Positions 1 through 64,000 of a stretch of DNA of 64,000 bases are shown here, one piece after another (position 1 is the stretch's first letter; each line of letters opens with the position of its first letter). The notes beneath the pieces are model-generated. The model ran no database searches. It had not been told where the DNA came from and saw only the letters and a list, made by a program, of their open reading frames with translations. Source of the DNA: Betaproteobacteria bacterium (GTDB lineage Bacteria > Pseudomonadota > Gammaproteobacteria > Burkholderiales > SG8-41); NCBI GenBank assembly GCA_021730905.1, contig JAKFYK010000021.1, forward strand, positions 1,636 to 65,635, written 5' to 3'. Position numbers and translations under genes: made by a program.

Positions 1-860
1 ATCGCCAGCGTAAACACCACGAACGCCAGGCTGCCGCCGAGTATCCACCAGTTCGGCGCAGTCTTGTCCGCATGTTCATTCAGCGCCGCGTGGATCGCCT
101 GTGCGCTCATGCCTGCCGCGTGCAAGCGCCGTCGCTCGCGCATTTTGAGCGCCGAGGCAAGCACCACACCCAAGACGGAAATGACCGGAATCACGAGCGC
201 CCATTCGTAAACCTTGGCATAGATCAACGCCTTGGCCGCCTTGGGTATATCGCCGGTGTCGGCAAATACGACAATGTTCACCAGCGCCACCAGCACGCCG
301 CCGCCGATGATGGCCACGCGCCCCAGCGTCTGCATGGTCGTGTGCATGAGCTTCTGTTGTGCGTCGGGAATCGGCTGGCCCGCATCGTCCAGCTTCGGCA
401 CCGCCTCGACCGTCATCGCATCGGCCACCACGTCCTGAATCACATAGCCGACCGGCGACAACAGCGCCGCCAGCACGAACCAGCTTTCGACCGGCATCAC
501 CGCCGCCATTGCCGCGCGATGACCGAGCAGCCCCACCATCATCAGCAAACTCGCCGCAATCAAGCTCGCGCCGAGGTAGACCAGCCAGCCTTTCCAGCGC
601 CAGATCAGATCGACGATATGACCGATCGGCATTTTGATGGCGTACGGCAGGCCCACCCAGAATCCGAGTGCGGCTAGAAATTCCGCCGACAAGCCAAGAT
701 GATCCTTGACGAAGAAGGTGCCGACGATGGCCGTCAGCCCGGAGATGCCCGCCGCCACATAGACCATCATCGGCGGCAGATACGACCAGCGCATCTCGTG
801 CGCGAGTTCGACGATGTTGTCGTCGAACCAGCGGCGCAAAAATTGGATTAAAGCAATCAT
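1..860 (-). CDS. Polytopic membrane transporter (BT1/MFS-like). The N-terminal part is in the window and the C-terminus runs off the window start.
   Basis: Absent from the ORF track because there is no stop in the window. The reverse-strand ATG is at 860..858 and the frame stays open to position 1 (MIALIQFLRRWFDDNIVELAHEMRWSYLPPMMVYVAAGISGLTAIVGTFFVKDHLGLSAEF...). Several hydrophobic helices are visible. The family name is from memory only. Confidence 0.6.
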   Translation of the reverse strand, partial: MIALIQFLRRWFDDNIVELAHEMRWSYLPPMMVYVAAGISGLTAIVGTFFVKDHLGLSAEFLAALGFWVGLPYAIKMPIGHIVDLIWRWKGWLVYLGASLIAASLLMMVGLLGHRAAMAAVMPVESWFVLAALLSPVGYVIQDVVADAMTVEAVPKLDDAGQPIPDAQQKLMHTTMQTLGRVAIIGGGVLVALVNIVVFADTGDIPKAAKALIYAKVYEWALVIPVISVLGVVLASALKMRERRRLHAAGMSAQAIHAALNEHADKTAPNWWILGGSLAFVVFTLA

Positions 861-907
861 GGCTGCATCATAATAGCAGCCGCATTACCTTGTGGTATTT
901 CAGTGGG

Positions 908-1684
908 TCAGTGCAATTGCGAAGGCGGCGGCATCTCGTCTTCGTTACTATGGCCGGCGAGATCAACCGTTTCAGCCGGTTCATCTTCATCATCCACATC
1001 GAGCAAGCCTTCGCCCGCCGATATCGAACTGCCGCCCTGCCCCGGCATGTTCAGTTCGACCTGCGCCGCACCGCTGGATTCGACCAGGGTTCCCAAATCA
1101 TCAAGTGGCGGCAGCTCTTCCAGCGAGCGCAGGCTCAGATCATCGAGAAACTGTTTGGTCGTGGCAAAAATCGCCGGACGGCCCGGCACCTCGCGATAGC
1201 CGATCACATCGATCCAGCCGCGCGCTTCGAGCGCCTTGATGATATTGGTGGACACCACCACGCCGCGTATATCCTCGATGTCTCCGCGCGTCACCGGCTG
1301 CCGGTAGGCGATGATCGCCAGCGTTTCCATCACCGCGCGCGAGTACTTCGGTGCTTTCTGCGGATTCAGCTTATCGAGATAGCGTTGCAGTTCCGGCTTG
1401 GCGCGAAAGCGCCAACCCGACGCCACGTTGACGAGTTCAACACCGCGCCCTTCCCACGCCGCGCGGATTTCATCCAGCAGCCTGCGCACCAACTCGTTGT
1501 TGGTTTCGCCACGCGGAAACATGCGCTTCATGTCGTTCAGTGACAACGGCTCGGGGCTGGTCAGCAGTGCGGTTTCCAGCACCTGCTTGACCAGATCAAC
1601 ATCGAGCGCGGGGCCTTCGGCAAATTCCTCTCGCGCTTCGCCCGCCTCCTGAACTTCCTGTGTTTCCTGTATCTCGTCGCTCAT
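908..1684 (-). CDS. scpB: Segregation and condensation protein B (ScpB)
   Basis: 258-aa ORF with recognisable ScpB core strings (SPEPLSLNDMKRMF, AVMETLAIIAYRQPVTRGDIEDIRGV, GRPAIFATTKQFLD). Its start overlaps the scpA stop (1681..1684). Confidence 0.9.
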   Translation of the reverse strand: MSDEIQETQEVQEAGEAREEFAEGPALDVDLVKQVLETALLTSPEPLSLNDMKRMFPRGETNNELVRRLLDEIRAAWEGRGVELVNVASGWRFRAKPELQRYLDKLNPQKAPKYSRAVMETLAIIAYRQPVTRGDIEDIRGVVVSTNIIKALEARGWIDVIGYREVPGRPAIFATTKQFLDDLSLRSLEELPPLDDLGTLVESSGAAQVELNMPGQGGSSISAGEGLLDVDDEDEPAETVDLAGHSNEDEMPPPSQLH

Positions 1685-2520
1685 GCGTTCACCGTCATTT
1701 CAGCGTTTCTCAGTTTTACATAAATGGGCGCGTAACCCTGCTCCTGCGTGATCTGCACCAGCGATTCGCGCGCAAGTTCAAGGATCGCGATAAACGTCAC
1801 CACCAGCACCGGCAAACCTTCATTTGCGGTGAACAGATGCGTGAACTCTACGAACTCGGCATCCTGCAGGCGGCGCAAAATGCGCGTCATGTGCGCGCGC
1901 ACCGACAATTGCTCGCGTGTGATCGTGTGATGCTTATGGACGTTCGCGCGATTCAGTATCGTCAGCCACGCCAGCTTCAAATCGATGGCATCCACGTCCG
2001 GGGGAATCGCATCATCGCGCTCGAACAGCACATTCACCAGCGAATAGTCGCGGCCGGCTACCGGAATCTCGTTGAGCTGCAGCGCGGCCTTCTTCATCTG
2101 CTCGTACTCAAGCAGGCGCCGCACCAGCTCCGCGCGCGGGTCTTCTTCCAGCGTAATGCCCGAAGGACGAGGCAACAGCATGCGCGACTTGATCTCGATC
2201 AGCATCGCCGCCATCAACAGATATTCCGCTGCGAGTTCAAGCTGCTTGGTGCGCATCAACTCGACATACTCCAGATACTGCCCCGTCAGCTTCGCCATCG
2301 GAATATCGAGAACGCTGATGTTCTCCTTGCGGATCAGATACAACAGCAAATCCAGCGGCCCTTCGAACTGCTCAAGAAAAACTTCCAGCGCATCCGGCGG
2401 AATGTAGAGATCGTGCGGCATCTCCAACATCGGCTCGCCATAGACCTTGGCAATGCGCTCCACAGCGGCATCTATCGGCAGCATAGGTTCCGGCACAGAT
2501 GAATCCAGAACGGCGCTCAT
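1681..2520 (-). CDS. scpA: Segregation and condensation protein A (ScpA kleisin)
   Basis: 279-aa ORF carrying the N-terminal ScpA signature FEGPLDLLLYLIRKENISVLDIPMAKLTGQYLEYV. It is adjacent and translationally coupled to scpB. Confidence 0.9.
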   Translation of the reverse strand: MSAVLDSSVPEPMLPIDAAVERIAKVYGEPMLEMPHDLYIPPDALEVFLEQFEGPLDLLLYLIRKENISVLDIPMAKLTGQYLEYVELMRTKQLELAAEYLLMAAMLIEIKSRMLLPRPSGITLEEDPRAELVRRLLEYEQMKKAALQLNEIPVAGRDYSLVNVLFERDDAIPPDVDAIDLKLAWLTILNRANVHKHHTITREQLSVRAHMTRILRRLQDAEFVEFTHLFTANEGLPVLVVTFIAILELARESLVQITQEQGYAPIYVKLRNAEMTVNA

Positions 2521-2552
2521 ACTGCCCTGCTTTCACCTACGAACAATGATGA

Positions 2553-2571
2553 TAAGTATATGTTTTTATTA
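2553..2571 (-). repeat. AT-rich recurrent motif, copy a (diverged)
   Basis: The minus strand reads TAATAAAAACATATACTTA, about 33 nt upstream of the scpA start (2520) in sense orientation. Confidence 0.6.
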
Positions 2572-2765
2572 AACATTTTTCTCTTTATCGCGCCCAGTCC
2601 AAGGCGCACGCGAGATTCTACCGCATTTCAAGCAAAAACCCACAAGCTATAGTGTTTACTGCCACCGTCGAACGCAATAGATTGATAAGGGGTTGATTCA
2701 CAACAGCTTTCGGTTAGGCGGCAGTGAGCCACATAAGTTCGCACCGAAAGTTGAGTCCCGACTGT

Positions 2766-2849
2766 CTGTCATTCCCGCGAAGGCGGGAATCCATAACGCC
2801 GGTGCCATTTGAGGCATTGCATGGATTCCCGCCTTCGCGGGAATGACAG
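2766..2849. repeat. REP/MITE-like element: perfect 29-bp inverted repeat with a 26-bp spacer
   Basis: 2766..2794 ctgtcattcccgcgaaggcgggaatccat is the exact reverse complement of 2821..2849 atggattcccgccttcgcgggaatgacag. Each arm holds the internal palindrome attcccgc-gaag-gcgggaat. The track ORF 2809..3066 (MDSRLRGNDR...) is just its translation. Confidence 0.85.
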
Positions 2850-2915
2850 GAAGGTTATTCTCCCGTGCGCTCAAAGGCGCCCTCGCAATCCCCCTGTGAG
2901 CCGCCGAGCAGCACA

Positions 2916-2998
2916 GCCAAGTCAGGGAATTCTGCGAGGACTGTTTGAGTCCTCGCGTGCTTTTTGCGAGGGCGAGTTCCGCAGCAGCCTGACTTGGC
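2916..2998. repeat. Nested palindromes (REP-like)
   Basis: The outer arms gccaagtcagg (2916..2926) and cctgacttggc (2988..2998) are complementary. The inner hairpin is gcgaggac (2934..2941) with gtcctcgc (2949..2956). Confidence 0.7.
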
Positions 2999-3050
2999 GA
3001 GCAGCGCAGGGAAGTCCGAAGGACCGGCGAGCCGGGGGCGGTTTTTCTTT

Positions 3051-3086
3051 GGTTACTTTCTTTTGAACGCTCAAAAGAAAGTAACC
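3051..3086. repeat. Perfect 14-bp stem hairpin (REP-like)
   Basis: ggttactttctttt (3051..3064), loop gaacgctc, aaaagaaagtaacc (3073..3086). Confidence 0.8.
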
Positions 3087-3254
3087 AGCCGCCGGGCTGC
3101 CCCCGGCGAAGTTGAAGTTATGTTTGCGTTGCTAAGTGCTTTCATTCAGCGCAATAGGATTGCACCCTATTGAAACACCTAGGTTCATTGACAGTCCTCC
3201 TCGGAAAGCTCAAAAATAAAAGTTGGGCCGCTTAACACCCAATCCGTTCTCAAC

Positions 3255-4457
3255 TTACGAATACCCCAACCCCATAACCTCCCGAACATCCCGCAACGTC
3301 TCCTGCGCCATCTTCCGCGCCTTCTCACACCCGTCGGCAACGATGTTCTTCACCAAAGTAGGATCATCCAGATAGCGCTGCGCCCGCTCCCGCATCGGCT
3401 GCTGTTCGGCAATGATGGCGTCGATCACCGGCTGCTTGCACTCCAGGCAGCCAATCCCCGCACTACGACACCCCTGCTGCACCCACTGCTTTTTCTCGTC
3501 ATCCGAGTACACCAGATGCAATTGCCACACCGGGCATTTTTCCGGGTCGCCAGGATCCGTGCGTTTCACGCGCGCTGGATCGGTGGGCATGGTCTTGATT
3601 TTTTTCGCTACACTGTCGGCGTCCTCGCGCAGCGAAATCGTATTGTTGTACGACTTCGACATTTTCTGCCCATCAAGGCCGGGCATTTTTGACGCTTCGG
3701 TCAACAGCGCCTGCGGCTCAGTGAGGATCACCTTGCCGCCGCCTTCGATATAGCCGAACAGCCGTTCGCGGTCGCCCATCGTCAGATTCTGGGTTTCGTT
3801 GAGCAGCGCGCGCGCCGCGGCCAGCGCTTCGGCATCACCCCTTTCCATGTAGTTCTTGCGGTGCTGACGGTACACCTTGGCGCGGCGCGAGCCGAGTTTC
3901 TTGACCGCGGCTTCGGCTTTCTCCTCGAAACCGGGCTCGCGTCCGAACACGTGGTTGAAGCGGCGCGCGATTTCGCGGGTGATTTCGACATGCGGCACCT
4001 GGTCCTCACCCACCGGCACGCGGTTGGCGCGGTAGATCAGGATGTCGGCGCTTTGCAGCAGCGGATAACCGAGAAAGCCGTACGTCGCGAGGTCTTTCTC
4101 GGCGAGTTTTTCCTGTTGATCTTTATAGGTCGGCACGCGCTCCAGCCAGCCCAGCGGCGTGATCATCGACAGCAGCAGATGCAGTTCGGCGTGCTCCGGC
4201 ACGCGCGACTGTATGAACAGCGTGGCCTGCGCCGGATCGACGCCGGCCGCCAGCCAGTCGATCACCATATCCCATACATGCTGCTCGATGTGGCTGGGAT
4301 CATCGTAGTGCGTGGTCAGCGCATGCCAGTCGGCGACAAAGAACAGGCATTCGAATTCATGCTGCAGGCGCACCCAGTTTTTGAGCACGCCGTGATAGTG
4401 GCCTAAATGCAACGCGCCAGTGGGGCGCATGCCGGAAAGTACGCGATTTGCAAACAT
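3255..4457 (-). CDS. trpS: Tryptophan--tRNA ligase, long (400 aa) form with a C-terminal Cys cluster
   Basis: Class I signatures GALHLGHY (HIGH-type) and KMSKS are present, and the N-terminus RVLSGMRPTG is typical of TrpRS. The Cys motif Cx21Cx6Cx2C lies at residues 308-340. Confidence 0.92.
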   Translation of the reverse strand: MFANRVLSGMRPTGALHLGHYHGVLKNWVRLQHEFECLFFVADWHALTTHYDDPSHIEQHVWDMVIDWLAAGVDPAQATLFIQSRVPEHAELHLLLSMITPLGWLERVPTYKDQQEKLAEKDLATYGFLGYPLLQSADILIYRANRVPVGEDQVPHVEITREIARRFNHVFGREPGFEEKAEAAVKKLGSRRAKVYRQHRKNYMERGDAEALAAARALLNETQNLTMGDRERLFGYIEGGGKVILTEPQALLTEASKMPGLDGQKMSKSYNNTISLREDADSVAKKIKTMPTDPARVKRTDPGDPEKCPVWQLHLVYSDDEKKQWVQQGCRSAGIGCLECKQPVIDAIIAEQQPMRERAQRYLDDPTLVKNIVADGCEKARKMAQETLRDVREVMGLGYS

Positions 4458-4461
4458 GATG

Positions 4462-5163
4462 TTATTTGGACAGCAGCTTCAAAAGTTTATAAAGATCGAG
4501 CACGGAAACATCCGCCAGCGCCGCGACCAACTGTATGGTAATCGTTACCAGCGGCCACAGCACCACGTCGAGCACCCTGGTAAACAGCAGCGCGAGGATA
4601 ATGAAAAAACCGTAAGGCTCGATGCGCGAAAACGCATACGCCTGGCGGTGCGGCAACAGGCTCACCATGATGCGTCCGCCGTCGAGCGGTGGTATCGGCA
4701 GCAGATTGAGCGCCATGAAAATAGCGTTCACCATCACGCCCGCCGCGCCCATCAGCGCCAGCGGCACTGAAAATTGACCCGCGACATCAGTGAACGCAAA
4801 CTTCACCACCAGCACCCAGAAAATCGCCATCACCAGATTGGCGCCCGGGCCCGCCGCCGCCACCCATAGCATGTCGCGCTTGGGATGGCGCAGATTGGCA
4901 AAGTTCACCGGCACCGGCTTGGCCCAGCCGAAAATGAATCCGCCGCCGAACAATTTTGACAACGCCAACAGCAGCAACGGCAGCGCGACCGTGCCGATGG
5001 GATCGATATGGCGTATCGGATTCAGGCTCACGCGTCCCTGCGAATACGCCGTGAGATCGCCGAAATACTTGGCCACGTAGCCATGCGCGGCCTCGTGCAG
5101 CGTGATCGCAAAAATCACCGGAATCGCATAAATCGCGATCACCTGAATCACGCTCAGTTCCAT
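4462..5163 (-). CDS. Site-2 protease family (peptidase M50) membrane metalloprotease
   Basis: 233-aa polytopic ORF with the HExxH motif (LHEAAHGYVA) in the first helix and LNLLPIPPLDGGRI downstream. Confidence 0.85.
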   Translation of the reverse strand: MELSVIQVIAIYAIPVIFAITLHEAAHGYVAKYFGDLTAYSQGRVSLNPIRHIDPIGTVALPLLLLALSKLFGGGFIFGWAKPVPVNFANLRHPKRDMLWVAAAGPGANLVMAIFWVLVVKFAFTDVAGQFSVPLALMGAAGVMVNAIFMALNLLPIPPLDGGRIMVSLLPHRQAYAFSRIEPYGFFIILALLFTRVLDVVLWPLVTITIQLVAALADVSVLDLYKLLKLLSK

Positions 5164-5195
5164 GCGCGCCTTGCTGTCACGAAAGCATAATTTTC

Positions 5196-5219
5196 GTAAC
5201 TATTTGTTTTTATTGAGTA
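5196..5219 (-). repeat. AT-rich recurrent motif, copy b
   Basis: The minus strand reads TACTCAATAAAAACAAATAGTTAC, about 33 nt upstream of the M50 protease start (5163) in sense orientation. Its first 20 nt are identical to copy c. Confidence 0.8.
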
Positions 5220-5292
5220 TTTTTTCATGCTGTTGACGGTTGCCCACGAGCAGGCAACACCGAGTGTAGCGCACCGGCGCAAACCGTAGCGA

Positions 5293-5916
5293 CTACACAC
5301 CGAACAGTGCGGTATCGCCCTTGCCCACGCGTGTGATCAACGGCTCCGGGCCGGTGAGATTGACTACGGTCGTCGGCTCAACGCCGCAAGGACCCGCATC
5401 GAGTATCAGATCCACCTGGTGATCAAGCCGCTCACGGAATTCTTCGGGATCGTTCAGCGGCACCTCGTCGCCGGGCAACGTCAACGTCGATGACAGTAAC
5501 GGCTCGTTGAGTTCGGCCAATAGCGCGCGCACCACCGGATGGTCGGGGATGCGCACGCCGATGGTACGGCGGCTCGGATGCTGCAGGCGCTTGGGCACTT
5601 CGCGCGTGGCCTCCAGAATAAATGCGTAACAGCCCGGCGTCGCGGCCTTGAGCATGCGGTACTGACGGTTGTCGACTTTCGCGTAGGTCGCGATCTCGGA
5701 TAAATCGCGGCATACCAGTGAAAAATGATGCCGCGCATCGACCTGACGGATCGTGCGCATGCGTTCCATCGCCGCCTTGTCGCCGATGTGACAGCCCAGT
5801 GCATAACACGAGTCGGTCGGATACACGATCACGCCGCCGGAACGCACGATTTCCGCGGCCTGGCGGATCAGGCGCGGCTGCGGATCGACGGGGTGAATTT
5901 CGATGTATTGCGACAT
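5293..5916 (-). CDS. yciO: Sua5/YciO/YrdC-family protein (YciO-like, L-threonylcarbamoyladenylate synthase fold)
   Basis: 207 aa with VIVYPTDSCYALGC and a single-domain length like YciO. It sits next to a trpH-like gene, as in E. coli trpH-yciO (from memory). Confidence 0.75.
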   Translation of the reverse strand: MSQYIEIHPVDPQPRLIRQAAEIVRSGGVIVYPTDSCYALGCHIGDKAAMERMRTIRQVDARHHFSLVCRDLSEIATYAKVDNRQYRMLKAATPGCYAFILEATREVPKRLQHPSRRTIGVRIPDHPVVRALLAELNEPLLSSTLTLPGDEVPLNDPEEFRERLDHQVDLILDAGPCGVEPTTVVNLTGPEPLITRVGKGDTALFGV

Positions 5917-6016
5917 TGTATTGTTGGTAATGTGGAGTGCGGGAGCTTGCTCCCGCTTTCAGCACCGTGAAAAGCCCCGGAACATCAAAGCGGCGGCAAG
6001 CCGCCGCACTCCAAAT

Positions 6017-6847
6017 TCAAAAATCCGCCCACACCGGCGTCACCCCATACGGCAAATCCGGCAGTTTGCCCAGATCGAGATAACTCTCACCCGGGCCATG
6101 AAAATCCGATCCCGCCGATGCCTTTAATCCGTAACGCTGCGCGTAGCGTGCCCACGTCGCGTATTGATCTGCGGTATGACTGCCGGTCACCACTTCGACG
6201 CCCACGCCGCCGAGATCGCGAAACGCACCGAGAAGTTCTTCACGCTGACGGTTGATGAGTTTGTAACGTCCCGGATGCGCGATCACCGCTGCACCGCCCG
6301 CCGCCGTGATCCAGCGCACCGCTTGCGCCAGCTCCGCCCATTGGTGTTTGACGTAACCCGGCTTGCCCGGCGTGAGATAGCGCTTGAATGCAGTCTGCGT
6401 ATCCTGCACCGCCCCGCGTTCGACAAGGTAGCGCGCGAAATGCGTGCGGCTCAGCAAATCCGGATTACGCGCGTAGCGCCGTGCGCCGTCGAGCGCACCC
6501 TCGACACCCGCGCGCTCAAGATCGGCCGCGATACGTTCGGCACGTGCGTGACGGCCCACGCGCACCGTGCGCAAACCCTTGGCGATTTCCGGGTGCTGCG
6601 GATCGATATTGAGGCCGACAATATGCAGCGTTTCATCCTGCCACGACACCGAAATTTCCACGCCGGCGATGAATTTCATGCCTCGCGATTCAGCTTGCGC
6701 GCGAGCCTCGGCCAAACCGCTGAGCTCGTCGTGATCGGTGAGTGCAAATGTTTTCACACCCTGCCCAAACGCACGCTGCACCAGATCTGAAGGCGTCAGC
6801 ATGCCGTCGGAATGAGTGGAATGACTATGCAGATCAACATCCAGCAT
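6017..6847 (-). CDS. trpH: PHP-domain phosphoesterase (TrpH/YciV-like)
   Basis: MLDVDLHSHSTHSDG is the classic PHP N-terminus. I prefer the ATG at 6847 over the TTG at 6871 used by the track. Confidence 0.85.
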   Translation of the reverse strand: MLDVDLHSHSTHSDGMLTPSDLVQRAFGQGVKTFALTDHDELSGLAEARAQAESRGMKFIAGVEISVSWQDETLHIVGLNIDPQHPEIAKGLRTVRVGRHARAERIAADLERAGVEGALDGARRYARNPDLLSRTHFARYLVERGAVQDTQTAFKRYLTPGKPGYVKHQWAELAQAVRWITAAGGAAVIAHPGRYKLINRQREELLGAFRDLGGVGVEVVTGSHTADQYATWARYAQRYGLKASAGSDFHGPGESYLDLGKLPDLPYGVTPVWADF

Positions 6848-6855
6848 ATGGAAAT

Positions 6856-6880
6856 TACTCAATAAAAACAAATAGATAAG
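6856..6880 (+). repeat. AT-rich recurrent motif, copy c
   Basis: tactcaataaaaacaaatagataag lies in the divergent spacer between trpH and the DUF1223 gene. Confidence 0.8.
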
Positions 6881-6980
6881 AAAACAGGCTCGGCATCATA
6901 GCAGAATCGAGTGACAGTAGCATGGCGGCGTAAGGTTGCATCGCGGCATCCGACCAACGAAAAACCTCACGAGAACTCAA

Positions 6981-7751
6981 ATGAAGTTTGCCGCCTGCAT
7001 CGCCCTCATCATGATGCTGAACACCGCCAACGCGCACGCCGCCACTTGCAACGCCACCAGCGGCGAGCGACGCGTGGCTCTGCTCGAGTTGTATACCTCG
7101 GAAGGCTGCGACAGTTGCCCGCCCGCCGATCGCTGGGTGAGCACGCTGCCCACGCGCGGCCTCAGTCCAGACCGCGTGGTCACGCTCGCGTATCACGTCG
7201 ATTACTGGAACTATCTCGGCTGGACGGATCCGTTCGCGCAGGCACGTTTCACCGAGCGCCAGCGCTTTGTTAACAACCGCATACACAATCGCACGATCTA
7301 TACACCGCAACTGATGCTCGACGGCAAAGACTACCGTCAGGGATTTTTGCGGGACGATTTTCAGGAACGCGTCGCCGCCGTCAATCGCGAAAAACCGGGC
7401 GCGGATATCGCACTGTCGTTGGCGTCAGGCACGGGATCGAACGCCGTGGATGCTTCCGCGCGCATCACGCTCAATCGCAAAGACAGTGGCGCAACGGTAT
7501 TTCTTGCCCTCTATGAAAACAAACTCGCCAGCCAGGTCAGTGCGGGTGAAAACAGAGGCAAGCGCCTGCAACATGATTTCGTAGTGCGCGAATTGGCAGG
7601 GCCGTTCGCGACAGATGCACGCGGCGCGATCACTCACAAATTTCGCGTGGCGCCAGCGTGGAAAACGCGCGACCTTTCGGTAGCGGCATTCGTGCAAACA
7701 GCAGCTACCGGCGAGGTGTTGCAGGCGCTGGCACTGCCGTGGTGCGGCTGA
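6981..7751 (+). CDS. DUF1223-family secreted protein (thioredoxin-like, CxxC)
   Basis: A signal-like MKFAACIALIMMLNTANAHA is followed by LELYTSEGCDSCPPADRW and HVDYWNYLGWTDPFA, strings I associate with DUF1223. The ATG at 6981 is preferred over 6936. Confidence 0.8.
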   Translation: MKFAACIALIMMLNTANAHAATCNATSGERRVALLELYTSEGCDSCPPADRWVSTLPTRGLSPDRVVTLAYHVDYWNYLGWTDPFAQARFTERQRFVNNRIHNRTIYTPQLMLDGKDYRQGFLRDDFQERVAAVNREKPGADIALSLASGTGSNAVDASARITLNRKDSGATVFLALYENKLASQVSAGENRGKRLQHDFVVRELAGPFATDARGAITHKFRVAPAWKTRDLSVAAFVQTAATGEVLQALALPWCG

Positions 7752-7770
7752 TCCCTGCCGCTACCCAACA

Positions 7771-9411
7771 CTAAGCTTTCACCCGCACGTCGCCCTCGGA
7801 CAGCGCAATCTCCCTCGTCACCGACCGCGTATGCGCCGACACCGGCACGAATGCCGAGTGCGAGCCCGGTCCGCCGGCGACGATGATGCTGATGTCTTCC
7901 GCTTTCTCCGAAATCGGCACCATGGAATCCGGTCCGATGTCGCCCAACTCCGCGCGGCGACCCGTGGCCATGCGCTCGAACTCGCTGCCCCTGGAACGTC
8001 CCGCGCGCAACTTCGACGCATCCCACAGCCGGCGCTTTACTTCCGCCTTGCTCCAGCCCTCGCGGTGAAACAGGTTTGCGTGCTGCGGAGACAGCAGAAT
8101 AAACGGCGCGCCGCCGTAGATGTAGTCGCTGCTTGCCGGATACTGCATGGTGTCGGCGATCATTGAGAGCACTTCCTCGGCCTTTTTCGCCGTCATGTTC
8201 ATGCTCCAGGTGCCGAGCGCGCCGACCACCGTTATGGTATTCGCATCAGCGGCAAAGCCGCGCTCCACGTGCAGCGACTCCCACGGACTCGCATCTTCGT
8301 TTTCCGCGCAGCAGAAAGTGTATTTCGCCGGCTGACCCTGTGTCGCCTTGTCCATCTCGCCGGGTAATGCGCCGCCGATGTTTTGCAGGATCAGCCGCAG
8401 CGCGCGGCCCAGCGTCGCGTTCGCCCACGTGCCCGGCCCCAGACAACCGGCACCGCTGTTCACTTCCAGCCACTTCGCAATCGGCCCGTTCACGATCAGC
8501 CACACCGCCGACGGATTGGTCGTCGCCTGTATGGCTTGCAAATGAAATTTGGAAGTCGCGACAGCTTCTGCCGCGGCGATCAGCACCGGCAGATACTCGG
8601 GATAACAACCGGCCATCACGCCCTGAATGGCGATGTACTCGACCGTCGCCGCGCCCATGCCTGGCGCAATTGTCGCCACCACCTCATCCGGCGCGCGATG
8701 GGTGTGGCGCAGCATGCGCGCAACCGCCTCCTGCGTAGGGGGTGCTACGATCAGGCCGTCGCCCCAGCGCTGCCTGATGAAAAACTTGTTGAATTCATCC
8801 AGATCGGCGGGCGCTTCAATCAGCTTTGCACGCGGCGCGGCAGGCGCAATATCAACAGCCTTGGCTGCGCCGGCAGACGCCGCCTCGCACAACAAACGCG
8901 CGATATCATCAGCGCACTTCGCCGCGATCTCGCGCAACTCCTCGCGCGAACGCGTGCCAAATGGATGCGGTATCAACGCCATGGGTAGATCCGGCGAACC
9001 CAGCGCTTTTTGCTGCGCACGCCCCAGCCCGCTGAAGCTCTGCGACACAACCGTCAGCGCCGCGTTGCCACGCTTTGCTGCTTCTACACTGTCGTGGATA
9101 CTCCACGACGTGCAGGAGCCTCAGTCGCCGGAGCCCGTAATAATCGCGTCCGTCTGCGCAACCAGTTCGTTCATTGCCGCTTCGGACAACCCCTGCGACG
9201 CGCTGCGCTTGCGGCACTTGATCACCTGAGCAACGCCGTGCTTCTCGATCAGCACCCGTGACAGGTCTTCCACCAGATAATTGAAGTTCGGCTTCGAATT
9301 ATCGATAAAGCCTATGGTTTTCCCGGCGAGACTATCCAGCGATTGACGAGATTTTTGTGGTGTTGTAAGGCAGGGCGCGACGGGTTCGTATACGAGCATG
9401 CTGCTTGACAT
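7771..9411 (-). CDS. Candidate selenoprotein: a UGSC-motif domain (TGA at 9123..9121 read as Sec) fused to an uncharacterised C-terminal domain of about 370 aa. It would be 546 aa if read through.
   Basis: Track ORFs 9121..9411 and 7771..9048 share one frame (9411 and 9048 are both divisible by 3). They are separated only by a TGA plus 24 sense codons that I translated by hand. The junction reads ...AQTDAIITGSGD-U-GSCTSWSIHDSVEAAKRGNAALTVVSQSF. An AGGAG lies 5 nt upstream of the ATG at 9411, whereas the downstream ORF has only a GTG and no obvious SD. A stem-loop follows the TGA. Confidence 0.65.
9087..9112 (-). other. Putative bacterial SECIS-like stem-loop downstream of the in-frame UGA
   Basis: On the mRNA strand: UGA, an 8-nt spacer GGCUCCUG, then CAC-GUCGUGGA / loop GUA / UCCACGAC-(A bulge)-GUG. 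The perfect 8-bp core is 9109..9102 paired with 9098..9091, and the loop contains GU about 20 nt after the UGA. Confidence 0.5.
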
Positions 9412-9703
9412 AGTGACTCCTGAAGAAAATTGCTTTCTGGATAAGCCTTAAATTTTATCCCGAATTGACATCCCCCAAGGTCCAGTGATGCGTCATTTAT
9501 ATCAATTGGGGGGAAATTACTTGGCACGCAGCCAAATACCTGCCGTTTCCCGGAAATTGATCGTATGTGATTGCTTATTTTGAAGATATGTGCGCCACCG
9601 AACATTCACAAAAGATACCTGCTGATATCGTTTAAAAAGCTTTCATGTGCGCCAGCCAGATTCTTTGCTTCCTAACATTACGTAATTTCTGAGAGAAGTT
9701 TCC

Positions 9704-12688
9704 ATGGACATGCCTACACTTCGCCGTCAGTTACTGACGCTCGCCATCTTTCTAACAACGTTGACATTGAGCGGCTGGGCCTCGGCAGAGCCACCTTCGC
9801 GCGCAGCGCGCCTGAGCTACATCAGTGGCACGGTTAGTTTTTCGCCGGCGGGCCAGCCCGATTGGGTGCGGGCTGTGGTCAACCGGCCACTGACCACCGG
9901 CGACCGCCTGTGGGCGGATGACAATTCGCGCGCCGAGTTACAGGTCGGCGGCGCGGCGATCCGCTTGGGCGCGTTTACCAGCGTGACCCTGCTCAATCTC
10001 GACGATCGCATCGCGCAGATGCAGCTTTCACAAGGCACCCTGAAAATTAAAGTCCGCCGCATGGGGCAGAACCAGGTGTTTGAGGTGAATACGCCCAATC
10101 TCGCCTTCACCCTGCGCCGTGCCGGCGAATACCGCATCGATGTGGACCCGAACGGCGACGCGACGGCGGTCATGGTGCAAAGTGGCCGGGCCGAGGTGTA
10201 CGGCGACGGCGCTTCGTATGCAGTCAATCCTCAGCAAGGATATCGCTTCTACGGCACCGGCCTGTCCGACTACGAACGCTTGGCGGCACGCCGCGATGAC
10301 GACGAGCTGGATCGCTGGGCGCGCGACCGCGACCGCATCGGCGACAATTCGCTGTCCGCGCGCTATGTTTCGCCCGAACTGGTCGGCTATGAGGATCTCG
10401 ATGCCAATGGCACCTGGCGTGCCGACCCGACTTACGGCAACGTGTGGACGCCAACGCGCGTGGCCGCAGGCTGGACCCCTTACCGCGACGGCCATTGGGC
10501 ATGGATCGACCCCTGGGGCTGGAGTTGGGTGGACGATGCGCCGTGGGGCTACGCTGTGTCGCACTACGGCCGCTGGGCCAACATCAGGGGTGCCTGGGCG
10601 TGGGTTCCGGGCCCGCCACGCGAGCAGGCAGTGTATGCGCCCGCGCTGGTAGCGTTTGTCGGCGGCAATAATTTTCAGGCCACGCTGTCCATTGGCAGCA
10701 CGATCGCAGCAGCCGTCGGCTGGTTTCCGCTGGCGCCGCGCGAGGTCTATCAGCCCTCCTATCCGGTGAGCCGCAGATATTTCGACAACATTAATCGCAG
10801 CAACGCAGTGATCGCCCCCGCTACCATTACCAACGTTTACAACACCACCATCGTCAACAACACTACCATCGTCAACAAAACCGTCAATGTGACCAAGGTA
10901 GTCTATGTCAATCAGCAGGTGACGGGTGCCGTGGTCGCCGTGCCGGCGCAGGCGTTTGTGCAATCGCAGCCGGTGGCCAAGTCGGCGATGCGGGTATCCA
11001 GAGAAGCGGCCGCCAGCGCGTCGGTGGCGCATGTCGCCGCCGTGGTGCCAGTACAGCAAAGCGTGCACGGCGGCGCTCCCAACGCCGGCCGCAAGCCACC
11101 GGCCCGTGAACGAGCCGTTGTCGCCCGCACCGCGCCGCCTCCGCCACCGGTTGCCTTTGCCGCCCAGCAGCAGCAACTGGCCGCCACGCCGGGCGCGCCG
11201 ATCGGCGAAGCGCAGCGCAAGCAATTGAAACCCGCTGCTCCGGCAGTGCCGGCGCCCACGGTCAGCGTGGTGACCACTGCCCAAGCACCGGCACCGACCG
11301 CGTCGCCACCGGCGACCCCTCCGACCAGCAAGTCCCGGGACGCGCGCAAAGCGGACGCAGCGAAGGCCGATGCGGATAAGGGCGCAGCAGGTAAAACGGA
11401 TGCCGCGAAGGCAGATTCAGCAAGGGCCGACACGGCAAAGGCCGAAGCCGCCAAAGATGCAACGGCTAAAGGCAAAGCATCGAGGACCGATGCAGCGAAA
11501 GGCGAGGCAGGCAAAACAGATACTGCCAAATCCGGTGCAGCCAAGAGCGACGCAACCAAAACGGACGCCGCAAAGGCCGATTCAGCTAGAGCCGAGGCCG
11601 CCAGAGTAGACGCTGCAAAAGCCGAAGCGGTGAAAGCTGATGCTGCCAAGGGTGCGACTGCACGAGCAGACGCAGCGAAAGCCGATGCAGCCAAAGCGGA
11701 AACAGCCAGAGTGGATGCCGTAAAAGCCGAAGCGGTGAAAGCTGACGCCGCCAAGGGTGCGACTGCACGAGCAGACGCAGCGAAAGCCGATGCAGCCAAA
11801 GCGGAAACAGCCAGAGTGAATGCCGCAAAAGCCGAAGCGGTGAAAGCTGACGCTGCCAAGGGTGCGACTGCACGAGCAGACGCAGCCAAAGCCGATGCAG
11901 CCAAAGCGGAAACAGCCAAAGTGAATGCCGCAAAAGCCGAAGCGGTGAAAACTGACGCTGCCAAGGGTGCGACTGCACGAGCAGACGCAGCCAAAGCCGA
12001 TGCAGCCAAAGCGGAAACAGCCAGAGTGGATGCTGCAAAAGCCGAAGCGGTGAAAGCTGATGCTGCCAAGGGTGCTGCAGCTAGGGCCGAAGCGATGAAA
12101 GCCGATGCCGCCAAAGCCGCCACAGCTAGCGCTGAAGCTGCCAAATCCGAAGCAGCTAGAGCTAATGCCGCGAAAGCCGAAGCGATGAAAGCCGATGCTG
12201 CCAGAGCCGCCGCAGCCAGAGCTGAGGCCGCTAGCGCTGAAGCAGCCAAATCCGAAGCAGCTAGAGCTAATGCCGCGAAAGCCGAAGCGATAAAAGCCGA
12301 TGCTGCCAGAGCCGCCGCAGCCAGAGCTGAGGCCGCTAGCGCCGAAGCAGCCAAATCCGAAGCAGCTAGAGCTAATGCCGCGAAAGCCGAAGCGATGAAA
12401 GCCGATGCTGCTAGAGCCGCCGCAGCCAGAGCTGAGGCCGCTAGCGCTGAAGCAGCCAAATCCGAAGCAGCTAGAGCTAATGCCGCGAAAGCCGAAGCGT
12501 TAAAAGCCGATGCTGCCAGAGCCGCCGCAGCTAGAGTCGAAGCAGCGAAGGCTGAAGTAGCCAGAATCGAAGCCGCCAAGCCTGTTGGGGCCGCACCTCC
12601 GCCCACGGCCCGACCGCGCGCTTCGAAACCCGATCCTGACACTGCGGCGGAGGAGGAAAAGGGAAAGGGAAGGAAAAGATCCGAATAG
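9704..12688 (+). CDS. Secreted FecR-domain protein with a Trp-rich middle region, a Pro-rich linker and a long Ala/Lys/Asp/Glu tandem-repeat tail
   Basis: 994-aa ORF with a signal peptide (LAIFLTTLTLSGWASA). The FecR-like N-domain contains GTVSFSPAGQPDWVRAVVNRPLTTGDRLWADDNSRAELQ. The Trp-rich block is WTPYRDGHWAWIDPWGWSWVDDAPWGYAVSHYGRW. 35-aa repeats follow from about residue 640. Confidence 0.8.
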   Translation: MDMPTLRRQLLTLAIFLTTLTLSGWASAEPPSRAARLSYISGTVSFSPAGQPDWVRAVVNRPLTTGDRLWADDNSRAELQVGGAAIRLGAFTSVTLLNLDDRIAQMQLSQGTLKIKVRRMGQNQVFEVNTPNLAFTLRRAGEYRIDVDPNGDATAVMVQSGRAEVYGDGASYAVNPQQGYRFYGTGLSDYERLAARRDDDELDRWARDRDRIGDNSLSARYVSPELVGYEDLDANGTWRADPTYGNVWTPTRVAAGWTPYRDGHWAWIDPWGWSWVDDAPWGYAVSHYGRWANIRGAWAWVPGPPREQAVYAPALVAFVGGNNFQATLSIGSTIAAAVGWFPLAPREVYQPSYPVSRRYFDNINRSNAVIAPATITNVYNTTIVNNTTIVNKTVNVTKVVYVNQQVTGAVVAVPAQAFVQSQPVAKSAMRVSREAAASASVAHVAAVVPVQQSVHGGAPNAGRKPPARERAVVARTAPPPPPVAFAAQQQQLAATPGAPIGEAQRKQLKPAAPAVPAPTVSVVTTAQAPAPTASPPATPPTSKSRDARKADAAKADADKGAAGKTDAAKADSARADTAKAEAAKDATAKGKASRTDAAKGEAGKTDTAKSGAAKSDATKTDAAKADSARAEAARVDAAKAEAVKADAAKGATARADAAKADAAKAETARVDAVKAEAVKADAAKGATARADAAKADAAKAETARVNAAKAEAVKADAAKGATARADAAKADAAKAETAKVNAAKAEAVKTDAAKGATARADAAKADAAKAETARVDAAKAEAVKADAAKGAAARAEAMKADAAKAATASAEAAKSEAARANAAKAEAMKADAARAAAARAEAASAEAAKSEAARANAAKAEAIKADAARAAAARAEAASAEAAKSEAARANAAKAEAMKADAARAAAARAEAASAEAAKSEAARANAAKAEALKADAARAAAARVEAAKAEVARIEAAKPVGAAPPPTARPRASKPDPDTAAEEEKGKGRKRSE
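11621..12540 (+). repeat. In-frame 105-bp (35-aa) tandem repeat array, about 9 units in two subfamilies
   Basis: The unit anchor gccgaagcg recurs at 11621, 11726, 11831, 11936, 12041, 12086, 12176, 12281, 12386 and 12491. Spacing is 105 bp except at the subfamily junction. Neighbouring units differ at only 2-4 of 105 nt. Degenerate related sequence extends from about 11335 to about 12575. Confidence 0.9.
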
Positions 12689-12807
12689 AACGTGTCGAAT
12701 CGCTAGCGCTTGTTAATAATCACGCCATCAAGCGGTAAGCGCACATGAGGTTAAGCACGGGCCGCAGCGGCAGTTCAGGGCTTATTGTGGCGGAAACGTT
12801 GAATGCG

Positions 12808-13788
12808 CTACACGCGGCCAAAGTCGCTTTCGTACAGCGCATCGAGACGAGCCAGTACATCTGGAGGAAGTGGCCCAATCTCGGCGGCCTGTAGCGCCTC
12901 ATCGACATGTTGCAGTTCTGCACTGCCGATGATGGCACAGGAAACATCCGGGTTCGACAGCACAAAGCGCAGCGCGACCTGCGCGCGCGTGCCCTGCCCG
13001 CTGCCAATGGCGTCGAACACCGCCTTCGCTTTGCGCTGGTCTTCGGCGATACTCGTTTCCGCAGTAAGCACGCTCTCGCGCCCCGTCCGCTCGTCCGTGG
13101 CGATGACGCCTGCGGCAAAAATACGAATCGCCATCACCGCGACCTTGTTAGCGCGACAGGCTTCAACAATGCCGCCCAGGTTCTGCCCAGTCCATGCCTT
13201 GGGCATGCTGCGGCCCGCGCTGGGATTGAGCAGGTTGTAATAGACCTGCGCGGAATCGAACCGCTTGCTGTTGATCACCTCGCACACGGATGCCGCCTCG
13301 CCGAGCGCGGTAATGCCCCGATGGCGGATCAACCCCTTCTCACGCAGCCGGTCGAGTCCGTCGGCCACGCCGTTCCTGCCAAGGATCTGCTCGACCGTCA
13401 TTACCCGGCCGCCGGGTTTGGTTCCGATCCGGTTGTGTAGCTGCAGCACATCGACGGACGAACGCTTGAGCCGCGCAAGGCTTGTCATAAATCGCGCCTC
13501 GATCTGCGCCGGGATGTCTTTTAGATTCTCGACATCGAGCTGAAACTTGGTCGAGAGATAAGGTGTTGCTCCGGATTCTGGCAGCAGCCAACCAAGCGCT
13601 TCTTCCGATTTGCCGTTGCCATATTGCGCAGCGGTATCAACCCAATTGATGCCGCCGGCGAATGCCCGGCGGATCGCCTCCCGCTTCGTCGCGTCGTCCT
13701 TGTGGACGAGGATGCCACCGACAGCGCCGGCGCCGAAAATGATTTCCGATACCTTGATGCCGGTGTTTCCGAATGAGCGGTGCTTCAT
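12808..13788 (-). CDS. Aldo/keto reductase
   Basis: 326 aa. MKHRSFGNTGIKVSEIIFGAGAVGG, DTAAQYGNGKSEE and the length are typical of the AKR family. Confidence 0.85.
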   Translation of the reverse strand: MKHRSFGNTGIKVSEIIFGAGAVGGILVHKDDATKREAIRRAFAGGINWVDTAAQYGNGKSEEALGWLLPESGATPYLSTKFQLDVENLKDIPAQIEARFMTSLARLKRSSVDVLQLHNRIGTKPGGRVMTVEQILGRNGVADGLDRLREKGLIRHRGITALGEAASVCEVINSKRFDSAQVYYNLLNPSAGRSMPKAWTGQNLGGIVEACRANKVAVMAIRIFAAGVIATDERTGRESVLTAETSIAEDQRKAKAVFDAIGSGQGTRAQVALRFVLSNPDVSCAIIGSAELQHVDEALQAAEIGPLPPDVLARLDALYESDFGRV

Positions 13789-14157
13789 GATGCTTCTCCC
13801 TATAGTTGTTTTTCGGTGCTGCCTGCCGGCAAGAACGTAGTGCTCAATTCCATTTAAAAAGACAGGTGCAATCCACCGTAGACTGCCTCGCGGTAAAACA
13901 GATAGGCCACGTTGTCCGGCAGTTTAACGGTGTCACTCTGCAGATGCTACAAACCGTGGATGGTCTCCAATTCTAACCGTTGCCCAGGCATCGCGGCCCC
14001 GCAACCCGCCCGGTGGTACCGTTCCGCATCGGGTCATGAATAGAGTGCCTCCCGTTTGACCAACGCCGCGAAGGCTTGCGCATAATTGCGATCGTGGTAG
14101 CGTTCGTCTTTGGCGGCATTCGACCGATATCCGCCGGCATGCAACGAGCAAATAGCC

Positions 14158-14529
14158 ATGGAAATCAACCACCCACAAACGCTGACAGAACTCACCCGGC
14201 AGTTCGACCGCTATCAGCAGTCCATCATCGACAACGATATTGCGGTGTTGAACGAACTGTTCTGGAACCATACACTCACCATACGCTATGGGACTGGCGA
14301 AAATCTCTACGGACACGCCGAAATCGCGGCGTATCGCGGCGCGCGTGATCCGAAAAGCGTGGTGCGCGTCGTGGGTAAAAGCGTGGTCACGAGTTACGGG
14401 CGCGATGCGGGGACGACGAACACCGAATTTACGCGCGCGGGACGCAACGGCCGGCAAAGCCAGGCGTGGGTCCGCATGCCCGAGGGCTGGCGCATTGTGG
14501 CCGCGCATGTGAGCTATCGGGATGACTAA
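14158..14529 (+). CDS. AtzH/HpxZ-like small NTF2-fold protein (DUF3225-like)
   Basis: About 123 aa from the ATG at 14158 (MEINHPQTLTELTRQFDRYQQSIIDNDIAVLNELFW...WRIVAAHVSY). The family name is from memory. The gene overlaps the start of the next gene. Confidence 0.6.
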   Translation: MEINHPQTLTELTRQFDRYQQSIIDNDIAVLNELFWNHTLTIRYGTGENLYGHAEIAAYRGARDPKSVVRVVGKSVVTSYGRDAGTTNTEFTRAGRNGRQSQAWVRMPEGWRIVAAHVSYRDD

Positions 14530-15517
14530 GCGATTCAACCTGCTGCTACGAAACAGTGCACGGACGGTATGGTGTGCTATCGCCCTGACAGGCTTTTCGG
14601 CGCATGCACAAAGCTGGAAGCCGGAAAAGAATATCGAGATATTGATCGGCCTCACGCCCGGCAGTTCACAGGACCGCACGGGACGCTCGCTGCAAAAAGT
14701 CTGGCAGGACACGAAAGCATTGAATGTGCCGGTCAATGTCGTCAATCGACCCGGCGGCGGCGGTCAGGTCGCGTTGACCGCGCTCGCGCAGCACGCGGGC
14801 GATGCACACTATTTTTATATCGCCTCGCCAACGGTGGTGACGCGCTACCTGACCGGACTCGGCACGTTTCACTTCACCGATTTCACGCCGCTCGCGCTGT
14901 TCGGCAACCAGTACCTGGCCGCGGCGGTGCGCCCTGAATCAGCCGTCAAGTCCGCGCGCGATTTGATGGGACGGCTGAAACGCGATCCCTATACCTTCAG
15001 CATCGGCATCAACAGCGCGGGCGGTACCCTGCACATCATGGCCGGACTTTTGGTACGGGCCGCGGGCGGCGATCCCAGGAAGGCGCGGATCACCGCGTTT
15101 CAGGGTGGCGAACTGATGACCGCGGGTATGGGCGGGCACGTCGAGGCCATCGTCACGGTGGCCTCCAACATCCTGCCCCACGTTGAATCCGGCAAGCTCA
15201 ACATGCTGGCCGTGGCCGCGCCGAAACGGCTCACCGGCGCGCTGGCATCCGTTCCCACATTCAAGGAACAGGGAATCGATCTCGTCGTGCACAATTGGGC
15301 AGGAGTGTTCGGTGCCAAGGGACTCAACCCGCAACAGGTCGCGTTCTGGGACGGCGTGCTCGCCGCAACCGTGGCATCACCGGCATGGAAGGCATTCGTC
15401 GAGTCAAATCAGTGGGAACCTGAATACCTCAACAGCGCGGATTTCCTCAAGCACCTGTATGCCGAAGACAAACGGCTGCGGCCGGCGCTGACCGATCTCG
15501 GCCTCGCCAAGCAGTAG
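14522..15517 (+). CDS. Bug/TctC-family periplasmic solute-binding protein
   Basis: 331 aa with a signal peptide ending SAHAQ. Length and C-terminal strings (VPTFKEQGIDLVVHNWAGVFGAKGL) are typical of tripartite tricarboxylate receptor proteins. Confidence 0.8.
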   Translation: MTKRFNLLLRNSARTVWCAIALTGFSAHAQSWKPEKNIEILIGLTPGSSQDRTGRSLQKVWQDTKALNVPVNVVNRPGGGGQVALTALAQHAGDAHYFYIASPTVVTRYLTGLGTFHFTDFTPLALFGNQYLAAAVRPESAVKSARDLMGRLKRDPYTFSIGINSAGGTLHIMAGLLVRAAGGDPRKARITAFQGGELMTAGMGGHVEAIVTVASNILPHVESGKLNMLAVAAPKRLTGALASVPTFKEQGIDLVVHNWAGVFGAKGLNPQQVAFWDGVLAATVASPAWKAFVESNQWEPEYLNSADFLKHLYAEDKRLRPALTDLGLAKQ

Positions 15518-15613
15518 CGTGGTAGCAGTTCCGCCTCGGCAGCCGAGACATAGCCCCTTGCCAGTCTTGCACAAACCGCACCATGGAAAAGCAGCAACAG
15601 GATCCCGCCTGCG

Positions 15614-16756
15614 ATGAAGACCGACCCCAACTTCGAGCATACCGACGCGTTTGGCTTTCTTAACCACAATGCGCCGTTGCGGGAGAAACTACACATAGCG
15701 CATCAGACCGTTCAGCAAAGCCTGCCGTTCATCGCGCGCATTGCGCTCACGTTATACGATCCCGATACGCGCGTGCTGAAGACCTATCTGCACAGCAGCG
15801 GCGGCCAAGAACCGATGCAGCACTACCAGGCGATTATCGACAGCGCGCCGTCGCTGGTGGAGATCCTCAAGCGCGGACACCCGCGCGTGATCAACAACAT
15901 GCTGACAACCCAGCGGGGCGAACACGAACACACCCGCCGCATCGGCCGCGAAGGTTACGCGGCAAGCTACACCCTGCCGATGTTCAACAACGGCAGCTTT
16001 CTCGGCTTTCTGTTCTTTAATTCATACGCGCACGACGTATTCAGCGAAGCGGTGTTGCGCCAGCTTGACTTGTATGGACACATCATATCGCTGATGGTCA
16101 TCAACGAGCTGTCCAATATCAATACGCTGAGCGCTGCCCTTAAGACCACCGGCCATATCACCCACCTGCGCGATCCCGAGACCGGCAGCCACCTCGACCG
16201 CATGTCACGTTACAGCCGTCTCATCGCCAGCACGCTGGCCGACCGCTACCAGCTGGATGACGACTATATCGAACATATTTTCATGTTCTCGCCATTGCAC
16301 GATATCGGCAAGATAGCGATTCCCGACCGTATTCTGCTCAAGCCCGACAAGCTCACAGACGACGAAATGCACATCATGCGCACCCACCCGCTGCGCGGTC
16401 AGGAGATGATCACCGATCTGCTTGCGAATTTTGGCCTGGAAAACACCGAGCATGTGGATATGCTGCGCAACATTGCCGCATACCATCATGAAGCGGTCAA
16501 CGGACGCGGCTACCCCGATGGCAAGTCCGGCGAAGATATCCCACTGGAGGCACGTATCGTCGCGGTTGCCGACGTGTTCGATGCCCTGACCAGCCAGCGT
16601 CCTTACAAGGAGGCCTGGGACAATAATCGCGCCTTCGAAACACTCAGGAAGATGGCCGGGGAACAGCTTGACCAGGAGTGCGTCGAGGCGCTGCTGTCAC
16701 AGCGCGATGCCATCGAGTCAATACAGCGCCAGTTCCGCGAGAACATCTGGGGCTAG
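15614..16756 (+). CDS. HD-GYP domain protein (probable c-di-GMP phosphodiesterase) with an N-terminal sensor domain
   Basis: HDIGKIAIPDRILLKPDKLTDDEMHIMRTHP and YHHEAVNGRGYPDG (HD and GYP motifs) are present. Confidence 0.88.
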   Translation: MKTDPNFEHTDAFGFLNHNAPLREKLHIAHQTVQQSLPFIARIALTLYDPDTRVLKTYLHSSGGQEPMQHYQAIIDSAPSLVEILKRGHPRVINNMLTTQRGEHEHTRRIGREGYAASYTLPMFNNGSFLGFLFFNSYAHDVFSEAVLRQLDLYGHIISLMVINELSNINTLSAALKTTGHITHLRDPETGSHLDRMSRYSRLIASTLADRYQLDDDYIEHIFMFSPLHDIGKIAIPDRILLKPDKLTDDEMHIMRTHPLRGQEMITDLLANFGLENTEHVDMLRNIAAYHHEAVNGRGYPDGKSGEDIPLEARIVAVADVFDALTSQRPYKEAWDNNRAFETLRKMAGEQLDQECVEALLSQRDAIESIQRQFRENIWG

Positions 16757-16899
16757 CATGCCCATTGGCCTTTTTTCGGCGCTTTGCGGATTGCGACAGG
16801 CTTCCGGTTGCGCCAGGCGTTGGGCGTTTCGGTTGCGGTGTACGTTGAGAAGCGCAGTGGGAGCGGTAGCCCCGGATTCAGCAGGAAAACGTATCCGTT

Positions 16900-17970
16900 C
16901 TACTGACGCCCGCCCTCGATACCAAATCCTTCCGCGCGCCAGCGCAGCATACCGCCCGCGAGGTTTGCGACGTCGCTGAATCCCATGCGCTGCAGGATCA
17001 CGCATGCCTGCGCCGAGCGGGCGCCCGAGCGGCATACGGCGACGATCGGCCGCTCGCGCGCCAAGTCGCTGGCGCGCACGGCCAGTTCACCGAGGGGAAT
17101 GAGCACTGCCCCCTGAATATGGCCGAGCGGCCCGCTGAATTCCGAGTCTTCGCGCACATCGACAATCTGCACCTTGCCTGCAATCTCTTCCAGCGCCTGG
17201 GGATAAATCTCCCAGATGCCGGCAAAGGTGAAGGTCAGCGGTGCCCACGTTGGCTCGGCCACCTGCGCCGGAGCGTCGGCAAGTTGCCCGCACTGCAGGT
17301 TCGCTGGCACCGCAACGTCGATCTGCTTCGGATGCGGCAACCCTAGGTTATTCATGTAGCCGGCAAAGTCCGCTTCGCCTATGCCGCTGCCGAGACGCGG
17401 ATTGAACCGCCGCTCTTCGTCCACGCTGGTCACGGTGAGTCCGCGGTAGTCGTGGCCGGGATACAACAGGCATGCTGGCGGCAGCGTAAATATCTGGCTG
17501 TGCACGGAACGATACAGGGTGCGCGCACTGCCCTGCTGAAAATCGGTGCGCCCGCAGCCACGGATGAGTAGAGCGTCGCCGGTAAACGCCATCGACTCGT
17601 CGTCCAGCACGTAAGTCAGGCAACCGTTGGTATGTCCCGGCGTCTCCCGCGCTTCGAGGTAGCGCGAGCCAAATGCCACGCGATCACCGTGGGCGAGCGC
17701 AAGGTCAGCGCCCGCAGCACCGCTCACTCCGGAGAGTGCAATGCGGCTGCCCAGACGCTGCTTGAGCAACGAGGCACCCGTGACGTGGTCGGCATGCACG
17801 TGCGTCTCCAGCGTAAACAGGAGTTTCAAGGTGAGTTCGGCAATCAACGCCCGGTCGCGGCGCGCCTGCTCGAACACCGGATCGATCAGCACCGCCACGC
17901 CGGTGCGCTCGTCGCCCAGCAAGTAGCTATAGGTTGAAGACTGTGGATCGAATAGCTGGCGAAAAATCAT
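16900..17970 (-). CDS. Persulfide dioxygenase (ETHE1-like metallo-beta-lactamase fold) fused to a rhodanese domain
   Basis: [20 protein letters not shown] and the [10 protein letters not shown] metal motif are present. The C-terminal rhodanese has the active-site loop [10 protein letters not shown]. The ATG at 17970 is preferred. Confidence 0.82.
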
Positions 17971-18273
17971 GTGCTTCCTTCCGTGCATCCGCGAACAGTG
18001 TAGCGTGGCGCCATGGTGTCGATTTCAAAATTACCTGTAGAATCTTTGGAAATCTGCACTCGCATTATGCCTGCTCGCCATCCATTCGGGTCAAGGGAGC
18101 CGTTTTTCGCCGCACCTCATTCGGGGCACCATGACACACGGACGGATTGCGTGCCACACAACTGCGCAGACCCTACACTCACGGCAGTGAGAATATAAGA
18201 CATTGACCGTTCGTGAAAAATAGTGCTTAAATTTGCCATGCCCCGTCCGGACTGACTTATCAGGAGGAAGACC

Positions 18274-19242
18274 ATGACTCACGCTGCACGCATTGTTTGG
18301 GCGCTCATCACATGCGCTTGTCTGACAAGCACGGCGCTGGCGCAGAAATATCCTGCCCGGGCGATACGTGTCATCGTTCCCCAAGCGCCCGGCGATGCCT
18401 GCGACACCTTTGCCCGCTTGCTGGGCCATCAAATAGGCGAACGCCTCGGCCAGACACTGGTTGCCGACAATCGGCCCGGCGCCAGCGGCACGATCGGTCT
18501 GTCAATGACTGCCAGTGCAGCTGCGGACGGTTACACCTTTGCCTGCGGACAGGGCGGCAACATGTCGGTTATACCGCACACCATGAAAAACGTGCCGTAC
18601 GACGCGCTGAAGGATTTCGCGCCGATCGCGCTGATCGCAACCAACTATCTCGCGCTGGTGGTGTACCCGGGTGCGCCGTTCAAGACCACCGCGGAGTTTG
18701 TCAAACATCTGAAAGCCAACCCGGGCAAGGTTACATTTGGCAGCAACGGCGAGGGCGCCTTCCTGCACATGGCAGCCGAGCTGTTCCGCTCCGCCGTCGG
18801 CTTCGAATACGTGCATGTTCCATTCAAGGGTGGCGTGCCCATGGCGCAGGACATCATGGCTGGCCGGGTGGATGCCGCCTTCAGTTCGTTTACGGGGGTA
18901 TTTCCGTTTGTGCAATCTGGCCGGCTGCGGCTAATCGGCATCGCGAAAGCCACACGCGCGCCGAACTACCCAGACCTTCCCACCATCGCGGAAACAGTGC
19001 CGGGATTCGAGTCCGGCGGCTGGTTTGGATTCGTCGCTCCGGCCAAGGTACCGAAGGAGATCATCACCCTCCTCAACCGGGAGACGAACGCAGCCCTGAA
19101 ACGGCCGGATATTCGCGCGAAGCTCGAGGCGCTGGGCCTGGATTTGTGGACCGAGTCGCCGGAGTATTTGCGCGATCTGATGAAGAGCGAATACGAGAAG
19201 TACGGCAAGGTGGCTCGCGACATCAAGCTGGTGCCGAAATAA
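18274..19242 (+). CDS. Bug/TctC-family periplasmic solute-binding protein
   Basis: 322 aa with signal peptide plus AQKYPARAIRVIVPQAPG. The SD caggagg lies upstream of the ATG. Confidence 0.88.
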   Translation: MTHAARIVWALITCACLTSTALAQKYPARAIRVIVPQAPGDACDTFARLLGHQIGERLGQTLVADNRPGASGTIGLSMTASAAADGYTFACGQGGNMSVIPHTMKNVPYDALKDFAPIALIATNYLALVVYPGAPFKTTAEFVKHLKANPGKVTFGSNGEGAFLHMAAELFRSAVGFEYVHVPFKGGVPMAQDIMAGRVDAAFSSFTGVFPFVQSGRLRLIGIAKATRAPNYPDLPTIAETVPGFESGGWFGFVAPAKVPKEIITLLNRETNAALKRPDIRAKLEALGLDLWTESPEYLRDLMKSEYEKYGKVARDIKLVPK

Positions 19243-19460
19243 TAGTATTCCCAGCGAGGGCACGCAGCGTACCCGCCCCGTATCCGGATACAAGGACAGA
19301 GCGTTTTCAGAGGGTTGAGGTTGCCAGCTAGCCGCTGCAGATAACGCGGAGCATCCCAACATCTGATCGTTGTCCGGGCATCGCAGCCCGGCAACTACCC
19401 GATGGCACACGCCACAGGTGATGCGCAGCCGCAGCACCTGCGTTATCCTCGGGACATCCC

Positions 19461-20687
19461 ATGAAAACTTTTTACGGCTGGCGCATCGTGGTTGCCGGCG
19501 GCGCCTTGCAGTTTTTGCAGAGTGTGCTGCTGAATTCGGCATTCGGTATCTACGTGGCGGTGCTGGTCGAAGAGCGCGGCTGGAGTAAAACATCTCTCTC
19601 CGCAGCAGCCGCACTGAAATCAACCGAGGTCGCCCTGCTCGGCCCGATACTCGGCTGGCTGGTGGACCGCTTCGGCTCGCAGGGCATGGTGCGCTTAGGT
19701 GTCATTACCTTCGGCATCGGGTTCATGCTGTTGAGCCAGACCGAAACTCTGATCGGCTTCTATGCGGCATTTGTAGTGGTTGCGCTCGGCTCGAGCATGT
19801 TCAGCAACTTGCTGGTGAGTGTGGCGATCATCCAGTGGTTCGAAAAGCGCCGCACGCGCGCGCTTTCGGCATTGCAGTTTGGCGGCGCGATCGGCGGGCT
19901 CTTTGTGTTTCTTGTGGCGTGGTCGATTCAGGCTTATGGCTGGAGGGCCACTGCATTCGGCTCAGGTGTTATCACGATACTGATCGGCTGGCCATTGGCG
20001 ACGATCATCCGCGGCCGACCCGAAGATGTCGGCCAAACGGTAGACGGCCTGCCGCCCGCGCCCAAAGTCGGCGGACAGCCGGAGGTTTCTGCCGGACCTG
20101 CGTTCACCGCACGCCAGGCGCTGCGCACCAGCGCGTTTTGGCTGCTCTCACTCGGCCACGGCTGCTCGCTTTTGGTTGTTATGGCGATAAACGTGCACGC
20201 CATCACGCACATCAAGGAAGGGTTGGGCTACACGCTCGCCCAGGCTTCGCTGTTCTTCACGCTGGTGACAGTGGGGCAGTTTTTCGGCGTGATGCTCGGC
20301 TGGGTCGTCGGCGAAAAATTCGTGAAACGCAAGGTCGCCGCTACCTGCATGCTGATGCACGCCGCCGGCATGCTCATGCTCACGTATGCCGCCGGTCCTG
20401 TCATCCTCGCCTTCTCCCTGTTGCTACACGGTGTCGGCTGGGGGCTGCGCGGCCCCTTCATGCAGGCGATCCGCGCGGACTATTTTGGACGGCGCTCCAT
20501 CGGCGTGATCCTCGGACTGTCGACGCTGGTCACTGTTATCGGCAATATCATCGGACCAGTACTGGCCGGCATGTTCGCCGATTGGTACGGAAACTACCGG
20601 ACAGGTTTTACGCTGCTGGCGATGCTGGCCGGCGTGGGGTCTTTGTTTTTCCTGATGGCGAAGCCACCCAAGTACCTTGCGCTGTGA
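19461..20687 (+). CDS. MFS transporter
   Basis: 408 aa with about 12 hydrophobic segments and a central basic loop. Confidence 0.8.
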   Translation: MKTFYGWRIVVAGGALQFLQSVLLNSAFGIYVAVLVEERGWSKTSLSAAAALKSTEVALLGPILGWLVDRFGSQGMVRLGVITFGIGFMLLSQTETLIGFYAAFVVVALGSSMFSNLLVSVAIIQWFEKRRTRALSALQFGGAIGGLFVFLVAWSIQAYGWRATAFGSGVITILIGWPLATIIRGRPEDVGQTVDGLPPAPKVGGQPEVSAGPAFTARQALRTSAFWLLSLGHGCSLLVVMAINVHAITHIKEGLGYTLAQASLFFTLVTVGQFFGVMLGWVVGEKFVKRKVAATCMLMHAAGMLMLTYAAGPVILAFSLLLHGVGWGLRGPFMQAIRADYFGRRSIGVILGLSTLVTVIGNIIGPVLAGMFADWYGNYRTGFTLLAMLAGVGSLFFLMAKPPKYLAL

Positions 20688-20719
20688 AAAAATTCGGCCG
20701 GAACGGCGGAACTGGTGCG

Positions 20720-21343
20720 TTACGCCTTCTGATGCAGCCGGCTCTGCGCCGGCACGTGCTGCGCGAGAAACTCCATCTGATCGGCGAGAATGCGCCGGTT
20801 GGTGAGTATCAGATACTCGGCGCGGTTCGGCACGTACGGCAGGTAGACCAGTTCCATGCCCGCGCCTTCGGGTGTACGGTCGCTTTTGCGCTCGTTGCAG
20901 GCGCGGCATGCAGTGACCACGTTCATCCACGTGTCCTTGCCGCCTTTGGAAAACGGCTTGATATGGTCGCGTGTGAGTTTGGCGCTCGAAAACAAGTCCG
21001 CGCAATAGGCGCAAATCTGCCGGTCGCGGTGAAACAGTTCACGGTTGTTGAGCGGCGGCACATGATTGAAAGACTTGATCGCCATCGCCTTGCCTTTGAC
21101 GGCGATGATGCTGCTGGCGGTAATCTCGGAACGCTCTCCCGTCATGCGGTTCAAACCGCCGTACACCGTAAACGCGTTTTCGCCGAGGCTCCACGCCACC
21201 TGATCCTTGGCGTAGTAGTAGCAGGCATGTTGCCAGGTGATCCAACGGTGCGGCACGCCGTGCGTGTCCAGCGTCAGCACCAACGGCAACGCCGTGCGCT
21301 GGCGGGCACTGGCGATAAGGTTTTCAATGAAGACTTGATCCAT
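20720..21343 (-). CDS. HNH endonuclease family protein
   Basis: CAYCADLFSSAKLTRDHIKPFSKGGKDTWMNVVTACRACNERKSDRTP is an HNH motif with Cys pairs. Confidence 0.85.
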   Translation of the reverse strand: MDQVFIENLIASARQRTALPLVLTLDTHGVPHRWITWQHACYYYAKDQVAWSLGENAFTVYGGLNRMTGERSEITASSIIAVKGKAMAIKSFNHVPPLNNRELFHRDRQICAYCADLFSSAKLTRDHIKPFSKGGKDTWMNVVTACRACNERKSDRTPEGAGMELVYLPYVPNRAEYLILTNRRILADQMEFLAQHVPAQSRLHQKA

Positions 21344-21616
21344 GTTTCGGGGTATCGGAGCTATACCTAATAATCGCCATTCAAACCAAAGTCATGCGTT
21401 GTCTTTCGATATGCCACAATTTACCAGATTTATGAATATTTGGAAGAATTTAAAGGTCTGATGGCGAAATTTGCTGCGTCGCGCTATACTGTCGGACTGT
21501 GAATTCAGACCCTCGCAGCCCCTGCTGCCACGCGCCCCGAGCGCGCCCCTTGTGTTCCTTGGCCCAATGGTCGTCCGCTCCGTCCGTCTTCCTGCGGCCG
21601 CAATAATGTCACGTTA

Positions 21617-23035
21617 ATGTCTTTTGCGTCGCTGAACCTCCTGCCCGAACTGCAGCACGCAGTCGCGGATCAAGGCTATACCGAAGCCACGCCGATACAG
21701 GTGCAAGCCATTCCGGCCGTGCTGGCTGGCCGCGACCTCATGGGCTGCGCACAAACCGGCACCGGCAAGACCGCGGGTTTCACCTTGCCACTACTGCAAA
21801 TGCTCGCACCGCACGGCAGCAGCAGCCCATCGCCCGCGCGTCATCCGGTGCGCGCACTGGTACTGACCCCCACGCGCGAACTCGCCGCCCAGGTGCATGA
21901 ATCGGTGCAGGGTTATGGCAAATATCTGCCGCTACGCTCGACCGTGGTCTACGGCGGCGTGGACATGAAGCCGCAAACCCAGGCACTGATGGCCGGCGTG
22001 GAAATTCTGGTGGCGACACCGGGACGCCTACTCGATCACGTGCAACAAAAAACCGTCAACCTGTCGCAAGTGCAGATCCTCGTGCTCGATGAGGCCGACC
22101 GCATGCTCGACATGGGTTTTCTGCCCGACCTCAAGCGCATCATTGCGTTGATTCCGGCGCAGCGCCAGAGCCTGCTGTTTTCGGCAACATTCTCCGACGA
22201 CATCAAGCGGCTCGCCAACCAGATGCTGCGCAATCCGCTGTCGATCGAAGTCGCGCGCCGCAACGCGCCCGCCGAACTAGTATCGCATCAGGTGTACGAA
22301 GTCTCCGCCGAGCGCAAACGCACGCTGCTTGCCAACCTGATCCGCACGCGCAATATGACGCAGGTGCTGGTGTTCCTGCGCATGAAAAAGGATTGCAACA
22401 AACTCGCGCGCGAACTCGAACGCGACGGCATCAAGGCCACCGCCATACACAGCGACCGCACACAGGCCGAGCGCGAACAGGCGCTGGCGGACTTCAAGGA
22501 AGGCCGCGCCACCGCGCTGGTTGCCACCGACATCGCCGCGCGCGGCCTTGATATCGAGGAACTGCCGTTCGTCATCAACTTTGAATTGCCGTACGTGCCG
22601 GAAGACTATGTGCACCGCATCGGCCGCACCGGACGCGCCGGCCTGCCGGGCGAGGCCATTTCACTGGTGTGCCACGACGAATCCAAGCTGCTGGCTGATA
22701 TCGAACGGCTGCTTAAGCGCCCGATCGAGCGCGTGCCTGTAGGTCATCTCGATCAACGTCCCTCGCGCTACGAGCATAAAGATCACAAGGAACGGCCACA
22801 TCGCGACGCGGATGCGGGCCATGCGCGTGCTGAGCGTCCAGAGCGTACGGTACGCGAGCGTCCGGTGGAAAAACCCATCGCCAAGGCAATACACGAAGGC
22901 TTCGACTTCAGCAAACCTTACGAGCCGGGCAACGGGGAAACCCCTGCCCTCGTCAAACCCGCGGCACCGCCGCGCCGCGGCGCCGCACGCCCGGTATCTG
23001 CGCTGCTCGGCGGACTCTCCACGCCACGCAAGTAG
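21617..23035 (+). CDS. rhlE: DEAD-box ATP-dependent RNA helicase (RhlE-like)
   Basis: Q-motif [21 protein letters not shown] (VLDEADRM), SAT and [10 protein letters not shown] are present, with a basic C-terminal tail. Confidence 0.92.
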
Positions 23036-23153
23036 GAATTAGCCGCTCAGTGTATCACGCGCGGCCTTGTGATACAGTGCCTGCGCCCGGTCGTCATATG
23101 CAGTAATCGCACGGTCGGAAGTTCGTTCCTGTTCGCCCAATCCGGAGGCAATC

Positions 23154-23594
23154 ATGCAAAGAATCCTGTTGTCCGCACTGGTGTTGTTTATCTCGTTCGC
23201 AGGCACCATGCTGCCCGCCCAAGCACAATCCAACGAAGAAGCCAATCTCGCTCAGGCAATGGAGGCCTTGCGCGCAGCCATGTTTGCCCGGGACGCCAAA
23301 CAGTTCGAAGCGCTGATATCGGAAAATGTCAGCTATGGCCATTCTGCAGGTCGCATCGAAAATAAAAAAGAATTCATCACTGCGGCACTGGCAAATAAAT
23401 CGGTGATGAAATCGCTCACATTTACCGATCAAACCATCAAGGTCACCGGTGACAAAGCCGTCGTGCGCAATACCTACAACGGCGTCAGCGAATTGGATGG
23501 AAAAACCAACACTACCAAAATCGGGGTGCTGCTGGTGTGGAACAAGGAAGGGGGCGCGTGGAAGCTCTATGCACGCCAAGCCTATCGTCTGTAG
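23154..23594 (+). CDS. Secreted NTF2-fold protein (DUF4440/SnoaL-like)
   Basis: 146 aa with a signal peptide (LFISFAGTMLPAQAQ). VSYGHSAGRIENKKEF and WKLYARQAYRL are paralogous to the next gene. Confidence 0.7.
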   Translation: MQRILLSALVLFISFAGTMLPAQAQSNEEANLAQAMEALRAAMFARDAKQFEALISENVSYGHSAGRIENKKEFITAALANKSVMKSLTFTDQTIKVTGDKAVVRNTYNGVSELDGKTNTTKIGVLLVWNKEGGAWKLYARQAYRL

Positions 23595-23618
23595 TCGCTA
23601 ACAGCAAGGAACATCACC

Positions 23619-23993
23619 ATGAGCAATGCAAACGACAACGCAGCACTGATACAGGCTATTGAAAAGTTTTACAACGCCATCAGAGACAAGGACGCAGCGG
23701 CATTTGAACCGCTGCTCGCACAGGATGTGAGCTACGGCCATTCGTCGGGCAGAATCGAAGACAAGGCGCAGTTTGTCGCCAACGTGCTCGATCCGAAAAC
23801 CAGGTGGAAATCGATCTATGGCGCGAAACAAGCCAATTCCTTCAGCGGCGACACCGCCATCTCCCGTCACATTATGGCGGGCGAGAATGAACGCGACGGC
23901 AAGCCCGGCACATCCAGCATGGACGTGATGATGGTGTGGCAAAAGCACGGCGGCACCTGGAAATTGCTGGCGCGGCAAGCCTACAAGGCCTGA
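23619..23993 (+). CDS. NTF2-fold protein (DUF4440/SnoaL-like), cytoplasmic paralog
   Basis: 124 aa. VSYGHSSGRIEDKAQF and WKLLARQAYKA mark a tandem paralog of 23154..23594. Confidence 0.7.
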   Translation: MSNANDNAALIQAIEKFYNAIRDKDAAAFEPLLAQDVSYGHSSGRIEDKAQFVANVLDPKTRWKSIYGAKQANSFSGDTAISRHIMAGENERDGKPGTSSMDVMMVWQKHGGTWKLLARQAYKA

Positions 23994-24025
23994 ACGAACG
24001 CACCGCGTATTTTTGGAATTGCTTT

Positions 24026-24874
24026 ATGAATGTCTTAAGCCAGGAACAAGTCGCCCGCTGGCGGCATGACGGATTCCTGTCGCCGTTTCCACTGCTGGAT
24101 GCGCAGGAACTCCAGGCCTGCCGTGACGGACTGGATCGCTTCGAGAAATGGCTCGGCGCGCCGGTCAATGCCAGCGACGAATTGAAGTGGCGCACCATGC
24201 CTTACCTGATCCTGCCGTGGGCAGCGAAGCTTGCGTGTGACCCGCGTATCCTTGATGTGGTCGAAGACCTGCTGGGCCCGGACATCCTGATTTTCACCAG
24301 CACCTTCTTCATCAAGGAACCCCACTCACCCACCATCGCCGCCTGGCATCAGGACTCGACCTATTACGGCCTGGAACCGAAAGAACAGGTCACAGTATGG
24401 GTCGCCCTTTCGGAAGCCAACGAGGCTGCGGGCTGCATGTATGCGCTGTCGTTTCGCGGCAAGCCGCGGCAATTAAGCCATGTGTCGCGCGTGGTCAAAA
24501 ACAGCGTCAACCGCGCGAGTCAGGTAATCACGGAGCCGCTGGACGAAGGAACACCCGTGGCCATGCCGCTGGCGTCCGGATCGTTTTCCATGCATCACGG
24601 GCTATGTCCGCACCGCTCAGGCCCGAATACCGCGAATCATCGCCGCATCGGGCTGGGGATGAACTTCATACCGACGTCCGTGCGCCCAGTGGGGCCCATC
24701 AAGCCGGCCGCAATGCTGGTGCGCGGCGTTGACCGCCATAACCATTTTGAGCGCGTCGAGCCGCCGCAGGCTGAACTGGATGCGCAGAGCGTGGCCACCC
24801 ACGACCGGGCGACTACGCTATACCGCAATTGCTATCTCGAAGAGGAAGCGCGGCACGCCCGATTGTCAGCCTGA
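24026..24874 (+). CDS. Phytanoyl-CoA dioxygenase (PhyH) family Fe(II)/2-oxoglutarate oxygenase
   Basis: MNVLSQEQVARWRHDGFLSPFPLLD and AWHQDSTYYGL (HxD) are present. The ATG at 24026 is preferred over the upstream start that overlaps the previous gene. Confidence 0.8.
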   Translation: MNVLSQEQVARWRHDGFLSPFPLLDAQELQACRDGLDRFEKWLGAPVNASDELKWRTMPYLILPWAAKLACDPRILDVVEDLLGPDILIFTSTFFIKEPHSPTIAAWHQDSTYYGLEPKEQVTVWVALSEANEAAGCMYALSFRGKPRQLSHVSRVVKNSVNRASQVITEPLDEGTPVAMPLASGSFSMHHGLCPHRSGPNTANHRRIGLGMNFIPTSVRPVGPIKPAAMLVRGVDRHNHFERVEPPQAELDAQSVATHDRATTLYRNCYLEEEARHARLSA

Positions 24875-24889
24875 AACGGCGCAGCGCGA

Positions 24890-25864
24890 TCAATCCACCC
24901 GCGCGCCCGACTCCTTGACCGCTTTCGCAAACCGCGCAATTTCGTTCTTGATGCGGCTGCTGAATTCTGCGGGTGTGCTGACGGCCGGGTCGAAGCCCTG
25001 CTGTGCGACCTTCTCGGCGACATCCGGCAGCCTCATAAGCCGGGCAACTTCGGTGTACATCTTGTCGATGATGGGCTTCGGCGTGCCGGTGGGCATGACG
25101 ATGCCCACCCAGTTGCCGAGCACAAAATCCTTATAACCCTGGTCTGCCATGGTTGAAACCTCCGGCAGGAACGAGTGCCGCTTGTCGGCCATGATCGCAA
25201 TGGCGCGCACACGGCCCGACTTGATCGCGGGCAACAGATCGGGGATGCCATTGATCAGCAGATGCGCCTGACCGCTCATCATGTCGGGTATCGCCGGCCC
25301 GTTGCCCTTGTACGGCACGTGTGTGGCGTTAAAACCCACCGCACGTTTGAGCATTTCCCCGGACAGATGGCTGATGGTGCCGTGGCCACCGGAGGCATTC
25401 ACCAACTTCATGCTTTTCGCCACCGCCACCAGATCCGGCACACTCTTGGCTGCAATGCCATTGTGCACCGTCACCACCAGTGGCGTGTAAGCCAGCAGCA
25501 CCACCGGCGCAAGATCGCGCTCCAGACTGTAGGGCAGCTTGGCGTAAAGCGACTGCGAGATGACCTGCGCGGTACTGATGTTGAGAATGGTGTAGCCATC
25601 GGGCGCAGATTTCGCCACAAGATCAGTCCCCAGATTGCCGCCCGCACCGGGGCGGTTATCCACGATCACCGGCTGCCCCCACGAATCCGCGAGCTTCTGT
25701 CCGACGATACGCGCAAGAATGTCGTTCACGCCGCCAGGCGCAAACGCCACCACGTAGCGTATCGGGCGTGTGGGATAGTTTTGCGCCTGCGCCTCAACAC
25801 CAGCGGCAAGCGCCAGCGCAGACAGGCTCGTTGCCGCAGCAACGCTGCGAAAAATCGTAATCAT
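24890..25864 (-). CDS. Bug/TctC-family periplasmic solute-binding protein
   Basis: 324 aa with signal peptide plus QNYPTRPIRYVVAFAPGGVNDILAR. Confidence 0.9.
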   Translation of the reverse strand: MITIFRSVAAATSLSALALAAGVEAQAQNYPTRPIRYVVAFAPGGVNDILARIVGQKLADSWGQPVIVDNRPGAGGNLGTDLVAKSAPDGYTILNISTAQVISQSLYAKLPYSLERDLAPVVLLAYTPLVVTVHNGIAAKSVPDLVAVAKSMKLVNASGGHGTISHLSGEMLKRAVGFNATHVPYKGNGPAIPDMMSGQAHLLINGIPDLLPAIKSGRVRAIAIMADKRHSFLPEVSTMADQGYKDFVLGNWVGIVMPTGTPKPIIDKMYTEVARLMRLPDVAEKVAQQGFDPAVSTPAEFSSRIKNEIARFAKAVKESGARVD

Positions 25865-25972
25865 GGGATAGCTCCTGTAATCGGATGGCTAGTTTACCGC
25901 CAATCACCGTGGCAGCGTAACCCGCCCTACGGGCTATAATCTGCTCTTTCTATTTGCTCCGGAAATTTCCCA

Positions 25973-27550
25973 ATGACAACTCGCACCGTATCCCCCCGCG
26001 ATCTAAAAAACATGTTGCACGATGGCGGCGAACTCGCGCTGCTGGACGTGCGTGAAGACGGCCAGTTCGGCGAAGGACATTTGCTGTTCGCCACACCGCT
26101 GCCCTACAGCCGGCTGGAACTCGGCATCTCCGCGCTGGTGCCGCACAAAGGCGCGCGCATCGTGTTGTGCGACGATGGCGACGGCGTCTCGGAACGCGGG
26201 GTGAAGCGGCTACATGCAATCGGCTACACCGATGTGTCGGTGCTCGCCGGCGGCAACCCTTCATGGAAAACTGCGGGCTATACACTGTTCAAGGGCGTCA
26301 ACGTACCCAGCAAACTCTTCGGCGAACTGGTCGAGCACGTGTACGACACGCCGCGCATCACCGTCACCGAACTCGCGCAAATGAAACAGCGCAACGAGGA
26401 TTTCATCATCGTCGATGGCCGGCCCTACACCGAATATAACAAGATGAATATCCCCGGCGGCATTTGCTGTCCGAATGCGGAACTGCCCTATCGCATCCGC
26501 GACATCGTTAAAAATCCGAAAACCAAGATCATCGTCAACTGCGCTGGACGCACGCGCTCGATCATGGGCGCGCAGACGCTGCTCAATTTCGGCATTGAAA
26601 ATCCGGTGTATGCGCTGGAGAACGGCACACAGGGCTGGGTGCTCGCCGATTTTGAGCTCGAGCGCGGCGCAACGCGAAAATATCCTGACAAAATCGATGC
26701 GTCCGCTCTGCCTGGCCTGCAAGCCAGTGCAAAGAAATTGCTGACGCGATTTAACGTGAAGACGGTCACGGCTAAACAAGTCGAAGGTTGGCTCGCCGAG
26801 ACTAACCGTTCACTGTACCTGCTCGATGTGCGCACGCCGGAGGAGTTTCAGGCCGGCTCGCTGCCAGGTGCGGCGCATGCCCCCGGCGGGCAACTGGTAC
26901 AGGCCACCGATCAATGGGTGGGCGTGCGCAATGCGCGCATCGTGCTGGCGGACAGCGAAGGCGTACGCGCGCCGGTGGTCGCGGCGTGGCTGAAGCAACT
27001 CGGCTGCGATGTTTATGTGCTCGAAGGCGGCGTGAATTCCGGCCTGAAATTGCCGGCGCCGGCGAAAGCAACGCTGCCCGCGCTGCCGAAAATTTCCGCT
27101 GATGAATTGAAGCAGGTGCTCGCCGCCGGATCGTGCAGCGCTTTCTATCTCGGCCCCAGCATGAATTACCGCAAGCAGCACGTGCCGGGCAGCCGCTGGA
27201 GCATCCGCTCGCGTATCGTCAGGGACGCCGCTGACGCCAAGCACGTAGTGTTGATCACGCGCGACACCGATGTCGCGCAAGCTGCCGCCATCGATTTACG
27301 CGAAGCTGGAATCACCAACGTAAAACTGCTGGAAGGTGGACTGGCCACGTGGACCAGCGCGGGCCACGCACTGGAAGCCTCCCCGCAAATACCGTCGGAC
27401 GCCGAGTGCATCGACTATCTGTTTTTTGTGCATGATCGTCACGCCGGCAATCGCGGAGCAATGAAACAATATCTGGCGTGGGAGACCGGCCTCATCAAAC
27501 AGTTGGACGAGCAGGACAAGGCCAGCTTCAAGGTTGGCGCACCCGCATAA
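25973..27550 (+). CDS. Multi-rhodanese-domain sulfurtransferase-like protein
   Basis: 525 aa with about four rhodanese-like repeats (LLDVREDGQF, IVDGRPYTEYNKMNIPG, LLDVRTPEEFQAGSLPGA). One repeat has the catalytic-type loop VNCAGRTRS. Confidence 0.75.
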   Translation: MTTRTVSPRDLKNMLHDGGELALLDVREDGQFGEGHLLFATPLPYSRLELGISALVPHKGARIVLCDDGDGVSERGVKRLHAIGYTDVSVLAGGNPSWKTAGYTLFKGVNVPSKLFGELVEHVYDTPRITVTELAQMKQRNEDFIIVDGRPYTEYNKMNIPGGICCPNAELPYRIRDIVKNPKTKIIVNCAGRTRSIMGAQTLLNFGIENPVYALENGTQGWVLADFELERGATRKYPDKIDASALPGLQASAKKLLTRFNVKTVTAKQVEGWLAETNRSLYLLDVRTPEEFQAGSLPGAAHAPGGQLVQATDQWVGVRNARIVLADSEGVRAPVVAAWLKQLGCDVYVLEGGVNSGLKLPAPAKATLPALPKISADELKQVLAAGSCSAFYLGPSMNYRKQHVPGSRWSIRSRIVRDAADAKHVVLITRDTDVAQAAAIDLREAGITNVKLLEGGLATWTSAGHALEASPQIPSDAECIDYLFFVHDRHAGNRGAMKQYLAWETGLIKQLDEQDKASFKVGAPA

Positions 27551-27555
27551 AAATG

Positions 27556-27579
27556 TAAAAAAACAAATAGTTACATAAG
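27556..27579 (+). repeat. AT-rich recurrent motif, copy d
   Basis: taaaaaaacaaatagttacataag fills the rhodanese/oxidoreductase junction. Its core ends 16 nt before the ATG at 27589. Confidence 0.8.
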
Positions 27580-27588
27580 AGGCAACAC

Positions 27589-29898
27589 ATGCTCACCTCA
27601 ACGCACTGGGGCGTCTACGATGTCGCCGTCAAAGACGGCGTAATCACCGGCGTCACGCCGTTCGACCGCGATCCTGATCCATCACCGATTGGAAACGCAC
27701 TGCCCGGTGCGGTTCAAGGCCCGATGCGCGTGCGCCATCCGGCGATACGCAAGTGTTATCTTGAAGGGGGCGCTGGCGCGGCACGCCACAAACGCGGTGC
27801 GGAGCCGTTCGTCAATGTGAGCTGGAATGAAGCGCTCGATCTCGTCGCCGCGGAGTTGAAGCGCGTCACCACGCAATTCGGCAACAGCGCGATTTTTGCC
27901 GGTTCGTATGGCTGGTCGAGTGCGGGACGTTTTCATCATGCGCAAAGCCAGGTGCATCGTTTCATGAATGCAATCGGCGGTTACGTGGCGCATCTGGGCA
28001 CTTACAGCCTCGGTGCCGCGCGCACCCTGTTGCCGCGCATCCTGATGGATATGGATGTGATGCGCTCGCAGCAAACTGCATGGGTGTCGCTTGAGCAGCA
28101 CTGCGAGTTGTTGGTAGCGTTCGGCGGCGTTCCGTCGAAAAACGCTCAAGTCAATTCCGGCGGCATTAGCCAGCACGAAGTGCGTCCGATGCTGAAACGC
28201 CTCGCCGCAGCCGGCGTGAAGTTCGTCAACGTGTCACCTTTGCGCGAAGACATGGACGCCGCGCCCGGCGCCGAATGGGTACCCGTGCGCCCGAATACCG
28301 ACACCGCTTTCATGCTGGGCCTCGCGCACACGATTATTGCCGACGGCAAACACGACCAGGCGTTTCTTGCGCGTTATTGCACCGATTTCGAACCGTTCCG
28401 CAAATATGTGATGGGCGAAGCGGATGATGTAGCGAAATCAGCGGCATGGGCCGCTGAAATTTGTGATGTGCCGGCAGAAACCATCGTCACGCTGGCGCGC
28501 CGCATGGCCGCCAGCCGCACCATGATCAACGTCGCATGGGCGCTGCAGCGTGGCGATCACGGCGAACAGCCATACTGGATGGGCATCACGCTGGCGTGTT
28601 TACTCGGACAGATCGGCACGCCCGGTGGCGGCTTTGCGCTCGCGTACGGCCCCGTGGGTATCGAAGGCGCGAACGCGCGGCCGTTCTCTGGCCCAGTATT
28701 GCCGCAGGGACAGAATGGCGTGAAGACGCCGATCCCGGTCGCGCGCATCACCGACATGCTGGAAAATCCGGGTGGAGCCTATGATTTTGACGGCAAATTG
28801 TGCGCCTACCCAGACATTCGTTTGATCTATTGGGCCGGCGGCAATCCGTTTCATCATCATCAAGATTTGAATCGCCTGCTGCGCGCATGGCGCAGCAAAC
28901 CGGAGACGATCATCGTCAACGAGCAATACTGGAATCCCAATGCCAAGCTCGCCGATATCGTGCTGCCGGCCACCACCACGCTGGAGCGCGACGACATCGG
29001 CTCCAGCAGCCGCGACCGCCACATGATCGCGATGAAACGCGCGATCGATCCGGTGGCCGAAGCGCGCAACGACTACGATATCTTTACCGCCCTGTCCGAA
29101 CGAATGGGTGCAAAAGAAAAATTCACCGAGGGCCGTAACGAGCAGGCGTGGCTGCGTCACCTGTATGACGAATCCCGCGAGCGGGCGCGCAAGTTCGATC
29201 TGGAACTACCTTCGTTCGAAGCGTTCTGGTCCGAAGGATTCATTGAAATACCGGCACCGTTGGAGCCGCCAGTGATGATGCGCAGGTTTCGCGAGGATCC
29301 GGTGGCGAACAAGCTGCCCACGCCGTCGGGAAAAATAGAAATCACCTCGCCCACTATCGCCTCGTTCAACTATGACGATTGCTCCGGCCATCCTGCGTGG
29401 TTCGCGCCTGCCGAATGGCTGGGCAGCTCGCTGGCTGAAAAATATCCGCTGCACCTGATGTCGCACCAGCCATCCACGCGCCTGCACAGCCAGTACGATC
29501 ACGGCAGCGTCAGCCTCGCCGCCAAAATACAAGGGCGCGAAGCCATCACGCTGCATCCGCAGGATGCGGCGGCGCGCGGCATCAAGGCCGGCGACGTGGT
29601 GCGCGTTTTCAACGATCGCGGCGCGTGTCTCGCTGGTGTCAAAATCGACGATGGCGTGCGGCGCGGCGTCGCCGTGCTGCCCACCGGCGCATGGTTCGAT
29701 CCGCTCGACCCTGCCGAAAGCGGCTCGCTGGAGAAGCACGGCAACCCCAATGTGCTCACGCTCGATAAAGGCACATCGAAACTCACGCAGGGTTGCAGCG
29801 CACACACTGCGCTGGTTGAGGTTGAGTTATTCAAGGGTGCGTTACCGCGTGTAACGGCATTTGACCCGCCGCAGTTCGTTGCACGGGATAAAAAATAA
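27589..29898 (+). CDS. Molybdopterin (bis-MGD) S-/N-oxide reductase, BisC/TorZ-like, cytoplasmic
   Basis: 769 aa with no signal or Tat motif. THWGVYDV, VSWNEALDLVAAELKRV and IFAGSYGWSSAGRFHHAQSQVHRFMNAIGGY closely resemble my memory of E. coli BisC. Confidence 0.85.
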   Translation: MLTSTHWGVYDVAVKDGVITGVTPFDRDPDPSPIGNALPGAVQGPMRVRHPAIRKCYLEGGAGAARHKRGAEPFVNVSWNEALDLVAAELKRVTTQFGNSAIFAGSYGWSSAGRFHHAQSQVHRFMNAIGGYVAHLGTYSLGAARTLLPRILMDMDVMRSQQTAWVSLEQHCELLVAFGGVPSKNAQVNSGGISQHEVRPMLKRLAAAGVKFVNVSPLREDMDAAPGAEWVPVRPNTDTAFMLGLAHTIIADGKHDQAFLARYCTDFEPFRKYVMGEADDVAKSAAWAAEICDVPAETIVTLARRMAASRTMINVAWALQRGDHGEQPYWMGITLACLLGQIGTPGGGFALAYGPVGIEGANARPFSGPVLPQGQNGVKTPIPVARITDMLENPGGAYDFDGKLCAYPDIRLIYWAGGNPFHHHQDLNRLLRAWRSKPETIIVNEQYWNPNAKLADIVLPATTTLERDDIGSSSRDRHMIAMKRAIDPVAEARNDYDIFTALSERMGAKEKFTEGRNEQAWLRHLYDESRERARKFDLELPSFEAFWSEGFIEIPAPLEPPVMMRRFREDPVANKLPTPSGKIEITSPTIASFNYDDCSGHPAWFAPAEWLGSSLAEKYPLHLMSHQPSTRLHSQYDHGSVSLAAKIQGREAITLHPQDAAARGIKAGDVVRVFNDRGACLAGVKIDDGVRRGVAVLPTGAWFDPLDPAESGSLEKHGNPNVLTLDKGTSKLTQGCSAHTALVEVELFKGALPRVTAFDPPQFVARDKK

Positions 29899-29901
29899 CC
29901 A

Positions 29902-29924
29902 TTTAAAAATAAATATTTACATAC
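29902..29924 (+). repeat. AT-rich recurrent motif, copy e (diverged)
   Basis: tttaaaaataaatatttacatac lies at the oxidoreductase/hydrolase junction, 18 nt before the ATG at 29937. Confidence 0.7.
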
Positions 29925-29936
29925 TCGGAGGATTTG

Positions 29937-31001
29937 ATGAAGCACGATCGCCCGATTTCAACACTCGCGCTCACGCTTGGCATAGTCAGTGCGCTCAGCG
30001 GATGTGCATCCACTTCATCATCGCCTGGCGACGGCAGCATCGTGCTGAAAAGCGTGCGCGGATTTCATGTCGGCGGCGAACGCGTGAGCTTGCAAGGATT
30101 GCCGACGAAAGAAATCCGCACCAATCCGCAGGCACCGATCCGCATCTCCAATCCCAACGGCGACTATCAGGTGGGCCAGCTTTACGTGCAGCAATTTTCG
30201 CTCGTCTCGCCCAAAGGCAAAGTGCCGATCCTGTTGTGGCACGGCGGCGGATTGACTGGTGTCACATGGGAAGTCACCCCCGATGGCCGCTCGGGATGGC
30301 ATGAGTTCTTCATGCGCGCCGGTTACGACACTTATGTATCGGACGCCGTCGAGCGTGGCCGCGCGTCGTGGGCACGCTACCCAGAAATCAATAAAATAGA
30401 GCCGGAACACCGCACGCCCAATCAGGCGTGGGACATTTTCCGCTTCGGGCCGTCGGATGGTTACGCATCGGATCCTGCCAAACAAAAAGTCCATCCGGGC
30501 CAGCAGTTCCCCGCTGCCAGCATCGACCAGTTCGGCAAACAATTCGTCGCACGCTGGACCACCAGCGATGCCTGGATACAAAAAGCCTACAACGAATTGG
30601 TACAGCGCGTGTGCCCGTGCATCATCATCGGCCACAGCCAGGCCGGCCAATTCGTATACGCCGCAGCGCAAGCCGCGCCCGACAAGATCAAAGCCGTGGT
30701 GATGGTGGAGCCCGCCTCGGGACTGGAACCCGCGAAATTCAGCGGTGCGACTGTGAAGCACATTCCCCATCTGACGGTGTGGGGCGACTACATCACCGGC
30801 AGCAAACTGTGGACCACCTATCGCGGCAACGTGCAACGCTACACCAGCACCATTAGCGCGGCAGGCGGCACCGCCGATACCTTCGATCTGCCGGCGATGG
30901 GCGTGCGCGGCAACAGTCACATGGTGATGATGGATAAAAACAGCGACGAAGTCGCGCGGCTGATTCGCAACTGGCTCGTCAAGCAAGGCCTCGAAAATTG
31001 A
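29937..31001 (+). CDS. Lipoprotein alpha/beta-hydrolase (esterase-like)
   Basis: The lipobox LSGCAS and the nucleophile elbow GHSQAG are present. The SD cggagga lies before the ATG at 29937 (the track starts one codon earlier at a TTG). Confidence 0.75.
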   Translation: MKHDRPISTLALTLGIVSALSGCASTSSSPGDGSIVLKSVRGFHVGGERVSLQGLPTKEIRTNPQAPIRISNPNGDYQVGQLYVQQFSLVSPKGKVPILLWHGGGLTGVTWEVTPDGRSGWHEFFMRAGYDTYVSDAVERGRASWARYPEINKIEPEHRTPNQAWDIFRFGPSDGYASDPAKQKVHPGQQFPAASIDQFGKQFVARWTTSDAWIQKAYNELVQRVCPCIIIGHSQAGQFVYAAAQAAPDKIKAVVMVEPASGLEPAKFSGATVKHIPHLTVWGDYITGSKLWTTYRGNVQRYTSTISAAGGTADTFDLPAMGVRGNSHMVMMDKNSDEVARLIRNWLVKQGLEN

Positions 31002-31981
31002 TGCGGTGTGCATGCTTTCTCGGCACGGTTGCGCTCACTGCGTCATTGGCGGCGGCAGCGCAAACACCCGGCGCCTGGAAGCCCGCACGCAATGTTGAAC
31101 TCGTCGCCGCTTCTTCGGCAGGCGGCGGCTCGGACAATCTCGCAAGGCTGGTACAGAAAATCCTGCAGGAACAAAAGATCATCGACGTGCCGATGACTGT
31201 GATCAACAAACCGGCGTCGGGCGGCGTGGTGGCATGGAGCGGCCTTAATCAAAATCCGCTGGACGGCCACCATCTTGCCATCAGCACCGCGAACCTGCTC
31301 ACCAACCACATCACCGGCCGCAGCACGCTGCACTACACCGATGTCACCGCCGTCGCGCAATTGTTCAGCGAGTCAGTGGGCATCGCGGTGCGCGCGGATT
31401 CTCCGCTGCGCAGCGGGCGCGAGCTCGCCGCGCTGTTGAAATCCGACGCCGGCAGCGTCAGTGCCGCGATCGGCACCAGCCTCGGCAATACCGGCCACAT
31501 CACACTGGCGATGGTCACGCAGACGGCGGGCGGTGACGCAAAGAAACTGAAATCGGTGGTGTTCCAGTCGGTGTCGCAAGGCGTCACCGCGCTGCTCGGC
31601 GGCCATGTCGATGTGATCACCACGCCGGCGTCGAATCTCGCTGCACATCACGTCGCCGGACGCATCCGCATCATCGGCCTCTCCACGCCGCAACGTTACG
31701 CAGGCGCGCTGGCGCAGGTGCCGACGTGGCGCGAACAAGGCATCAATGTCGTGGTCGATAATCTGCGCGGCATCATCGGCCCGAAAGCAATGACCGCGGC
31801 ACAGACTGCGTATTGGGAAGCAGCACTCGCACGCGTGGCACGCACCGACGAATGGAAAGCCCATCTGGAAAAAAATCAGTGGGCCGACAGTTTCGTCGGC
31901 GCCGAGGGCAGCCGCAAAGCGTTGGCGGATCAGCATGAGGAAATGCGCGTGGGGTTGGCCGCCTTGGGCATGATTAAATAG
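30998..31981 (+). CDS. Bug/TctC-family periplasmic solute-binding protein
   Basis: 327 aa with a signal peptide (LTASLAAAAQ). VELVAASSAGGGSDNLARL is present. The start (TTG 30998 or ATG 31001) overlaps the upstream stop. Confidence 0.85.
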   Translation: MMRCACFLGTVALTASLAAAAQTPGAWKPARNVELVAASSAGGGSDNLARLVQKILQEQKIIDVPMTVINKPASGGVVAWSGLNQNPLDGHHLAISTANLLTNHITGRSTLHYTDVTAVAQLFSESVGIAVRADSPLRSGRELAALLKSDAGSVSAAIGTSLGNTGHITLAMVTQTAGGDAKKLKSVVFQSVSQGVTALLGGHVDVITTPASNLAAHHVAGRIRIIGLSTPQRYAGALAQVPTWREQGINVVVDNLRGIIGPKAMTAAQTAYWEAALARVARTDEWKAHLEKNQWADSFVGAEGSRKALADQHEEMRVGLAALGMIK

Positions 31982-31984
31982 TTA

Positions 31985-32006
31985 TTTAAAAACAAATAGT
32001 TACATA
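31985..32006 (+). repeat. AT-rich recurrent motif, copy f
   Basis: tttaaaaacaaatagttacata fills the whole Bug/MaoC junction and runs into the ATG at 32006. Confidence 0.8.
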
Positions 32007-32827
32007 TGATCACTATGGCAAGCAATACTCCCTATCGGGTGCGCACGCACAATCCGTCCACGCAATCCGAAAACCGCATGCACAGCGACGACGTCGCGCG
32101 GCAATTCGGATTCAAGGGCGGCCTGGTGCCCGGCGTTACCGTATTCGCTCACATGACGCAACCGCTGGTTGCGCGTTACGGCGAAGCGTGGCTCGCGCGC
32201 GGCACGGCGGAGGTGAGTTTCGGCAAGCCGGCGTACGAAGGCGAATTGCTCAGCATACACACCACTGATGCCAGCAACGGATCGCACACGCTCACTTGCC
32301 TCAACGAGCAAGGTGTCGAGCTCGCGCGCATGAGCGCGGCTTTGTCCCCAGTACCCGCGACGCCGGACGCACGCGGTGACATTCCGTCCGCGCCACCGCA
32401 GCCGCAGGAACGCCCCACCGTGACCTGGGACCTGATGGAAATCAACAAACCTTTCCCCGCGCTCGCATGGACGCCCACGCTCGAAGAAAATCTCGAATGG
32501 TGCCGCGACTCACGCGATGAATTGCCGCTGTATCACGAAGGCGCCGCACCATTGCTGCACCCCGGCCTGATCCTGCGGCAGGCCAATTACGTGCTGCGCA
32601 AGCGTTTCATCATCCCCGCGTGGATACACGCCGCCAGCCGCATCACGTTTTACGAAGCAATGCGCGTAGGCCCTCATTACGAAGTGCGCGCGATCCCCGA
32701 GGAAAAGTGGAATCACAAAGGCCACGAATTCGTGCGCCTGTATGTCGCCGTGCGTCGTGAACAGCGCACCGTGGCGGAGATGCTGCATACGGCAATTTTT
32801 CGGCCGCGCGCGCGCAATACTATTTAA
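32006..32827 (+). CDS. MaoC-like (hot-dog fold) dehydratase family protein
   Basis: 273 aa. NRMHSDDVARQFGFKGGLVPGVTVFAHM is typical of MaoC-type hot-dog domains. The start could be 32006 or 32015. Confidence 0.65.
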   Translation: MITMASNTPYRVRTHNPSTQSENRMHSDDVARQFGFKGGLVPGVTVFAHMTQPLVARYGEAWLARGTAEVSFGKPAYEGELLSIHTTDASNGSHTLTCLNEQGVELARMSAALSPVPATPDARGDIPSAPPQPQERPTVTWDLMEINKPFPALAWTPTLEENLEWCRDSRDELPLYHEGAAPLLHPGLILRQANYVLRKRFIIPAWIHAASRITFYEAMRVGPHYEVRAIPEEKWNHKGHEFVRLYVAVRREQRTVAEMLHTAIFRPRARNTI

Positions 32828-32844
32828 CAGGCTGGCGCAGCCCG

Positions 32845-33498
32845 TCAGGGTTTATCCGCCACCACGCCATTGCGCTGCGCCACCTGCACCAGTTGCGCCG
32901 ACGTTTCCACGCCAAGCTTCTGCCGTATCGCCGACTGGTGGTTGGCCACGGTCTTGGCGCTTAACTGAAGTTTTTCCGCGATGACTGCGACTGTGTCGCC
33001 CGTCACCAGCAGGCGCATCACCTCAAATTCGCGATTCGACAATACGTTAAGACCTGCCTCGCCGCCGCCGACGGACTGCAACGCAAGCGTTTGCGCCATA
33101 TCCTGACTCAGATAGCGTTTGCCCTGTGCGACGGTACGCACCGCCTCGACCAGCACCTCCGGCGCACTGGCCTTGGTGACGTAGCCCAATGCGCCCGCCT
33201 GAAACGCGCGCGAAGCAAATATCGGTTCGTCATGCATGCTGAACATCAACACTTTTGCGCGCGGATCGCGCGCGAGCATATGGCGCATGGCTTCAATGCC
33301 GCTGGCGCCCGGCAATGAGATATCCATCACCACCACATCAGGATTGAGACGCTGGAATTCGCTGTAAGCATCGGCAGCGTTCGCCGCTTCACCGACGATG
33401 CGTATGCCGACGCTGCGCTCCAGTAGCCGGCGGTAGCCTTCACGCACCACGGAATGGTCATCCACCAGAAAAACCGAAATCGCCGCCGGCGCGTTCAT
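32845..33498 (-). CDS. NarL/LuxR-family two-component response regulator
   Basis: The receiver domain (VFLVDDHSVVREG, DVVVMDISLPG) is followed by a C-terminal LuxR HTH (LSNREFEVMRLLVTGDTVAVIAEKLQLSAKTVANH). Confidence 0.92.
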   Translation of the reverse strand: MNAPAAISVFLVDDHSVVREGYRRLLERSVGIRIVGEAANAADAYSEFQRLNPDVVVMDISLPGASGIEAMRHMLARDPRAKVLMFSMHDEPIFASRAFQAGALGYVTKASAPEVLVEAVRTVAQGKRYLSQDMAQTLALQSVGGGEAGLNVLSNREFEVMRLLVTGDTVAVIAEKLQLSAKTVANHQSAIRQKLGVETSAQLVQVAQRNGVVADKP

Positions 33499-34454
33499 GC
33501 TGCCGCTCCCGGCACAGGAATCGTCGCACGAATATGAAAGCCATGCCCGGCCGTGGACTCGATCGCGATGTCGCCGCCCAAAGCCTCCACCCTTTCGCGC
33601 ATGCCTACCAGGCCCAGCCCCGGTGCCGGCGCCTGGACGCCGTGCGATGCGCCCAGCCCATCATCGACGATGTCGAGCAGCACCTGATCGCGCGCGCGCT
33701 CCAGACGTATGCTCACGCTGCGCGCCTGCGCGTGGCGCGTCACGTTATTCAACGCTTCCTGCACCAGGCGGTAGCAGGTCATATTCTCGTTTTCCTTCAA
33801 ACCGTCTATTCCTGAATCGACCTTCAGCGTGGCGCGCGTGGCAGCATTGCGCGTCTGCCATTGCTGCACCAGATGTTCAAGTGCGGCTGCCAGACCCAGT
33901 TCGTCCAGCCCTGCCGGCCGCAGGCGGCGCAGCATATTGCGTATCGTATCCTGCACCTGGTTGGCGATACCGATAATTGCCAGCGCCGCGCCATGCACTT
34001 CCGTCCATTTGCCTTCACGGCTGGCGCTGCTCCAGTCACGTATCGACACCGCATCGATCTTGATGGCGTTCAAATGCTGCCCCAATTCATCATGCAGCTC
34101 GCGCGCAAGCTGCTTGCGTTCGTCTTCCTGCACACGCACGTGTGATAGCGACAGCCGCCGGTTTTCGGCCAGGGTTTCCGCCAACTGCCGTTCCAGCGCC
34201 ACGCGCCGCGCCAGTTCCATGCGCGCCTCGCGCACGCGCCGCCAGGCGAACCACGACAAGGCCAGCGCCAGAAACAGCAGGACACCGGGAATCTCGTCCA
34301 GTTGATAACGCTCCCACGGCCGCGTCCATGCCAGTACCCGTTCGTTCAATTCAACCGCCACGCTGAACACCCAGAACAGGCCGGTGCCCGCACACACCAG
34401 CAGCAGGTCACGCCGCGCAACCGCCATATCGTGAACGTGTGTGAGTGTTTTCAT
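33495..34454 (-). CDS. Sensor histidine kinase (HisKA_3/NarX-type)
   Basis: H-box ELHDELGQHLNAIK, N-box EALNNVTRHAQA and G-box DDGLGA..GLGLVGMRERV are present. The ATG at 34454 (MKTLTH) is preferred. The stop overlaps the regulator start. Confidence 0.88.
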   Translation of the reverse strand: MKTLTHVHDMAVARRDLLLVCAGTGLFWVFSVAVELNERVLAWTRPWERYQLDEIPGVLLFLALALSWFAWRRVREARMELARRVALERQLAETLAENRRLSLSHVRVQEDERKQLARELHDELGQHLNAIKIDAVSIRDWSSASREGKWTEVHGAALAIIGIANQVQDTIRNMLRRLRPAGLDELGLAAALEHLVQQWQTRNAATRATLKVDSGIDGLKENENMTCYRLVQEALNNVTRHAQARSVSIRLERARDQVLLDIVDDGLGASHGVQAPAPGLGLVGMRERVEALGGDIAIESTAGHGFHIRATIPVPGAAA

Positions 34455-34633
34455 GCAGTTCCTTCGGCGATGCACCCCATCAGGAAAAATTCCCGGCGGC
34501 TGGCGGGAAATAGTACAACGGTAAACACCGCGTTTGAAAATTTCTGAATCTACAATAGTAGAAGTAAACGCAGCATTGCAAGCACGCTGGCAGCAAACCA
34601 CATAAAAACAGCGGCGTCCACCAGGGAAAATTC

Positions 34634-37168
34634 ATGTCAGTCAGATCTTTCAGCGCAAGCCGGAAACTTGTTTTCGTGTGTCTGTGCGGCGCAATCCTGT
34701 CCGCCAATACCGCCTTTGCCGCAGAACCCAAACCTGGTACGACGAAGTTACCCCAGGTTGAAGTGATCGGCACCACGCCGTTACCCGGTATCGGTCTCGC
34801 GCGCGAGCTGATTTCGTCTCCCGTGCAATCAGCGACAGACGCCGATATGCGGCGCGGAAACTCCCTCGATCTCTCGGATTTTCTGAACCGCAACCTCGGC
34901 AGCGTTCATGTCAACGAGATGCAGAACAATCCATATCAGCCCGACGTGAACTACCGCGGCTTTACCGCGTCGCCCCTGCTGGGCACGCCGCAAGGCCTAT
35001 CGGTGTACCTTGACGGCGTGCGCCTGAACCAGCCTTTCGGCGACGTCGTCAGCTGGGATCTCATTCCGAAATCCGCCATCTCCTCGATCACCCTGATGCC
35101 CGGCTCCAATCCATTGTTTGGTTTGAATACGCTGGGCGGCGCGCTGTCGATACAAACCAAGGGCGGCCGCAGCCACCCTGGCGCGGCGATTCAGGCGTAT
35201 ATCGGCATGAACTCGCGCCGCGCCACCGAGTTTGAGTATGGCGGCAGCAACAAGACGCTGGACTGGTTTGTCACCGGCAATCTGTTCAGGGAAAACGGCT
35301 GGCGCGACGATTCACCCTCGCGTGTCGGACAGTTGTTCGGCAAGCTCGGCTGGCGCAACGCGGCCACCGATCTCAAACTCACGCTGGCGCATGCCAGCAA
35401 CAAACTCACCGGCAACGGCCTGCAGGAACAAAACCTGCTCGCCGGCAATTACGCCAGCGTGTACACCAAGCCTGACGTCACCGAAAATCAATCGACATTC
35501 CTGAATCTGGCGCTGAATCACAACATCAGCGACAACGCCGTATTTTCTGCCAATGCGTACTACCGCCGCATGCTCACGCGCACACTCAACGGCGACATCA
35601 ACGAAGAATCGCTGGATCAGAGTCTGTATCAACCCAACGGGGCCGAACAGGCCGCCCTTGCCGCCGCCGGCTATACCGGCTTTCCCGTTGCCGGCGAGAA
35701 TTCCTCCAACACACCGTTTCCGATCTGGCGCTGTATTGCCAACGTGCTGCTGCTCGACGAAGCCGCTGAAAAATGCAACGGCCTCATCAACCGCAGCCGC
35801 ACGCGGCAGGATAACTACGGCATCTCGGGTCAGTTCGCGCTACAGGGGTTGGTCGGCGGCCACCGCAACCATTTCACCGGCGGCGCGGCGTACGATGCCA
35901 GCCGCGTGCGCTTCAGCCAGTCCACGCAACTAGGCTATCTCAATCCCGACCGCAGCGTCACCGGACTGAACGCGTTTGGCGACGGCGTCACCGGGGGCGT
36001 CGATGATGACGGCAATCCGTTCGACACGCGCGTCGACCTCAGCGGACGCAACCACACGTGGAGCGTGTACGCCACCGACACGCTGTCCATCAACAATATC
36101 TGGCACCTGACGGTATCGGGCCGCTACAACCGCACGGTGGTTCGCAACCGCGACCTGATCAATCCCGGCGGCGGCGCGGGCTCGCTCGATGGCGAACACA
36201 CCTTCAGCCGCTTCAACCCGGCGATAGGAATGGCCTTTGCGCCCGGCAAGTCGATTCGCGCCTACGCGGGCTACAGCGAAGGCAGCCGCGCGCCGAGTTC
36301 CATCGAACTCGGTTGCGCCGATCCGAATAACCCGTGCCGCCTCCCCAACTCGATGGCTGGCGATCCACCGTTGAAGCAAGTGGTCACCAAAACGTGGGAA
36401 CTCGGTTTGCACGGCCTGTTGTCCAATGGCATACGCTGGAACGCAGGGGTATTTCGCGCGGAGAACCACGACGACATTCTGTTCGTGGCGGCGCCCGACA
36501 ACACCCAGTTCGGCTATTTCAAGAATTTCGGCAAAACGCGGCGCGACGGCTTCGAGGCGGGCGCCAGCGGCAAGGCAGGCGCGCTCAATCTCGGCGCCAA
36601 CTACACGTATCTCGACGCCACCTACCAATCGACCGAGACTGTCAACGGCGCCGGCAACAGCAGCAACACCGTCGGACAGGGCCTCGAGGGAGGAAGCATC
36701 CAGATCAATCCCGGCAACCGCATGCCGCTGATCCCGCAGCACCTGGTCAAGGCGTACGCCGACTACCAGATCACCGGTGCGCTCTCCGCCGGACTGAACA
36801 TGATTGTCACCGGCAGTTCCCTTGCGCGCGGCAACGAAAACGGCGCGCATGTTCCCGACGGCACCACCTACCTCGGTCCCGGCAAAGCCGGCGGCTACAC
36901 CGTGTTCAATTTCAGCGCGCAGTATCAGGCGGATAAGCAGCTAAAATTTTTCACGCAGGTCAACAACCTGTTCAACCGCCGTTACCACACCGCCGCGCAG
37001 CTCGGCCCCACCGGCTTCACCGCCAACGGCAATTTCATCGCGCGTCCGCTGCCTGCCATCGGCGGCGACTTCCCCGTGCGGCAAGCGACGTTTTACGCGC
37101 CCGGCGCGCCGCGCATGATCTGGGTGGGTGTGCGGTATCAGTTTGATATGCCGCGCGCCAGTAACTGA
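34634..37168 (+). CDS. TonB-dependent outer-membrane receptor
   Basis: 844 aa with a signal peptide. Plug strings are [14 protein letters not shown] and [35 protein letters not shown]. The beta-barrel tail ends WVGVRYQF. Confidence 0.9.
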
Positions 37169-37436
37169 GCAAACGGCACAGCCACCTCACCGCTTTTCAC
37201 GACAGGCAATCACAACATCACGCCGATGCCTTACTCTGCCTGACCTAATATTGCCATCCAACTGATCTTTCTCTTTACTTCAATCCAGCCGCTGCCATGC
37301 AGCGGACCTACTGCACTTCGCACCACTTGCGGCACGGCGCTCAGGCGTGTTGACTGCTTATCACTACGTGGATACAGTGCCTGTCAGAAAAACGCGGTAT
37401 GCAAATTTCTCATTCAATCGAAAGAAACACAGCCTC

Positions 37437-38279
37437 ATGAATGAATTCAGATTGGTCCAGGTCGCCGATATTCATCTGGGCGCTGGGCAGGAGCACCATC
37501 TCGACAACTGGCTGAAAGTCGCCGCCTGGATCGGGCGCGAGCGGCCCGATCTGGTGGTCGTCAACGGCGACCTGATCATGGGCGATCCGGACGACGAAGC
37601 GGATTACGCGTTTGCGTGCGTGCACATCGGGCAGTTGTCGGTGCCGTGCCGATATCTGCCCGGCAATCACGACATCGGCGACAACGTCATCTCCGGCAAA
37701 ATGCCAAAGCGCGTCAACGATGCGCGGCGCGCGCGCTTCGTGGCGCACTTCGGCGAAGAGCGCTGGGCATTCCAGGCTGCGGGCTGGGGATTCGTGGGGC
37801 TTAATTCGCAACTGCTGGGCAGCGACGGCCAGCCCGCCGAAGCCGAGCAATGGACGTGGCTCGAGCATACGCTGGAAAGTTTTTCCGATGGCCCGGTTGC
37901 GCTGTTCCTGCACAAGCCGCTGTTCCTCGATCATCCGTCGGAGCCTGATCACCAGGACGCCACGTTGCGCCAGTCGTGCATCGATGCCGCGAGCCGCGCG
38001 CGCCTGCTCGATCTGTGCAGGGACCATCGCGTGCGTCTGGTGAGTTCGGGCCACAAGCACCAGACGCGATCCTTTTCGCTCGACGGCATTTACTATTTGT
38101 GGGGGCCGTCCACCGCCTGTGTCAACTCTCCGCCCACCACACTGCACTGGGGCACGCGCGAAGTGGGATTCATCGACTACCGGTTCCGGCCGGACGGCTT
38201 CGATCATCGCATCGTCGGCGCGGATTTTCTGTTCCGGCATGAAAACTATATACGCAAGTACGGTGCCGCCAGCGAATAG
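37437..38279 (+). CDS. Calcineurin-like metallophosphoesterase
   Basis: VQVADIHLG, VVNGDL, LPGNHD and SGHKH metal-binding motifs occur in the canonical order. The ATG is at 37437. Confidence 0.85.
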   Translation: MNEFRLVQVADIHLGAGQEHHLDNWLKVAAWIGRERPDLVVVNGDLIMGDPDDEADYAFACVHIGQLSVPCRYLPGNHDIGDNVISGKMPKRVNDARRARFVAHFGEERWAFQAAGWGFVGLNSQLLGSDGQPAEAEQWTWLEHTLESFSDGPVALFLHKPLFLDHPSEPDHQDATLRQSCIDAASRARLLDLCRDHRVRLVSSGHKHQTRSFSLDGIYYLWGPSTACVNSPPTTLHWGTREVGFIDYRFRPDGFDHRIVGADFLFRHENYIRKYGAASE

Positions 38280-38280
38280 C

Positions 38281-39255
38281 ATGCGCCGCATCACATGCGG
38301 TAACGCGTGCTTCGCCGCGTTCGTGGCGTTCACCGCCCTGCCCGCGCTTGCGCAGCCAGCTTACCCGGCGCGCCCGATCCGCTTTATCGTGCCTTTCCCG
38401 CCCGGCGGCGGCAACGACATCGTCGGACGCATCGTCGCGGTCAAACTCGGCGAGGGATTGGGCCAGCAGGTGGTGGTGGATAACCGTGGCGGCGCGGGTG
38501 GCACTCTCGGCACCGACACTACCGCCAAGGCCGCGCCCGACGGTCACACGCTGCTCATCAACAACATCAGCCTTGCGGTGAATCACACGCTGATACCGCG
38601 ACTGCCGTACGACACGCTGCGCGACCTCGCACCAGTGTCGCTGATCGGACGGCAGGCCAACATCGTTGTCGTGCATCCGGCTGTCGCGGCGAAATCCGTG
38701 AATGAACTGCTGGCACTGGCACGCGCAAAGCCTGGGCAGATCAACTACGGCTCGGGCGGCATCGGCACGGCCTCGCATCTCGCCACCGAATTGCTCAAGC
38801 TGATGACTCGTACTGAAATGGCGCATGTGCCGTACAAGGGTTTGGGGCCGGCGCTGACCGATCTCATCGGCGGCCGGCTGCAAATCATCATCTCCACCAT
38901 GGCGTCGGCGCTGCCGCAGATCAAAGCGGAACGGCTGCGCCCGCTCGCGGTGACGACGGCACAACGCTCGCAGTTCTTTCCGCAGATTCCCACCATGGAC
39001 GAAGCCGGCGTGAAGGGCTATGAATTCAGCACCTGGTACGGGCTGCTGGTTGCGGCCGGAACACCCAGGAGCATCGTCGCGCGCCTCAACAGCGAAACCG
39101 CGAGAGCACTCGATTCCATGCTGGTCAAGGAGCAGTTCGGCACGCAGGGATTGGAAGCGACGCACTCGACACCGGAAGCGTTTGGCGCTTATCTGCGGAC
39201 CGAAGTCGCCAAATGGGGCAAGGTGATCGTGGCATCGGGCGCCAAGCCCGAATAG
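38281..39255 (+). CDS. Bug/TctC-family periplasmic solute-binding protein
   Basis: From the ATG at 38281 the protein reads MRRITCGNACFAAFVAFTALPALAQPAYPARPIRFIVPFPPGGGNDIVGR. The track ORF start at 38119 is an upstream extension that overlaps the previous gene. Confidence 0.9.
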   Translation: MRRITCGNACFAAFVAFTALPALAQPAYPARPIRFIVPFPPGGGNDIVGRIVAVKLGEGLGQQVVVDNRGGAGGTLGTDTTAKAAPDGHTLLINNISLAVNHTLIPRLPYDTLRDLAPVSLIGRQANIVVVHPAVAAKSVNELLALARAKPGQINYGSGGIGTASHLATELLKLMTRTEMAHVPYKGLGPALTDLIGGRLQIIISTMASALPQIKAERLRPLAVTTAQRSQFFPQIPTMDEAGVKGYEFSTWYGLLVAAGTPRSIVARLNSETARALDSMLVKEQFGTQGLEATHSTPEAFGAYLRTEVAKWGKVIVASGAKPE

Positions 39256-39274
39256 CGCGCCTATGCGAACAGGT

Positions 39275-39730
39275 ATGCGTCTGGTGCTCGACACCAACGT
39301 CTGGCTCGACTGGCTGGTGTTTGCCGATGCCGGTGTCGTGCCGATCCGGGAAGCCGTAGCGCGGGGAGACGCCAGCGTTTTTATTTCGCCTGCGTGCGAG
39401 ACGGAACTCGCGCGTGTGCTGGGTTATGTGTTATCCGGGCACGCGCTGGATGCGGAGGCGCAGGCAGCAGCGCTTTTGCAATACCGCGCGATTGCGTGCA
39501 CCGCGTATGACATAGCCGAGGCACACGACATCGCCGAGTTACCACGCTGCGAAGACCCCGACGATCAGATGTTTCTGGAACTGGCGCGCGACTGCCGTGC
39601 TGATCTGCTGATCACCAAAGATCGCGACCTGCTCACGCTCGCGGCACGCAAGGTAAAGCCGCTGCCGTTTCGCATTGTGACGCCACGCGAGTTTGCGCGT
39701 AATTGCTCGGGCGCTTCAACAATCAGTTAA
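39275..39730 (+). CDS. PIN-domain protein (putative toxin-type nuclease)
   Basis: MRLVLDTNVWLDWLVF, EDPDDQMFLELA and LLITKDRDLL are PIN acidic motifs. Confidence 0.7.
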   Translation: MRLVLDTNVWLDWLVFADAGVVPIREAVARGDASVFISPACETELARVLGYVLSGHALDAEAQAAALLQYRAIACTAYDIAEAHDIAELPRCEDPDDQMFLELARDCRADLLITKDRDLLTLAARKVKPLPFRIVTPREFARNCSGASTIS

Positions 39731-39776
39731 GATTCCGCTGCGCTGGATTGCATACAAACACCTTCAAAAATAATCG

Positions 39777-39800
39777 TTTAAAAACAAATACTTAAGTAAG
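39777..39800 (+). repeat. AT-rich recurrent motif, copy g
   Basis: tttaaaaacaaatacttaagtaag. The core ends 16 nt before the TTG at 39810. Confidence 0.8.
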
Positions 39801-39809
39801 ATCATCTTC

Positions 39810-40502
39810 TTGTCTCCACCAGCCGAAATCAAAGTCATGGGCTCTGCCGCGATCAAGGAAGCCTATCTCGAACTGGTGCCGCAGTTCGAGCGCGCCAGCG
39901 GCCACAAAGTGATTACCACCTGGACCGGCGGTGTCGATATCGTCAAACGCGTTTCCGCCGGTGAGCACACCGACATGGTGGTGCAATCCGCCAGCGCCGT
40001 CGATGGACTCATCAAGCTCGGCAAACTCGCGCCGGGCAGCCGCATCGACATTGCCACATCATGGGTCGCGGTGGCGGTGCGCGCCGGCGCGCCCAAGGCC
40101 GACATCAGTTCCGGCGACGCGTTAAAGCGCGCGCTGCTCGCTGCGAAATCCATCGCCTACTCCACCGGCCCCAGCGGCGTGTATCTGATCGAATTATTCA
40201 AGCGCATGGGCATCGCCGATCAAATACAGCACAAGGTCGCGCAAATCAAAGGCGAACCCGTCGGCGCAGCGGTTGCGCGCGGTGAAGCCGAAATCGGCTT
40301 TCAGCAAATGAGCGAGCTGCTGCCGGTGCCCGGCATCGACATCATCGGACCGCTGTCGCCGGATATTCAGGAAGTCACCACCTTTTCAGCAGGCATACAT
40401 GCGAACAGCAAGGTCGCCGAGGCCGCGCGCGAATTTGCAAATTTCTTCAAAGCGCCGGCAGCGCATCCGGTCATCCAGCGCAAAGGCATGGAGCCGGCTT
40501 GA
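39810..40502 (+). CDS. ModA-like (type 2 periplasmic binding fold) substrate-binding protein lacking any signal peptide
   Basis: 230 aa. IKVMGSAAIKEAYLELVPQFERASGHKVITTWTGG resembles the mature N-terminus of molybdate/anion-binding proteins. There is no in-frame ATG or hydrophobic leader upstream, and a stop lies at 39771..39773. The start is uncertain (TTG 39810 or ATG 39837). Confidence 0.6.
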   Translation: MSPPAEIKVMGSAAIKEAYLELVPQFERASGHKVITTWTGGVDIVKRVSAGEHTDMVVQSASAVDGLIKLGKLAPGSRIDIATSWVAVAVRAGAPKADISSGDALKRALLAAKSIAYSTGPSGVYLIELFKRMGIADQIQHKVAQIKGEPVGAAVARGEAEIGFQQMSELLPVPGIDIIGPLSPDIQEVTTFSAGIHANSKVAEAAREFANFFKAPAAHPVIQRKGMEPA

Positions 40503-40526
40503 ACGTTTGGTTCAAGGAGAAAGATC

Positions 40527-41612
40527 GTGACTCAAATGAAAGTTGCACGCATCCTGCTACTCGCCGCGCTGGCGCTATGCGGCATTGCCATTGCCGCCGA
40601 CGCACTCAAATTCGAACTCGATCCCTCGTGGCCAAAGGTACCGGAGAAATTCAAGCTCGGCGACGCCTCCAGCTTCGCCATCGACGCCAAAGACAACGTG
40701 TGGGTACTGCACCGGCCGCGCACGCTGCAGGGCGACAACGCCAAAATGGCCGCGCCGGCGATCATCATTTTCGACAGTGCGGGCAACTACCTGCGCAGTT
40801 GGGGCGGCGAAGGCAGCGGTTTCGAATGGCCGCAGCGCGAGCACGGCATCCACATCGACTACAAGGGCAACGTATGGGTCGGCGGAAACAACTGCGTCGG
40901 CCGCGATCTGCCGGGACTGAAGGCGGTGAGCGACGACCAGTTGCTGAAATTCACGCCCGAGGGCAAGTTCATCATGCAAATCGGCCGCGCTTCGCAAAGC
41001 AAAGGTAACGCCGACACCATGAACCTGCAGCAGCCCGCCGACGTGTGGGTGCACGCGAAGACTAATGAAATCTTCGTCGCCGACGGCTACGGCAATCATC
41101 GCGTGGCGGTGTTCGACGCCGACAGCGGCAAGTTCAAGCGCATGTGGGGCGCGTTCGGCAACAAGCCTGCCGACAGCTTCGCGTGCCCGCCGCCGAGTCT
41201 GAAAGCCGTGCCCGACGGCCCCGGCCCCGATCAGTTCAGCATCGTGCACGCGATCCGCGTCGCCAACGACGGCATGGTGTACGTTGCCGACCGCGAAAAC
41301 CGCCGCGTGCAGATGTTCACCGCCGAAGGAAAATTCCTCAAACAATACGTGCGCCACAACGCGCCGTTCGCGCGCAACGTCGCGCTCTCGCCCGATCCGG
41401 AGCAGCGTTTTCTCTACGTCGGCGGTGGCATCGACATCGTGATTCTCGACCGCAGAACGCTGGAGTTCGTCGATGTGATAGGCGGAGGCGGATTGATCTC
41501 CGGCGGCCACCAGATCGCCACCGATTCCAAGGGCAATCTCTATGTCGCGCAAACTGCACGCGGCATGCAGAAGCTGGTGTACAAAGGCATGGGACCGGTA
41601 ACCACCAAATGA
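40527..41612 (+). CDS. Secreted NHL-repeat beta-propeller protein (peptidyl-hydroxyglycine lyase-like)
   Basis: The signal peptide is followed by repeated blades (DAKDNVWVLHR, DYKGNVWVGG, FVADGYGNHRVAVFD, YVADRENRRVQMF, DSKGNLYVAQ). Confidence 0.7.
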   Translation: MTQMKVARILLLAALALCGIAIAADALKFELDPSWPKVPEKFKLGDASSFAIDAKDNVWVLHRPRTLQGDNAKMAAPAIIIFDSAGNYLRSWGGEGSGFEWPQREHGIHIDYKGNVWVGGNNCVGRDLPGLKAVSDDQLLKFTPEGKFIMQIGRASQSKGNADTMNLQQPADVWVHAKTNEIFVADGYGNHRVAVFDADSGKFKRMWGAFGNKPADSFACPPPSLKAVPDGPGPDQFSIVHAIRVANDGMVYVADRENRRVQMFTAEGKFLKQYVRHNAPFARNVALSPDPEQRFLYVGGGIDIVILDRRTLEFVDVIGGGGLISGGHQIATDSKGNLYVAQTARGMQKLVYKGMGPVTTK

Positions 41613-41762
41613 ACTTGGGACGCGCAAACCTGATCCGCAATACCGCGCTCTGGGACAATCCAGCAGCAGCACGTGCGCCTCATGTGTTGCATTTCCCGGT
41701 TTTTGGTAGGATAACTGCGTCTTTGGCGTTGTCATGCCTGCAAAACTGAGAGCAAGGATTCA

Positions 41763-42992
41763 ATGATATCCAACACCCGCCGGCTGACACTTACCGTATC
41801 GCGCATGGCATGCGCCGCGGTCAGCGCAGCCTGCGCGATGCTGCCGTGGGCCAGTTCGGCGAACGAGAGTGTTGCAGCGAAGCCTCATTTCACGGACAGC
41901 GAGATCAGCATCATCCTCTCCCACGGGCCGTGGCCGGCGCCCGCGCCGCTCGATTCGACCAACCGGGTATCGGGTAAGCAGGAAGCGATCGAGTTCGGGA
42001 CGCGACTGTTCTTCGATCAGCGCCTCTCCGGTCCCGGAACGAAGTCGTGCGCAAGCTGCCACGTGCCGGAGCGCAACTGGACCGACAACCTGCGGCGCGG
42101 CGTCGGCGTGGGCGAGTTGGATCGCAACACACCAACACTGATGAATCTGATCGCCGGGCGCTGGTACGGCTGGGACGGCGCCGCCGACAGCCTGTGGTTC
42201 CAAAGCCTGCGCCCGATCCTGGACAAGCGCGAACTGGCGGCCACGCCCCGCCACGTGGCCCAACTGGTGCGCAACGACAATGAGATGTCCTGCCGCTACC
42301 GGAAAGCCTTCGGCGCCGCACCTTCTCCAACCGATGACGAGACGGTGTTCGTGAACGTGGGCAAGGCGCTGGCTGCTTTCCAGGAGACGCTGACCAGCGG
42401 ACGCACGCCGTTCGACCAGTTCCGCGACGCCCTGGCGCGGGCGGCATCACCCTCCTCTTGGCGTTATTCCGAGCCGGCGCAGCGGGGACTCAAGATATTC
42501 ATCGGCAAGGGCGGCTGCACCCACTGCCATACCGGCCCCAATTTCACCAGCGGCGAGTTCTTCAATACCGGCCTGTCCCGATTTGCACCGCAAGGCAAAC
42601 CCGATCCCGGACGCCTCGCGGGCATCCGGCAACTGCTGGAAAGCCGTTTCAACCTGCTGGGTCCCTACAACGATGACAAGGCAGGCGCCGGCACGGCGCA
42701 CACCCGCCATGCATCTCTGGAGAAGACAAATTTTGGCGAATTCAAGGTGCCGTCACTGCGCAACCTGATGCTGACGTCGCCGTATGGCCGCGACGGCCTT
42801 GTCGATACCCTCGCTGAAGTGGTGCGACATTACACCGGCCTTGATCCGGTGCGCCTGCACGCGAAAGACCGACAACTCGCCAAACCCCTGAACCTGAGTG
42901 CAAGCGAGCAAAGCGACCTGGTCGTCTTCCTCGAATCGTTGAGCACCTTCTCCAACCCTTGGCGCCCTGAGGATGGCGGGCGCTGCGATTAA
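41763..42992 (+). CDS. Di-haem cytochrome c peroxidase family (CcpA/MauG-like)
   Basis: Two CxxCH haem motifs are present (CASCHVPERNWTD and CTHCHTGPNFT), with a signal peptide and FKVPSLRN. Confidence 0.88.
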   Translation: MISNTRRLTLTVSRMACAAVSAACAMLPWASSANESVAAKPHFTDSEISIILSHGPWPAPAPLDSTNRVSGKQEAIEFGTRLFFDQRLSGPGTKSCASCHVPERNWTDNLRRGVGVGELDRNTPTLMNLIAGRWYGWDGAADSLWFQSLRPILDKRELAATPRHVAQLVRNDNEMSCRYRKAFGAAPSPTDDETVFVNVGKALAAFQETLTSGRTPFDQFRDALARAASPSSWRYSEPAQRGLKIFIGKGGCTHCHTGPNFTSGEFFNTGLSRFAPQGKPDPGRLAGIRQLLESRFNLLGPYNDDKAGAGTAHTRHASLEKTNFGEFKVPSLRNLMLTSPYGRDGLVDTLAEVVRHYTGLDPVRLHAKDRQLAKPLNLSASEQSDLVVFLESLSTFSNPWRPEDGGRCD

Positions 42993-43036
42993 CGGGTTTG
43001 CTTGTGCGCAAAGCCGGTTTGAAAAAGGAGTAACTG

Positions 43037-44815
43037 ATGGACGTCGCCAATCTGCCGGCTTTCGACAAGCCTGCTGTCCTGCCCGAAAAGGCTGTGGTTG
43101 AGCAATGGCTCGACAGGCTCAATGTGGCTCTTCACAGTACCAGCCACAAGTCTGTTGCGTCCCTCTTTGCACCCGATAGCCACTGGCGCGACCTGCTTGC
43201 CTTTACCTGGACCATCACACCCTGCCAGGGCGCCGACGCCATCGGCGCCTTGATGGTGGCGAAGCAGGCAACTGCCAAGGCACGCGGATTTGCGATTGCG
43301 GAAGGACGCACAGCACCGCGCCGCGTACAGAGAGCCGGCATCGATGTAATCGAGGGCATCTTCCAGTTCGAGACTGAGATCGGACGCGGCTTCGGTGTGG
43401 TACGGCTGCCTGCAAGTGCGCCTTCAAAAGCGTTTCAGTTGATGACCAGCCTGCACGAGCTGAAAGGCTTCGAGGAAAAAATCGGCAAGCGCCGCCCGAC
43501 CGGCGAAGCTTTTTCGCGCAACTTCGGCGGCACCAACTGGAAGGAGCAGCGACTCGCCAGCGAGGCCTATACCGACCGCGAGCCGGTGGTGCTGATCGCC
43601 GGCGGCGGCCAGGCAGGTTTGTCTCTTGCGGCCACGCTGGGGCGGATCGGCGTAGACACACTGGTGGTGGATCGATTCGAACGCGTCGGCGACTGCTGGC
43701 GCCAGCGCTACCACTCGCTGGCGCTGCACAACGACACCCGTTTCAACCACCTGCCCTATATGCCCTTCCCGCCGTCGTGGCCAACCTATCTGCCCAAGGA
43801 TATGGTGGCCGACTGGTTCGAGGCCTACGCGTGGGCGATGGAGATCAATTTCTGGACCAGCACGGAGTTCGTGCGCGGATCGTACGACGAAGCCACCGGC
43901 CGGTGGAACGCCGTGGTTCGCCGCGGCGATGGTTCGGAGCGCACGCTGCATCCGAAGCATCTGGTGTTCGCCAACGGGCTGGTGGGTTCCCCGCATATTC
44001 CCGAGCAGCCCGGACTGAAGGATTTCAAGGGCGACGTGATGCACACCACCGAGTTCACCAACGGCACCCATTGGCGGGGCAAGAAGGCTCTGGTGTTAGG
44101 CACCGGAACGAGCGGTCACGACGTCGCGCAGGACCTGCACGCGAACGGGTGCGAGACCACCATCGTCCAGCGCGGCTCGACTATGGTCGTCAGCATCGAT
44201 CCGTCAGCGAAGCTGGTCTACGGCATCTACAACGGCATCCTGATTGAAGATGGCGATCTGCTGGCGAGCACCAACACCAAGCCGATGGTGAAAAAGAACC
44301 TGCAGACCCTTACTGCGCGCATGGTGGAGCTCGACAGGAAAACGATCGATGGCCTGATCGCCCGTGGGTTCAAGTTCGATGACGGCGAGGACGGTGCCGG
44401 CCATCAGTGGAAAGTCCGCACGCGCTATGGTGGATACTACCTGGACGCCGGTTGCTCCCAGTTGATCATCGACGGCGAGATCGGCCTGCTGCAATACGAC
44501 CAGATTGAGCGCTTCGTCGAAAGCGGCGCATTGCTCAAGAACGGATCGGTCAAGCCGGCGGACCTCATCGTGCTGGCGACGGGCTTCGTCTCACAGGAAG
44601 TGGTGGTCGCGAAACTGCTGGGCGAAGCAGTCGCGAAGAAGGTGGGCCCGGTGTGGGGTTTCGCTGCAGACGGCGAGATGAGCAACATGTGGAAGCGCAC
44701 GCCGCAGGAAGGACTCTGGTTCATCGGTGGCAGCTTCGCCAACTGCCGCACCTACTCGCGTTATGTAGCCATGCAGATCAAGGCAATCGAGGAAGGGCTG
44801 TTGTCGAAGGGGTAA
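43037..44815 (+). CDS. Flavin-containing monooxygenase-like NAD(P)/FAD-dependent oxidoreductase
   Basis: 592 aa with the dinucleotide folds VLIAGGGQAGLSLA and ALVLGTGTSGHDVA. The architecture is that of a two-dinucleotide-binding-domain flavoprotein. Confidence 0.75.
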   Translation: MDVANLPAFDKPAVLPEKAVVEQWLDRLNVALHSTSHKSVASLFAPDSHWRDLLAFTWTITPCQGADAIGALMVAKQATAKARGFAIAEGRTAPRRVQRAGIDVIEGIFQFETEIGRGFGVVRLPASAPSKAFQLMTSLHELKGFEEKIGKRRPTGEAFSRNFGGTNWKEQRLASEAYTDREPVVLIAGGGQAGLSLAATLGRIGVDTLVVDRFERVGDCWRQRYHSLALHNDTRFNHLPYMPFPPSWPTYLPKDMVADWFEAYAWAMEINFWTSTEFVRGSYDEATGRWNAVVRRGDGSERTLHPKHLVFANGLVGSPHIPEQPGLKDFKGDVMHTTEFTNGTHWRGKKALVLGTGTSGHDVAQDLHANGCETTIVQRGSTMVVSIDPSAKLVYGIYNGILIEDGDLLASTNTKPMVKKNLQTLTARMVELDRKTIDGLIARGFKFDDGEDGAGHQWKVRTRYGGYYLDAGCSQLIIDGEIGLLQYDQIERFVESGALLKNGSVKPADLIVLATGFVSQEVVVAKLLGEAVAKKVGPVWGFAADGEMSNMWKRTPQEGLWFIGGSFANCRTYSRYVAMQIKAIEEGLLSKG

Positions 44816-45066
44816 CTAAGAGCGCATTTCCTTATTGACCGCTGACGGAGCAATCGATACATTTGTGATTCGTGAAAACTGCTGTTTAACCATCCTATAC
44901 TCGACAGTGTGATTGAAAGCCCGCTTGATGGCGATTGGGTGCGAGTCGCGGCGCACCCGTCCAAGGACACGCATTGGATTACGTAAAAGCAGCACCGGCA
45001 ACCGGGCCGGTGCCTTTGCATGAGCAACACCAGCAATCCGGTGAGGCATCGTTCAGCGTCGGGCCG

Positions 45067-46419
45067 ATGAGTGCTGAGCAGGCTGCGTTCTTCGCAAAGG
45101 AAGCGCCGGTTTTTCACGCTTTTGCGCAGCAGTTTTCCCTCGATCCCAAAGTGGTTTACCTGATGGCCGGGCAAAAGGGCTCGCAGCCTGCCAGTGTGCG
45201 CAAGCGCTACCAGGAAGGTCTCGACCAGATTGCACGCGACCCGTTTCCGGTGCACCTGGAGCCGTCCGCGACCATACGCGCCAAGATCGCCAGCGGCTAC
45301 GGCGCCGGCGTCGATGAAATCGCGATTTCGCGCAACACCACCGATGCGCTGGCGCAGATCCTGATGGGCATTGAGTGGCAGCGCGGGGATGAAATCCTGG
45401 TCACGCCGATGGAACATCCTGCCGGCCTGGCGACGGTGCTGCGCCTGTCGGCGCGCTTCGGGGTGAAGATCGTGCAATGGGGCGTGCCGGTGCATCGCAC
45501 TGCTACTGCTGATGAGGTGGTAGAAGCGGTGCGCAAGCGCATCCGGCCGGGTGTCACCCGCGTGATCTTTTTTTCCAGCCCTTTGTGGCCCAACGGGCAG
45601 CGGCTGCCCGAGCGGCGCATCGCGGCACTGGCGCAGGAGGCGGGCGCGATTACGGTAGCGGATGGCGCGCATTACGGCGGCATGATCGAACCGCGCCTGG
45701 ACGAAAGCGGGATGGATTTCTGGGCGATCTCCGGCCACAAGTGGCAGTGCGGGCCGGGCGGTACCGGCATTCTGTATATTCGCAACCGCCAGCATTCAGC
45801 CAATCCCACGCCGTTGCCGCGCTTTCACCTCATCCGCAGTTCCGCGCGCGATGTCCCGTTCGATGGCAGCCGCCCCGCCGATTTCGACATCGGCGCTGCG
45901 ATGAGCCGTTACGGTTTTCCGGAGTCGGCCGACTGGCGCGCGCTGGGCGATGTCTGCGCGCTGTGGGACGAGGTCGGGCGCGCGCGCATTCAGGCTTGGA
46001 CCCATAACCTGGCGGACTACCTGCGCCAGCGTATCGCCGCCACCTTTGGCGACGAGGCGCTGCTGCAACCGACCGTCGATTCGTCGCTGAAGTCCGCCAT
46101 TGTCTGCTTCAATCCCTTCCCCGGCGCTCAGCAACGCGGCAATCCCGAGTTCAACCTGCAGTTTCGCGAACGGCTGCTGCGCGAATACGGGTTTCGCATC
46201 TCGGGAGGCGGTGTCGGGCCCGATGGATTCACCCGCGCCCCTGATCCGCAGGCGGCAGCATTTCCCGCCGGCATGGTACCCAATCGCGATCCCGATACGC
46301 TCGCGCCAAAGCCGTTCGGCTATGCGCTGCGTGCCAACGCCTGCGTCTGGAACTCGGTTGCCCAGATGGACCAGTTTGTCGCAGCCACCGGGGATCTGGT
46401 GCGCAAGATGACGGCGTAA
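45067..46419 (+). CDS. Class-V aminotransferase-fold PLP enzyme (cysteine desulfurase / C-S lyase / epimerase-like)
   Basis: SRNTTDALAQILMGIEW, DGAHYGG and ISGHKWQCGPGGTG (PLP Lys region) are present. The ATG at 45067 is preferred, but the true start could be upstream (track start 44935). Confidence 0.75.
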   Translation: MSAEQAAFFAKEAPVFHAFAQQFSLDPKVVYLMAGQKGSQPASVRKRYQEGLDQIARDPFPVHLEPSATIRAKIASGYGAGVDEIAISRNTTDALAQILMGIEWQRGDEILVTPMEHPAGLATVLRLSARFGVKIVQWGVPVHRTATADEVVEAVRKRIRPGVTRVIFFSSPLWPNGQRLPERRIAALAQEAGAITVADGAHYGGMIEPRLDESGMDFWAISGHKWQCGPGGTGILYIRNRQHSANPTPLPRFHLIRSSARDVPFDGSRPADFDIGAAMSRYGFPESADWRALGDVCALWDEVGRARIQAWTHNLADYLRQRIAATFGDEALLQPTVDSSLKSAIVCFNPFPGAQQRGNPEFNLQFRERLLREYGFRISGGGVGPDGFTRAPDPQAAAFPAGMVPNRDPDTLAPKPFGYALRANACVWNSVAQMDQFVAATGDLVRKMTA

Positions 46420-46476
46420 GCTATCGACAGTGACTTTCGCAATGGTCTTCCCTATCGTGATACTTACACTTCCGCA

Positions 46477-47271
46477 ATGACAACACCCGCACCGCGACCG
46501 CTGATTTGTGTTTCCGCCAACGCCATGGAAGCTACGCATCGGCGCCATCTGGTGCATGCCACCGGCGAGCGCAACATTCATTCCCTGTTGAGGATGGTGG
46601 ATTGTATCCCCGTGTTGCTGCCGCCGGTGGGTGCGGCGCTGGACGTCGCCGAACTGGTGTCACGCATGGATGGTTTCGTGCTCACGGGCGGGCGCGCGAA
46701 TGTCGAACCGCATCATTACGACGGGCCGGCGTTTCCGGACGATGAGATCATCGATCCGGGCCGCGACGCACTGGTCCTGCCGCTGGTGCGCGCGTGCATT
46801 GCCGCGCGCGTGCCGGTGTTCGGCATTTGCCGTGGCATTCAGGAGATCAACGTGGCCCTGGGCGGTTCATTGCATTACCGCATTCATCAACTGTCGGGGA
46901 AAAATGACCACCGCAGACCGCAGCGCGAGGATGTCGAGACAGAAGAGATTTTCCGGCTCAATCACCTGGTCAAACTGACCGCGGGCGGCCTGTTCCAGTC
47001 CCTGACCGGTCACGACGAGATGATGGTCAACTCATTGCACGGGCAAGGCGTGGATCGCCTGGGCGAGGGATTGGTTGTGGAGGCGACATCCCCGGACGGT
47101 GTAGTCGAAGGTCTGCGCTATAACGACGATACGCAGTTTATCGTCGGCGTGCAGTGGCACGCCGAATGGCAACCTGAAAAACATGCGCTCTCCAGCGCGC
47201 TTTACACCGCCTTCGGCAAGGCCGCGCGCGCGCGCGCTCAGCACCGCGTGACCGGAACCGCGGCTGTCTGA
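46477..47271 (+). CDS. Gamma-glutamyl hydrolase / class I glutamine amidotransferase-like (PuuD, peptidase C26 family)
   Basis: GICRGIQEINVALGGSL (nucleophile Cys) and VQWHAE (His) are present. Confidence 0.85.
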   Translation: MTTPAPRPLICVSANAMEATHRRHLVHATGERNIHSLLRMVDCIPVLLPPVGAALDVAELVSRMDGFVLTGGRANVEPHHYDGPAFPDDEIIDPGRDALVLPLVRACIAARVPVFGICRGIQEINVALGGSLHYRIHQLSGKNDHRRPQREDVETEEIFRLNHLVKLTAGGLFQSLTGHDEMMVNSLHGQGVDRLGEGLVVEATSPDGVVEGLRYNDDTQFIVGVQWHAEWQPEKHALSSALYTAFGKAARARAQHRVTGTAAV

Positions 47272-47414
47272 CCCGCGCTGTACCGCAAGTGTATAGAACC
47301 CCGAGAGTTGCAAGCGCAAGTCCGGCGGCGTAGTCTTGCCCCAACAAAATACTGCTTGGCAAATGCCGGATCCGGCAGGCTACCGATGCAAACGGACCCA
47401 GGAGGAGTTTCCTT

Positions 47415-48377
47415 ATGCAAAAACTGATTGCCACCCTGTTCGTCGCGGTTCTTTTCCTGCCTCAGGCGGCGATCCACGCGCAGCCCTATCCGTCACGACC
47501 CCTCAGATTCGTCATTCCGTTCGGACCGGGCTCGGCCACCGACACCCTCGCCCGCATTGCCGGCCAGGACCTGTCGCTGTCGCTCGGACAGCCGGTCGTC
47601 GTCGTCCCCAAACCGGGCGCTGATGGCGCCCTGTCGGCCCTGGATGTGAAACGCTCGACGGCCGACGGCTACACTTTCCTGTTCGGCACGAACAGTCCGC
47701 TCGCCGTCGTGCCCAACATACGAAAGGAGCCGCCCTACGACGTCATGGCGGATTTCACACCGGTAACTTTCCTCGGCGACAATACCTTCTTCATCGTGGT
47801 ACATCCGTCAGTGCCCGTGAAATCGATCACCGAACTGGTCGCCCATGCCAAGTCCAATCCGAAAGCGCTCAACTATCCCTCCGGCAACACCTACGCCCTG
47901 GTTGCGACAGCACTGTTCGCGATGAACAACGGCATTGCGATGCACTCCGTTCCCTACAAGTCGGAACCCGACGCCATGCCCGACCTGCTGTCCGGCCGTA
48001 TGCACCTGATGTTTGGCACCCCTACGAGCGTCTTGGCGCACGCAAAGGAGGGCCGGCTCAGGATACTGGCGACGACATTGAACGAGCGCAGCCCGCTGAT
48101 GCCCGACGTGCCGTCATTCCCGGAGACGGGCCAGGCAAAATTCCCGATTGGTCCGTGGTTTGCCCTGGTCGGCCCCGCCGGTCTGCCGCGCGAACTCGTG
48201 GCGCGCATGAACAAGGAAATGGTCGCGGTTCTGGGCAAGCCCTCGGTCAAAGAGCTTATGCTCAAGCAGGGTTTCATGGCAAAGTCGTCCACGCCCGAGG
48301 CGCTCACCACCTACATGAAGGAACAACTCGCGATCTGGAAGACGGCGCTGAAGGTCGCCGGCGTCGAACCACAGTAA
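47415..48377 (+). CDS. Bug/TctC-family periplasmic solute-binding protein
   Basis: 320 aa with signal peptide plus QPYPSRPLRFVIPFGPGSATDTLAR. The SD is aggagg. Confidence 0.9.
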   Translation: MQKLIATLFVAVLFLPQAAIHAQPYPSRPLRFVIPFGPGSATDTLARIAGQDLSLSLGQPVVVVPKPGADGALSALDVKRSTADGYTFLFGTNSPLAVVPNIRKEPPYDVMADFTPVTFLGDNTFFIVVHPSVPVKSITELVAHAKSNPKALNYPSGNTYALVATALFAMNNGIAMHSVPYKSEPDAMPDLLSGRMHLMFGTPTSVLAHAKEGRLRILATTLNERSPLMPDVPSFPETGQAKFPIGPWFALVGPAGLPRELVARMNKEMVAVLGKPSVKELMLKQGFMAKSSTPEALTTYMKEQLAIWKTALKVAGVEPQ

Positions 48378-48420
48378 ACGAATGGCGTTTAAATTTTCTA
48401 CTACAGACAAGGAGAAAGAC

Positions 48421-48795
48421 ATGACCGGCAATGAACAGATGATCATCGACCTCGACAAGAAACGCATGACCGCGACCGCGCAAAAGGACATCGCAGCCCT
48501 GAAAAACATGTTGTGCAAGGGTCTCATCTACACCCATTCCTCGGCGCGCCAGGACACCAAGCAGAGCCTGATCGAGGCGATGGAATCGGGCAAAACCGTC
48601 TACACGTCAATGGAGCCGTCCGAGGTGAAGGCGCAGGACCTTGGCAACGCCGTTGTCCTGACCGGCGTCGCAGCCATCAGCGTCAATTCCAACGGTAAGC
48701 CGAATTCCTTCCGCGTGCGGTTCACCGACGTTTATGAAAACCAGAACGGCACCTGGCGGATGGTGACCTGGCAGTCGACGAAAATTCCCGACTAA
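48421..48795 (+). CDS. NTF2-fold protein (DUF4440/SnoaL-like)
   Basis: The ATG at 48421 follows aaggaga. LIYTHSSARQDTKQSL and WRMVTWQSTKI parallel the proteins at 23154 and 23619. Confidence 0.7.
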   Translation: MTGNEQMIIDLDKKRMTATAQKDIAALKNMLCKGLIYTHSSARQDTKQSLIEAMESGKTVYTSMEPSEVKAQDLGNAVVLTGVAAISVNSNGKPNSFRVRFTDVYENQNGTWRMVTWQSTKIPD

Positions 48796-48890
48796 CCCCG
48801 CACTCGGTCCGAAGAAGCAGATCGAATGACAGCCTCGGTCATAACCGGTTATTCCGGCTCAAATCAAACAGCGACTTTTGCAAATAAGCG

Positions 48891-50543
48891 CTACGCGTCC
48901 TCACCGTAAAGCATGCGGCGATAGGTAATATTCACCACGTTGCGCGAGATGCGCACATCCAGCACCATCGGCCCATCGCCGGCCAGAAACTCGTCGATGC
49001 CGGTGGCGACTTCAGCCAGCGTACGTGCCACGCGGCCACGACAGCCAAAACCGCGTGCCACCGCGCCAAAATCCGGCGAGCGCACGCTGGCGAGATGAGC
49101 CTCGAAGCCCGAGGCCTTGAGCTTGTGATACTCGGCACCCAGACCTTCATCGTTCAGCACAATGAACAGCAGCTTGAGTCCGAGACGCGACGCGGTGTCG
49201 AGTTCCTGTATGTTCTGCATCGCGCCGCCGTCGCCTTCAATCAGCGCGAACGGTTTGCCGAGAGCCACTGCCATACCGATAGCGGTCGGCAAGGTCTGGC
49301 CGATGCAGCCAAAGCCGTTGACGAACTCATGCAGCACGCGCGGCTTCTTCATGATCATCACCGGAAACGCAAACGAATGGCCCACGCCGATGGCAATACC
49401 TACATCGGAAGGCAAGCGCTCATCGATCATGCGCGAGGCTTCGCGTGGATCAACAGTTCCCGCTTCGATTTCATATTCAGCGGCATCGCGGTCGGCGTCG
49501 AGCAATATTTTCTTTACAGTCGGAGTTCTAAAATTATCTTTAAAAACAAATACTTGAGATAACTCATTCTCAATGGCCTGCAGTGTCGCCAGCGCATCGC
49601 CCTGCACATAACAATCGGCGAGCCGGTCGTTGCCCATCAGCGCGGTGGGCTCGGTGTTGATGTGAATGATGCGCGCCTTGGGATACAGCAGGCCGCCTTC
49701 CAGCGTGTGCGGATTGAGGCTGGCGCCCACCGCGATCACGCAATCGGCTTCTTCAAACAGTTCCATCACCGCGCGCGTGGAAAACATGCCGGAAATGCCG
49801 GCGTGAAAATCACCCGATAGCACACCTTTGGCCACCAGCGAGGTCGCGGTCAGCGCGCCGATGCGTTCGGCAAGTTTTGCCGCCGCTTCCACCGCGCCTG
49901 ATTGCACCGCGCCATCGCCGACCACCACCACCGGTTTCTTGGCGGCAGCGATGATTTTCACCGCCTGCGCGAGTTGTTCCGCCGCGGGCTTGATGCGCTG
50001 CTGGCCTTTGAACAATGCGGATGACGGCACGTAGTCATCGCCGTCGCTGTCGATATTCGCATCCTGCACGTTCATCGGATACGCCAGCACCACCGGGCGT
50101 TTCTGCACCTTCGCTTCGTAGAACGCCTTGCGCACCGCGTCTTCGGCAAACGCGGGCGTCATCACCTCGATGTAGCCCGCGCCCGTCGCCGTGACGAGGC
50201 GATCCTGGTTCAGCGACTGGTTGATCCACTCGTTGTGAAAATGGGTGCGGCTGGTATACACCACCAGAGGCACGCGCGCCTTCACCGCCGCTACCAGTGA
50301 CGTCGTCATGCGTGTGATGCCCGGCCCGTGGGTGACGTTGCACACGCCGACGTTGCCGGTGGCACGCGCATAACCTTCGGCCATCGACAGTGCGGCACCC
50401 TCGTCGCGCACGTCGATCAGGCGCACACCGGGCAGTTTCGACATCGCGGCCGCCCACGACATGTTGCCGTCGCCCATCAGGCCGAATACTGTGCTGGCGC
50501 CTTCCTTGACGAAGGCGTTGGCTACGGCTTGGTAGACTTTCAT
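48891..50543 (-). CDS. Thiamine-diphosphate-dependent enzyme (acetolactate synthase large-subunit-like)
   Basis: 550 aa with three-domain ThDP architecture and the ThDP motif GDGGAMQNIQELDTASRLGLKLLFIVLNDEG. Confidence 0.85.
   Translation of the reverse strand: MKVYQAVANAFVKEGASTVFGLMGDGNMSWAAAMSKLPGVRLIDVRDEGAALSMAEGYARATGNVGVCNVTHGPGITRMTTSLVAAVKARVPLVVYTSRTHFHNEWINQSLNQDRLVTATGAGYIEVMTPAFAEDAVRKAFYEAKVQKRPVVLAYPMNVQDANIDSDGDDYVPSSALFKGQQRIKPAAEQLAQAVKIIAAAKKPVVVVGDGAVQSGAVEAAAKLAERIGALTATSLVAKGVLSGDFHAGISGMFSTRAVMELFEEADCVIAVGASLNPHTLEGGLLYPKARIIHINTEPTALMGNDRLADCYVQGDALATLQAIENELSQVFVFKDNFRTPTVKKILLDADRDAAEYEIEAGTVDPREASRMIDERLPSDVGIAIGVGHSFAFPVMIMKKPRVLHEFVNGFGCIGQTLPTAIGMAVALGKPFALIEGDGGAMQNIQELDTASRLGLKLLFIVLNDEGLGAEYHKLKASGFEAHLASVRSPDFGAVARGFGCRGRVARTLAEVATGIDEFLAGDGPMVLDVRISRNVVNITYRRMLYGEDA
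49539..49563 (+). repeat. AT-rich recurrent motif, copy h, inside the ThDP-enzyme coding sequence (antisense to the gene)
   Basis: tttaaaaacaaatacttgagataac sits in an AT-rich patch of about 70 nt (about 49503..49575) within an otherwise GC-rich gene. It is translated in-frame as ...NELSQVFVFKDNFRTPTVKKIL... Confidence 0.8.
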
Positions 50544-50558
50544 GGCAATAGGAGTTCC

Positions 50559-50619
50559 CCTTCAACAGGCTCAGGGCGAACGGAAATAGAAAAGCCGTTC
50601 GTCCTGAGCCTGTCGAAGG
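50559..50619. repeat. REP-like long hairpin between the amidohydrolase and ThDP-enzyme genes
   Basis: 50559..50583 ccttcaacaggctcagggcgaacgg pairs with 50595..50619 ccgttcgtcctgagcctgtcgaagg (25 bp, 2 mismatches, 11-nt loop). Confidence 0.8.
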
Positions 50620-50636
50620 ACGATAAAAGCCGCGGA

Positions 50637-51716
50637 TCAAAAATCCGGTGAAATGCCCAGCAGCTTGCCCGCGGTCTCGCCCAGCATCATGCGCTTTTGC
50701 GCGTCGGTGAAATGCGGGCACTTGAGCACGTGGTCGATAGACTCGGCCTGCCAGGGTATCGGGTGATCGGTACCGATCACCAGCCGCTCCACGCCGACTT
50801 CCGCCGCGAGATGGCGCAGCGCTTCATCGGTGAACACCAGCGTGTCGAAATACATGTCGCGCAAATACTCGGTGGGCCGCTTCTTGAGCTTGACGCCGGT
50901 GTCCATTTCCGGCGCCACGCGCAGACAATTGTCGGAACGCGGTGCATACGAGGGCAAAAAGCCGCCACCGTGGGCCGAGCAGACTTTCAGGCCCGGAAAT
51001 TTATCCAGTGTGCCTTCGAAAATCAGGTGCGACAACGCGATGGTGGTATCGAGCGGATTGCCGATGGTGTTGGCCAGCCAGCCGTTGCCCTTGAAGCGGT
51101 TGTTGAGTTCCGGCGTGCTTTGCGGGTGGATGAAAATCAGGATGCCCAGTTCCTCGGCCTTGGCCCACACCGGATGAAATTTCGCGCCGGAGAATTCCTC
51201 GCCCGCCACGCTGCCGCCGATGGCGATGCCGCGCATGCCAAGTTTTTTGATCGCATGTTCGAGCTGCTGCACGGCGAGATCAGGAAACTGCAGCGACAGC
51301 GAGGCAAATCCGACAAAGCGGTCAGGATGCGCCGCGCACAGTTCGGTGAGCGTTTCATTGTTGATTTTGACAACCTCGGCGGCCTTGTCACGCTCGAGCT
51401 TGTACCAGCTCGGATTGATGCTGATCGCCTCAACGTCGATGCCCTGTTCGTCCATCTCGCGCAGGCGCCGCGCGCCCACCTCGCCGAGGCCGGGCCCGCG
51501 CTCGTCCGCAAGGTTTTTCCCCATGACTTCCAGCGCCTTGGGAATCACGCAATGGCAGTGCACGTCGATGGTCTTGACGCGTTTTCCCGCGACGATCACC
51601 TGGCGGCGCGCACCGCCGCCCGCTTGCGCGGTGGATTCGTTGGTAGCGGTCAGCGCGCTGCCGTGGCAATCGACAAATTGCAGCTCGCCACCGTGTACAT
51701 GGTTTTGGTCATGCAT
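50637..51716 (-). CDS. Amidohydrolase-2 family metal-dependent hydrolase/decarboxylase (ACMSD-like)
   Basis: IDVHCHCV (HxH) and CSAHGGG are present, with ERLVIGTDHP near the C-terminus. The ATG at 51716 follows aggaga, and the track start at 51869 is an upstream extension. Confidence 0.8.
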   Translation of the reverse strand: MHDQNHVHGGELQFVDCHGSALTATNESTAQAGGGARRQVIVAGKRVKTIDVHCHCVIPKALEVMGKNLADERGPGLGEVGARRLREMDEQGIDVEAISINPSWYKLERDKAAEVVKINNETLTELCAAHPDRFVGFASLSLQFPDLAVQQLEHAIKKLGMRGIAIGGSVAGEEFSGAKFHPVWAKAEELGILIFIHPQSTPELNNRFKGNGWLANTIGNPLDTTIALSHLIFEGTLDKFPGLKVCSAHGGGFLPSYAPRSDNCLRVAPEMDTGVKLKKRPTEYLRDMYFDTLVFTDEALRHLAAEVGVERLVIGTDHPIPWQAESIDHVLKCPHFTDAQKRMMLGETAGKLLGISPDF

Positions 51717-51882
51717 GATGCTCTCCTGATTGAGTTGTTGTGGTTGCTTGGAGCTAACACCTTTTTGCCACAGATTGACACGGCTGCACCCGGATTGCTC
51801 CACTATGCATCCGCGCGCAACCGTAAAGTCCGTGTCAAAGAATGACTGGATGTGATCGCCAGATCGCAATTATCTCACGTGC

Positions 51883-52905
51883 TCACTCCGCGACAATCTT
51901 GCGCGAGGCGGCAATCTGTTTCCACTGCTCCAGTTCCTGCTTGATGCGCGCAGCAAACACGGCTGGGGTTACCGCCACTGGCAGTATGCCGTCGGGCTCC
52001 AACATCGACCTGAGTTCAGGTGATCCCGCAACCTCGTTGATTTCACGATTCAGGCGCTCAATATACCGCGCCGGTGTTCCGGCGGGCGCCATCACGCCCA
52101 CCCAGGTTTCACTGGAAAAGCCCGGTAGCGTGGCGATCAGTGTTGGTACATCCGGGAACGCCGGGTGAGGTTGTCTGGACGTCACTGCGAGCAAACGGAC
52201 CTTGTTCGCCTTCAGGAACGCCGACAACGTGGCATAGCTCGATATCATCACGTGAATCTGGCCCCCGGCGAGATCAATGGCTGCGTTCGCGGCCCCTTTA
52301 TAGGGCACATGCCGCATTTGAATTTTGGCATGGGCATTAATGAGTTCAGTCACCAGGTGCCCGATGGAGCCTACGCCCGCCGTACCGTACGTCAGTTCCC
52401 CCGGGTTACTACGCGCAGCCGACAAAAGATCGGCAACTGACTTGAAGGGTGTCGCCGACGAGACCGCGAGCAGCGACGGATTCTGCCCGACCAGGGCAAC
52501 CGGCGCGAATGAAGCAATAGGATCATACGGCAGCCGCGGCTGAGTCGCTGCTGCGGTCAGAAAGGAAGACGACGTCAGCAGCACAACCGAACCATCCTTT
52601 GCCGCTTTGGCGACTGCGTCAGAACCAATGACGCCCGCGGCCCCCGGCCGGTTTTCCACGATGATCGACGTTTCCATGCGTTTTGCCAACGGGCCGGCCA
52701 CGGACCGCGCAATGGCATCATTGCTCGCCCCCGCAGAAAACGGGACGACGATGCGGACGAGTTTGGGCACGGCATCCTGTGCCACAGCCGGTTGCACCAT
52801 CCCCAGCGTCAGATTGCCGCACACCGCAAGCCCGGTGAACAGGTGTCGCAATTTGTTTCTCCTCAATGGCCATGTCAAGGCGTGACTATTTGCCGGCGTC
52901 TTCAT
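51883..52905 (-). CDS. Bug/TctC-family periplasmic solute-binding protein
   Basis: 340 aa with a signal peptide. LVRIVVPFSAGASNDAIARS is present. Confidence 0.85.
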   Translation of the reverse strand: MKTPANSHALTWPLRRNKLRHLFTGLAVCGNLTLGMVQPAVAQDAVPKLVRIVVPFSAGASNDAIARSVAGPLAKRMETSIIVENRPGAAGVIGSDAVAKAAKDGSVVLLTSSSFLTAAATQPRLPYDPIASFAPVALVGQNPSLLAVSSATPFKSVADLLSAARSNPGELTYGTAGVGSIGHLVTELINAHAKIQMRHVPYKGAANAAIDLAGGQIHVMISSYATLSAFLKANKVRLLAVTSRQPHPAFPDVPTLIATLPGFSSETWVGVMAPAGTPARYIERLNREINEVAGSPELRSMLEPDGILPVAVTPAVFAARIKQELEQWKQIAASRKIVAE

Positions 52906-53003
52906 TTGCAGACTCGCTTCTCGTCATTTGACGCGCATTTTTTCACAAGATAGCATCCCATGACGTCCTGATCAAACCATCTTCACCGTGGAAAATTCGC
53001 GCT

Positions 53004-54374
53004 ATGACCCATCTCGATAAACGCCAGACCCTGAAAGTATTGATCTCGACGGGACATTTGGGCACCGCGCCTTCAAGCCGCGAGAGTTTCATGCTGGGCA
53101 TGGCGGCCAACCCCGACTATGTGGTGGCCGACAGCGGCAGTTCAGACCCGGGACCGGTCTATCTTGGCGAGGACACGACCCTTGGACATTTCGTGCGCGA
53201 AGAACTGGAACTGTTCCTGACCGAATCGCGCAAGAAGGGCATACCGTTGGTCATAGGCTCCGCCGGCGACACCGGCAGCAATCGCGGCGTCAATGAGTTC
53301 GTCTCCATTATTCAGGAGCTGGCACAGGAACACCGCATCCCGAAATTCAAGGTCGGGTATTTTTATTCGGAAGTCCCCAAGGACTTTCTCAGGCAAAAGC
53401 TGCGGGAGGGCAAGGAGTTAAGTGGTCTCGGCGGCTTTCCTGCGCTGACAGAAACCGAAATCGATCTCGCCACGCGCGTCGTCGCCGTTGCGGGCATACA
53501 CCCCTTCCTCAAGCTGCTGGAACAAGGCGCCGATGTCATCATCGCCGGGCGCTGCGGCGACATCAACTTCACAGCGGGCCCCTGCATATTTCACGGGTTC
53601 CCAGAGCCACTGGCCTATCACATGGGCAAGATGATCGAGTGCGCGTCGCTCGTCGCTGAACCGTTCATGGGCAAGGAAACCATCATCGGCACCATCTCGC
53701 ACGACGATATCAAGATCACGCCTTACCATCCGCCGCAGCGCTGCACTATCGCGTCGGTGGCTGGGCATTCGATGTACGAGCGCGAGACGCCCTACTTCGA
53801 GCACACGCTGGGCGGCACGCTGGACATGCGCGCCTGCCAATACGAGCAATTTGACGAGCGCACCGTACGCATCTCCGGCGCGGCATGGATCCCGGCAACG
53901 GAACTGCGCGTCAAAATCGAAGGCGCAAAGAAGGTGGGTGAACGCTACATGGGATTTGTCGGATTGCGCGATCCGCATATCGTGCGCAACGTCGATGCCG
54001 CGATTGAATGGTGCAAGTCCGCGGTCGCCAAACGTTTCAGCCACGAACCGTACGAACTTTACTTTCACGTATTCGGCAGGAACGCGGTGCTCAAGGAACT
54101 GGAGCCGGTGCGGGCGGCAAGCCCCCACGAACTGGGCATCGTCGTTGAAGGGCTGGCGAATTCCGATGCGCTCGCGGAAAAAATCACGGATTTCGCGGTG
54201 CGAATGTTTTTCCTCGTGCGCATCCCCGGCGTCAAGGGAACCGCGGGAGCCGCTGCGACCACCAAGAAGACGATGAAATCGTCGCCAGGGTACCTATGGA
54301 ACGTGAACCATACGGTTCCCATCGATGACCCGATGGAGCTCTTCTCCGTGCACATGACTGAGGCGGGTATATGA
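53004..54374 (+). CDS. AtuA-like (DUF1446) acyclic-terpene-utilisation family protein
   Basis: 456 aa. The N-terminus reads LISTGHLGTAPSSRESFMLGMAANPDYVVADSGSSDPGPVYLG. It is paired with a downstream DUF4387-like gene, as I remember for this family. Confidence 0.7.
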   Translation: MTHLDKRQTLKVLISTGHLGTAPSSRESFMLGMAANPDYVVADSGSSDPGPVYLGEDTTLGHFVREELELFLTESRKKGIPLVIGSAGDTGSNRGVNEFVSIIQELAQEHRIPKFKVGYFYSEVPKDFLRQKLREGKELSGLGGFPALTETEIDLATRVVAVAGIHPFLKLLEQGADVIIAGRCGDINFTAGPCIFHGFPEPLAYHMGKMIECASLVAEPFMGKETIIGTISHDDIKITPYHPPQRCTIASVAGHSMYERETPYFEHTLGGTLDMRACQYEQFDERTVRISGAAWIPATELRVKIEGAKKVGERYMGFVGLRDPHIVRNVDAAIEWCKSAVAKRFSHEPYELYFHVFGRNAVLKELEPVRAASPHELGIVVEGLANSDALAEKITDFAVRMFFLVRIPGVKGTAGAAATTKKTMKSSPGYLWNVNHTVPIDDPMELFSVHMTEAGI

Positions 54375-54423
54375 CGCCACCATCTGTTGGTCACCCACCC
54401 GCAACCAGCAAGGAAGATTCCCC

Positions 54424-54738
54424 ATGGCCAAACTGAGCGACCTCGCATCGACCATTCGCAGCAAGAATGCCGGTGTGAATCAGATTACATTCGATATCAT
54501 TTTCCCAGACAAGGCCCGCTATCTTCGCGTGCTGGCAAGTCAGGTTATCACCCGGGACAGCATCGCGCGGCTTTTCAACATTCCTGCTTCGCGTATCTCG
54601 GATTTCGTGGCGTTCGATCTTGCCAACGCAATAAAATTTACCATTTATCGCCTTCGACCCAGCGGCAGCCCGGGAGACTGGGACATCCTCGGCTGCCAGC
54701 AATACGGCCCTTTGCTGGACGTCGAAGTGCCGGATTGA
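54424..54738 (+). CDS. DUF4387-like small protein (AtuA partner)
   Basis: 104 aa. MAKLSDLASTIRSKNAGVNQITFDIIFPDK. Confidence 0.65.
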   Translation: MAKLSDLASTIRSKNAGVNQITFDIIFPDKARYLRVLASQVITRDSIARLFNIPASRISDFVAFDLANAIKFTIYRLRPSGSPGDWDILGCQQYGPLLDVEVPD

Positions 54739-54763
54739 GGTGCACTCGCGTCGTTGGCGGGAA

Positions 54764-55747
54764 CTACTCTGCCAGCCGCACTTTCGCCTTACGTATCACG
54801 CCGGTCCACTTCTCCGACTCGGATTTCAGAAACACGGCAAACTCCTGCGGCGTGTTGGCGATGATTTCCGCTGCTTCGTTCGACAGGCGTCCGCTGACTT
54901 CCTTCGAGCGCAGCGCTTTCACCGTGCCCTCGTGCAATGCACGCAGTACCGGCACGGGCGTGGCGGCCGGCAGCATCATGCCGTACCAACCAGTCACTGC
55001 GTAGCCCGGCACGCCGGCCTCCGCTACCGTGGGTATGTCCGGCGCCGCAGCGGAGCGTTTGCCGCTGGTCACCGCCAGTGCGCGCAGCCGGCCCGCCTTG
55101 ATCATCTGCGCGCCCGCCAGAAAGTTGTTCAGAAAAATCGGCACCTGCCCCGACAGCAGATCCGTCATCGCCTGTCCCGCGCCTTTGTACGGCACATGCA
55201 CTACGTCTATGCCTGCCATGCTCTTGAAAAGTTCCATGCCCAGATGCGGGCCGCTGCCGTTGCCCGATGAGGCAAACGTCAACTGCCCCGGACGCGCCTT
55301 GGCGAACGCGACAAACTCTTTCACGTTTTTCACCGGCAGTGAGGGATGCACTGTGATCACAAACGGATACTCGGCCAGCACCGTCACCGGCACGTGATCG
55401 TCGGGGCCGTATGGCAGCTTGGCGTAGAGCGCGGGATTGATCACGTGCGTAGCGAGCGTGATCAACACGGTGTAACCGTCGGGCGCGGCCTTCGCCACGG
55501 CATCTGAACCGATGATGCCGTTGGCACCGGGGCGGTTATCGACCAGCACCTGCTGCCCCATCGTCTCGGTCATTTTCTGCGCCAGCGTGCGCGCGATGAC
55601 ATCCGTGCCGCCGCCCGGCGGATACGGCACGACGATGCGTATCGGTCGATTGGGATAGCCCTGTCCTGAGCCTGTCGAAGCGATCTGCGCGCTTGCGGCA
55701 CCGGCCCAAAGCGACACAACCAATAACATCAATAGAAACTTGAGCAT
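54764..55747 (-). CDS. Bug/TctC-family periplasmic solute-binding protein
   Basis: 327 aa with signal peptide plus [24 protein letters not shown]. Confidence 0.9.
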   Translation of the reverse strand: MLKFLLMLLVVSLWAGAASAQIASTGSGQGYPNRPIRIVVPYPPGGGTDVIARTLAQKMTETMGQQVLVDNRPGANGIIGSDAVAKAAPDGYTVLITLATHVINPALYAKLPYGPDDHVPVTVLAEYPFVITVHPSLPVKNVKEFVAFAKARPGQLTFASSGNGSGPHLGMELFKSMAGIDVVHVPYKGAGQAMTDLLSGQVPIFLNNFLAGAQMIKAGRLRALAVTSGKRSAAAPDIPTVAEAGVPGYAVTGWYGMMLPAATPVPVLRALHEGTVKALRSKEVSGRLSNEAAEIIANTPQEFAVFLKSESEKWTGVIRKAKVRLAE

Positions 55748-55768
55748 ATCTGTCTATATAAAAATATA

Positions 55769-55788
55769 TAATAAAAACAAATACTTAT
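55769..55788 (+). repeat. AT-rich recurrent motif, copy i
   Basis: taataaaaacaaatacttat lies in the 42-nt junction between two minus-strand genes and is antisense to them. Its flank aaaaatata matches copy j. Confidence 0.8.
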
Positions 55789-55789
55789 A

Positions 55790-56596
55790 TTAAATTGGAT
55801 GACGCTCTACGAATTCCAGCAACGCCTGCGCGCAGGCATCCGGATCCGTCGCCGCTGCGTGAAACGAATCGCCGGGCAGCACCACCAGTTCCGAGTGCGG
55901 TACTTTTTCCTGCCAAGCACGTGTTTCGGCCACCGACGCGAGTCCGCTTTCCTGCGTGGTAATCACCAGCATTGGACACCTGATCTTCTTCACATCCTCG
56001 CTGATGTCGGAAAAATTAATCGTGCCGGCAAATCCCGCCTCGGTGGAAACCGCCGTGCGCGCCATGTATTTGATCCACCACTCCACGCCTTCCTTTGGAA
56101 ACGCGCTGCCCAATCGCGCGCCCATGCTGCGTCGCGCCCAATGCTCGATGCCCTGCTCCTCCACTTCTTTCACGCGCGCGGCGCGCGTAGCCGCATCCGC
56201 GCGCACCGGCGGCGGCGAGCCGACCACTGTCAACGTGCGCACGCGATCCGCATGCCTTGCGGCAAACGCGCGACCAATCACGCCGCCAATTTTCGCGCCC
56301 GCCAGATGAAAGCGTGCTATGCCCAGATGATCCATCAGTGTCACGTAATCATTGATCACCACATCCAGCGTCCACGGAAAATCGCGCGCCATCGGCGTCG
56401 AGTCACCAAAGCCTCGCATGTCGGGCCGCACCACCCGGTAACGCCGCGCGAGATGCGGCACCCAGCCGTACCAGGCGCGATGACTTTCGTTATTGCCGTG
56501 GCACAACAATATCGTCTCGGACGCGCGCCATGAGTCGGTGAAATCATCGACGCAATAATGAATATCCACGCCCGGCGAAACCTGCAGGTTCGGCAT
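55790..56596 (-). CDS. Alpha/beta-hydrolase-fold protein with Lys in place of the nucleophile Ser
   Basis: 268 aa with typical fold strings (LLCHGNNES, RVVRPDMRGFGDS). The elbow reads HLAGAKIGG, with the AAA codon at 56293..56291. Confidence 0.75.
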   Translation of the reverse strand: MPNLQVSPGVDIHYCVDDFTDSWRASETILLCHGNNESHRAWYGWVPHLARRYRVVRPDMRGFGDSTPMARDFPWTLDVVINDYVTLMDHLGIARFHLAGAKIGGVIGRAFAARHADRVRTLTVVGSPPPVRADAATRAARVKEVEEQGIEHWARRSMGARLGSAFPKEGVEWWIKYMARTAVSTEAGFAGTINFSDISEDVKKIRCPMLVITTQESGLASVAETRAWQEKVPHSELVVLPGDSFHAAATDPDACAQALLEFVERHPI

Positions 56597-56612
56597 CTGG
56601 GAATTCCTTATT

Positions 56613-56643
56613 GTGGAGGCTTATGGTGGAGGCTTATGGTGGA
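56613..56643 (+). repeat. 13-bp direct tandem repeat (2.4 copies) in a divergent promoter region
   Basis: gtggaggcttatg occurs at 56613..56625 and 56626..56638, followed by gtgga. Confidence 0.85.
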
Positions 56644-56775
56644 TACTATGTACTGTGCATGGCATGTTACCGCAACAAGCGTCTCTACCGCGGCCAATTC
56701 CTGCTATGCTTTTCGGGAATCCGTAACACCCGCAACATATCCCCTACTCACTTTCGGAACATCCAGGGAGCACTC

Positions 56776-58416
56776 ATGCCAAAAATGACCGGTCACCGAT
56801 ACTTTGCCGAAGCGATGCGCGGCTACGGCGTGTCACATCTGTTTTATGTGAACACGATCATTCCGCCCGCGATGCTGGAAATCGACAAGATGGGCAGCGT
56901 AAAGCGCGTGGTCACGCACGGCGAAAAAGCGGCTGCCTACATGGCCGACGGTTATGCACGCGCATCGAACAAACCGGGCATTTGCCTGTGCCAAGACATC
57001 GGCAGCACCAATCTCGCCGCAGGCCTGCGCGATGCGCATATGGCGGGCTCGCCGGTGATTGCGATTTCCGGCGGTCAAAACGACATGCCGCGCTATCGCC
57101 ATGCCTATCAGAACGCGGAAGACCACAGCGCGTGGGATGGCGTTACCAAGGCCAACTACTCGGTCGATAGCGCGGCACGCTTTCCGGATTTGCTGCGGCA
57201 GGCATTTCGCGAATCGACTACCGGCGCGCCCGGTCCGGTACATCTGGAACTACGCGGCAACGCGGGGCAGATGCTCGACAAGGAAGCCGAATACGATCTC
57301 ACCTTCGAGCAGCGCTACACGCGTTATCCCGCGTTTCGCCCCACGGCTGAAGAAGCCGACATCAAGGCAGCGTTGAAGGAACTCAAGGAAGCGGCTAAGC
57401 CCATCATCGTGGTCGGCGGTGGCGCGGTGACATCCGGCGCGGGCGCAGAAGTCGTCGCACTTGCCGACAAGCTGCAAATCCCCATCGCCACCAGCCTGCA
57501 CGCGCGTGCACTGGTGCCCGACGACCACGCACTCGGTGTAGGCGTGCCCGGCAGCTACTCGCGCTGGTGCGCCAACAAAGCGGTGGCCGCGGCGGACCTG
57601 GTGTTCTTCATTGGTAGCCATACCGGCGGGCAGGTCACCAACGGCTGGTCGATTCCGAAAATCGGCACGCGCACGATACAGCTCGATATCGATCCGGGCG
57701 AACTCGGCCGCAATTACCCGAACGTAGTATCGATGTGCGGCGACGCCAAGGCCACGCTCACTCGTATGCTGGTTGAGGTGGGTACCGCCACGCCGCGCGC
57801 CGAGTGGCTGGAACAATGCCGCGGCTACGTCGCCGATTACTGGGCCGAGAGCGATCCGCTGCGTAATTCGGATGACGTGCCCATACGCCCGGAGCGCATG
57901 GCCAAGGAACTCGGCGACTGGCTGCCACCCGACGCAGTGCTGGTCGTCGATACCTTTCACGCGGCGCTGTGGACCGCGCAGATGTCACGCATGAAGGCCG
58001 GCCAGCGCTACATTCGCTGCGGCGGCTCGCTGGGCTGGGGTTTTCCCGGCACATTGGGTGTGAAAGCCGCACTGCCGAGTACGCCGGTGATCGGTTTCGC
58101 CGGAGACGCCGGCTTCTACTACCACATGGCCGAGATGGAAACCGCAGCGCGCTGCGGCCTCAACGCCGTGATGGTGGTCAACAACAATTATTCGGGTGGC
58201 GTGGCCGAATCGGCTGCGTTCCAGCGCGAAGTGAATTTCGCCAAGGTCGCCGACTCCATGGGCTGCGCGGGCTTTCGCGTGGAGAAAGCCGCAGACATAC
58301 GCGGCGCGCTGGATAAAGCACTCGCCTGCGGCAAGCCCGCGATTGTTGAAATTATCGGCAATGCGGCAATCCGCGCAAAACGCGGCTGGGCGCCGGCGGG
58401 GATTACCGGGGAGTAG
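56776..58416 (+). CDS. Thiamine-diphosphate-dependent enzyme (acetolactate synthase-like), paralog type 2
   Basis: The ATG is at 56776 (MPKMTGHRYFAEAMRGYGVSHLFYV). The ThDP motif is GDAGFYYHMAEMETAARCGLNAVMVVNNN. Confidence 0.85.
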   Translation: MPKMTGHRYFAEAMRGYGVSHLFYVNTIIPPAMLEIDKMGSVKRVVTHGEKAAAYMADGYARASNKPGICLCQDIGSTNLAAGLRDAHMAGSPVIAISGGQNDMPRYRHAYQNAEDHSAWDGVTKANYSVDSAARFPDLLRQAFRESTTGAPGPVHLELRGNAGQMLDKEAEYDLTFEQRYTRYPAFRPTAEEADIKAALKELKEAAKPIIVVGGGAVTSGAGAEVVALADKLQIPIATSLHARALVPDDHALGVGVPGSYSRWCANKAVAAADLVFFIGSHTGGQVTNGWSIPKIGTRTIQLDIDPGELGRNYPNVVSMCGDAKATLTRMLVEVGTATPRAEWLEQCRGYVADYWAESDPLRNSDDVPIRPERMAKELGDWLPPDAVLVVDTFHAALWTAQMSRMKAGQRYIRCGGSLGWGFPGTLGVKAALPSTPVIGFAGDAGFYYHMAEMETAARCGLNAVMVVNNNYSGGVAESAAFQREVNFAKVADSMGCAGFRVEKAADIRGALDKALACGKPAIVEIIGNAAIRAKRGWAPAGITGE

Positions 58417-58509
58417 CTGCCGCCAGTCAAACACAGGACGAGTATTCGCGAAGACACGCTCAAGTACGCCAGGCTGATCAAGGAAGTCGGCATCAAACCG
58501 GAGTAAGCC

Positions 58510-59499
58510 ATGCGCATGTGCGCTGGAAACGACAAAATTCATACGCTGGCGTGGACGCTGGCGGCGGTTGCCTGCGTGATGTCGCACGCGTACGCGCAAG
58601 ACTCCTACCCTGCCCGTCCAATAAGAATTGTCGTACCCAGCGGTGCCGGCGCGGGCAGCGACATACTCGCGCGGATGATCGCGCAACGTCTGACCGAGCG
58701 GCTGGGCAGGCAGGTGGTGGTGGAAAATCGTACCGGCGCCGGCAACATGATTGGCTACGAGTTTGCCGCCAAATCGGCGCCCGACGGTTACACGCTGGTT
58801 TCGGGTGTGAGCACGCTCGCCATCAATGCGGCAACCTACAAGAAAGTGCCGTACGACGCGCTGCGCGATTTCGAGCCGATTTCGCACACGACGAACGTGC
58901 CCAATCTTCTGGTGACGCACCCGGCGCTGCCGGTGAAAAATCTCAAGGAACTGATCGCGCTGGCGAAATCGCGTCCCGGCGAGCTGCTGTATGCCTCGGC
59001 GGGACACGGCACCAATCCACACCTGACGATAGAACTGCTCGCGACCATGGCGCAGGTGCGCTTTGTGCATGTGCCGTACAAAAGCGGCCCGCCCGGATTG
59101 ACCGATCTCATCGCAGGCCAGGTGCAATTCATGGCCACCGCCATGAATTACCTGCGGCCACATGCGCTCGGCGGACGCTTGCGCGCGCTCGGTGTCACCA
59201 CCGCAAAACGCACGATCTCCATGCCCGACATGCCCACGCTCGCCGAATCCGGCGTGCCCGGCTACGAATCGGTGCAGTGGTACAGCATGCTTGCGCCGGC
59301 GAAAACACCGCGCGCCATCATCGATCGGCTCAACAGGGAAATCGTCGCCTACCTGCGCTTGCCGGAAGTGATGGAAAAAATGACTGCCGACGGCAATGAA
59401 GTCGTCGCCAGCACGCCCGAGGAATTCGCGGCATTTCTGCGCGCGGAAACAGTGAAGTGGGCGAAGGTCGCCAGGGCCGCCGGGATCAAACCGGAATAA
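58510..59499 (+). CDS. Bug/TctC-family periplasmic solute-binding protein
   Basis: 329 aa with signal peptide plus [26 protein letters not shown]. Confidence 0.9.
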
Positions 59500-59504
59500 G
59501 CGCC

Positions 59505-59969
59505 ATGCATATCTGGGTCGACGCCGACGCCTGTCCCGTCGTCATCAAGGAAATCCTGTTTCGCGCGGCGGTGCGCGCCGAACTGCATCTCACACTGGTC
59601 GCCAACGCACCACTAGTTACACCGCGTTCGCCTTGGATAGGCACGGTGCAGGTGCCGCGCGGCTTCGACGTGGCGGACAACCACATCGTATCGGTTGTCG
59701 CGGCCGGCGACCTGGTGATTACCGCGGATATTCCGCTGGCTGCGGCCGTAGTGGAAAAGGACGCGCTGGCACTGAATCCGCGCGGCGAGCTGTATACCAA
59801 AACAAACGTGCGTGAGCTGCTCGACATGCGCAACTTCCTCGACACGCTGCGCGGCAGCGGTGTTGAAACCGGGGGGCCGCGCGCCTTCAACCACGCGGAT
59901 CGTCAGGCATTTGCCAATCAACTCGACCGTTTGCTGGCAAAACAATCTGCAAATCGGGGTATCACGTAA
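59505..59969 (+). CDS. YaiI/YqxD family protein (DUF188, UPF0178)
   Basis: [22 protein letters not shown] is the characteristic N-terminus. The ATG is at 59505. Confidence 0.8.
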
Positions 59970-59986
59970 GTATTTGTTTTTATTAT
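59967..59986 (-). repeat. AT-rich recurrent motif, copy j
   Basis: The minus strand reads ATAATAAAAACAAATACTTA. It overlaps the TAA stop of the YaiI-like gene and fills the 21-nt gap between convergent genes. Confidence 0.8.
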
Positions 59987-59990
59987 ATTT

Positions 59991-60875
59991 TTAAATACAG
60001 GAAGATTGTGCCGGCAGTGGCACATCGATGGTCGTCACGCGCCGCAGTTCGCGATGATGCTTTGCGTCGTCAAATGCTGTCGCACGATGCATGGTGGCGA
60101 GGTTGTCCCAGATCACGAAATCGCCGTCCTTCCACAAGTGGCGATACACGAACTCGCGCTGCGTCGCATGCTCCATCAACTCCATCAGGAACAAGCGCCC
60201 GTCGGCCACCGGCCAGTCGATGATGCGCGTGGCATGCGCAGCAAGGTACAAGGACCTGCGCCCGGTACGCGGATTGACGCGGGTGATCGGATGTATCGCA
60301 CCTTTGAGCCTGTCTTTTTCTTCCTGCGAAAAACCGAAACCGAGTATCTCGCGCGAGTAGGTGATGGTGTGATGCACGCGCAAGCCCTCGAGTTTGCGTT
60401 TTGTTTCATCGTCGAGCGTGTCGTACGCCGCGCGCATGTCGGCAAATTCGGTATCGGCGTTGACCTTGGGAATCACCCGCGCCGACAGCGTTGAATACCG
60501 CCCCGCCGGATCCTGAAACGACGCATCGGTATGCCACAGACGGTTGCCGAGGCTGTACATGCGCTTGCGATCGTCGGCTTTGAGGATAACGCCAGTGTTA
60601 TCGACGTTCGAGATATCGGCGATGGCGTCGTTGCCAAAACGATTGGCCGCCAGCGCGGCAGCACCCGGCTTCACGTGCAGCGTGCCGTCGAAGCGCTCGG
60701 CAAACGCGAGTTGTTCCGCGTCGGTGAACGGCTGATTACGAAACACCAGCACGCCGTGCTCGTCCATGCCCGCGCGCAGTTGCTCCAGCGTGGCGCGGTC
60801 ATCAACCTGCCGCAGATCCATCGGGCTGCCTTCGGCACCCACATGCGGATGCAGCTTGCGAAAAGTTACCGTCAT
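59991..60875 (-). CDS. TauD/TfdA-family Fe(II)/2-oxoglutarate dioxygenase
   Basis: RLWHTDASF (HxD) and ATMHRA are present. The ATG at 60875 follows gggagg. Confidence 0.85.
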   Translation of the reverse strand: MTVTFRKLHPHVGAEGSPMDLRQVDDRATLEQLRAGMDEHGVLVFRNQPFTDAEQLAFAERFDGTLHVKPGAAALAANRFGNDAIADISNVDNTGVILKADDRKRMYSLGNRLWHTDASFQDPAGRYSTLSARVIPKVNADTEFADMRAAYDTLDDETKRKLEGLRVHHTITYSREILGFGFSQEEKDRLKGAIHPITRVNPRTGRRSLYLAAHATRIIDWPVADGRLFLMELMEHATQREFVYRHLWKDGDFVIWDNLATMHRATAFDDAKHHRELRRVTTIDVPLPAQSSCI

Positions 60876-60925
60876 CGACTGCCTCCCATCATCAAAACAC
60901 CATTTAAAACGGTTACTCACATAAA

Positions 60926-61963
60926 CTATGCAGCCTGCACCTGCTTCACGGGAATACCGCCGCGCTGCACCCAGCGATAACGCTCGGTCAGATTATCCGC
61001 CAGCGGCCGCCGCTTCGCATCATCCACCGCGATCCACATGCGCAGCAAGTGACGCTCGCGGCCCGCCTCCGGGTGATCTTCGTACGCCTCGCGCGCATGC
61101 AGCATCGTGTGATTGTTGACGAGTTGAATGTCACCTTCCTGAAAATCCATGCTCAGCATCAGCTCGGGCCGGTTGGCGATTTCCTGCACCATCACCAGCG
61201 CCTCGCGCTGAATCGCCGTCGGCGCATATTGCGCGCCGTGACGCGCAGCGGACTCGTAATACGGCAGGCTGTTGATGCGCGTGGTGATCTTACCGTCGCG
61301 CTCGCTGAACATCGGCAACGTGAAGTATCCTTTTTCCCCCGCCGGCTCTTCGCCGCGCCAGTCAATATGAAACAGGCCGTAGAGTGCATCGAGCAGATCC
61401 GGGCGTTCTTCCCGCAGCACGTTATGAATGGTCAGCGCGCTGGTCAGTTTGCTCGCGCCGCCGCGCTTCGCGGTGCGCAGACAGAACAAGCCCAGCAAAT
61501 CCATCGGCAGCATGTCGGTATGAAAATCCATGCGCTGGCTGGTTTGATAAGCGCGCGCATTGGGATCGGCTTGCGTGCGCCCTTCGTCGCGCACGTGGCC
61601 GAGCAGATGCCCGCGCGCGTTCTGCGATATTGGCTTGCCGAAATGCACACCGAGTCCCCAGTAAATCAATTCGCAGTCTTCATCGGAATAGCGATGACGC
61701 GGAATACCTCGCAGCAGTTTGAAGCCCTGCCCGTGTTCGACATCGTTGAGTATTTTTTCAATCTGCGCCGAAACCTGCGGCAAAGGAAAAGCTTCCAGCC
61801 CAAAAGGAATCTGCACACCACGGCGTTTGGCGTGCGCCAATGCGGCATCGATCTCAGCAATGGCCTCGGCATCGAAGTGGTACATCCACGACGCATCATT
61901 CTGGATGTGCGGTCCGATCCAGGCACTGGGGTCCGTAACAGGCACGTACTGCCGTGTTGCCAT
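60926..61963 (-). CDS. TauD/TfdA (clavaminate-synthase-like) family dioxygenase, second type
   Basis: 345 aa. RMDFHTDM (HxD) and NNHTMLHAREAY are present. Confidence 0.75.
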   Translation of the reverse strand: MATRQYVPVTDPSAWIGPHIQNDASWMYHFDAEAIAEIDAALAHAKRRGVQIPFGLEAFPLPQVSAQIEKILNDVEHGQGFKLLRGIPRHRYSDEDCELIYWGLGVHFGKPISQNARGHLLGHVRDEGRTQADPNARAYQTSQRMDFHTDMLPMDLLGLFCLRTAKRGGASKLTSALTIHNVLREERPDLLDALYGLFHIDWRGEEPAGEKGYFTLPMFSERDGKITTRINSLPYYESAARHGAQYAPTAIQREALVMVQEIANRPELMLSMDFQEGDIQLVNNHTMLHAREAYEDHPEAGRERHLLRMWIAVDDAKRRPLADNLTERYRWVQRGGIPVKQVQAA

Positions 61964-62004
61964 TGCGTGTCTCGCTTACAATATTCAAACGGCGTTATTT
62001 TAGC

Positions 62005-63165
62005 CTAGCCCAGCCGCGGATCGGCCGTCGATTCACCGCGCGGCTTCACCGGCGGACGCGATTTCAGCACTTCTTCGTTCAGCGCAATGCCCAGCCCCGG
62101 CGATTGCGGCACGGCGTAGCTGCCGTTGACGAGTTTTGGATGATCACCCGTAAACAGGTCATCGTAGATATTGCCCTCGCTTTGCCGCTCGAGGATCAGG
62201 AAATTCGGCACCAGCGAGCACACATGCAGGCTGCCCACGTTGCACACCGGCCCGGTCGGATTGTGCGGCGAGAATTTCACGCCGCATTCGTGCGCGCGCG
62301 TCGCCACCGCCAGAATGCCGCTGTAGCCGCCGGTGTACTTGATATCGGGCATCACCACGTCCAGCAGTTTGCCGCGCAGCAGCGGTTCGAAACCCAGCGC
62401 GCCGATCTGGCGCTCGCCGCCCGCCACCAGCACGCCCATCGCTTCCGCCGCGCGGCGCACGCGGTCCAGCACCGGATGGTGCTCGGCACGCTCCGAGGTC
62501 AGGCATTCCGCCCAGAACAGTTTCACCGGCGCGAGGTCTTTCAGCAATTGCAGCGCGCTCGCCTCATCGAAACGCCAGTGGCAATCAATCAACACGCCCG
62601 CGTCGGGGCCGACCGCGTCGCGCACGGCATGGATGCAATCCAGCGCGCGGCGGTACTTCTTTTTGACTTCCGCATCACCCAGGTCCGCCCAGTACACGCC
62701 ATCAAACGGCGCGAGCTTGAACGCGGTATAGCCCTGCGCCTTGCGGTCGCGCGCCAGCGCGGCAAAACCCTGCGGCGAGCGATCGGTCGCTGCGCGGTTG
62801 ATATTGCCGTAGACGCGGATGGTGTCACGCAGCGGCGCGCCGAACAGGCGATGGATTGGCACACCCGCCGCGCGCGCCTTGATATCCATCAGCGCCATTT
62901 CCGCAGCGCTGAGGATGGAATTCCACACTAGGCCGCCGACCGCATGCGGATACACCGCCAGCAACGGCAGCGCTTCGTCCGGCGTTTTACCGGCGATCAG
63001 TTCCGACAACCGTTTGCAGTTGAGAATCTGGTTTTCCTCCCAGCCGCCGGAAAGCGAGGCCTCGCCCCAGCCCGCCAGTCCGTCATCGGTTTCGATTTTC
63101 AGGAAGAACCAGTTGGTTTTTTCCGAGACATTGACGGCATAAGGCTTAAGTATCTGTATTTTCAT
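62005..63165 (-). CDS. Enolase-superfamily enzyme (mandelate racemase/muconate lactonising, D-galactonate dehydratase-like)
   Basis: The ATG is at 63165 (MKIQILKPYAVNVSEKTNWFFLKIETDDGLAGWGEASL). Downstream strings are FKLAPFDG, LIDCHWRF and MPDIKYTGG. Confidence 0.82.
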   Translation of the reverse strand: MKIQILKPYAVNVSEKTNWFFLKIETDDGLAGWGEASLSGGWEENQILNCKRLSELIAGKTPDEALPLLAVYPHAVGGLVWNSILSAAEMALMDIKARAAGVPIHRLFGAPLRDTIRVYGNINRAATDRSPQGFAALARDRKAQGYTAFKLAPFDGVYWADLGDAEVKKKYRRALDCIHAVRDAVGPDAGVLIDCHWRFDEASALQLLKDLAPVKLFWAECLTSERAEHHPVLDRVRRAAEAMGVLVAGGERQIGALGFEPLLRGKLLDVVMPDIKYTGGYSGILAVATRAHECGVKFSPHNPTGPVCNVGSLHVCSLVPNFLILERQSEGNIYDDLFTGDHPKLVNGSYAVPQSPGLGIALNEEVLKSRPPVKPRGESTADPRLG

Positions 63166-63285
63166 GTTTTCTTTTGAGTGATTCAGGACACCGGCATCTT
63201 TTGCGGGACACCGCAGCAACCGTGCGGGACTTCGTCTATATTACCCGCGTTCCGCTGCATGTCCGGCGGCAAGGAGGAGAAAACC

Positions 63286-63753
63286 ATGCCCGACTACAAC
63301 CTGCGCGTAAACGGCGCGTCGCGCACCGTGCGCGCCGATGCCGACACGCCCCTGCTCTACGTGTTGCGCAACGACCTCGAACTGAACGGCCCCAAGTACG
63401 GCTGCGGCCTTGCGCAGTGCGGCGCGTGCACCGTGCATATCGATGGCCGTGCAGCGCGCTCGTGCGTCACGCCGGTATCGGCACTGGCCAACAGGAACAT
63501 CACCACGCTCGAAGGCATCGGCACGCTCGACAAGCTGCATCCGCTGCAAAAAGCGTTTCTCGACGAGCAGGCGGCACAGTGCGGATACTGCACCAGCGGC
63601 ATGATCATGTCCGCGAAAGCGCTGCTCGATGCCAACCCGAAACCCACGGAAGCGCAGATCAAGCAGGCGCTGGCCGGCAATCTGTGCCGCTGCGGATCGC
63701 ACAACCGCGTCGTGCGCGCGGTGCAGCGTGCAGCGCAAAACAAAGGAGCCTAA
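63286..63753 (+). CDS. (2Fe-2S)-binding small subunit of a molybdenum hydroxylase (IorA/aldehyde oxidoreductase-like)
   Basis: The ATG at 63286 follows aaggagga. GCGLAQCGACTV and CGYCTSGMIM...CRCGSH are the two [2Fe-2S] motifs. Confidence 0.9.
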   Translation: MPDYNLRVNGASRTVRADADTPLLYVLRNDLELNGPKYGCGLAQCGACTVHIDGRAARSCVTPVSALANRNITTLEGIGTLDKLHPLQKAFLDEQAAQCGYCTSGMIMSAKALLDANPKPTEAQIKQALAGNLCRCGSHNRVVRAVQRAAQNKGA

Positions 63754-63754
63754 G

Positions 63755-64000
63755 ATGACCACCGCCACGCTCTCGCGCCGCAAATTCCTTAAGCAGGGCG
63801 GCGTCATCGTCGCCACCTTCAGCCTTGCCGGCCCCGCCGCCATCGCGCAGCAGGCCGCGCGGCCGCCGCTGCCCGGCGGCCTGAACAACAACCGCATGCT
63901 TGACGGCTGGATACGCATCAATGCCAACGGCAGGGTCACCATCCACACCGGCAAATGCGAAATCGGCCAAGGCATACTCACCGCGCTGGCACAGATCGCC
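63755..64000 (+). CDS. Molybdopterin-binding large subunit (IorB-like) with a Tat signal, 5' part only
   Basis: The ATG at 63755 lies 1 nt after the upstream stop. MTTATLSRRKFLKQGGVIVATFSLAG is a twin-arginine leader. The frame runs off the window end. Confidence 0.75.
   Translation, partial: MTTATLSRRKFLKQGGVIVATFSLAGPAAIAQQAARPPLPGGLNNNRMLDGWIRINANGRVTIHTGKCEIGQGILTALAQIA

Follow-up and report, generated by a model that had tools for sequence, protein, structure and literature searches.

A 36-bp AT-rich unit recurs ten times in the window, the 64,000-nucleotide betaproteobacterial stretch studied here, and probably (with a probability of about 0.6) represents a stand-alone, selected family of candidate high-affinity bending sites of the IHF type. 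Its behaviour is that of a chromosome-architecture site and not that of a promoter, a terminator or a mobile element. Each copy would be bound by the heterodimeric DNA-bending protein IHF or by a close relative from the IHF/HU family. We infer both IHF as the reader and the purpose of the bends from the sequence patterns described below.

Matches to TAAAAACAAATASTTA (core pattern TAAAAACAAATAsTTA, threshold <=2 mismatches) number 10 in the window compared to 0.01 ± 0.10 in shuffles. These are the ten copies of the original prediction, all of which are confirmed in position and strand, as is their excess over shuffled controls. In scans with a 36-nt position weight matrix (PWM) built from the ten copies, these score 45-57 bits and the next-best site in the window scores 18 bits. 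This gap indicates a discrete motif family instead of a continuum of AT-rich DNA. The window contains 12 strongly AT-rich islands (>=24 A/T in 30 nt), of which ten are the motif and one is a look-alike at 63146-63175. The motif is thus no by-product of AT-rich intergenic DNA; it makes up essentially all such DNA here.

The unit was first described as 20-35 nt long, but it extends to about 36 bp, beginning with an A/T tract some 11 nt upstream of the core and ending with a YRWWWW tail. Its elements are ordered as the A/T tract, 3 nt, an AA or TT step, and then TAA-AAWCAR-N4-TTR. No dyad symmetry, shared stem or shared fold is apparent when 61-nt windows around the copies are folded as DNA (z-scores -1.6 to +0.7), and the motif has no direct-repeat symmetry, no terminal inverted repeats and no target duplication. 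Rfam yields no match for the motif, a terminator scan calls no copy terminator-like, and a promoter scan calls none of copies d-g a sigma-70 promoter. The original reasoning that the motif lacks dyad symmetry and is neither a terminator, a REP nor a sigma-70 promoter therefore stands. The motif occurs about once per 6 kb in this GC-rich chromosome. Copies are irregularly spaced along the window, from 1.7 to 20.7 kb apart, and this spacing lends no support to a periodic architectural role.

Most copies occupy short gaps between genes. Copy a (2547..2582, minus strand; core TAAAAACATATACTTA at 2553-2568) lies in the scpA-trpS gap, 32 nt upstream of scpA. Copy b (5191..5226, minus strand; exact core at 5197-5212) separates a yrdC/Sua5-like gene from an M50-peptidase-like gene and is kept at the orthologous site in relative L035. 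The same relative keeps copy c (6849..6884, plus strand; core 6863-6878), which is found in the divergent gap between a PHP-domain gene (start ~6847, minus strand) and a DUF1223 gene, and which is also about 15 nt from the start of the former. Copy d (27544..27579, plus strand; core 27558-27573) occupies the 38-nt gap between a rhodanese gene and a molybdopterin oxidoreductase gene. Copy e (29890..29925, plus strand), whose core TAAAAATAAATATTTA at 29904-29919 carries 2 mismatches, lies in the 35-nt gap 3' of the molybdopterin oxidoreductase gene, with an A-tract that overlaps the stop codon.

Copy f (31973..32008, plus strand; exact core at 31987-32002) takes up the 24-nt gap that separates a TctC-family gene from a 273-aa ORF. 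Copy g (39765..39800, plus strand; exact core at 39779-39794) is located 15 nt upstream of an SBP_bac_11 gene, and its orthologous site is kept in L268 and L271. Copy h (49527..49562, plus strand; core 49541-49556, ending in TTG) resides inside, and antisense to, the TPP-enzyme ORF at 48891-50543 on the minus strand. Copy i (55758..55793, plus strand; exact core at 55772-55787) is antisense to the hydrolase and TctC genes, both on the minus strand, whose 42-nt gap it occupies. Copy j (59961..59996, minus strand; exact core at 59967-59982) is found in a 21-nt gap between convergent genes, where its terminal TTA forms the stop codon (TAA) of the gene on the plus strand. At variable positions, neighbouring copies resemble each other slightly more than distant ones do (0.51 versus 0.47 identity, p=0.002), which may be a same-genome effect and lends slight support to the earlier suggestion that subsets of copies share longer identity.

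Three weaker look-alikes had also been proposed, and they differ in status. The one at 60903-60924 is a real decayed copy, TTAAAACGGTTACTCA, spanning 60890..60925 on the plus strand at a TauD/TauD junction and carrying 5 mismatches that include contact positions. At the orthologous junction, L080 keeps a perfect copy and both L268 and L271 keep one with 1 mismatch, and the length is unchanged. Membership of the second (63146-63167) is uncertain; this look-alike, AAAATACAGATACTTA (63141..63176, minus strand), recurs without change in L268 and there overlaps the 5' end of a gene of the MR_MLE family. The third, at 13801-13816, is rejected as a member and has neither a TTR element nor an A-tract.

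The canonical IHF site spans 34 bp. It combines a WATCAA/WATCAR element, followed 4 bp downstream by TTR, with a pair of ApA steps spaced 9 bp apart and, in its 5' half, an A-tract of 4-6 bp (PMC1874591; bioRxiv 10.1101/382655). All four published elements are present in the motif at the right spacings. Core positions 4-9 read AAACAA and match WATCAR at 5/6 positions. Conservation reaches 99-100% at C7 and A8, position 9 holds A or G in 96% of copies, and position 6 holds A in 92%, its only alternative being a T (8% of copies) that gives ATCAA. E. coli in-vivo IHF logos likewise show W at the T position of WATCAR, as WAWCAACnnnTT (PMC8407004). The TTR element follows 4 bp downstream of WATCAR, with T14 in 97% and T15 in 99% of copies and a position 16 that is A (95%) or G (5%) and never a pyrimidine. 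At the A-tract, A reaches 75-94% at positions -11 to -9, G and C are excluded between -11 and -6, and the A-run mostly ends at -8 ± 1 on its 3' side. The whole motif is AT-rich from -13 to +23.

In 94/152 copies the dinucleotide located 9 bp upstream of A8A9 is AA, in 46/152 it is TT and in 12/152 something else. This step tolerates AA and TT but neither AT nor TA, which points to a putative readout of strand-symmetric shape or deformability instead of bases. Among 55 imperfect copies, the contact positions A5, C7, A8, T14 and T15 have a mean of 2.0 mismatches compared to 10.3 at spacer positions 10-12 (binomial p=9e-7). Where such copies vary at position 16 they change only to G (TTR), at position 9 mostly to G (WATCAR), and at position 6 only to T. 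This spectrum fits the IHF consensus. Mutation bias combined with a simple preference for AT-richness would also produce part of it (A to T, A to G). The IHF lead of the original prediction, which had noted a 12/13 match to the consensus and a preceding A-tract, gains considerable strength from the AA/TT step positioned exactly 9 bp upstream of the CAA step and from the sparing of presumptive contact positions.

The whole unit reads 5'-(A/T tract, 4-6 bp)-N3-(AA or TT)-TAA-AAWCAR-NNNN-TTR-YRWWWW-3'. In the bound state, prolines on the two beta-arms of the protein would intercalate at the paired ApA steps, 9 bp from each other. The flanks would be clamped by WAWCAR, TTR and the A-tract, and the result would be a U-turn of about 160 degrees. 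Some features weigh against IHF as the reader. The motif holds more information than IHF needs, with spacer positions 10-12 (ATA) and positions 1-3 (TAA) 90-100% conserved, and the canonical T of WATCAR is an A in 92% of copies. IHF is, to our knowledge, universal in Proteobacteria, yet the motif family is confined to one clade, which points to something lineage-specific that IHF binding does not account for. Searches by tblastn with approximate sequences of E. coli IhfA and IhfB as queries gave no clade match in the window and about 600 kb of clade loci, a sample far too small for any conclusion.

The original prediction treated the motif as a mark of gene junctions, in sense orientation upstream of start codons. 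The distances it gave to start codons are about right, but the arrangement does not generalise. Among 63 classified copies from the window and its relatives, those at co-directional junctions include 23 sense and 21 antisense copies, 10 copies (16%) are in divergent gaps, and 9 (14%) are between convergent genes. This mix is close to the window's own mix of junction types. Copies lie nearer to stop codons than to start codons (median distance on the 5' side, 10 nt), and in some cases they contribute a stop codon or codons for the N-terminus. The motif shows no tie to start codons. Some copies, h among them, are intragenic. At the junction of copy i, the motif is antisense in L271 and sense in L266 and L268. 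The lack of orientation or junction bias, together with the presence of both orientations at one junction, fits a structural DNA site.

Comparison of orthologous junctions, proposed with the original prediction, shows copies being kept in relatives while their surroundings diverge. Cores have 15/16 identity in each of three orthologous pairs, although the coding DNA is about 80% identical and the flanks have diverged (P=0.008). Copy h, which encodes amino acids 328-340 through 13 consecutive A/T-ending codons in a gene with a GC3 of 0.73, is kept in four relatives (L266, L267, L268 and L271). The retention of cores beside diverging flanks and the maintenance of copy h through A/T-ending codons demonstrate purifying selection on the motif at the DNA level. 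Filled and decayed orthologous sites are equal in length and differ by point substitutions without indels. Copy j is kept in L080 and L266, decayed in L271 and absent in L268. Copies appear and decay by point substitution in place.

The motif is a hallmark of an uncultured Burkholderiales clade of about 30 species-level MAGs; genomes ranging over 56-69% GC share one and the same consensus. About 40 kb of DNA from sister lineages with equal GC content contains neither a copy nor an AT island, and the motif is not enriched in viral contigs. At the equivalent junctions of a 91-92% identical gene, two other lineages (L116 and L119) carry a REP-like hairpin.

The H' site of lambda attP was used for the IHF-DNA co-crystal. 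It is a canonical four-element IHF site (elements: PMC1874591; 10.1101/382655). Over about 34-36 bp, the motif repeats these four elements in unchanged order and in almost the same register. Compared base by base with what we take to be the H' 35-mer, it has AAACAA where H' has WATCAA, and its A-run is 1-2 bp further from the core. Unlike H', a single site with a defined role in recombination, the motif has hundreds of near-identical sites per genome.

REPs are mobilised by RAYT transposases. Like REP and REPIN sequences, the motif is a short extragenic repeat that fills intergenic gaps, but REPs are G+C-rich imperfect palindromes and the motif is AT-rich and has no dyad symmetry. According to a passage in PMC2817692 (citing Boccard & Prentki 1993), the RIB/RIP (BIME-1) elements of E. 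coli are stereotyped extragenic IHF sites that occur genome-wide, often by the 3' ends of genes. The motif would likewise be a stereotyped, genome-wide family of IHF-type sites. However, RIB/RIP elements hold their IHF site between a pair of inverted REP palindromes, and they are reported from the 3' ends of transcription units. The motif has no flanking palindromes, for which gaps of 21-42 nt leave no room, and its copies, although often close to stop codons, occur at all junction types and within some genes. Correia (NEMIS) elements of Neisseria are numerous, mostly intergenic betaproteobacterial repeats with a functional IHF site (PMC2229807), and the motif, with its putative IHF-type site, shares this description. 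It differs in having neither the terminal inverted repeats nor the filled/empty polymorphism of these 105-155-bp MITEs, and in evolving by substitution in place.

Two explanations fare poorly. A strand-specific expression signal upstream of starts (a promoter or UP element, a leaderless-mRNA promoter, an AU-rich translation enhancer or an RNA processing site) is suggested by the seven of ten window copies that lie in sense orientation 3-33 nt from a start codon (about 60-100 nt for copy c), and the corresponding RNA would be A-rich and unstructured. This explanation is hardly tenable given the near-equal sense and antisense counts, the copies between convergent genes, the junction with both orientations, the antisense placement of copy h inside an ORF, and the absence of sigma-70 or terminator calls, Rfam matches and structure. 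A miniature mobile repeat (MITE- or REP-like) inserting between genes, or a solo transposon end, might account for the many near-identical intergenic copies, the slightly greater likeness of neighbours and the codons that copies sometimes contribute. This idea is largely refuted and very improbable. The motif has no terminal inverted repeats, hairpin or target duplication, and filled and decayed sites differ by substitutions and not by an indel. In comparison with homologues, among them solved AHAS structures, copy h brings in no extra residues. The identical consensus across the range of GC contents and the lack of enrichment in viral contigs also speak against mobility.

Explanations that address the clade restriction deserve more weight. 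Another lineage-specific DNA-binding protein outside IHF/HU, for example a nucleoid-associated or partition-type protein, may have been acquired by the clade and read the extended 16-mer. The confinement of the family to one clade, the near-invariance of positions 1-3 and 10-12 beyond the IHF consensus, and the A that replaces the canonical T of WATCAR all favour such a reader. It is rather unlikely, in view of all four IHF elements being in register, the absence of the dyad or direct-repeat symmetry used by most specific binders, and the fact that no candidate protein was found. The motif could instead be a genome signature of the DNA-uptake type, preferred by a competence receptor, with copies that arise in place and spread by biased uptake and recombination. 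USS of Pasteurellaceae and DUS of Neisseriaceae are lineage-specific, orientation-neutral sequences with hundreds to thousands of copies that arise in place, are tolerated in some coding positions, and are conserved across related species. The motif resembles them in being one short, sharply defined sequence over-represented in a single lineage, with no orientation or junction bias, with origin and decay in place without indels, and with copies in permissive coding positions under synonymous constraint. Its length of about 30-36 bp with AT-rich phased flanks also recalls what we take to be the form of the Haemophilus USS. IHF binding explains both the excess information content and the restriction to one clade less well than biased uptake would, and the resemblance to an IHF site would then reflect a shared need for sharply bendable DNA or be a coincidence. 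This explanation is nevertheless unlikely. At about 1 per 6 kb the motif is several-fold sparser than known uptake sequences, which occur about once per kb, contain G+C and do not resemble IHF sites. No inverted-pair arrangement of copies is seen, we know of no uptake specificity in Burkholderiales, and coincidence would have to account both for a step that alternates between AA and TT exactly 9 bp from CAA and for the sparing of exactly the IHF contact positions.

It is quite improbable that the motif is a third, independently evolved family of DNA-uptake-type or other self-propagating drive sequences in an uncultured Burkholderiales clade, and not primarily a selected protein-binding site. 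The preferred sequence would in that case happen, or need, to be IHF-like and hyper-bendable. If true, such a drive would account for the confinement to one clade, for the surplus of information and for the turnover in place. If the copies are instead IHF-type bending sites, as is favoured here, then these sites, about 1 per 6 kb, almost always in short intergenic gaps and in either orientation, would fix the points at which the nucleoid bends sharply. According to a passage in PMC9519438, simulations indicate that plectonemes can be pinned, and DNA partitioned into topological domains, by IHF. Bends at the motif may, for example, pin plectonemes or separate topological domains between transcription units, and would not control particular genes.

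A search of the window with TAAAAACAAATASTTA, allowing up to two mismatches, returns ten matches, compared with 0.01 ± 0.10 in shuffled sequence. These are the ten copies of the original prediction (a to j, from left to right), all recovered in place and on the expected strand. Alignment of the copies together with their flanks reveals that the conserved unit is larger than the core first proposed, TAAAAACAAATAsTTA, which is real but too short, with conservation running into the flanks. With a 36-nt weight matrix the ten copies reach 45-57 bits and the best remaining site in the window reaches 18 bits, and the family is therefore discrete. G+C content is about 60% along the whole window, where 12 islands carry at least 24 A/T per 30 nt. 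Because ten of these islands are motif copies, the motif is not a by-product of AT-rich intergenic DNA but constitutes nearly all such DNA present. One other island is a look-alike at 63146-63175 (AAAATACAGATACTTA), which is identical in the related locus L268 (3136-3177), at the start of an MR_MLE-family gene (MKIQILKPY…). Since it overlaps a gene start there, its conservation may reflect coding rather than motif function.

The window is a segment of bacterial chromosome. Its housekeeping genes are scpB, scpA, trpS, a site-2-protease-like gene, a yrdC-like gene and a PHP-domain gene, and it also carries many TctC/Bug solute-binding genes, TauD dioxygenases, TPP enzymes and one molybdopterin oxidoreductase. 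Exact matches to its proteins come only from short Logan contigs of SRR10388245 and SRR10388248, and the closest named relatives are 'Burkholderiales/Betaproteobacteria bacterium' MAGs. The scpA-trpS gap (2521-3254) contains a perfect 29-nt inverted repeat (2766-2849 and 3050-3087) with ATTCCCGCGAAGGCGGGAAT in each arm, which fits the Neisseria dRS3 pattern, ATTCCC-N8-GGGAAT. A second, separate perfect 17-nt hairpin lies near it, and the only two window matches to textbook WATCAR-N4-TTR, at 2675-2698(-), are beside these repeats. Short ORFs run through copy a (2521-2582; MFNKNIYLSSLFVGESRAV, then a stop), with an ATGA overlap with the scpA start codon, and through copy b (5140-5231; 24 codons), overlapping the start of the M50-like gene. 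They may exist by chance or may encode translationally coupled leader peptides. At 9704-12688, an ORF of 994 aa with a DUF6600 domain occupies a region where AT skew is unusually high (0.27); its coding strand is uncertain, because a GC3-based caller favoured overlapping minus-strand ORFs.

Positions relative to genes were classified for 63 copies, on loci annotated by this crude GC3-based gene caller. Co-directional junctions hold 23 sense and 21 antisense copies, divergent junctions 10 and convergent junctions 9. Among the junctions in the window, 64% are co-directional, 18% divergent and 18% convergent, a mix that the copies match, so the motif has no preference for orientation or junction type. 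The sense placement upstream of start codons that had been proposed from the window was thus a small-sample impression. Stop codons are nearer to the copies, at a median of 10 nt (5' side) and 22 nt (3' side), than start codons, at 38-50 nt. The stop codon is often supplied by the motif itself, either as the TAA of the A-tract or as the terminal TTA read as TAA on the opposite strand; the latter is the case for copy j, which lies in a convergent gap, and for a copy in the related locus L072.

Some copies are coding. Copy h lies antisense within a TPP-enzyme gene. TctC-family genes in relatives start ATG TTT AAA AAC AAA TAC TTA (MFKNKYL), and other genes read the motif in a second frame (…SIKTNSY…), inside signal-peptide n-regions. 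Such motif-encoded N-termini, in both frames, belong to secreted or TctC-family proteins (L268:7751-7771, and loci L003, L114, L078, L066, L080, L107 and L033 from relatives). They precede the hydrophobic signal-peptide core, and gene callers accept the starts.

Random orientation, the use of all junction types and these coding copies mean that the general function cannot be that of a promoter, terminator, translation enhancer or RNA element. Between the hydrolase and TctC genes the motif is even flipped, being antisense in the window and the related locus L271 and sense in L266 and L268. Promoter and terminator scans called no copy promoter-like or terminator-like, which bears out the earlier judgement that the copies are neither terminators nor sigma-70 promoters; the reported lack of dyad symmetry also held, and the copies share no common fold (folding z -1.6 to +0.7). 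Window scans gave no Rfam matches and no tRNA genes. A coding motif (MFKNKYL or SIKTNSY) fails as the primary explanation, as the DNA is used in two frames, on both strands and in non-coding gaps. An integron-like cassette boundary was considered because copies d, e and f are co-oriented and homologues 91-92% identical to the gene flanked by d and e occur elsewhere; it was rejected because overall orientation relative to genes is random. Nearby TauD, rhodanese and SBP genes raised the idea of a sulfur-regulon operator. The orientation data argue against such an operator, as do the copies beside housekeeping genes (scpA, trpS and PHP).

Orthologous junctions in relatives record how copies change. 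Where relatives overlap several window junctions, coding DNA is about 80% identical in nucleotide sequence. Copies b and c are kept in L035 and copy j in L080, with cores each matching at 15 of 16 positions while the surrounding intergenic DNA diverges; 45 of 48 core matches at 80% identity has a probability of 0.008. Copy g is likewise present in L268 and L271, and copy j is decayed in L271 and absent in L268. At the TauD/TauD junction the window has a 5-mismatch relic, L080 a perfect copy, L268 and L271 1-mismatch copies and L266 none, with no element-sized length difference among relatives. The L072 copy stands at a gene end, where it supplies a new stop codon, and the window and L104 have none there. 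Copy h is conserved at the DNA level in four relatives. All 13 of its successive codons, TTA and AGA among them, end in A or T, in a gene with a GC3 of 0.73 (chance about 2e-5 per gene), and at this site the clade has SQVFVFKEN and more distant homologues AQxGVSxEG. Copies appear, persist and decay by substitution in place, and what maintains them is selection, or else a drive, that acts directly on the DNA. Substitution in place without indels argues against transposition, and mobile insertion was rejected because copy h inserts no extra residues when compared with homologues, among them solved AHAS structures, and filled and decayed sites are equal in length.

The cluster at 48891-61963, compared with L266, L268 and L271, is conserved yet rearranging. 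Its genes, which may form a degradation pathway, are two TauD genes and those for an alpha/beta hydrolase, TctC, an amidohydrolase and one or two paralogous TPP enzymes. The window differs from L266 and L268 in the N-terminus of the TctC protein encoded beside the hydrolase. In another related locus (L025:3127-3142 (+) and the same place on the minus strand), two half-motifs are fused head-to-head (TAAGTATTTGTTTTAAAACAATTATTTA), with the motif readable on both strands.

A scan of one genome per GTDB species with AAAT-N3-10-WTAAAAACAAATASTTA matched at least 114 stretches; taxonomic range and per-genome counts are lower bounds. Among the matches listed, about 90 of 114 are in contigs of 56-69% G+C, with at least roughly 30 Betaproteobacteria/Burkholderiales MAGs represented, many by several matches. 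The motif in those MAG contigs is in every case an AT island with GC-rich flanks; AT-rich genomes account for the other listed matches, each occurring singly and by chance. The GC-rich loci from the matches listed, 591 kb in all, hold 92, 19, 19 and 15 cores with 0, 1, 2 and 3 mismatches, versus 0, 0.2, 0 and 3.8 in block-shuffled controls. Loci fetched by gene rather than by motif give an unbiased density. L266 holds 3 copies in 12 kb, and L268 and L271 each hold 4 in 22 kb; with the window, the mean is about one per 5.7 kb, or several hundred per genome by extrapolation.

Loci L269 (GCA_016199545.1) and L270, whose TPP enzyme is 68-73% identical, have no copy and no AT island in 40 kb, at 63-64% G+C and with TctC genes equally abundant. 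The motif is also missing from about 17 GC-rich metagenome contigs carrying molybdopterin oxidoreductase. Association with phages was rejected, since 59 of 67 viral matches are in contigs below 45% GC and only 2 at 52% GC or more, as for chance matches in AT-rich viruses. The lack of the motif in L269, L270 and the metagenome and viral contigs marks the family as a signature of one uncultured clade. The metagenome search with molybdopterin oxidoreductase returned motif-free contexts only and no syntenic relatives; the 91-92% identical homologues are on contigs with other neighbours and no AT motif. Contigs L116 (2490-2580 and 4885-4935) and L119 (upstream of 5888) have a REP-like hairpin, GGGGACAGACCACTAAGCC…GGCTTAGTGGTCTGTCCCC, at both gene junctions, where the window has copies d and e. 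This suggests that the gene has moved horizontally and that its junctions are filled differently from lineage to lineage.

The unit was delimited from base frequencies in 152 copies. Positions -11 to -6 form an A/T tract from which G and C are essentially excluded; three less-constrained bases follow, and positions -2 and -1 are AA in 62% of copies, TT in 30% and other dinucleotides in 8%. The core is T1 A2 A3 A4 A5 A6 C7 A8 A9 A10 T11 A12 S13 T14 T15 A16, and a Y-R-WWWW tail extends to about +23. Canonical sites for the DNA-bending protein IHF span 34 bp, with WATCAA or WATCAR near the centre, TTR four bp downstream, proline intercalation at two steps nine bp apart that are mostly AA, and a tract of four to six A in the 5' half (PMC1874591; bioRxiv 10.1101/382655). 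All four elements are in register in the motif: AAACAA at 4-9, TTA at 14-16, ApA steps at 8-9 and exactly nine bp upstream, and the A-tract beyond. Mismatches in 55 imperfect copies average 2.0 at contact positions A5, C7, A8, T14 and T15, versus 10.3 at spacer positions 10-12 (p=9e-7). G is the only substitute at position 16 and the main one at position 9, and T is the only one at position 6, where it gives textbook ATCAA; in vivo footprint logos from E. coli (WAWCAACnnnTT and WWTCARSnnnTTA; PMC8407004) place W at position 6 within the IHF range. This register and the sparing of contact positions strengthen the likeness to IHF sites seen in the original prediction. The upstream step accepts AA or TT and not AT or TA, which is expected of a strand-symmetric readout of deformability and hard to reconcile with base-specific recognition.

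From the sequence we predict, with a probability of roughly 60%, that the copies are high-affinity bending sites of the IHF type, forming a family that stands alone. Bound by the IHF heterodimer, or by a close relative in the IHF/HU family, each site would be kinked at its two ApA steps and clamped along the A-tract and TTR arms into a U-turn, and sites between genes would fix sharp bends in the nucleoid. Published simulations (PMC9519438) indicate that IHF can pin plectonemes and separate topological domains. Either would be a plausible role between transcription units of a compact GC-rich genome without other bendable AT-rich DNA.

Three properties that IHF does not explain keep two rivals alive. 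The information in the motif is well above what IHF needs, with TAA (1-3) and ATA (10-12) nearly invariant, position 6 favours A over the canonical T, and the family is restricted to one clade; IHF is, to our knowledge, universal in Proteobacteria. Binding by a lineage-specific reader other than IHF would account for all three, and we regard it as unlikely. Still more doubtful is an uptake-signal-like drive sequence, which would explain the clade restriction, the sharp consensus and the turnover in place but would make the register-perfect IHF match a coincidence.

Read as IHF-type sites, the copies have precedents. Their anatomy is like that of the lambda H' site. The E. coli RIB/RIP (BIME-1) IHF repeats (PMC2817692) likewise form a genome-wide stereotyped family, but the motif does not have their flanking REP palindromes. 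Neisseria Correia elements with an IHF site (PMC2229807) are also stereotyped; unlike them, the motif has no terminal inverted repeats and no filled/empty indels. No description of the motif was found in the searchable literature, including by literal-sequence search. As a rule IHF sites are degenerate and seldom of the highest affinity, and the stereotyped families known so far are carried by mobile palindromic elements. What is new here is a near-perfect four-element site that stands alone, is virtually the sole AT-rich DNA in a 60% GC genome, and is kept by selection at about one per 6 kb, even across stop codons and inside an enzyme gene. At least roughly 30 uncultured species share it, and their sister lineages lack it.

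The family would be useful as a taxonomic marker for binning, and gene callers should be used with caution in this clade, since stop codons and codons close to the start can come from the motif. Should IHF be the reader, the clade would be a natural experiment in which nucleoid bending points are hard-wired and legible from sequence alone, and the role of specific IHF sites in chromosome architecture would be testable by comparative genomics and ChIP.

Follow-up and report, generated by a model that had tools for sequence, protein, structure and literature searches.

We asked whether a short hairpin just downstream of an in-frame UGA, on the minus strand of the 64-kb stretch of DNA analyzed here (the window), is a bacterial SECIS element, and whether the two open reading frames (ORFs) called around it are a single selenoprotein gene. 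The called ORFs, 9411..9121 (96 aa, ending ...ITGSGD-TGA) and 9048..7771 (425 aa), lie in one shared frame on the minus strand, and nothing stands between them except the TGA at 9123..9121 and 24 sense codons. Reading TGA as U turns the locus, in translation, into one open frame of 546 aa plus a stop, in which this UGA is the only one in frame and U is residue 97 (Table 1). The protein around this site reads ...TGSGD-U-GSC-TSWSIHDSVEAAKRG... and carries the U/C-G-S-C motif of the UGSC family (...TGSGD-U-GSC-TSWS...). Pfam PF24696 (UGSC family) matches residues 19-175 with an E value of 1.1e-43 and 149.8 bits, against a cut-off of 25, and the UGA lies inside the match. The score against NCBIfam NF041046, "UGSC family (seleno)protein," was 111.8 bits, below the equivalog cut-off of 125. 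The window protein is a diverged long form that fits the UGSC family at the Pfam level and not at the equivalog level. The neighboring genes are unrelated housekeeping genes (DUF1223, PHP, Sua5/YciO, M50 peptidase, TrpRS, DUF6600, and aldo-keto reductase) and give no functional hint. The divergent neighbor at 9704-12688 (+) encodes a 994-aa DUF6600 protein with a long Ala/Lys-rich in-frame tandem-repeat region, seemingly unrelated to the selenoprotein.

Table 1. Features of the UGSC locus, in window coordinates; nt are counted from the U of the UGA
Feature	Coordinates	Strand	Evidence or remark
Shine-Dalgarno AGGAG, 5 nt 5' of the ATG (9411..9409)	9417..9421	-	sequence read directly
UGSC-family selenoprotein, long (fused) form	7771..9411	-	546 aa + stop, U97; frame kept in 20/20 same-genus genomes
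UGSC domain, residues 19-175	8887..9357	-	PF24696
In-frame UGA, proposed Sec codon (U97 of U-G-S-C)	9121..9123	-	TGA at 121/128 homologous sites; Pfam UGSC match across the UGA
Outermost 3 bp, nt 5-7 with nt 42-44	9080..9119	-	predicted structure; 81% of cells paired; weak, optional
Lower stem, nt 9-14 with nt 35-40, A34 (9090) bulged	9084..9115	-	MFE structure; 74.7% of cells paired; double changes in 3/6 pairs
Upper stem-loop of the proposed SECIS, nt 15-33: GUCGUGGA / GUA / UCCACGAC	9091..9109	-	G23 = 9101, U24 = 9100; columns 15-22 with 26-33 paired in 98.6% of cells, G23 and T24 invariant (alignment A1, 91 distinct Sec sequences)
C-terminal partner domain, residues ~190-546	7774..8844	-	probably "Unknown_1"; Cys269 invariant; no Pfam/PDB/fold match

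The original prediction placed the hairpin at 9087-9112, and both its coordinates and its sequence proved exact. As minus-strand RNA (9112..9087), the segment reads CACGUCGUGGAGUAUCCACGACAGUG and folds as (((((((((((...)))))))).))), which reproduces the claimed perfect 8-bp core with a GUA loop, a bulged A, and 3 further bp. The minimum free energy (MFE) of this fold, -14.0 kcal/mol, compares with a mean of -5.1 ± 2.1 kcal/mol for shuffled sequences (z = -4.2), none of which, among 200, folds as stably. Folding 76 nt around it again puts this hairpin at the center of the MFE structure (-34.8 kcal/mol; z = -3.0), where a lower stem lengthens it; 9087-9112 is the inner part of this lower-stem element, 9084..9115. 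The spacer between the UGA and the hairpin is 8 nt long (GGCUCCUG), as had been stated, and the apical loop, expected about 20 nt after the UGA with G-U in it, starts 19 nt past the UGA (nt 4-22 lie between), that is, at nt 23 from the U of the UGA, with G23 and U24 in place. The spacing of 16 to 37 nt and the loop G that the prediction gave for bacterial SECIS elements agree with PMC13188914. The hairpin had also been placed inside coding sequence (SWSIHDS), and we find a continuous frame there that encodes TSWSIHDS. Since the predicted loop is just 3 nt (GUA) and is closed by an A-U pair, it probably must open to AGUAU to present G23/U24.

The original prediction held that such a perfect palindrome is not expected by chance. 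Perfect 8-bp stems with loops of 3 to 8 nt yielded 31 matches, at about 20 separate places in the 64-kb window, where dinucleotide shuffles yielded 11 ± 4, and taken by itself the hairpin is not a very unlikely one. What carries the case is therefore comparative conservation and not the palindrome itself. An Rfam scan of 8500-9700 at E <= 10 returned no SECIS family and one chance sRNA match only, so no curated model backs the SECIS call. As a general property of the window, perfect 8-bp short-loop hairpins are about three times as common as in dinucleotide shuffles (e.g., 2771-3086, 806-830, and 59126-59150), and several of them cluster in the 2.5-3.3 kb intergenic spacer.

In the bacterial model of Zhang and Gladyshev (2005), as summarized in PMC13188914, a bSECIS element has a loop of 3 to 9 nt, a stem of 4 to 16 bp, 16 to 37 nt between UGA and loop, and an MFE of no more than -7.5 kcal/mol; its loop carries a G within the first two positions, mostly in the arrangement N1-G-[G/U]-N-N2 (PMC13188914). 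The window hairpin, with its 3-nt loop, 8-bp stem, 19-nt spacing, and -14.0 kcal/mol, lies inside all of these published limits, and the loop A22-G23-U24-A25-U26 matches the pattern. Like the consensus, it is a stem-loop in coding sequence just 3' of a Sec-UGA, the frame continues past that UGA and is conserved downstream, and we saw no conflicting feature. Compared with the consensus, its sequence varies unusually little among paralogues that share only ~50% protein identity.

A closer comparison can be made with the E. coli fdhF SECIS, an element of 40 nt with a minimal upper stem-loop at nt 15-31, 11 nt past the UGA, a bulged U17, and G23/U24 in the loop (PMC8659212). The upper stem-loop of the window likewise begins exactly 11 nt past the UGA, with G15 as its first paired base, it has G23/U24 in its apical loop, and its less important lower stem reaches back toward the UGA. 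Unlike the fdhF element, in which the bulged U17 is essential, it has a perfect upper stem of 8 bp: among the 91 aligned sequences described below, U16-A32 is paired in 89 and C17-G31 in all 91, leaving no bulge. A34 alone is bulged, beneath the upper stem on the 3' side, and the predicted loop is a triloop or pentaloop, whereas that of fdhF is the hexaloop AGGUCU. We conclude that the element shares the register of the E. coli SECIS and probably works like it but is no strict fdhF-type copy.

The host has SelA, SelB, tRNA-Sec, and SelD, as the bSECIS description expects of a genome that carries such elements. In this genome (G000), selB (C16:17996-19897) scored 449.5 bits (cut-off, 242) and the adjoining selA 578.5 bits (cut-off, 268), and a tRNA-Sec gene (74.5 bits; cut-off, 47) lies ~1.3 kb downstream of selB on contig C16; no tRNA genes were found in the window, the tRNA-Sec being on another contig. 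The selD gene (419 bits; cut-off, 125; G000:C143:1186-2112, minus strand) has an in-frame TGA of its own, and so does the gene for the formate dehydrogenase alpha subunit, FdhA (G000:C40:8075-11137, minus strand). In both, a small hairpin follows the TGA, with GU at nt 23-24 in FdhA and at nt 24-25 in SelD, the same place as in the UGSC SECIS. Genes with a UGSC domain number 14 in this genome, all with a TGA and a hairpin at or near the same register; they are spread over contigs C3, C4, C13, C23, C27, C31, C32, C34, C55, C60, C80, C104, and C125, and the window gene is C13:10758. Together with SelD and FdhA, the 14 UGSC genes bring the selenoprotein genes of this genome to at least 16, a large number for a Burkholderiales genome.

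If the hairpin is a SECIS, then, as the original prediction had it, Sec forms should carry the structure with covariation between its arms, and Cys forms should lack it. We searched 60 related genomes and added 80 further loci from GTDB genome contigs. Orthologues were present in 20/20 same-genus genomes, with many paralogues per genome and exactly one TGA in every match that spans the Sec site. Nearly all of the 80 GTDB loci belong to MAGs of uncultured Betaproteobacteria/Burkholderiales recovered from water, soil, and groundwater; Polynucleobacter is represented at 44 to 46% identity. Over all loci, the codon homologous to U97 that was not TGA was TGC or TGT (7 sites), and the frame downstream of the TGA was open at each of the 121 homologous sites that bear one. 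The bSECIS constraints were passed by 97/97 distinct Sec-site sequences, 90 of which open their loop at nt 23, and the median best-hairpin energy was -16.1 kcal/mol. One locus from a Dehalococcoidia MAG (L116:3208-3261) combines the Sec-UGA with an in-frame UAG in place of the Trp of the others (GSCTA*GLHD) and has a weakened hairpin; the UAG could reflect a pseudogene, an assembly error, or further recoding.

Alignment A1 covers 54 nt from the UGA, ungapped, in 91 distinct Sec sequences (Table 1). Two-sided changes occur in four of the eight upper-stem pairs, where the arms compensate for each other: G15-C33 becomes A-U, G18-C30 becomes A-U or U-G, U19-A29 becomes G-U, and G21-C27 becomes C-G (five sequences). 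None of 500 alignment shuffles reached the observed pairing, double-change counts, or covariation score, and pairing falls from 87% to between 25 and 53% when the 3' partners are slid by 1 to 3 columns. The lower stems are looser (75 to 81% paired). Covariation is thin, with 23 double-change cells of 1547 in an almost invariant element; relatedness among the sequences makes the shuffle statistics overstate significance, and with so little variation in the element they are better taken as supportive than as a formal test.

Frozen synonymous sites give a stronger signal than covariation. They are confined to codons +4 to +10, and codons -5 to +2 and +12 to +20 vary freely; Gly +1, for example, is GGC in 59 sequences, GGG in 24, GGT in 12, and GGA in 6, and Ser +2 is encoded by six codons. 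At the hairpin positions the same codons recur far beyond their shares elsewhere in the same 75 genes: Thr ACG in 87/93 (50% elsewhere), Ser TCG in 90/93 (38%), Ser AGT at +7 in 93/93 (7.8%), Val GTC in 45/48 (29.8%), His CAC in 90/93 (52%), and Asp GAC in 96/98 (58%). These frozen third positions, above all the rare AGT and the GTC, are what the best-surviving rival explanation cannot account for, namely, that the palindrome is a by-product of the conserved peptide T-S-W-S-I/V-H-D by the active site and has no RNA function, with Sec inserted via some other element or the UGA read otherwise. The arms do fall in conserved codons, D(+10) is kept even in Cys forms, and the GC-rich window has no shortage of 8-bp hairpins. 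However, a by-product of the peptide would not explain why nonsynonymous changes are compensated at the synonymous site of the partner codon, as in the paralogues on C104, C125, and C34, where Trp UGG has become Cys UGC and is paired with a change of GUC to GUG, CUG, or AUG. Nor would it explain why paralogues with another peptide (TPAVLRA) still form a hairpin there: those on C31 and C27 read GSCTPAVLRAS, and their hairpin, GCCCGC/CGUGUU/GCGGGC, has the same 5' start and a 3' arm shifted by one nt. Given also the loss of the hairpin in Cys forms, we regard this explanation as very improbable.

The Cys forms comprise eleven TGY sites from roughly five lineages. Two (L125 and L126) are long-form paralogues of the same bacterial family with a CGTS motif, three (L128, L129, and L144) are stand-alone forms from other lineages of the phylum, L143/L147 is one decayed copy, and five more members of the L129 clade came from a protein search, their DNA being obtained by exact look-up. 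No conserved hairpin was found at these eleven sites. Here the median energy of the best local hairpin is -8.6 kcal/mol and the loops scatter between nt 15 and nt 32; the permissive bSECIS filter lets three of the eleven through by chance. Members of the L129 clade can form just two to five of the eight register pairs, and their synonymous sites vary freely. A 6-bp stem survives at the SECIS register in one Cys form, L128 (L128:1780-1833, G264:C82), which has TGC and the motif CGSC; the loop of this stem, GCCAU, lacks GU. This hairpin may be a remnant of a (recent) Sec-to-Cys replacement, and it does not refute the SECIS reading. Both expectations are thus borne out, and conservation among Sec forms, covariation, frozen synonymous sites, and loss in Cys forms together back the predicted bacterial SECIS. 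We hold with high confidence that the hairpin is the SECIS element of the UGSC selenoprotein mRNA in this long-form gene.

A second rival takes the UGA as a real stop and the locus as two genes (96 aa and ~425 aa), parted by a terminator, an attenuator, or a translational-coupling hairpin. Gene callers do split the locus in this way, and all 120 best database homologues are "hypothetical proteins" of 328 to 438 aa that start after the UGA. Set against this, protein-level conservation extends over the 24 codons from the UGA to the GTG where the second ORF was called, the Pfam match continues through the UGA, homologues that have Cys in its place are uninterrupted, and every orthologue keeps the frame; the lack of a U-run after the hairpin counts against a terminator. 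We judge two genes to be slightly less probable still than a by-product of the peptide. Since the close database homologues, at 350 to 438 aa, all start after the UGA, we conclude that these genes are systematically miscalled and that the selenoprotein, with its catalytic Sec, is missing from these MAG proteomes. Least probable of all is a palindrome that acts as DNA (a protein-binding site, a REP-like repeat, or a recombination site), for although the arms are perfect Watson-Crick complements in the window copy, such that both strands could fold, variants pair through G-U wobbles on the sense strand only (17-31, 18-30, 19-29, and 22-26, each an A-C mismatch if read on the opposite strand), G23/U24 of the loop never vary on the sense strand, and no conserved palindrome was seen in Cys forms or at sites unrelated to the UGA. 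A dispersed repeat was rejected by a motif scan of the whole genome, in which every occurrence of the motif, two chance matches with 3 mismatches aside, lay exactly 14 nt beyond the T of a UGSC TGA.

With the hairpin read as a SECIS, the window gene can be set beside the published UGSC family. The UGSC-containing protein ranks among the most abundant selenoprotein families of the GOS metagenomes, turns up more often in non-marine samples, and is represented by 255 Sec and 21 Cys forms; a fusion with a conserved "Unknown_1" domain is reported as well (PMC2398784). The window protein resembles this family in its U-G-S-C motif, in a domain match that runs across the UGA, and in a fused or adjacent partner domain of unknown function, and its relatives resemble it in the large excess of Sec over Cys forms and in a non-marine lineage. 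It differs in scoring below the NCBIfam equivalog cut-off and in belonging to a set of 14 members in one genome, all of them Sec forms. UGSC genes were found in 4/300 genomes of the class and 6/401 of the phylum (evenly drawn samples, with G000 in both counts), and given this rarity the expansion in this Burkholderiales family is lineage specific. A partner domain of ~350 aa accompanies 12 of the 14 paralogues, fused in four and encoded by a separate adjacent gene, in either order, in eight; the other two have no partner nearby, and one of these is at a contig end. Stand-alone Cys-form genes of other lineages are also followed by an unnamed gene of ~358 aa.

The C-terminal partner of the window protein probably corresponds to "Unknown_1," the domain to which UGSC is fused in published work (PMC2398784). 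A Pfam search with this domain (residues ~190-546) gave no match, and a PDB sequence search with the whole 546-aa protein gave nothing meaningful. The AlphaFold model of the protein is confident (pLDDT, 84.5; pTM, 0.86). In a Foldseek search of this model against the PDB, the C-terminal domain was without any match, and the N-terminal domain gave weak, generic alpha/beta (flavodoxin/Rossmann-like) matches only, with TM <= 0.2 on the query. In an alignment of 23 fused forms, positions C97(U), C100, and C269 are invariant. Our most likely guess is that the protein acts as a selenol/thiol redox module (U97-x-x-C100) serving a partner domain with the invariant Cys269.

From these features a course of decoding can be proposed, in which SelB binding and the actual insertion of Sec at the UGA are inferred. 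The ribosome would reach the UGA (9123..9121) with the stem-loop, 11 nt downstream, still folded outside it. The stem-loop at nt 15-33 would expose G23 and U24 in its apical loop, where the C-terminal winged-helix domains of SelB-GTP-Sec-tRNA(Sec) would bind, and Sec would be delivered to the A site. The UGA would then be decoded as U97 of the U-G-S-C redox motif instead of as a stop, after which the ribosome would melt the hairpin, itself coding for T-S-W-S-I-H-D, and complete the 546-aa fusion of UGSC and partner domains.

The UGSC family, the "Unknown_1" fusion, and the bSECIS model are already published, and the window gene adds a further member without a new mechanism. We give a low, though not negligible, chance to the idea that the near-identity of the SECIS sequence beyond its shape, among paralogues that are ~50% identical and in 14 genes that are all Sec forms, carries extra meaning, and this idea has two versions. 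One possibility is that SelB in this lineage reads more than the GU loop, such that the element would be a lineage-specific, high-affinity SECIS without the U17 bulge; if this is true, coordinated selenium-dependent expression of the whole paralogue family could follow. A related possibility is that the UGSC domain and its obligate partner make up a class of selenium-dependent reductases not described before, which has diversified to act on many substrates in Burkholderiales of fresh water and soil. For annotation, the fixed register (a TGA, 11 nt, and a 19-nt stem-loop with GU at nt 23-24) offers a simple rule by which miscalled genes may be repaired. For the family itself, the hairpin provides a clean, covariation-supported SECIS.

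Follow-up and report, generated by a model that had tools for sequence, protein, structure and literature searches.

The window, a stretch of 64,000 nucleotides, contains at 9704..12688 of the forward strand a single open frame (P0001) for a secreted protein of 994 residues. The protein is a member of the DUF6600 family (Pfam PF20245), whose representatives in Betaproteobacteria also go by 'FecR family' or 'putative prolin-rich exported' proteins, and it shares their full architecture, which from N to C terminus consists of a signal peptide, a FecR-like fold, DUF6600, a Pro-rich hinge, a variable tail and a conserved charged C-terminus. The family is large, and the homologs number over 7,800. 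The parts of the gene described below lie on the forward strand as well. The Sec-type signal peptide (MDMPTLRRQLLTLAIFLTTLTLSGWASA|EPP) was read by eye at 9704..9787, and A28, P30 and P31 of this region are invariant in 74 homologs; with such a signal the protein would be exported to the cell envelope. Tat export is unlikely because the RR pair varies among the homologs. A FecR-like beta-sandwich domain (about residues 60-215; 9881..10348) was modelled by AlphaFold2 at pLDDT 77-88, and Foldseek matched the model to 4m0h/4m0n (E 1.5e-7 to 3e-6) and to 6ovk_R, the PupR structure (E 1e-4). The FecR/PupR-type fold is recognised in the structure model and not in the sequence, the PF04773 (FecR) HMM giving no match in the protein at E up to 0.1; several of its close homologs do carry a precomputed PF04773 assignment. 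When residues 1-545 were modelled together with 74 close homologs, this domain was the sole part resolved. The adjoining Trp-rich DUF6600 block (residues 229-346; 10388..10741) was modelled poorly, at pLDDT below 50, and its PF20245 match, with a gathering cutoff of 27 bits, scores 94.8 bits (E 3.7e-27). It is followed by the Pro-rich hinge (about residues 470-543; 11111..11332, read from the sequence), in which the motifs PPPPP and PG.P(I/L)D are conserved, and by the tail (residues 544-959; 11333..12580), which is predicted by AlphaFold2 to be helical. The C-terminal end (12581..12685) combines a short stretch rich in Pro with a mixed-charge motif (…EEEKGKGRKRSE). NCBIfam gave no match for the protein, PDB sequence searches with body and tail returned compositional matches or nothing, and no literature was found on DUF6600 or on FecR/proline-rich exported proteins. 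An antisense ORF at 10912..12642 (576 residues, Ala/Ser/Leu-rich) was also considered; most likely it is no gene and results from the richness of the repeats in GCN.

The gene occupies a 3.3-kb single-gene segment (9463..12805) that is missing from two genomes of the same genus, in which the genes on either side are separated by 4 bp (G011) and 38 bp (G003). None of its neighbours in the window recurs beside homologs and no neighbour cluster is consistently placed, therefore the operon context gives no functional clue. The GC3 of the body (0.755) equals that of the neighbouring genes (0.72-0.76), so the composition carries no signal of transfer. Horizontal transfer of the segment may be entertained as an idea, drawn from synteny and identity only.

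The tail is written in an unbroken base period of 15 bp, or 5 residues, from 11333 to 12580, upon which 105-bp units of seven pentads form higher-order repeats. Tandem Repeats Finder reported two arrays free of indels with a period of 105, one at 11564-12117 (5.3 copies, 91% matches, score 856) and the other at 12125-12573 (4.3 copies, 94% matches, score 749). The anchor AAAGCCGAAGCG occurs at 11618, 11723, 11828, 11933 and 12038, then at 12173, 12278, 12383 and 12488, each time in frame with the ORF starting at 9704. Four A-type units of 105 bp (35 residues), as assembled, span 11618..12037 with pairwise identities of 95-97%, their eight variable codons being divided into four synonymous and four nonsynonymous. 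They run into a 135-bp hybrid junction (12038..12172), recognised from the unit table and the identities, which starts with the fifth A-type anchor and continues as B-type sequence with the register shifted by 10 residues. Three B-type units follow at 12173..12487 (97-99% identity, three variable codons), and a decayed last B-type unit at 12488..12580 keeps 76-77% identity to these three, whereas A and B units are 70-73% identical to each other. Across the whole tail, identity at a lag of 105 was 0.812, and shuffling the 15-bp blocks 2000 times gave 0.622 (sd 0.011, maximum 0.667), so that the 105-bp repeat is far above chance. The earlier note had described near-identical in-frame 105-bp repeats of two subfamilies inside a secreted protein gene. 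This description is borne out, both of its peptide consensus sequences being correct and its anchor positions differing by 3 nt, and the array does lie in frame within a gene that has a Sec-type signal peptide.

An error of assembly, in which the 105-bp units of a short-read genome would be wrong in number or order (collapsed, expanded or strain-chimeric), is suggested by the origin of the sequence, a metagenome-assembled genome of 182 contigs, and by the units themselves, since errors of this sort are classic at near-identical tandem units; in addition, the assemblies of relatives differ by whole units, either in reality or through collapse. This explanation is nevertheless distinctly unlikely. 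The longest exact internal repeats in the array measure only 87 bp and then 72 bp, therefore ordinary reads of 100-150 nt could resolve the array. Furthermore, each unit is marked by a variant combination of its own, neither the frame nor the pentad register nor the conserved C-terminus is disrupted, and dozens of independent assemblies show the same hierarchical structure.

The tails of relatives turn over fast. Homologs listed for the protein are 72-92% identical to it in the body, and the closest (P0003/L083) reaches 92% in protein and 87.8% in DNA; its tail is 222 residues long, compared with 416 here, contains no 35-residue units, and aligns with the present tail at 66-70% identity only, in many registers. 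The expansion of the 105-bp units had been proposed to be recent or ongoing, and this is supported by the finding that the units differ from one another by 1-5% while the body DNA differs by 12% from the closest relative, which itself lacks the units. The same view is supported by the polymorphism in length of the sister P0002 cluster, whose six proteins (898, 853, 833, 828, 828 and 898 residues) are 99-100% identical and differ only by tail indels of 65, 20 and 5 residues, part of which may represent assembly collapse of a 195-bp unit. All relatives with Ala tails share the base period of 15 bp, on which lineage-specific higher-order periods of 45-339 bp are imposed. Among the 121 best homologs the Ala-pentad tails are 57-366 residues long, so that the 416 residues found here make the longest such tail, and the 105-bp units described above are the most homogeneous. 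In-frame VNTRs of bacterial surface and envelope proteins likewise consist of near-identical units, which are gained or lost as a whole between close strains (here apparently so in a sister lineage) and cause no frameshift. In contrast to those VNTRs, the repeats here are hierarchical, with 15 bp inside 105 bp, they occur in an environmental betaproteobacterium, and they show no sign of antigenic or on/off phase variation.

As a protein sequence, the tail is a run of 416 residues in 83 consecutive (K/R)-A-(D/E)-A-A pentads, and the register is never broken. Position 1 is occupied by K or R in 79 of 84 cases and by S in the other five, position 3 is D or E in 63 of 83, and positions 2, 4 and 5 are mostly A; altogether 48% of the tail is Ala and 35% is charged. 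Opposite charges are spaced almost uniformly, with 60 acid(i)-to-base(i+3) pairs against 1-2 at i+4. Codon usage sets the tail apart from the body, GC3 being 0.45 versus 0.755 and AGA/AGG providing 21 of 27 Arg codons versus 4 of 43, and the same bias toward low GC3 and AGA/AGG recurs in 10 other Ala tails; it is counted as a sign that the tail is young. Similar pentad arrays are present in many unrelated proteins.

The 35-residue unit had been read as five heptads of a long helical or coiled-coil spacer, of which the helical part is consistent with the structure models and the heptad part does not hold. AlphaFold2 predicted the tail as three helices (H13-69, H85-236 and H240-428 in model numbering) at pLDDT 73-84, from a single sequence and with a pTM of 0.26; the program is prone to calling Ala-rich sequence helical, and the break at 237-239 falls within a unit whose identical copies are modelled as helix. 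Foldseek found no match for the tail model (0 matches). If the tail were a coiled coil or an Ala-packed helical bundle that oligomerises the protein, the length of five heptads would be explained and the three long modelled helices could pack on one another, and alanine-packed antiparallel coils are known to exist. However, Fourier power in the tail is confined to periods of 5 and 2.5 and is about zero at 3.5 and 7, and in all seven heptad registers the a/d positions are 33-38% charged with at most 8% LIVMF. Charged residues also make up at least 29% of hendecad and 18-residue stripes, the higher-order periods of relatives (30, 50, 55, 60 and 65 residues) are not multiples of 7, and the low pTM argues against a packed bundle, so that a coiled coil or bundle is very unlikely. 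A right-handed pentapeptide-repeat beta-helix of the A(D/N)LXX type would account for a period of exactly 5, A-(D/E)-A-A-K being superficially like A-(D/N)-L-X-X. It is barely conceivable, given that no pentapeptide Pfam (PF00805 and relatives) matched at E up to 0.1, that Ala takes the central place where Leu or Phe would be expected, and that AlphaFold2 modelled an alpha-helix. The tail could also be an intrinsically disordered polyampholyte 'bristle' or low-complexity filler, of which bulk or charge alone matters; such a view is encouraged by the Pro/Gln-rich, clearly non-globular tails that distant relatives carry at the same place, by the quick turnover of the tail sequence and by its unoptimised codons. 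It is regarded as unlikely, because 48% Ala with regular opposite charges at i/i+3 strongly favours helix, because AlphaFold2 models the tail as helix at pLDDT 73-84, and because a register kept strictly over 83 pentads points to selection for the period, or at least to change in steps of whole pentads only.

The locus is thus best explained, and probably so, by recent in-frame 105-bp duplications within a pentad tail that serves as a helical spacer of changeable length in an exported protein. The tail DNA would have arisen by amplification of the 15-bp block AAA GCC GAN GCN GCC, and two higher-order in-frame tandem duplications would then have produced the four A and three B units of 105 bp each. 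Continuing change would proceed by slippage or by unequal recombination between repeats, and the frame and pentad register would be kept because each event adds or removes whole pentads. The product most likely folds, as predicted, into a single long alpha-helix based on alanine or into a few such helices, stabilised by the Glu/Asp(i)-Lys/Arg(i+3) pairs. In this form it may serve as a stiff spacer, about 60 nm long at most, that separates the N-terminal FecR-like/DUF6600 module from the charged C-terminal motif. The range of tail lengths (57-416 residues), and the presence of either Ala or Pro/Gln tails with like charged ends, were counted as support for the spacer role. A helix of 52-62 nm exceeds a typical periplasm, therefore a simple role in spanning it perpendicularly does not fit.

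The helical reading has precedents in designed and natural helices. Alanine peptides of the type (AEAAK)n reportedly form monomeric helices (Marqusee and Baldwin 1987). The pentad of the tail, KAEAA, is AEAAK circularly permuted, also related to the engineered (EAAAK)n rigid linkers, and places Lys at i+3 from Glu(i); by this analogy the tail would be expected to behave as a monomeric stiff helix. A tail of 83 units far exceeds any known designed linker in length. Single alpha-helix (SAH) domains have been described to work as spacers whose length is set (PMC5347031). In natural SAH domains E/K/R abound and pair at i/i+4, whereas the tail is nearly half Ala and pairs its charges almost exclusively at i/i+3; it is not of the ER/K type on account of its charge content, Ala content and few i+4 pairs, and may still behave like an SAH domain. 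A bolder proposal is that the tail represents a natural, very long (about 50-60 nm) monomeric alanine single alpha-helix of a non-ER/K SAH class, built from the i/i+3 Glu/Lys pentad, which arose once in DUF6600 by replacing a proline-rich spacer, is tuned by pentads in populations, and acts as an adjustable distance-setter of the envelope in Betaproteobacteria. This proposal is tentative and, in its full extent, doubtful.

The origin of the Ala tails may be placed within the family, where relatives have either Ala-pentad or Pro/Gln-rich tails. The K/R/D/E-rich final ~20 residues are retained in both, as the same kind of charged end motif. Most of the wider DUF6600 family carries Pro/Gln-rich tails, unlike the Ala-pentad tail here. 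Among cultured, non-pathogenic carriers, an Ala tail occurs in Rugamonas apoptosis (P0091) and Pro tails occur in Aromatoleum strains (L022, L023, L030, L070). In a tree of 92 relatives the Ala-pentad tails form a single clade nested among the Pro/Gln-rich ones, with 18 Ala tails on one side of a branch (SH-aLRT 100, 1 change) among 73 Pro tails; the tree was made by a quick method and is unrooted, so that gain versus loss of the Ala tail rests on midpoint rooting. With this direction, a helical tail would have replaced an ancestral Pro/Gln-rich repeat tail once within the family.

A comparable exchange is known for TolA and TonB, in which the domain II linkers switch between helical and proline-rich forms across clades while the end modules stay constant (PMC12204202). 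Domain II of TolA/TonB is, like the tail predicted here, a long Ala/Lys/Glu-rich helical linker built from repeats in a cell-envelope protein, and the DUF6600 family likewise exchanges helical and proline-rich tails. The 994-residue protein differs from TolA/TonB in lacking the N-terminal membrane anchor, the motor-binding motif and the C-terminal domain of those proteins; it has instead a cleavable signal peptide and an N-terminal globular part, and belongs to a different family. No TonB_C or TolA Pfam match was found in it, and it ends in a short charged peptide. The repeat-built tail illustrates well a kind of feature that is common and not new, and the locus reveals no new mechanism. It provides a clear natural case of repeats evolving in a hierarchy, with 105-bp units built up from a 15-bp block, in which the length of a protein changes without a break in frame or structural register, and of a family that can swap a proline-rich for a helical spacer, as TolA and TonB do. 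The family could be used for asking whether the length or type of a spacer matters in the bacterial envelope, and caution is needed at the pentad tail with both gene callers and assemblers. The same genome also encodes a TonB_C protein with a helical repeat of the RQEAA/RLEAE type.

The 994-aa DUF6600-family protein of the window, P0001, is encoded by a single long open frame at 9704..12688 (+), inside which Tandem Repeats Finder detected two indel-free arrays of period 105, one at 11564-12117 (5.3 copies, 91% matches, score 856) and one at 12125-12573 (4.3 copies, 94% matches, score 749), along with weaker periods of 30 and 45 over 11487-12563. The anchor AAAGCCGAAGCG starts at 11618, 11723, 11828, 11933 and 12038, and again at 12173, 12278, 12383 and 12488, all nine being in frame with the ORF. 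On the + strand, four units of subfamily A occupy 11618-12037 with 95-97% mutual identity; the fifth A-type anchor, at 12038, opens a 135-bp hybrid in which an A-type start leads into B-type sequence with the register shifted by 10 residues; three B units follow at 12173-12487 (97-99% mutual identity), and the last B unit, from 12488, is decayed (76-77%). A and B units share 70-73% identity. Identity at lag 105 over the whole tail was 0.812, versus 0.622±0.011 (maximum 0.667) in 2000 shuffles of 15-bp blocks. Anchor positions, unit identities and the shuffle test bear out the coordinates, 105-bp spacing and consensus peptides of the earlier note.

Residues 544-959 (11333-12580) form an unbroken array of 83 pentads, (K/R)-A-(D/E)-A-A, with K in 54, R in 25 and S in 5 at position 1, A in most at position 2, D/E in 63 of the 83 at position 3, and A in 68 and 66 at positions 4 and 5. 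The tail's autocorrelation peaks at each multiple of 5 with its maximum at 35, and its charges give Fourier power at periods 5 and 2.5, with next to none at 3.5, 3.6, 7 and 11. The 35-residue unit is therefore seven pentads; it also equals five heptads, as first read, but by coincidence. The coiled coil proposed with those heptads is unsupported, since the a/d positions are 33-38% charged and at most 8% L/I/V/M/F in all seven heptad registers. Reading the tail as hendecad or 18-residue stripes gives no improvement, and a pentapeptide beta-helix is unsupported. The higher-order periods of relatives (30, 50, 55, 60, 65, 75 and 100 residues) are nearly all multiples of 5, the majority not being multiples of 7.

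The long helical spacer also proposed agrees with AlphaFold2, which predicted three long helices in residues 530-994 (H13-69, H85-236 and H240-428 in fragment numbering) at pLDDT 73-84. One predicted break sits in a Gly-containing stretch, while the other is not sequence-encoded, because identical copies of its unit are modelled as helix. The tail holds 60 acid(i)-to-base(i+3) pairs, with i+4 pairs nearly absent. KAEAA is a circular permutation of (AEAAK)n, reportedly the classic alanine-based helical peptide of Marqusee and Baldwin in 1987. As one continuous helix, the 416-residue tail would span about 62 nm.

Such pentads are not confined to this family. A search with the tail only against 1.84 billion representative proteins (E <= 0.001) returned 914 matches, many of them unrelated proteins in which 10-46 (K/R)x(E/D)AA pentads form an array and whose other domains include DnaJ, Cds6_C, thioredoxin, Sel1 with PG_binding_1, AMIN and lycopene cyclase. 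This spread marks the pentad helix as a generic linker module that recurs among proteins. With 70 pentads when counted strictly (83 in all), the array in the window is the longest of those compared. Linker pentads of types such as KVEAA, RAEAA, RLEAA and KADDA were seen in hundreds of unrelated proteins (P0125-P0252 among them), and the Pfam 'Decapeptide repeat region' PF25296 matched one pentad-array protein weakly. In the same genome, locus L002 (G000:C53:24232-26634; ORF at 1081..3483 +) encodes an 800-aa TolA/TonB-like protein whose match to the TonB C-terminal family is weak (PF13103, E 1e-4) and which also has a Pro-rich segment and a long EAARLEAERQEAARQ-type repeat helix, a further pentad/decad Ala-Arg-Glu linker.

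P0001 (+ strand) begins with a Sec-type signal peptide (…SGWASA|EPP), with A28, P30 and P31 invariant across 74 homologs, followed by a FecR-like beta-sandwich (AlphaFold2 pLDDT 77-88; Foldseek matches to 4m0h, E 1.5e-7, and PupR 6ovk_R, E 1e-4), the Trp-rich DUF6600 (PF20245, E 3.7e-27), an N-x-T-rich stretch, a Pro-rich hinge, the pentad tail and a short charged C-terminal end (…EEEKGKGRKRSE). Homologs number more than 7,800, and those named belong to Burkholderiales-type Betaproteobacteria, including Sulfuritalea, Propionivibrio, Rugamonas, Polaromonas, Rhodoferax, Usitatibacter and Aromatoleum. No publication on DUF6600 and no conserved gene neighbours of its homologs were found. Residues ~375-395, Asn-x-Thr-rich, strand-prone and conserved family-wide (ITNVYNTTNVTNTTIVNNTTNVTKVVYVNQQV), contain NTTIV-NNTTIV-NKT, encoded by 2.4 copies of an 18-bp repeat at 10839-10882. 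The 292-bp intergenic region upstream (9412-9703) has a GC content of 0.41 versus 0.60 for the window, and a simple scan of it found no sigma-70 consensus promoter. An Ala/Ser/Leu-rich antisense ORF of 576 aa at 10912-12642 (-) overlaps the tail; it most likely arises as a side effect of the GCN-rich repeat, and gene callers could mistake it for a gene.

Tails of 100 complete relatives fall into two classes: Ala-pentad tails (Ala 0.35-0.49, Pro <=0.07), most with 5-residue periodicity, and Pro/Gln-rich repeat tails (Pro 0.15-0.34, Ala lower) with none. Both are closed by a K/R/D/E-rich motif of the same kind, about 20 residues long. In a 92-row maximum-likelihood tree of the N-terminal cores only (tails excluded; a quick method, root not inferred), all 18 Ala-tail proteins fall on the same side of one branch (SH-aLRT 100), a single change accounts for their distribution, and under midpoint rooting they are nested among Pro-tail proteins. 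This resembles domain II of TolA and TonB, which is described as helical in some clades and proline-rich in others (PMC12204202). Two tail classes between the same kinds of ends, with one switch, suggest that the tail acts as a spacer that can be exchanged while the N-terminal module and the C-terminal peptide on either side of it are conserved.

The closest relative, P0003, matches the first 541 residues of P0001 at 92% (protein) and 87.8% (DNA), and its 222-aa tail lacks 35-residue units and can be aligned to the P0001 tail in many different registers, at no more than 66-70% identity. As divergence among the window's 105-bp units is only 1-5%, either the A and B amplifications post-date the split from P0003 or the units are being homogenised, in keeping with the recent expansion or concerted evolution first suggested. 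In the sister lineage, six proteins of 99-100% mutual identity differ only in the tail: a variable block of 65 residues lies between copies of the direct repeat KADAARADAAKAES, and the other differences are a 20-residue block and one AEAAK pentad. Assembly collapse could account for the 65-residue difference; for the 15-bp and 60-bp indels this is unlikely. The tail has a GC3 of 0.45, against 0.755 for the body and 0.72-0.76 for most neighbouring genes; AGA/AGG make up 21 of its 27 Arg codons (4 of 43 in the body), and AAA makes up 42 of its 56 Lys codons. Ten other Ala tails share this bias, which is consistent with K-to-R interchange through single AAA-to-AGA transitions in a recently amplified 15-bp block; the tail's codon usage looks young. 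Unit identity, the P0003 tail, the sister indels and codon usage together point to whole pentads and higher-order units still being gained and lost. Among the tails of the window and of L003-L091, every Ala-type tail examined has GC3 0.1-0.3 below its gene body, with Arg mostly AGA/AGG and Lys mostly AAA, and Pro-type tails show a weaker version.

The source is a 182-contig metagenome-assembled genome. Within the assembled array, exact internal repeats reach at most 87 bp, every 105-bp unit has its own variant set, and frame, pentad register and conserved C-terminus are all intact, internal evidence that is reassuring, with the exact unit count provisional. The best explanation, a probable one, is hierarchical tandem duplication in what would be an alanine-pentad helical spacer of changeable length; of the earlier note, the recent in-frame expansion and helical spacer are supported, and the heptads and coiled coil are not. 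Helical linkers that are built from repeats and vary in copy number are a known kind, placed here in the DUF6600 family.

The TrpRS encoded 5 kb upstream on this contig shares 91-96% identity with same-genus genomes. A good DUF6600 match occurs in only 6 of 20 same-genus species, at 43-66% identity, every recovered tail being Pro/Gln-rich and one match cut short; the nearest homologs (79-92%) come from differently labelled MAGs. In two same-genus genomes the flanking genes lie 4 bp and 38 bp apart, so that 9463-12805 is a 3.3-kb single-gene segment absent there. The GC3 of the body equals the host's. Acquisition from another betaproteobacterial lineage is plausible, not proven. Two other species carry other cargo at the same spot, either an MBL-fold/rhodanese gene with a Bug receptor or an HD-GYP-like gene.
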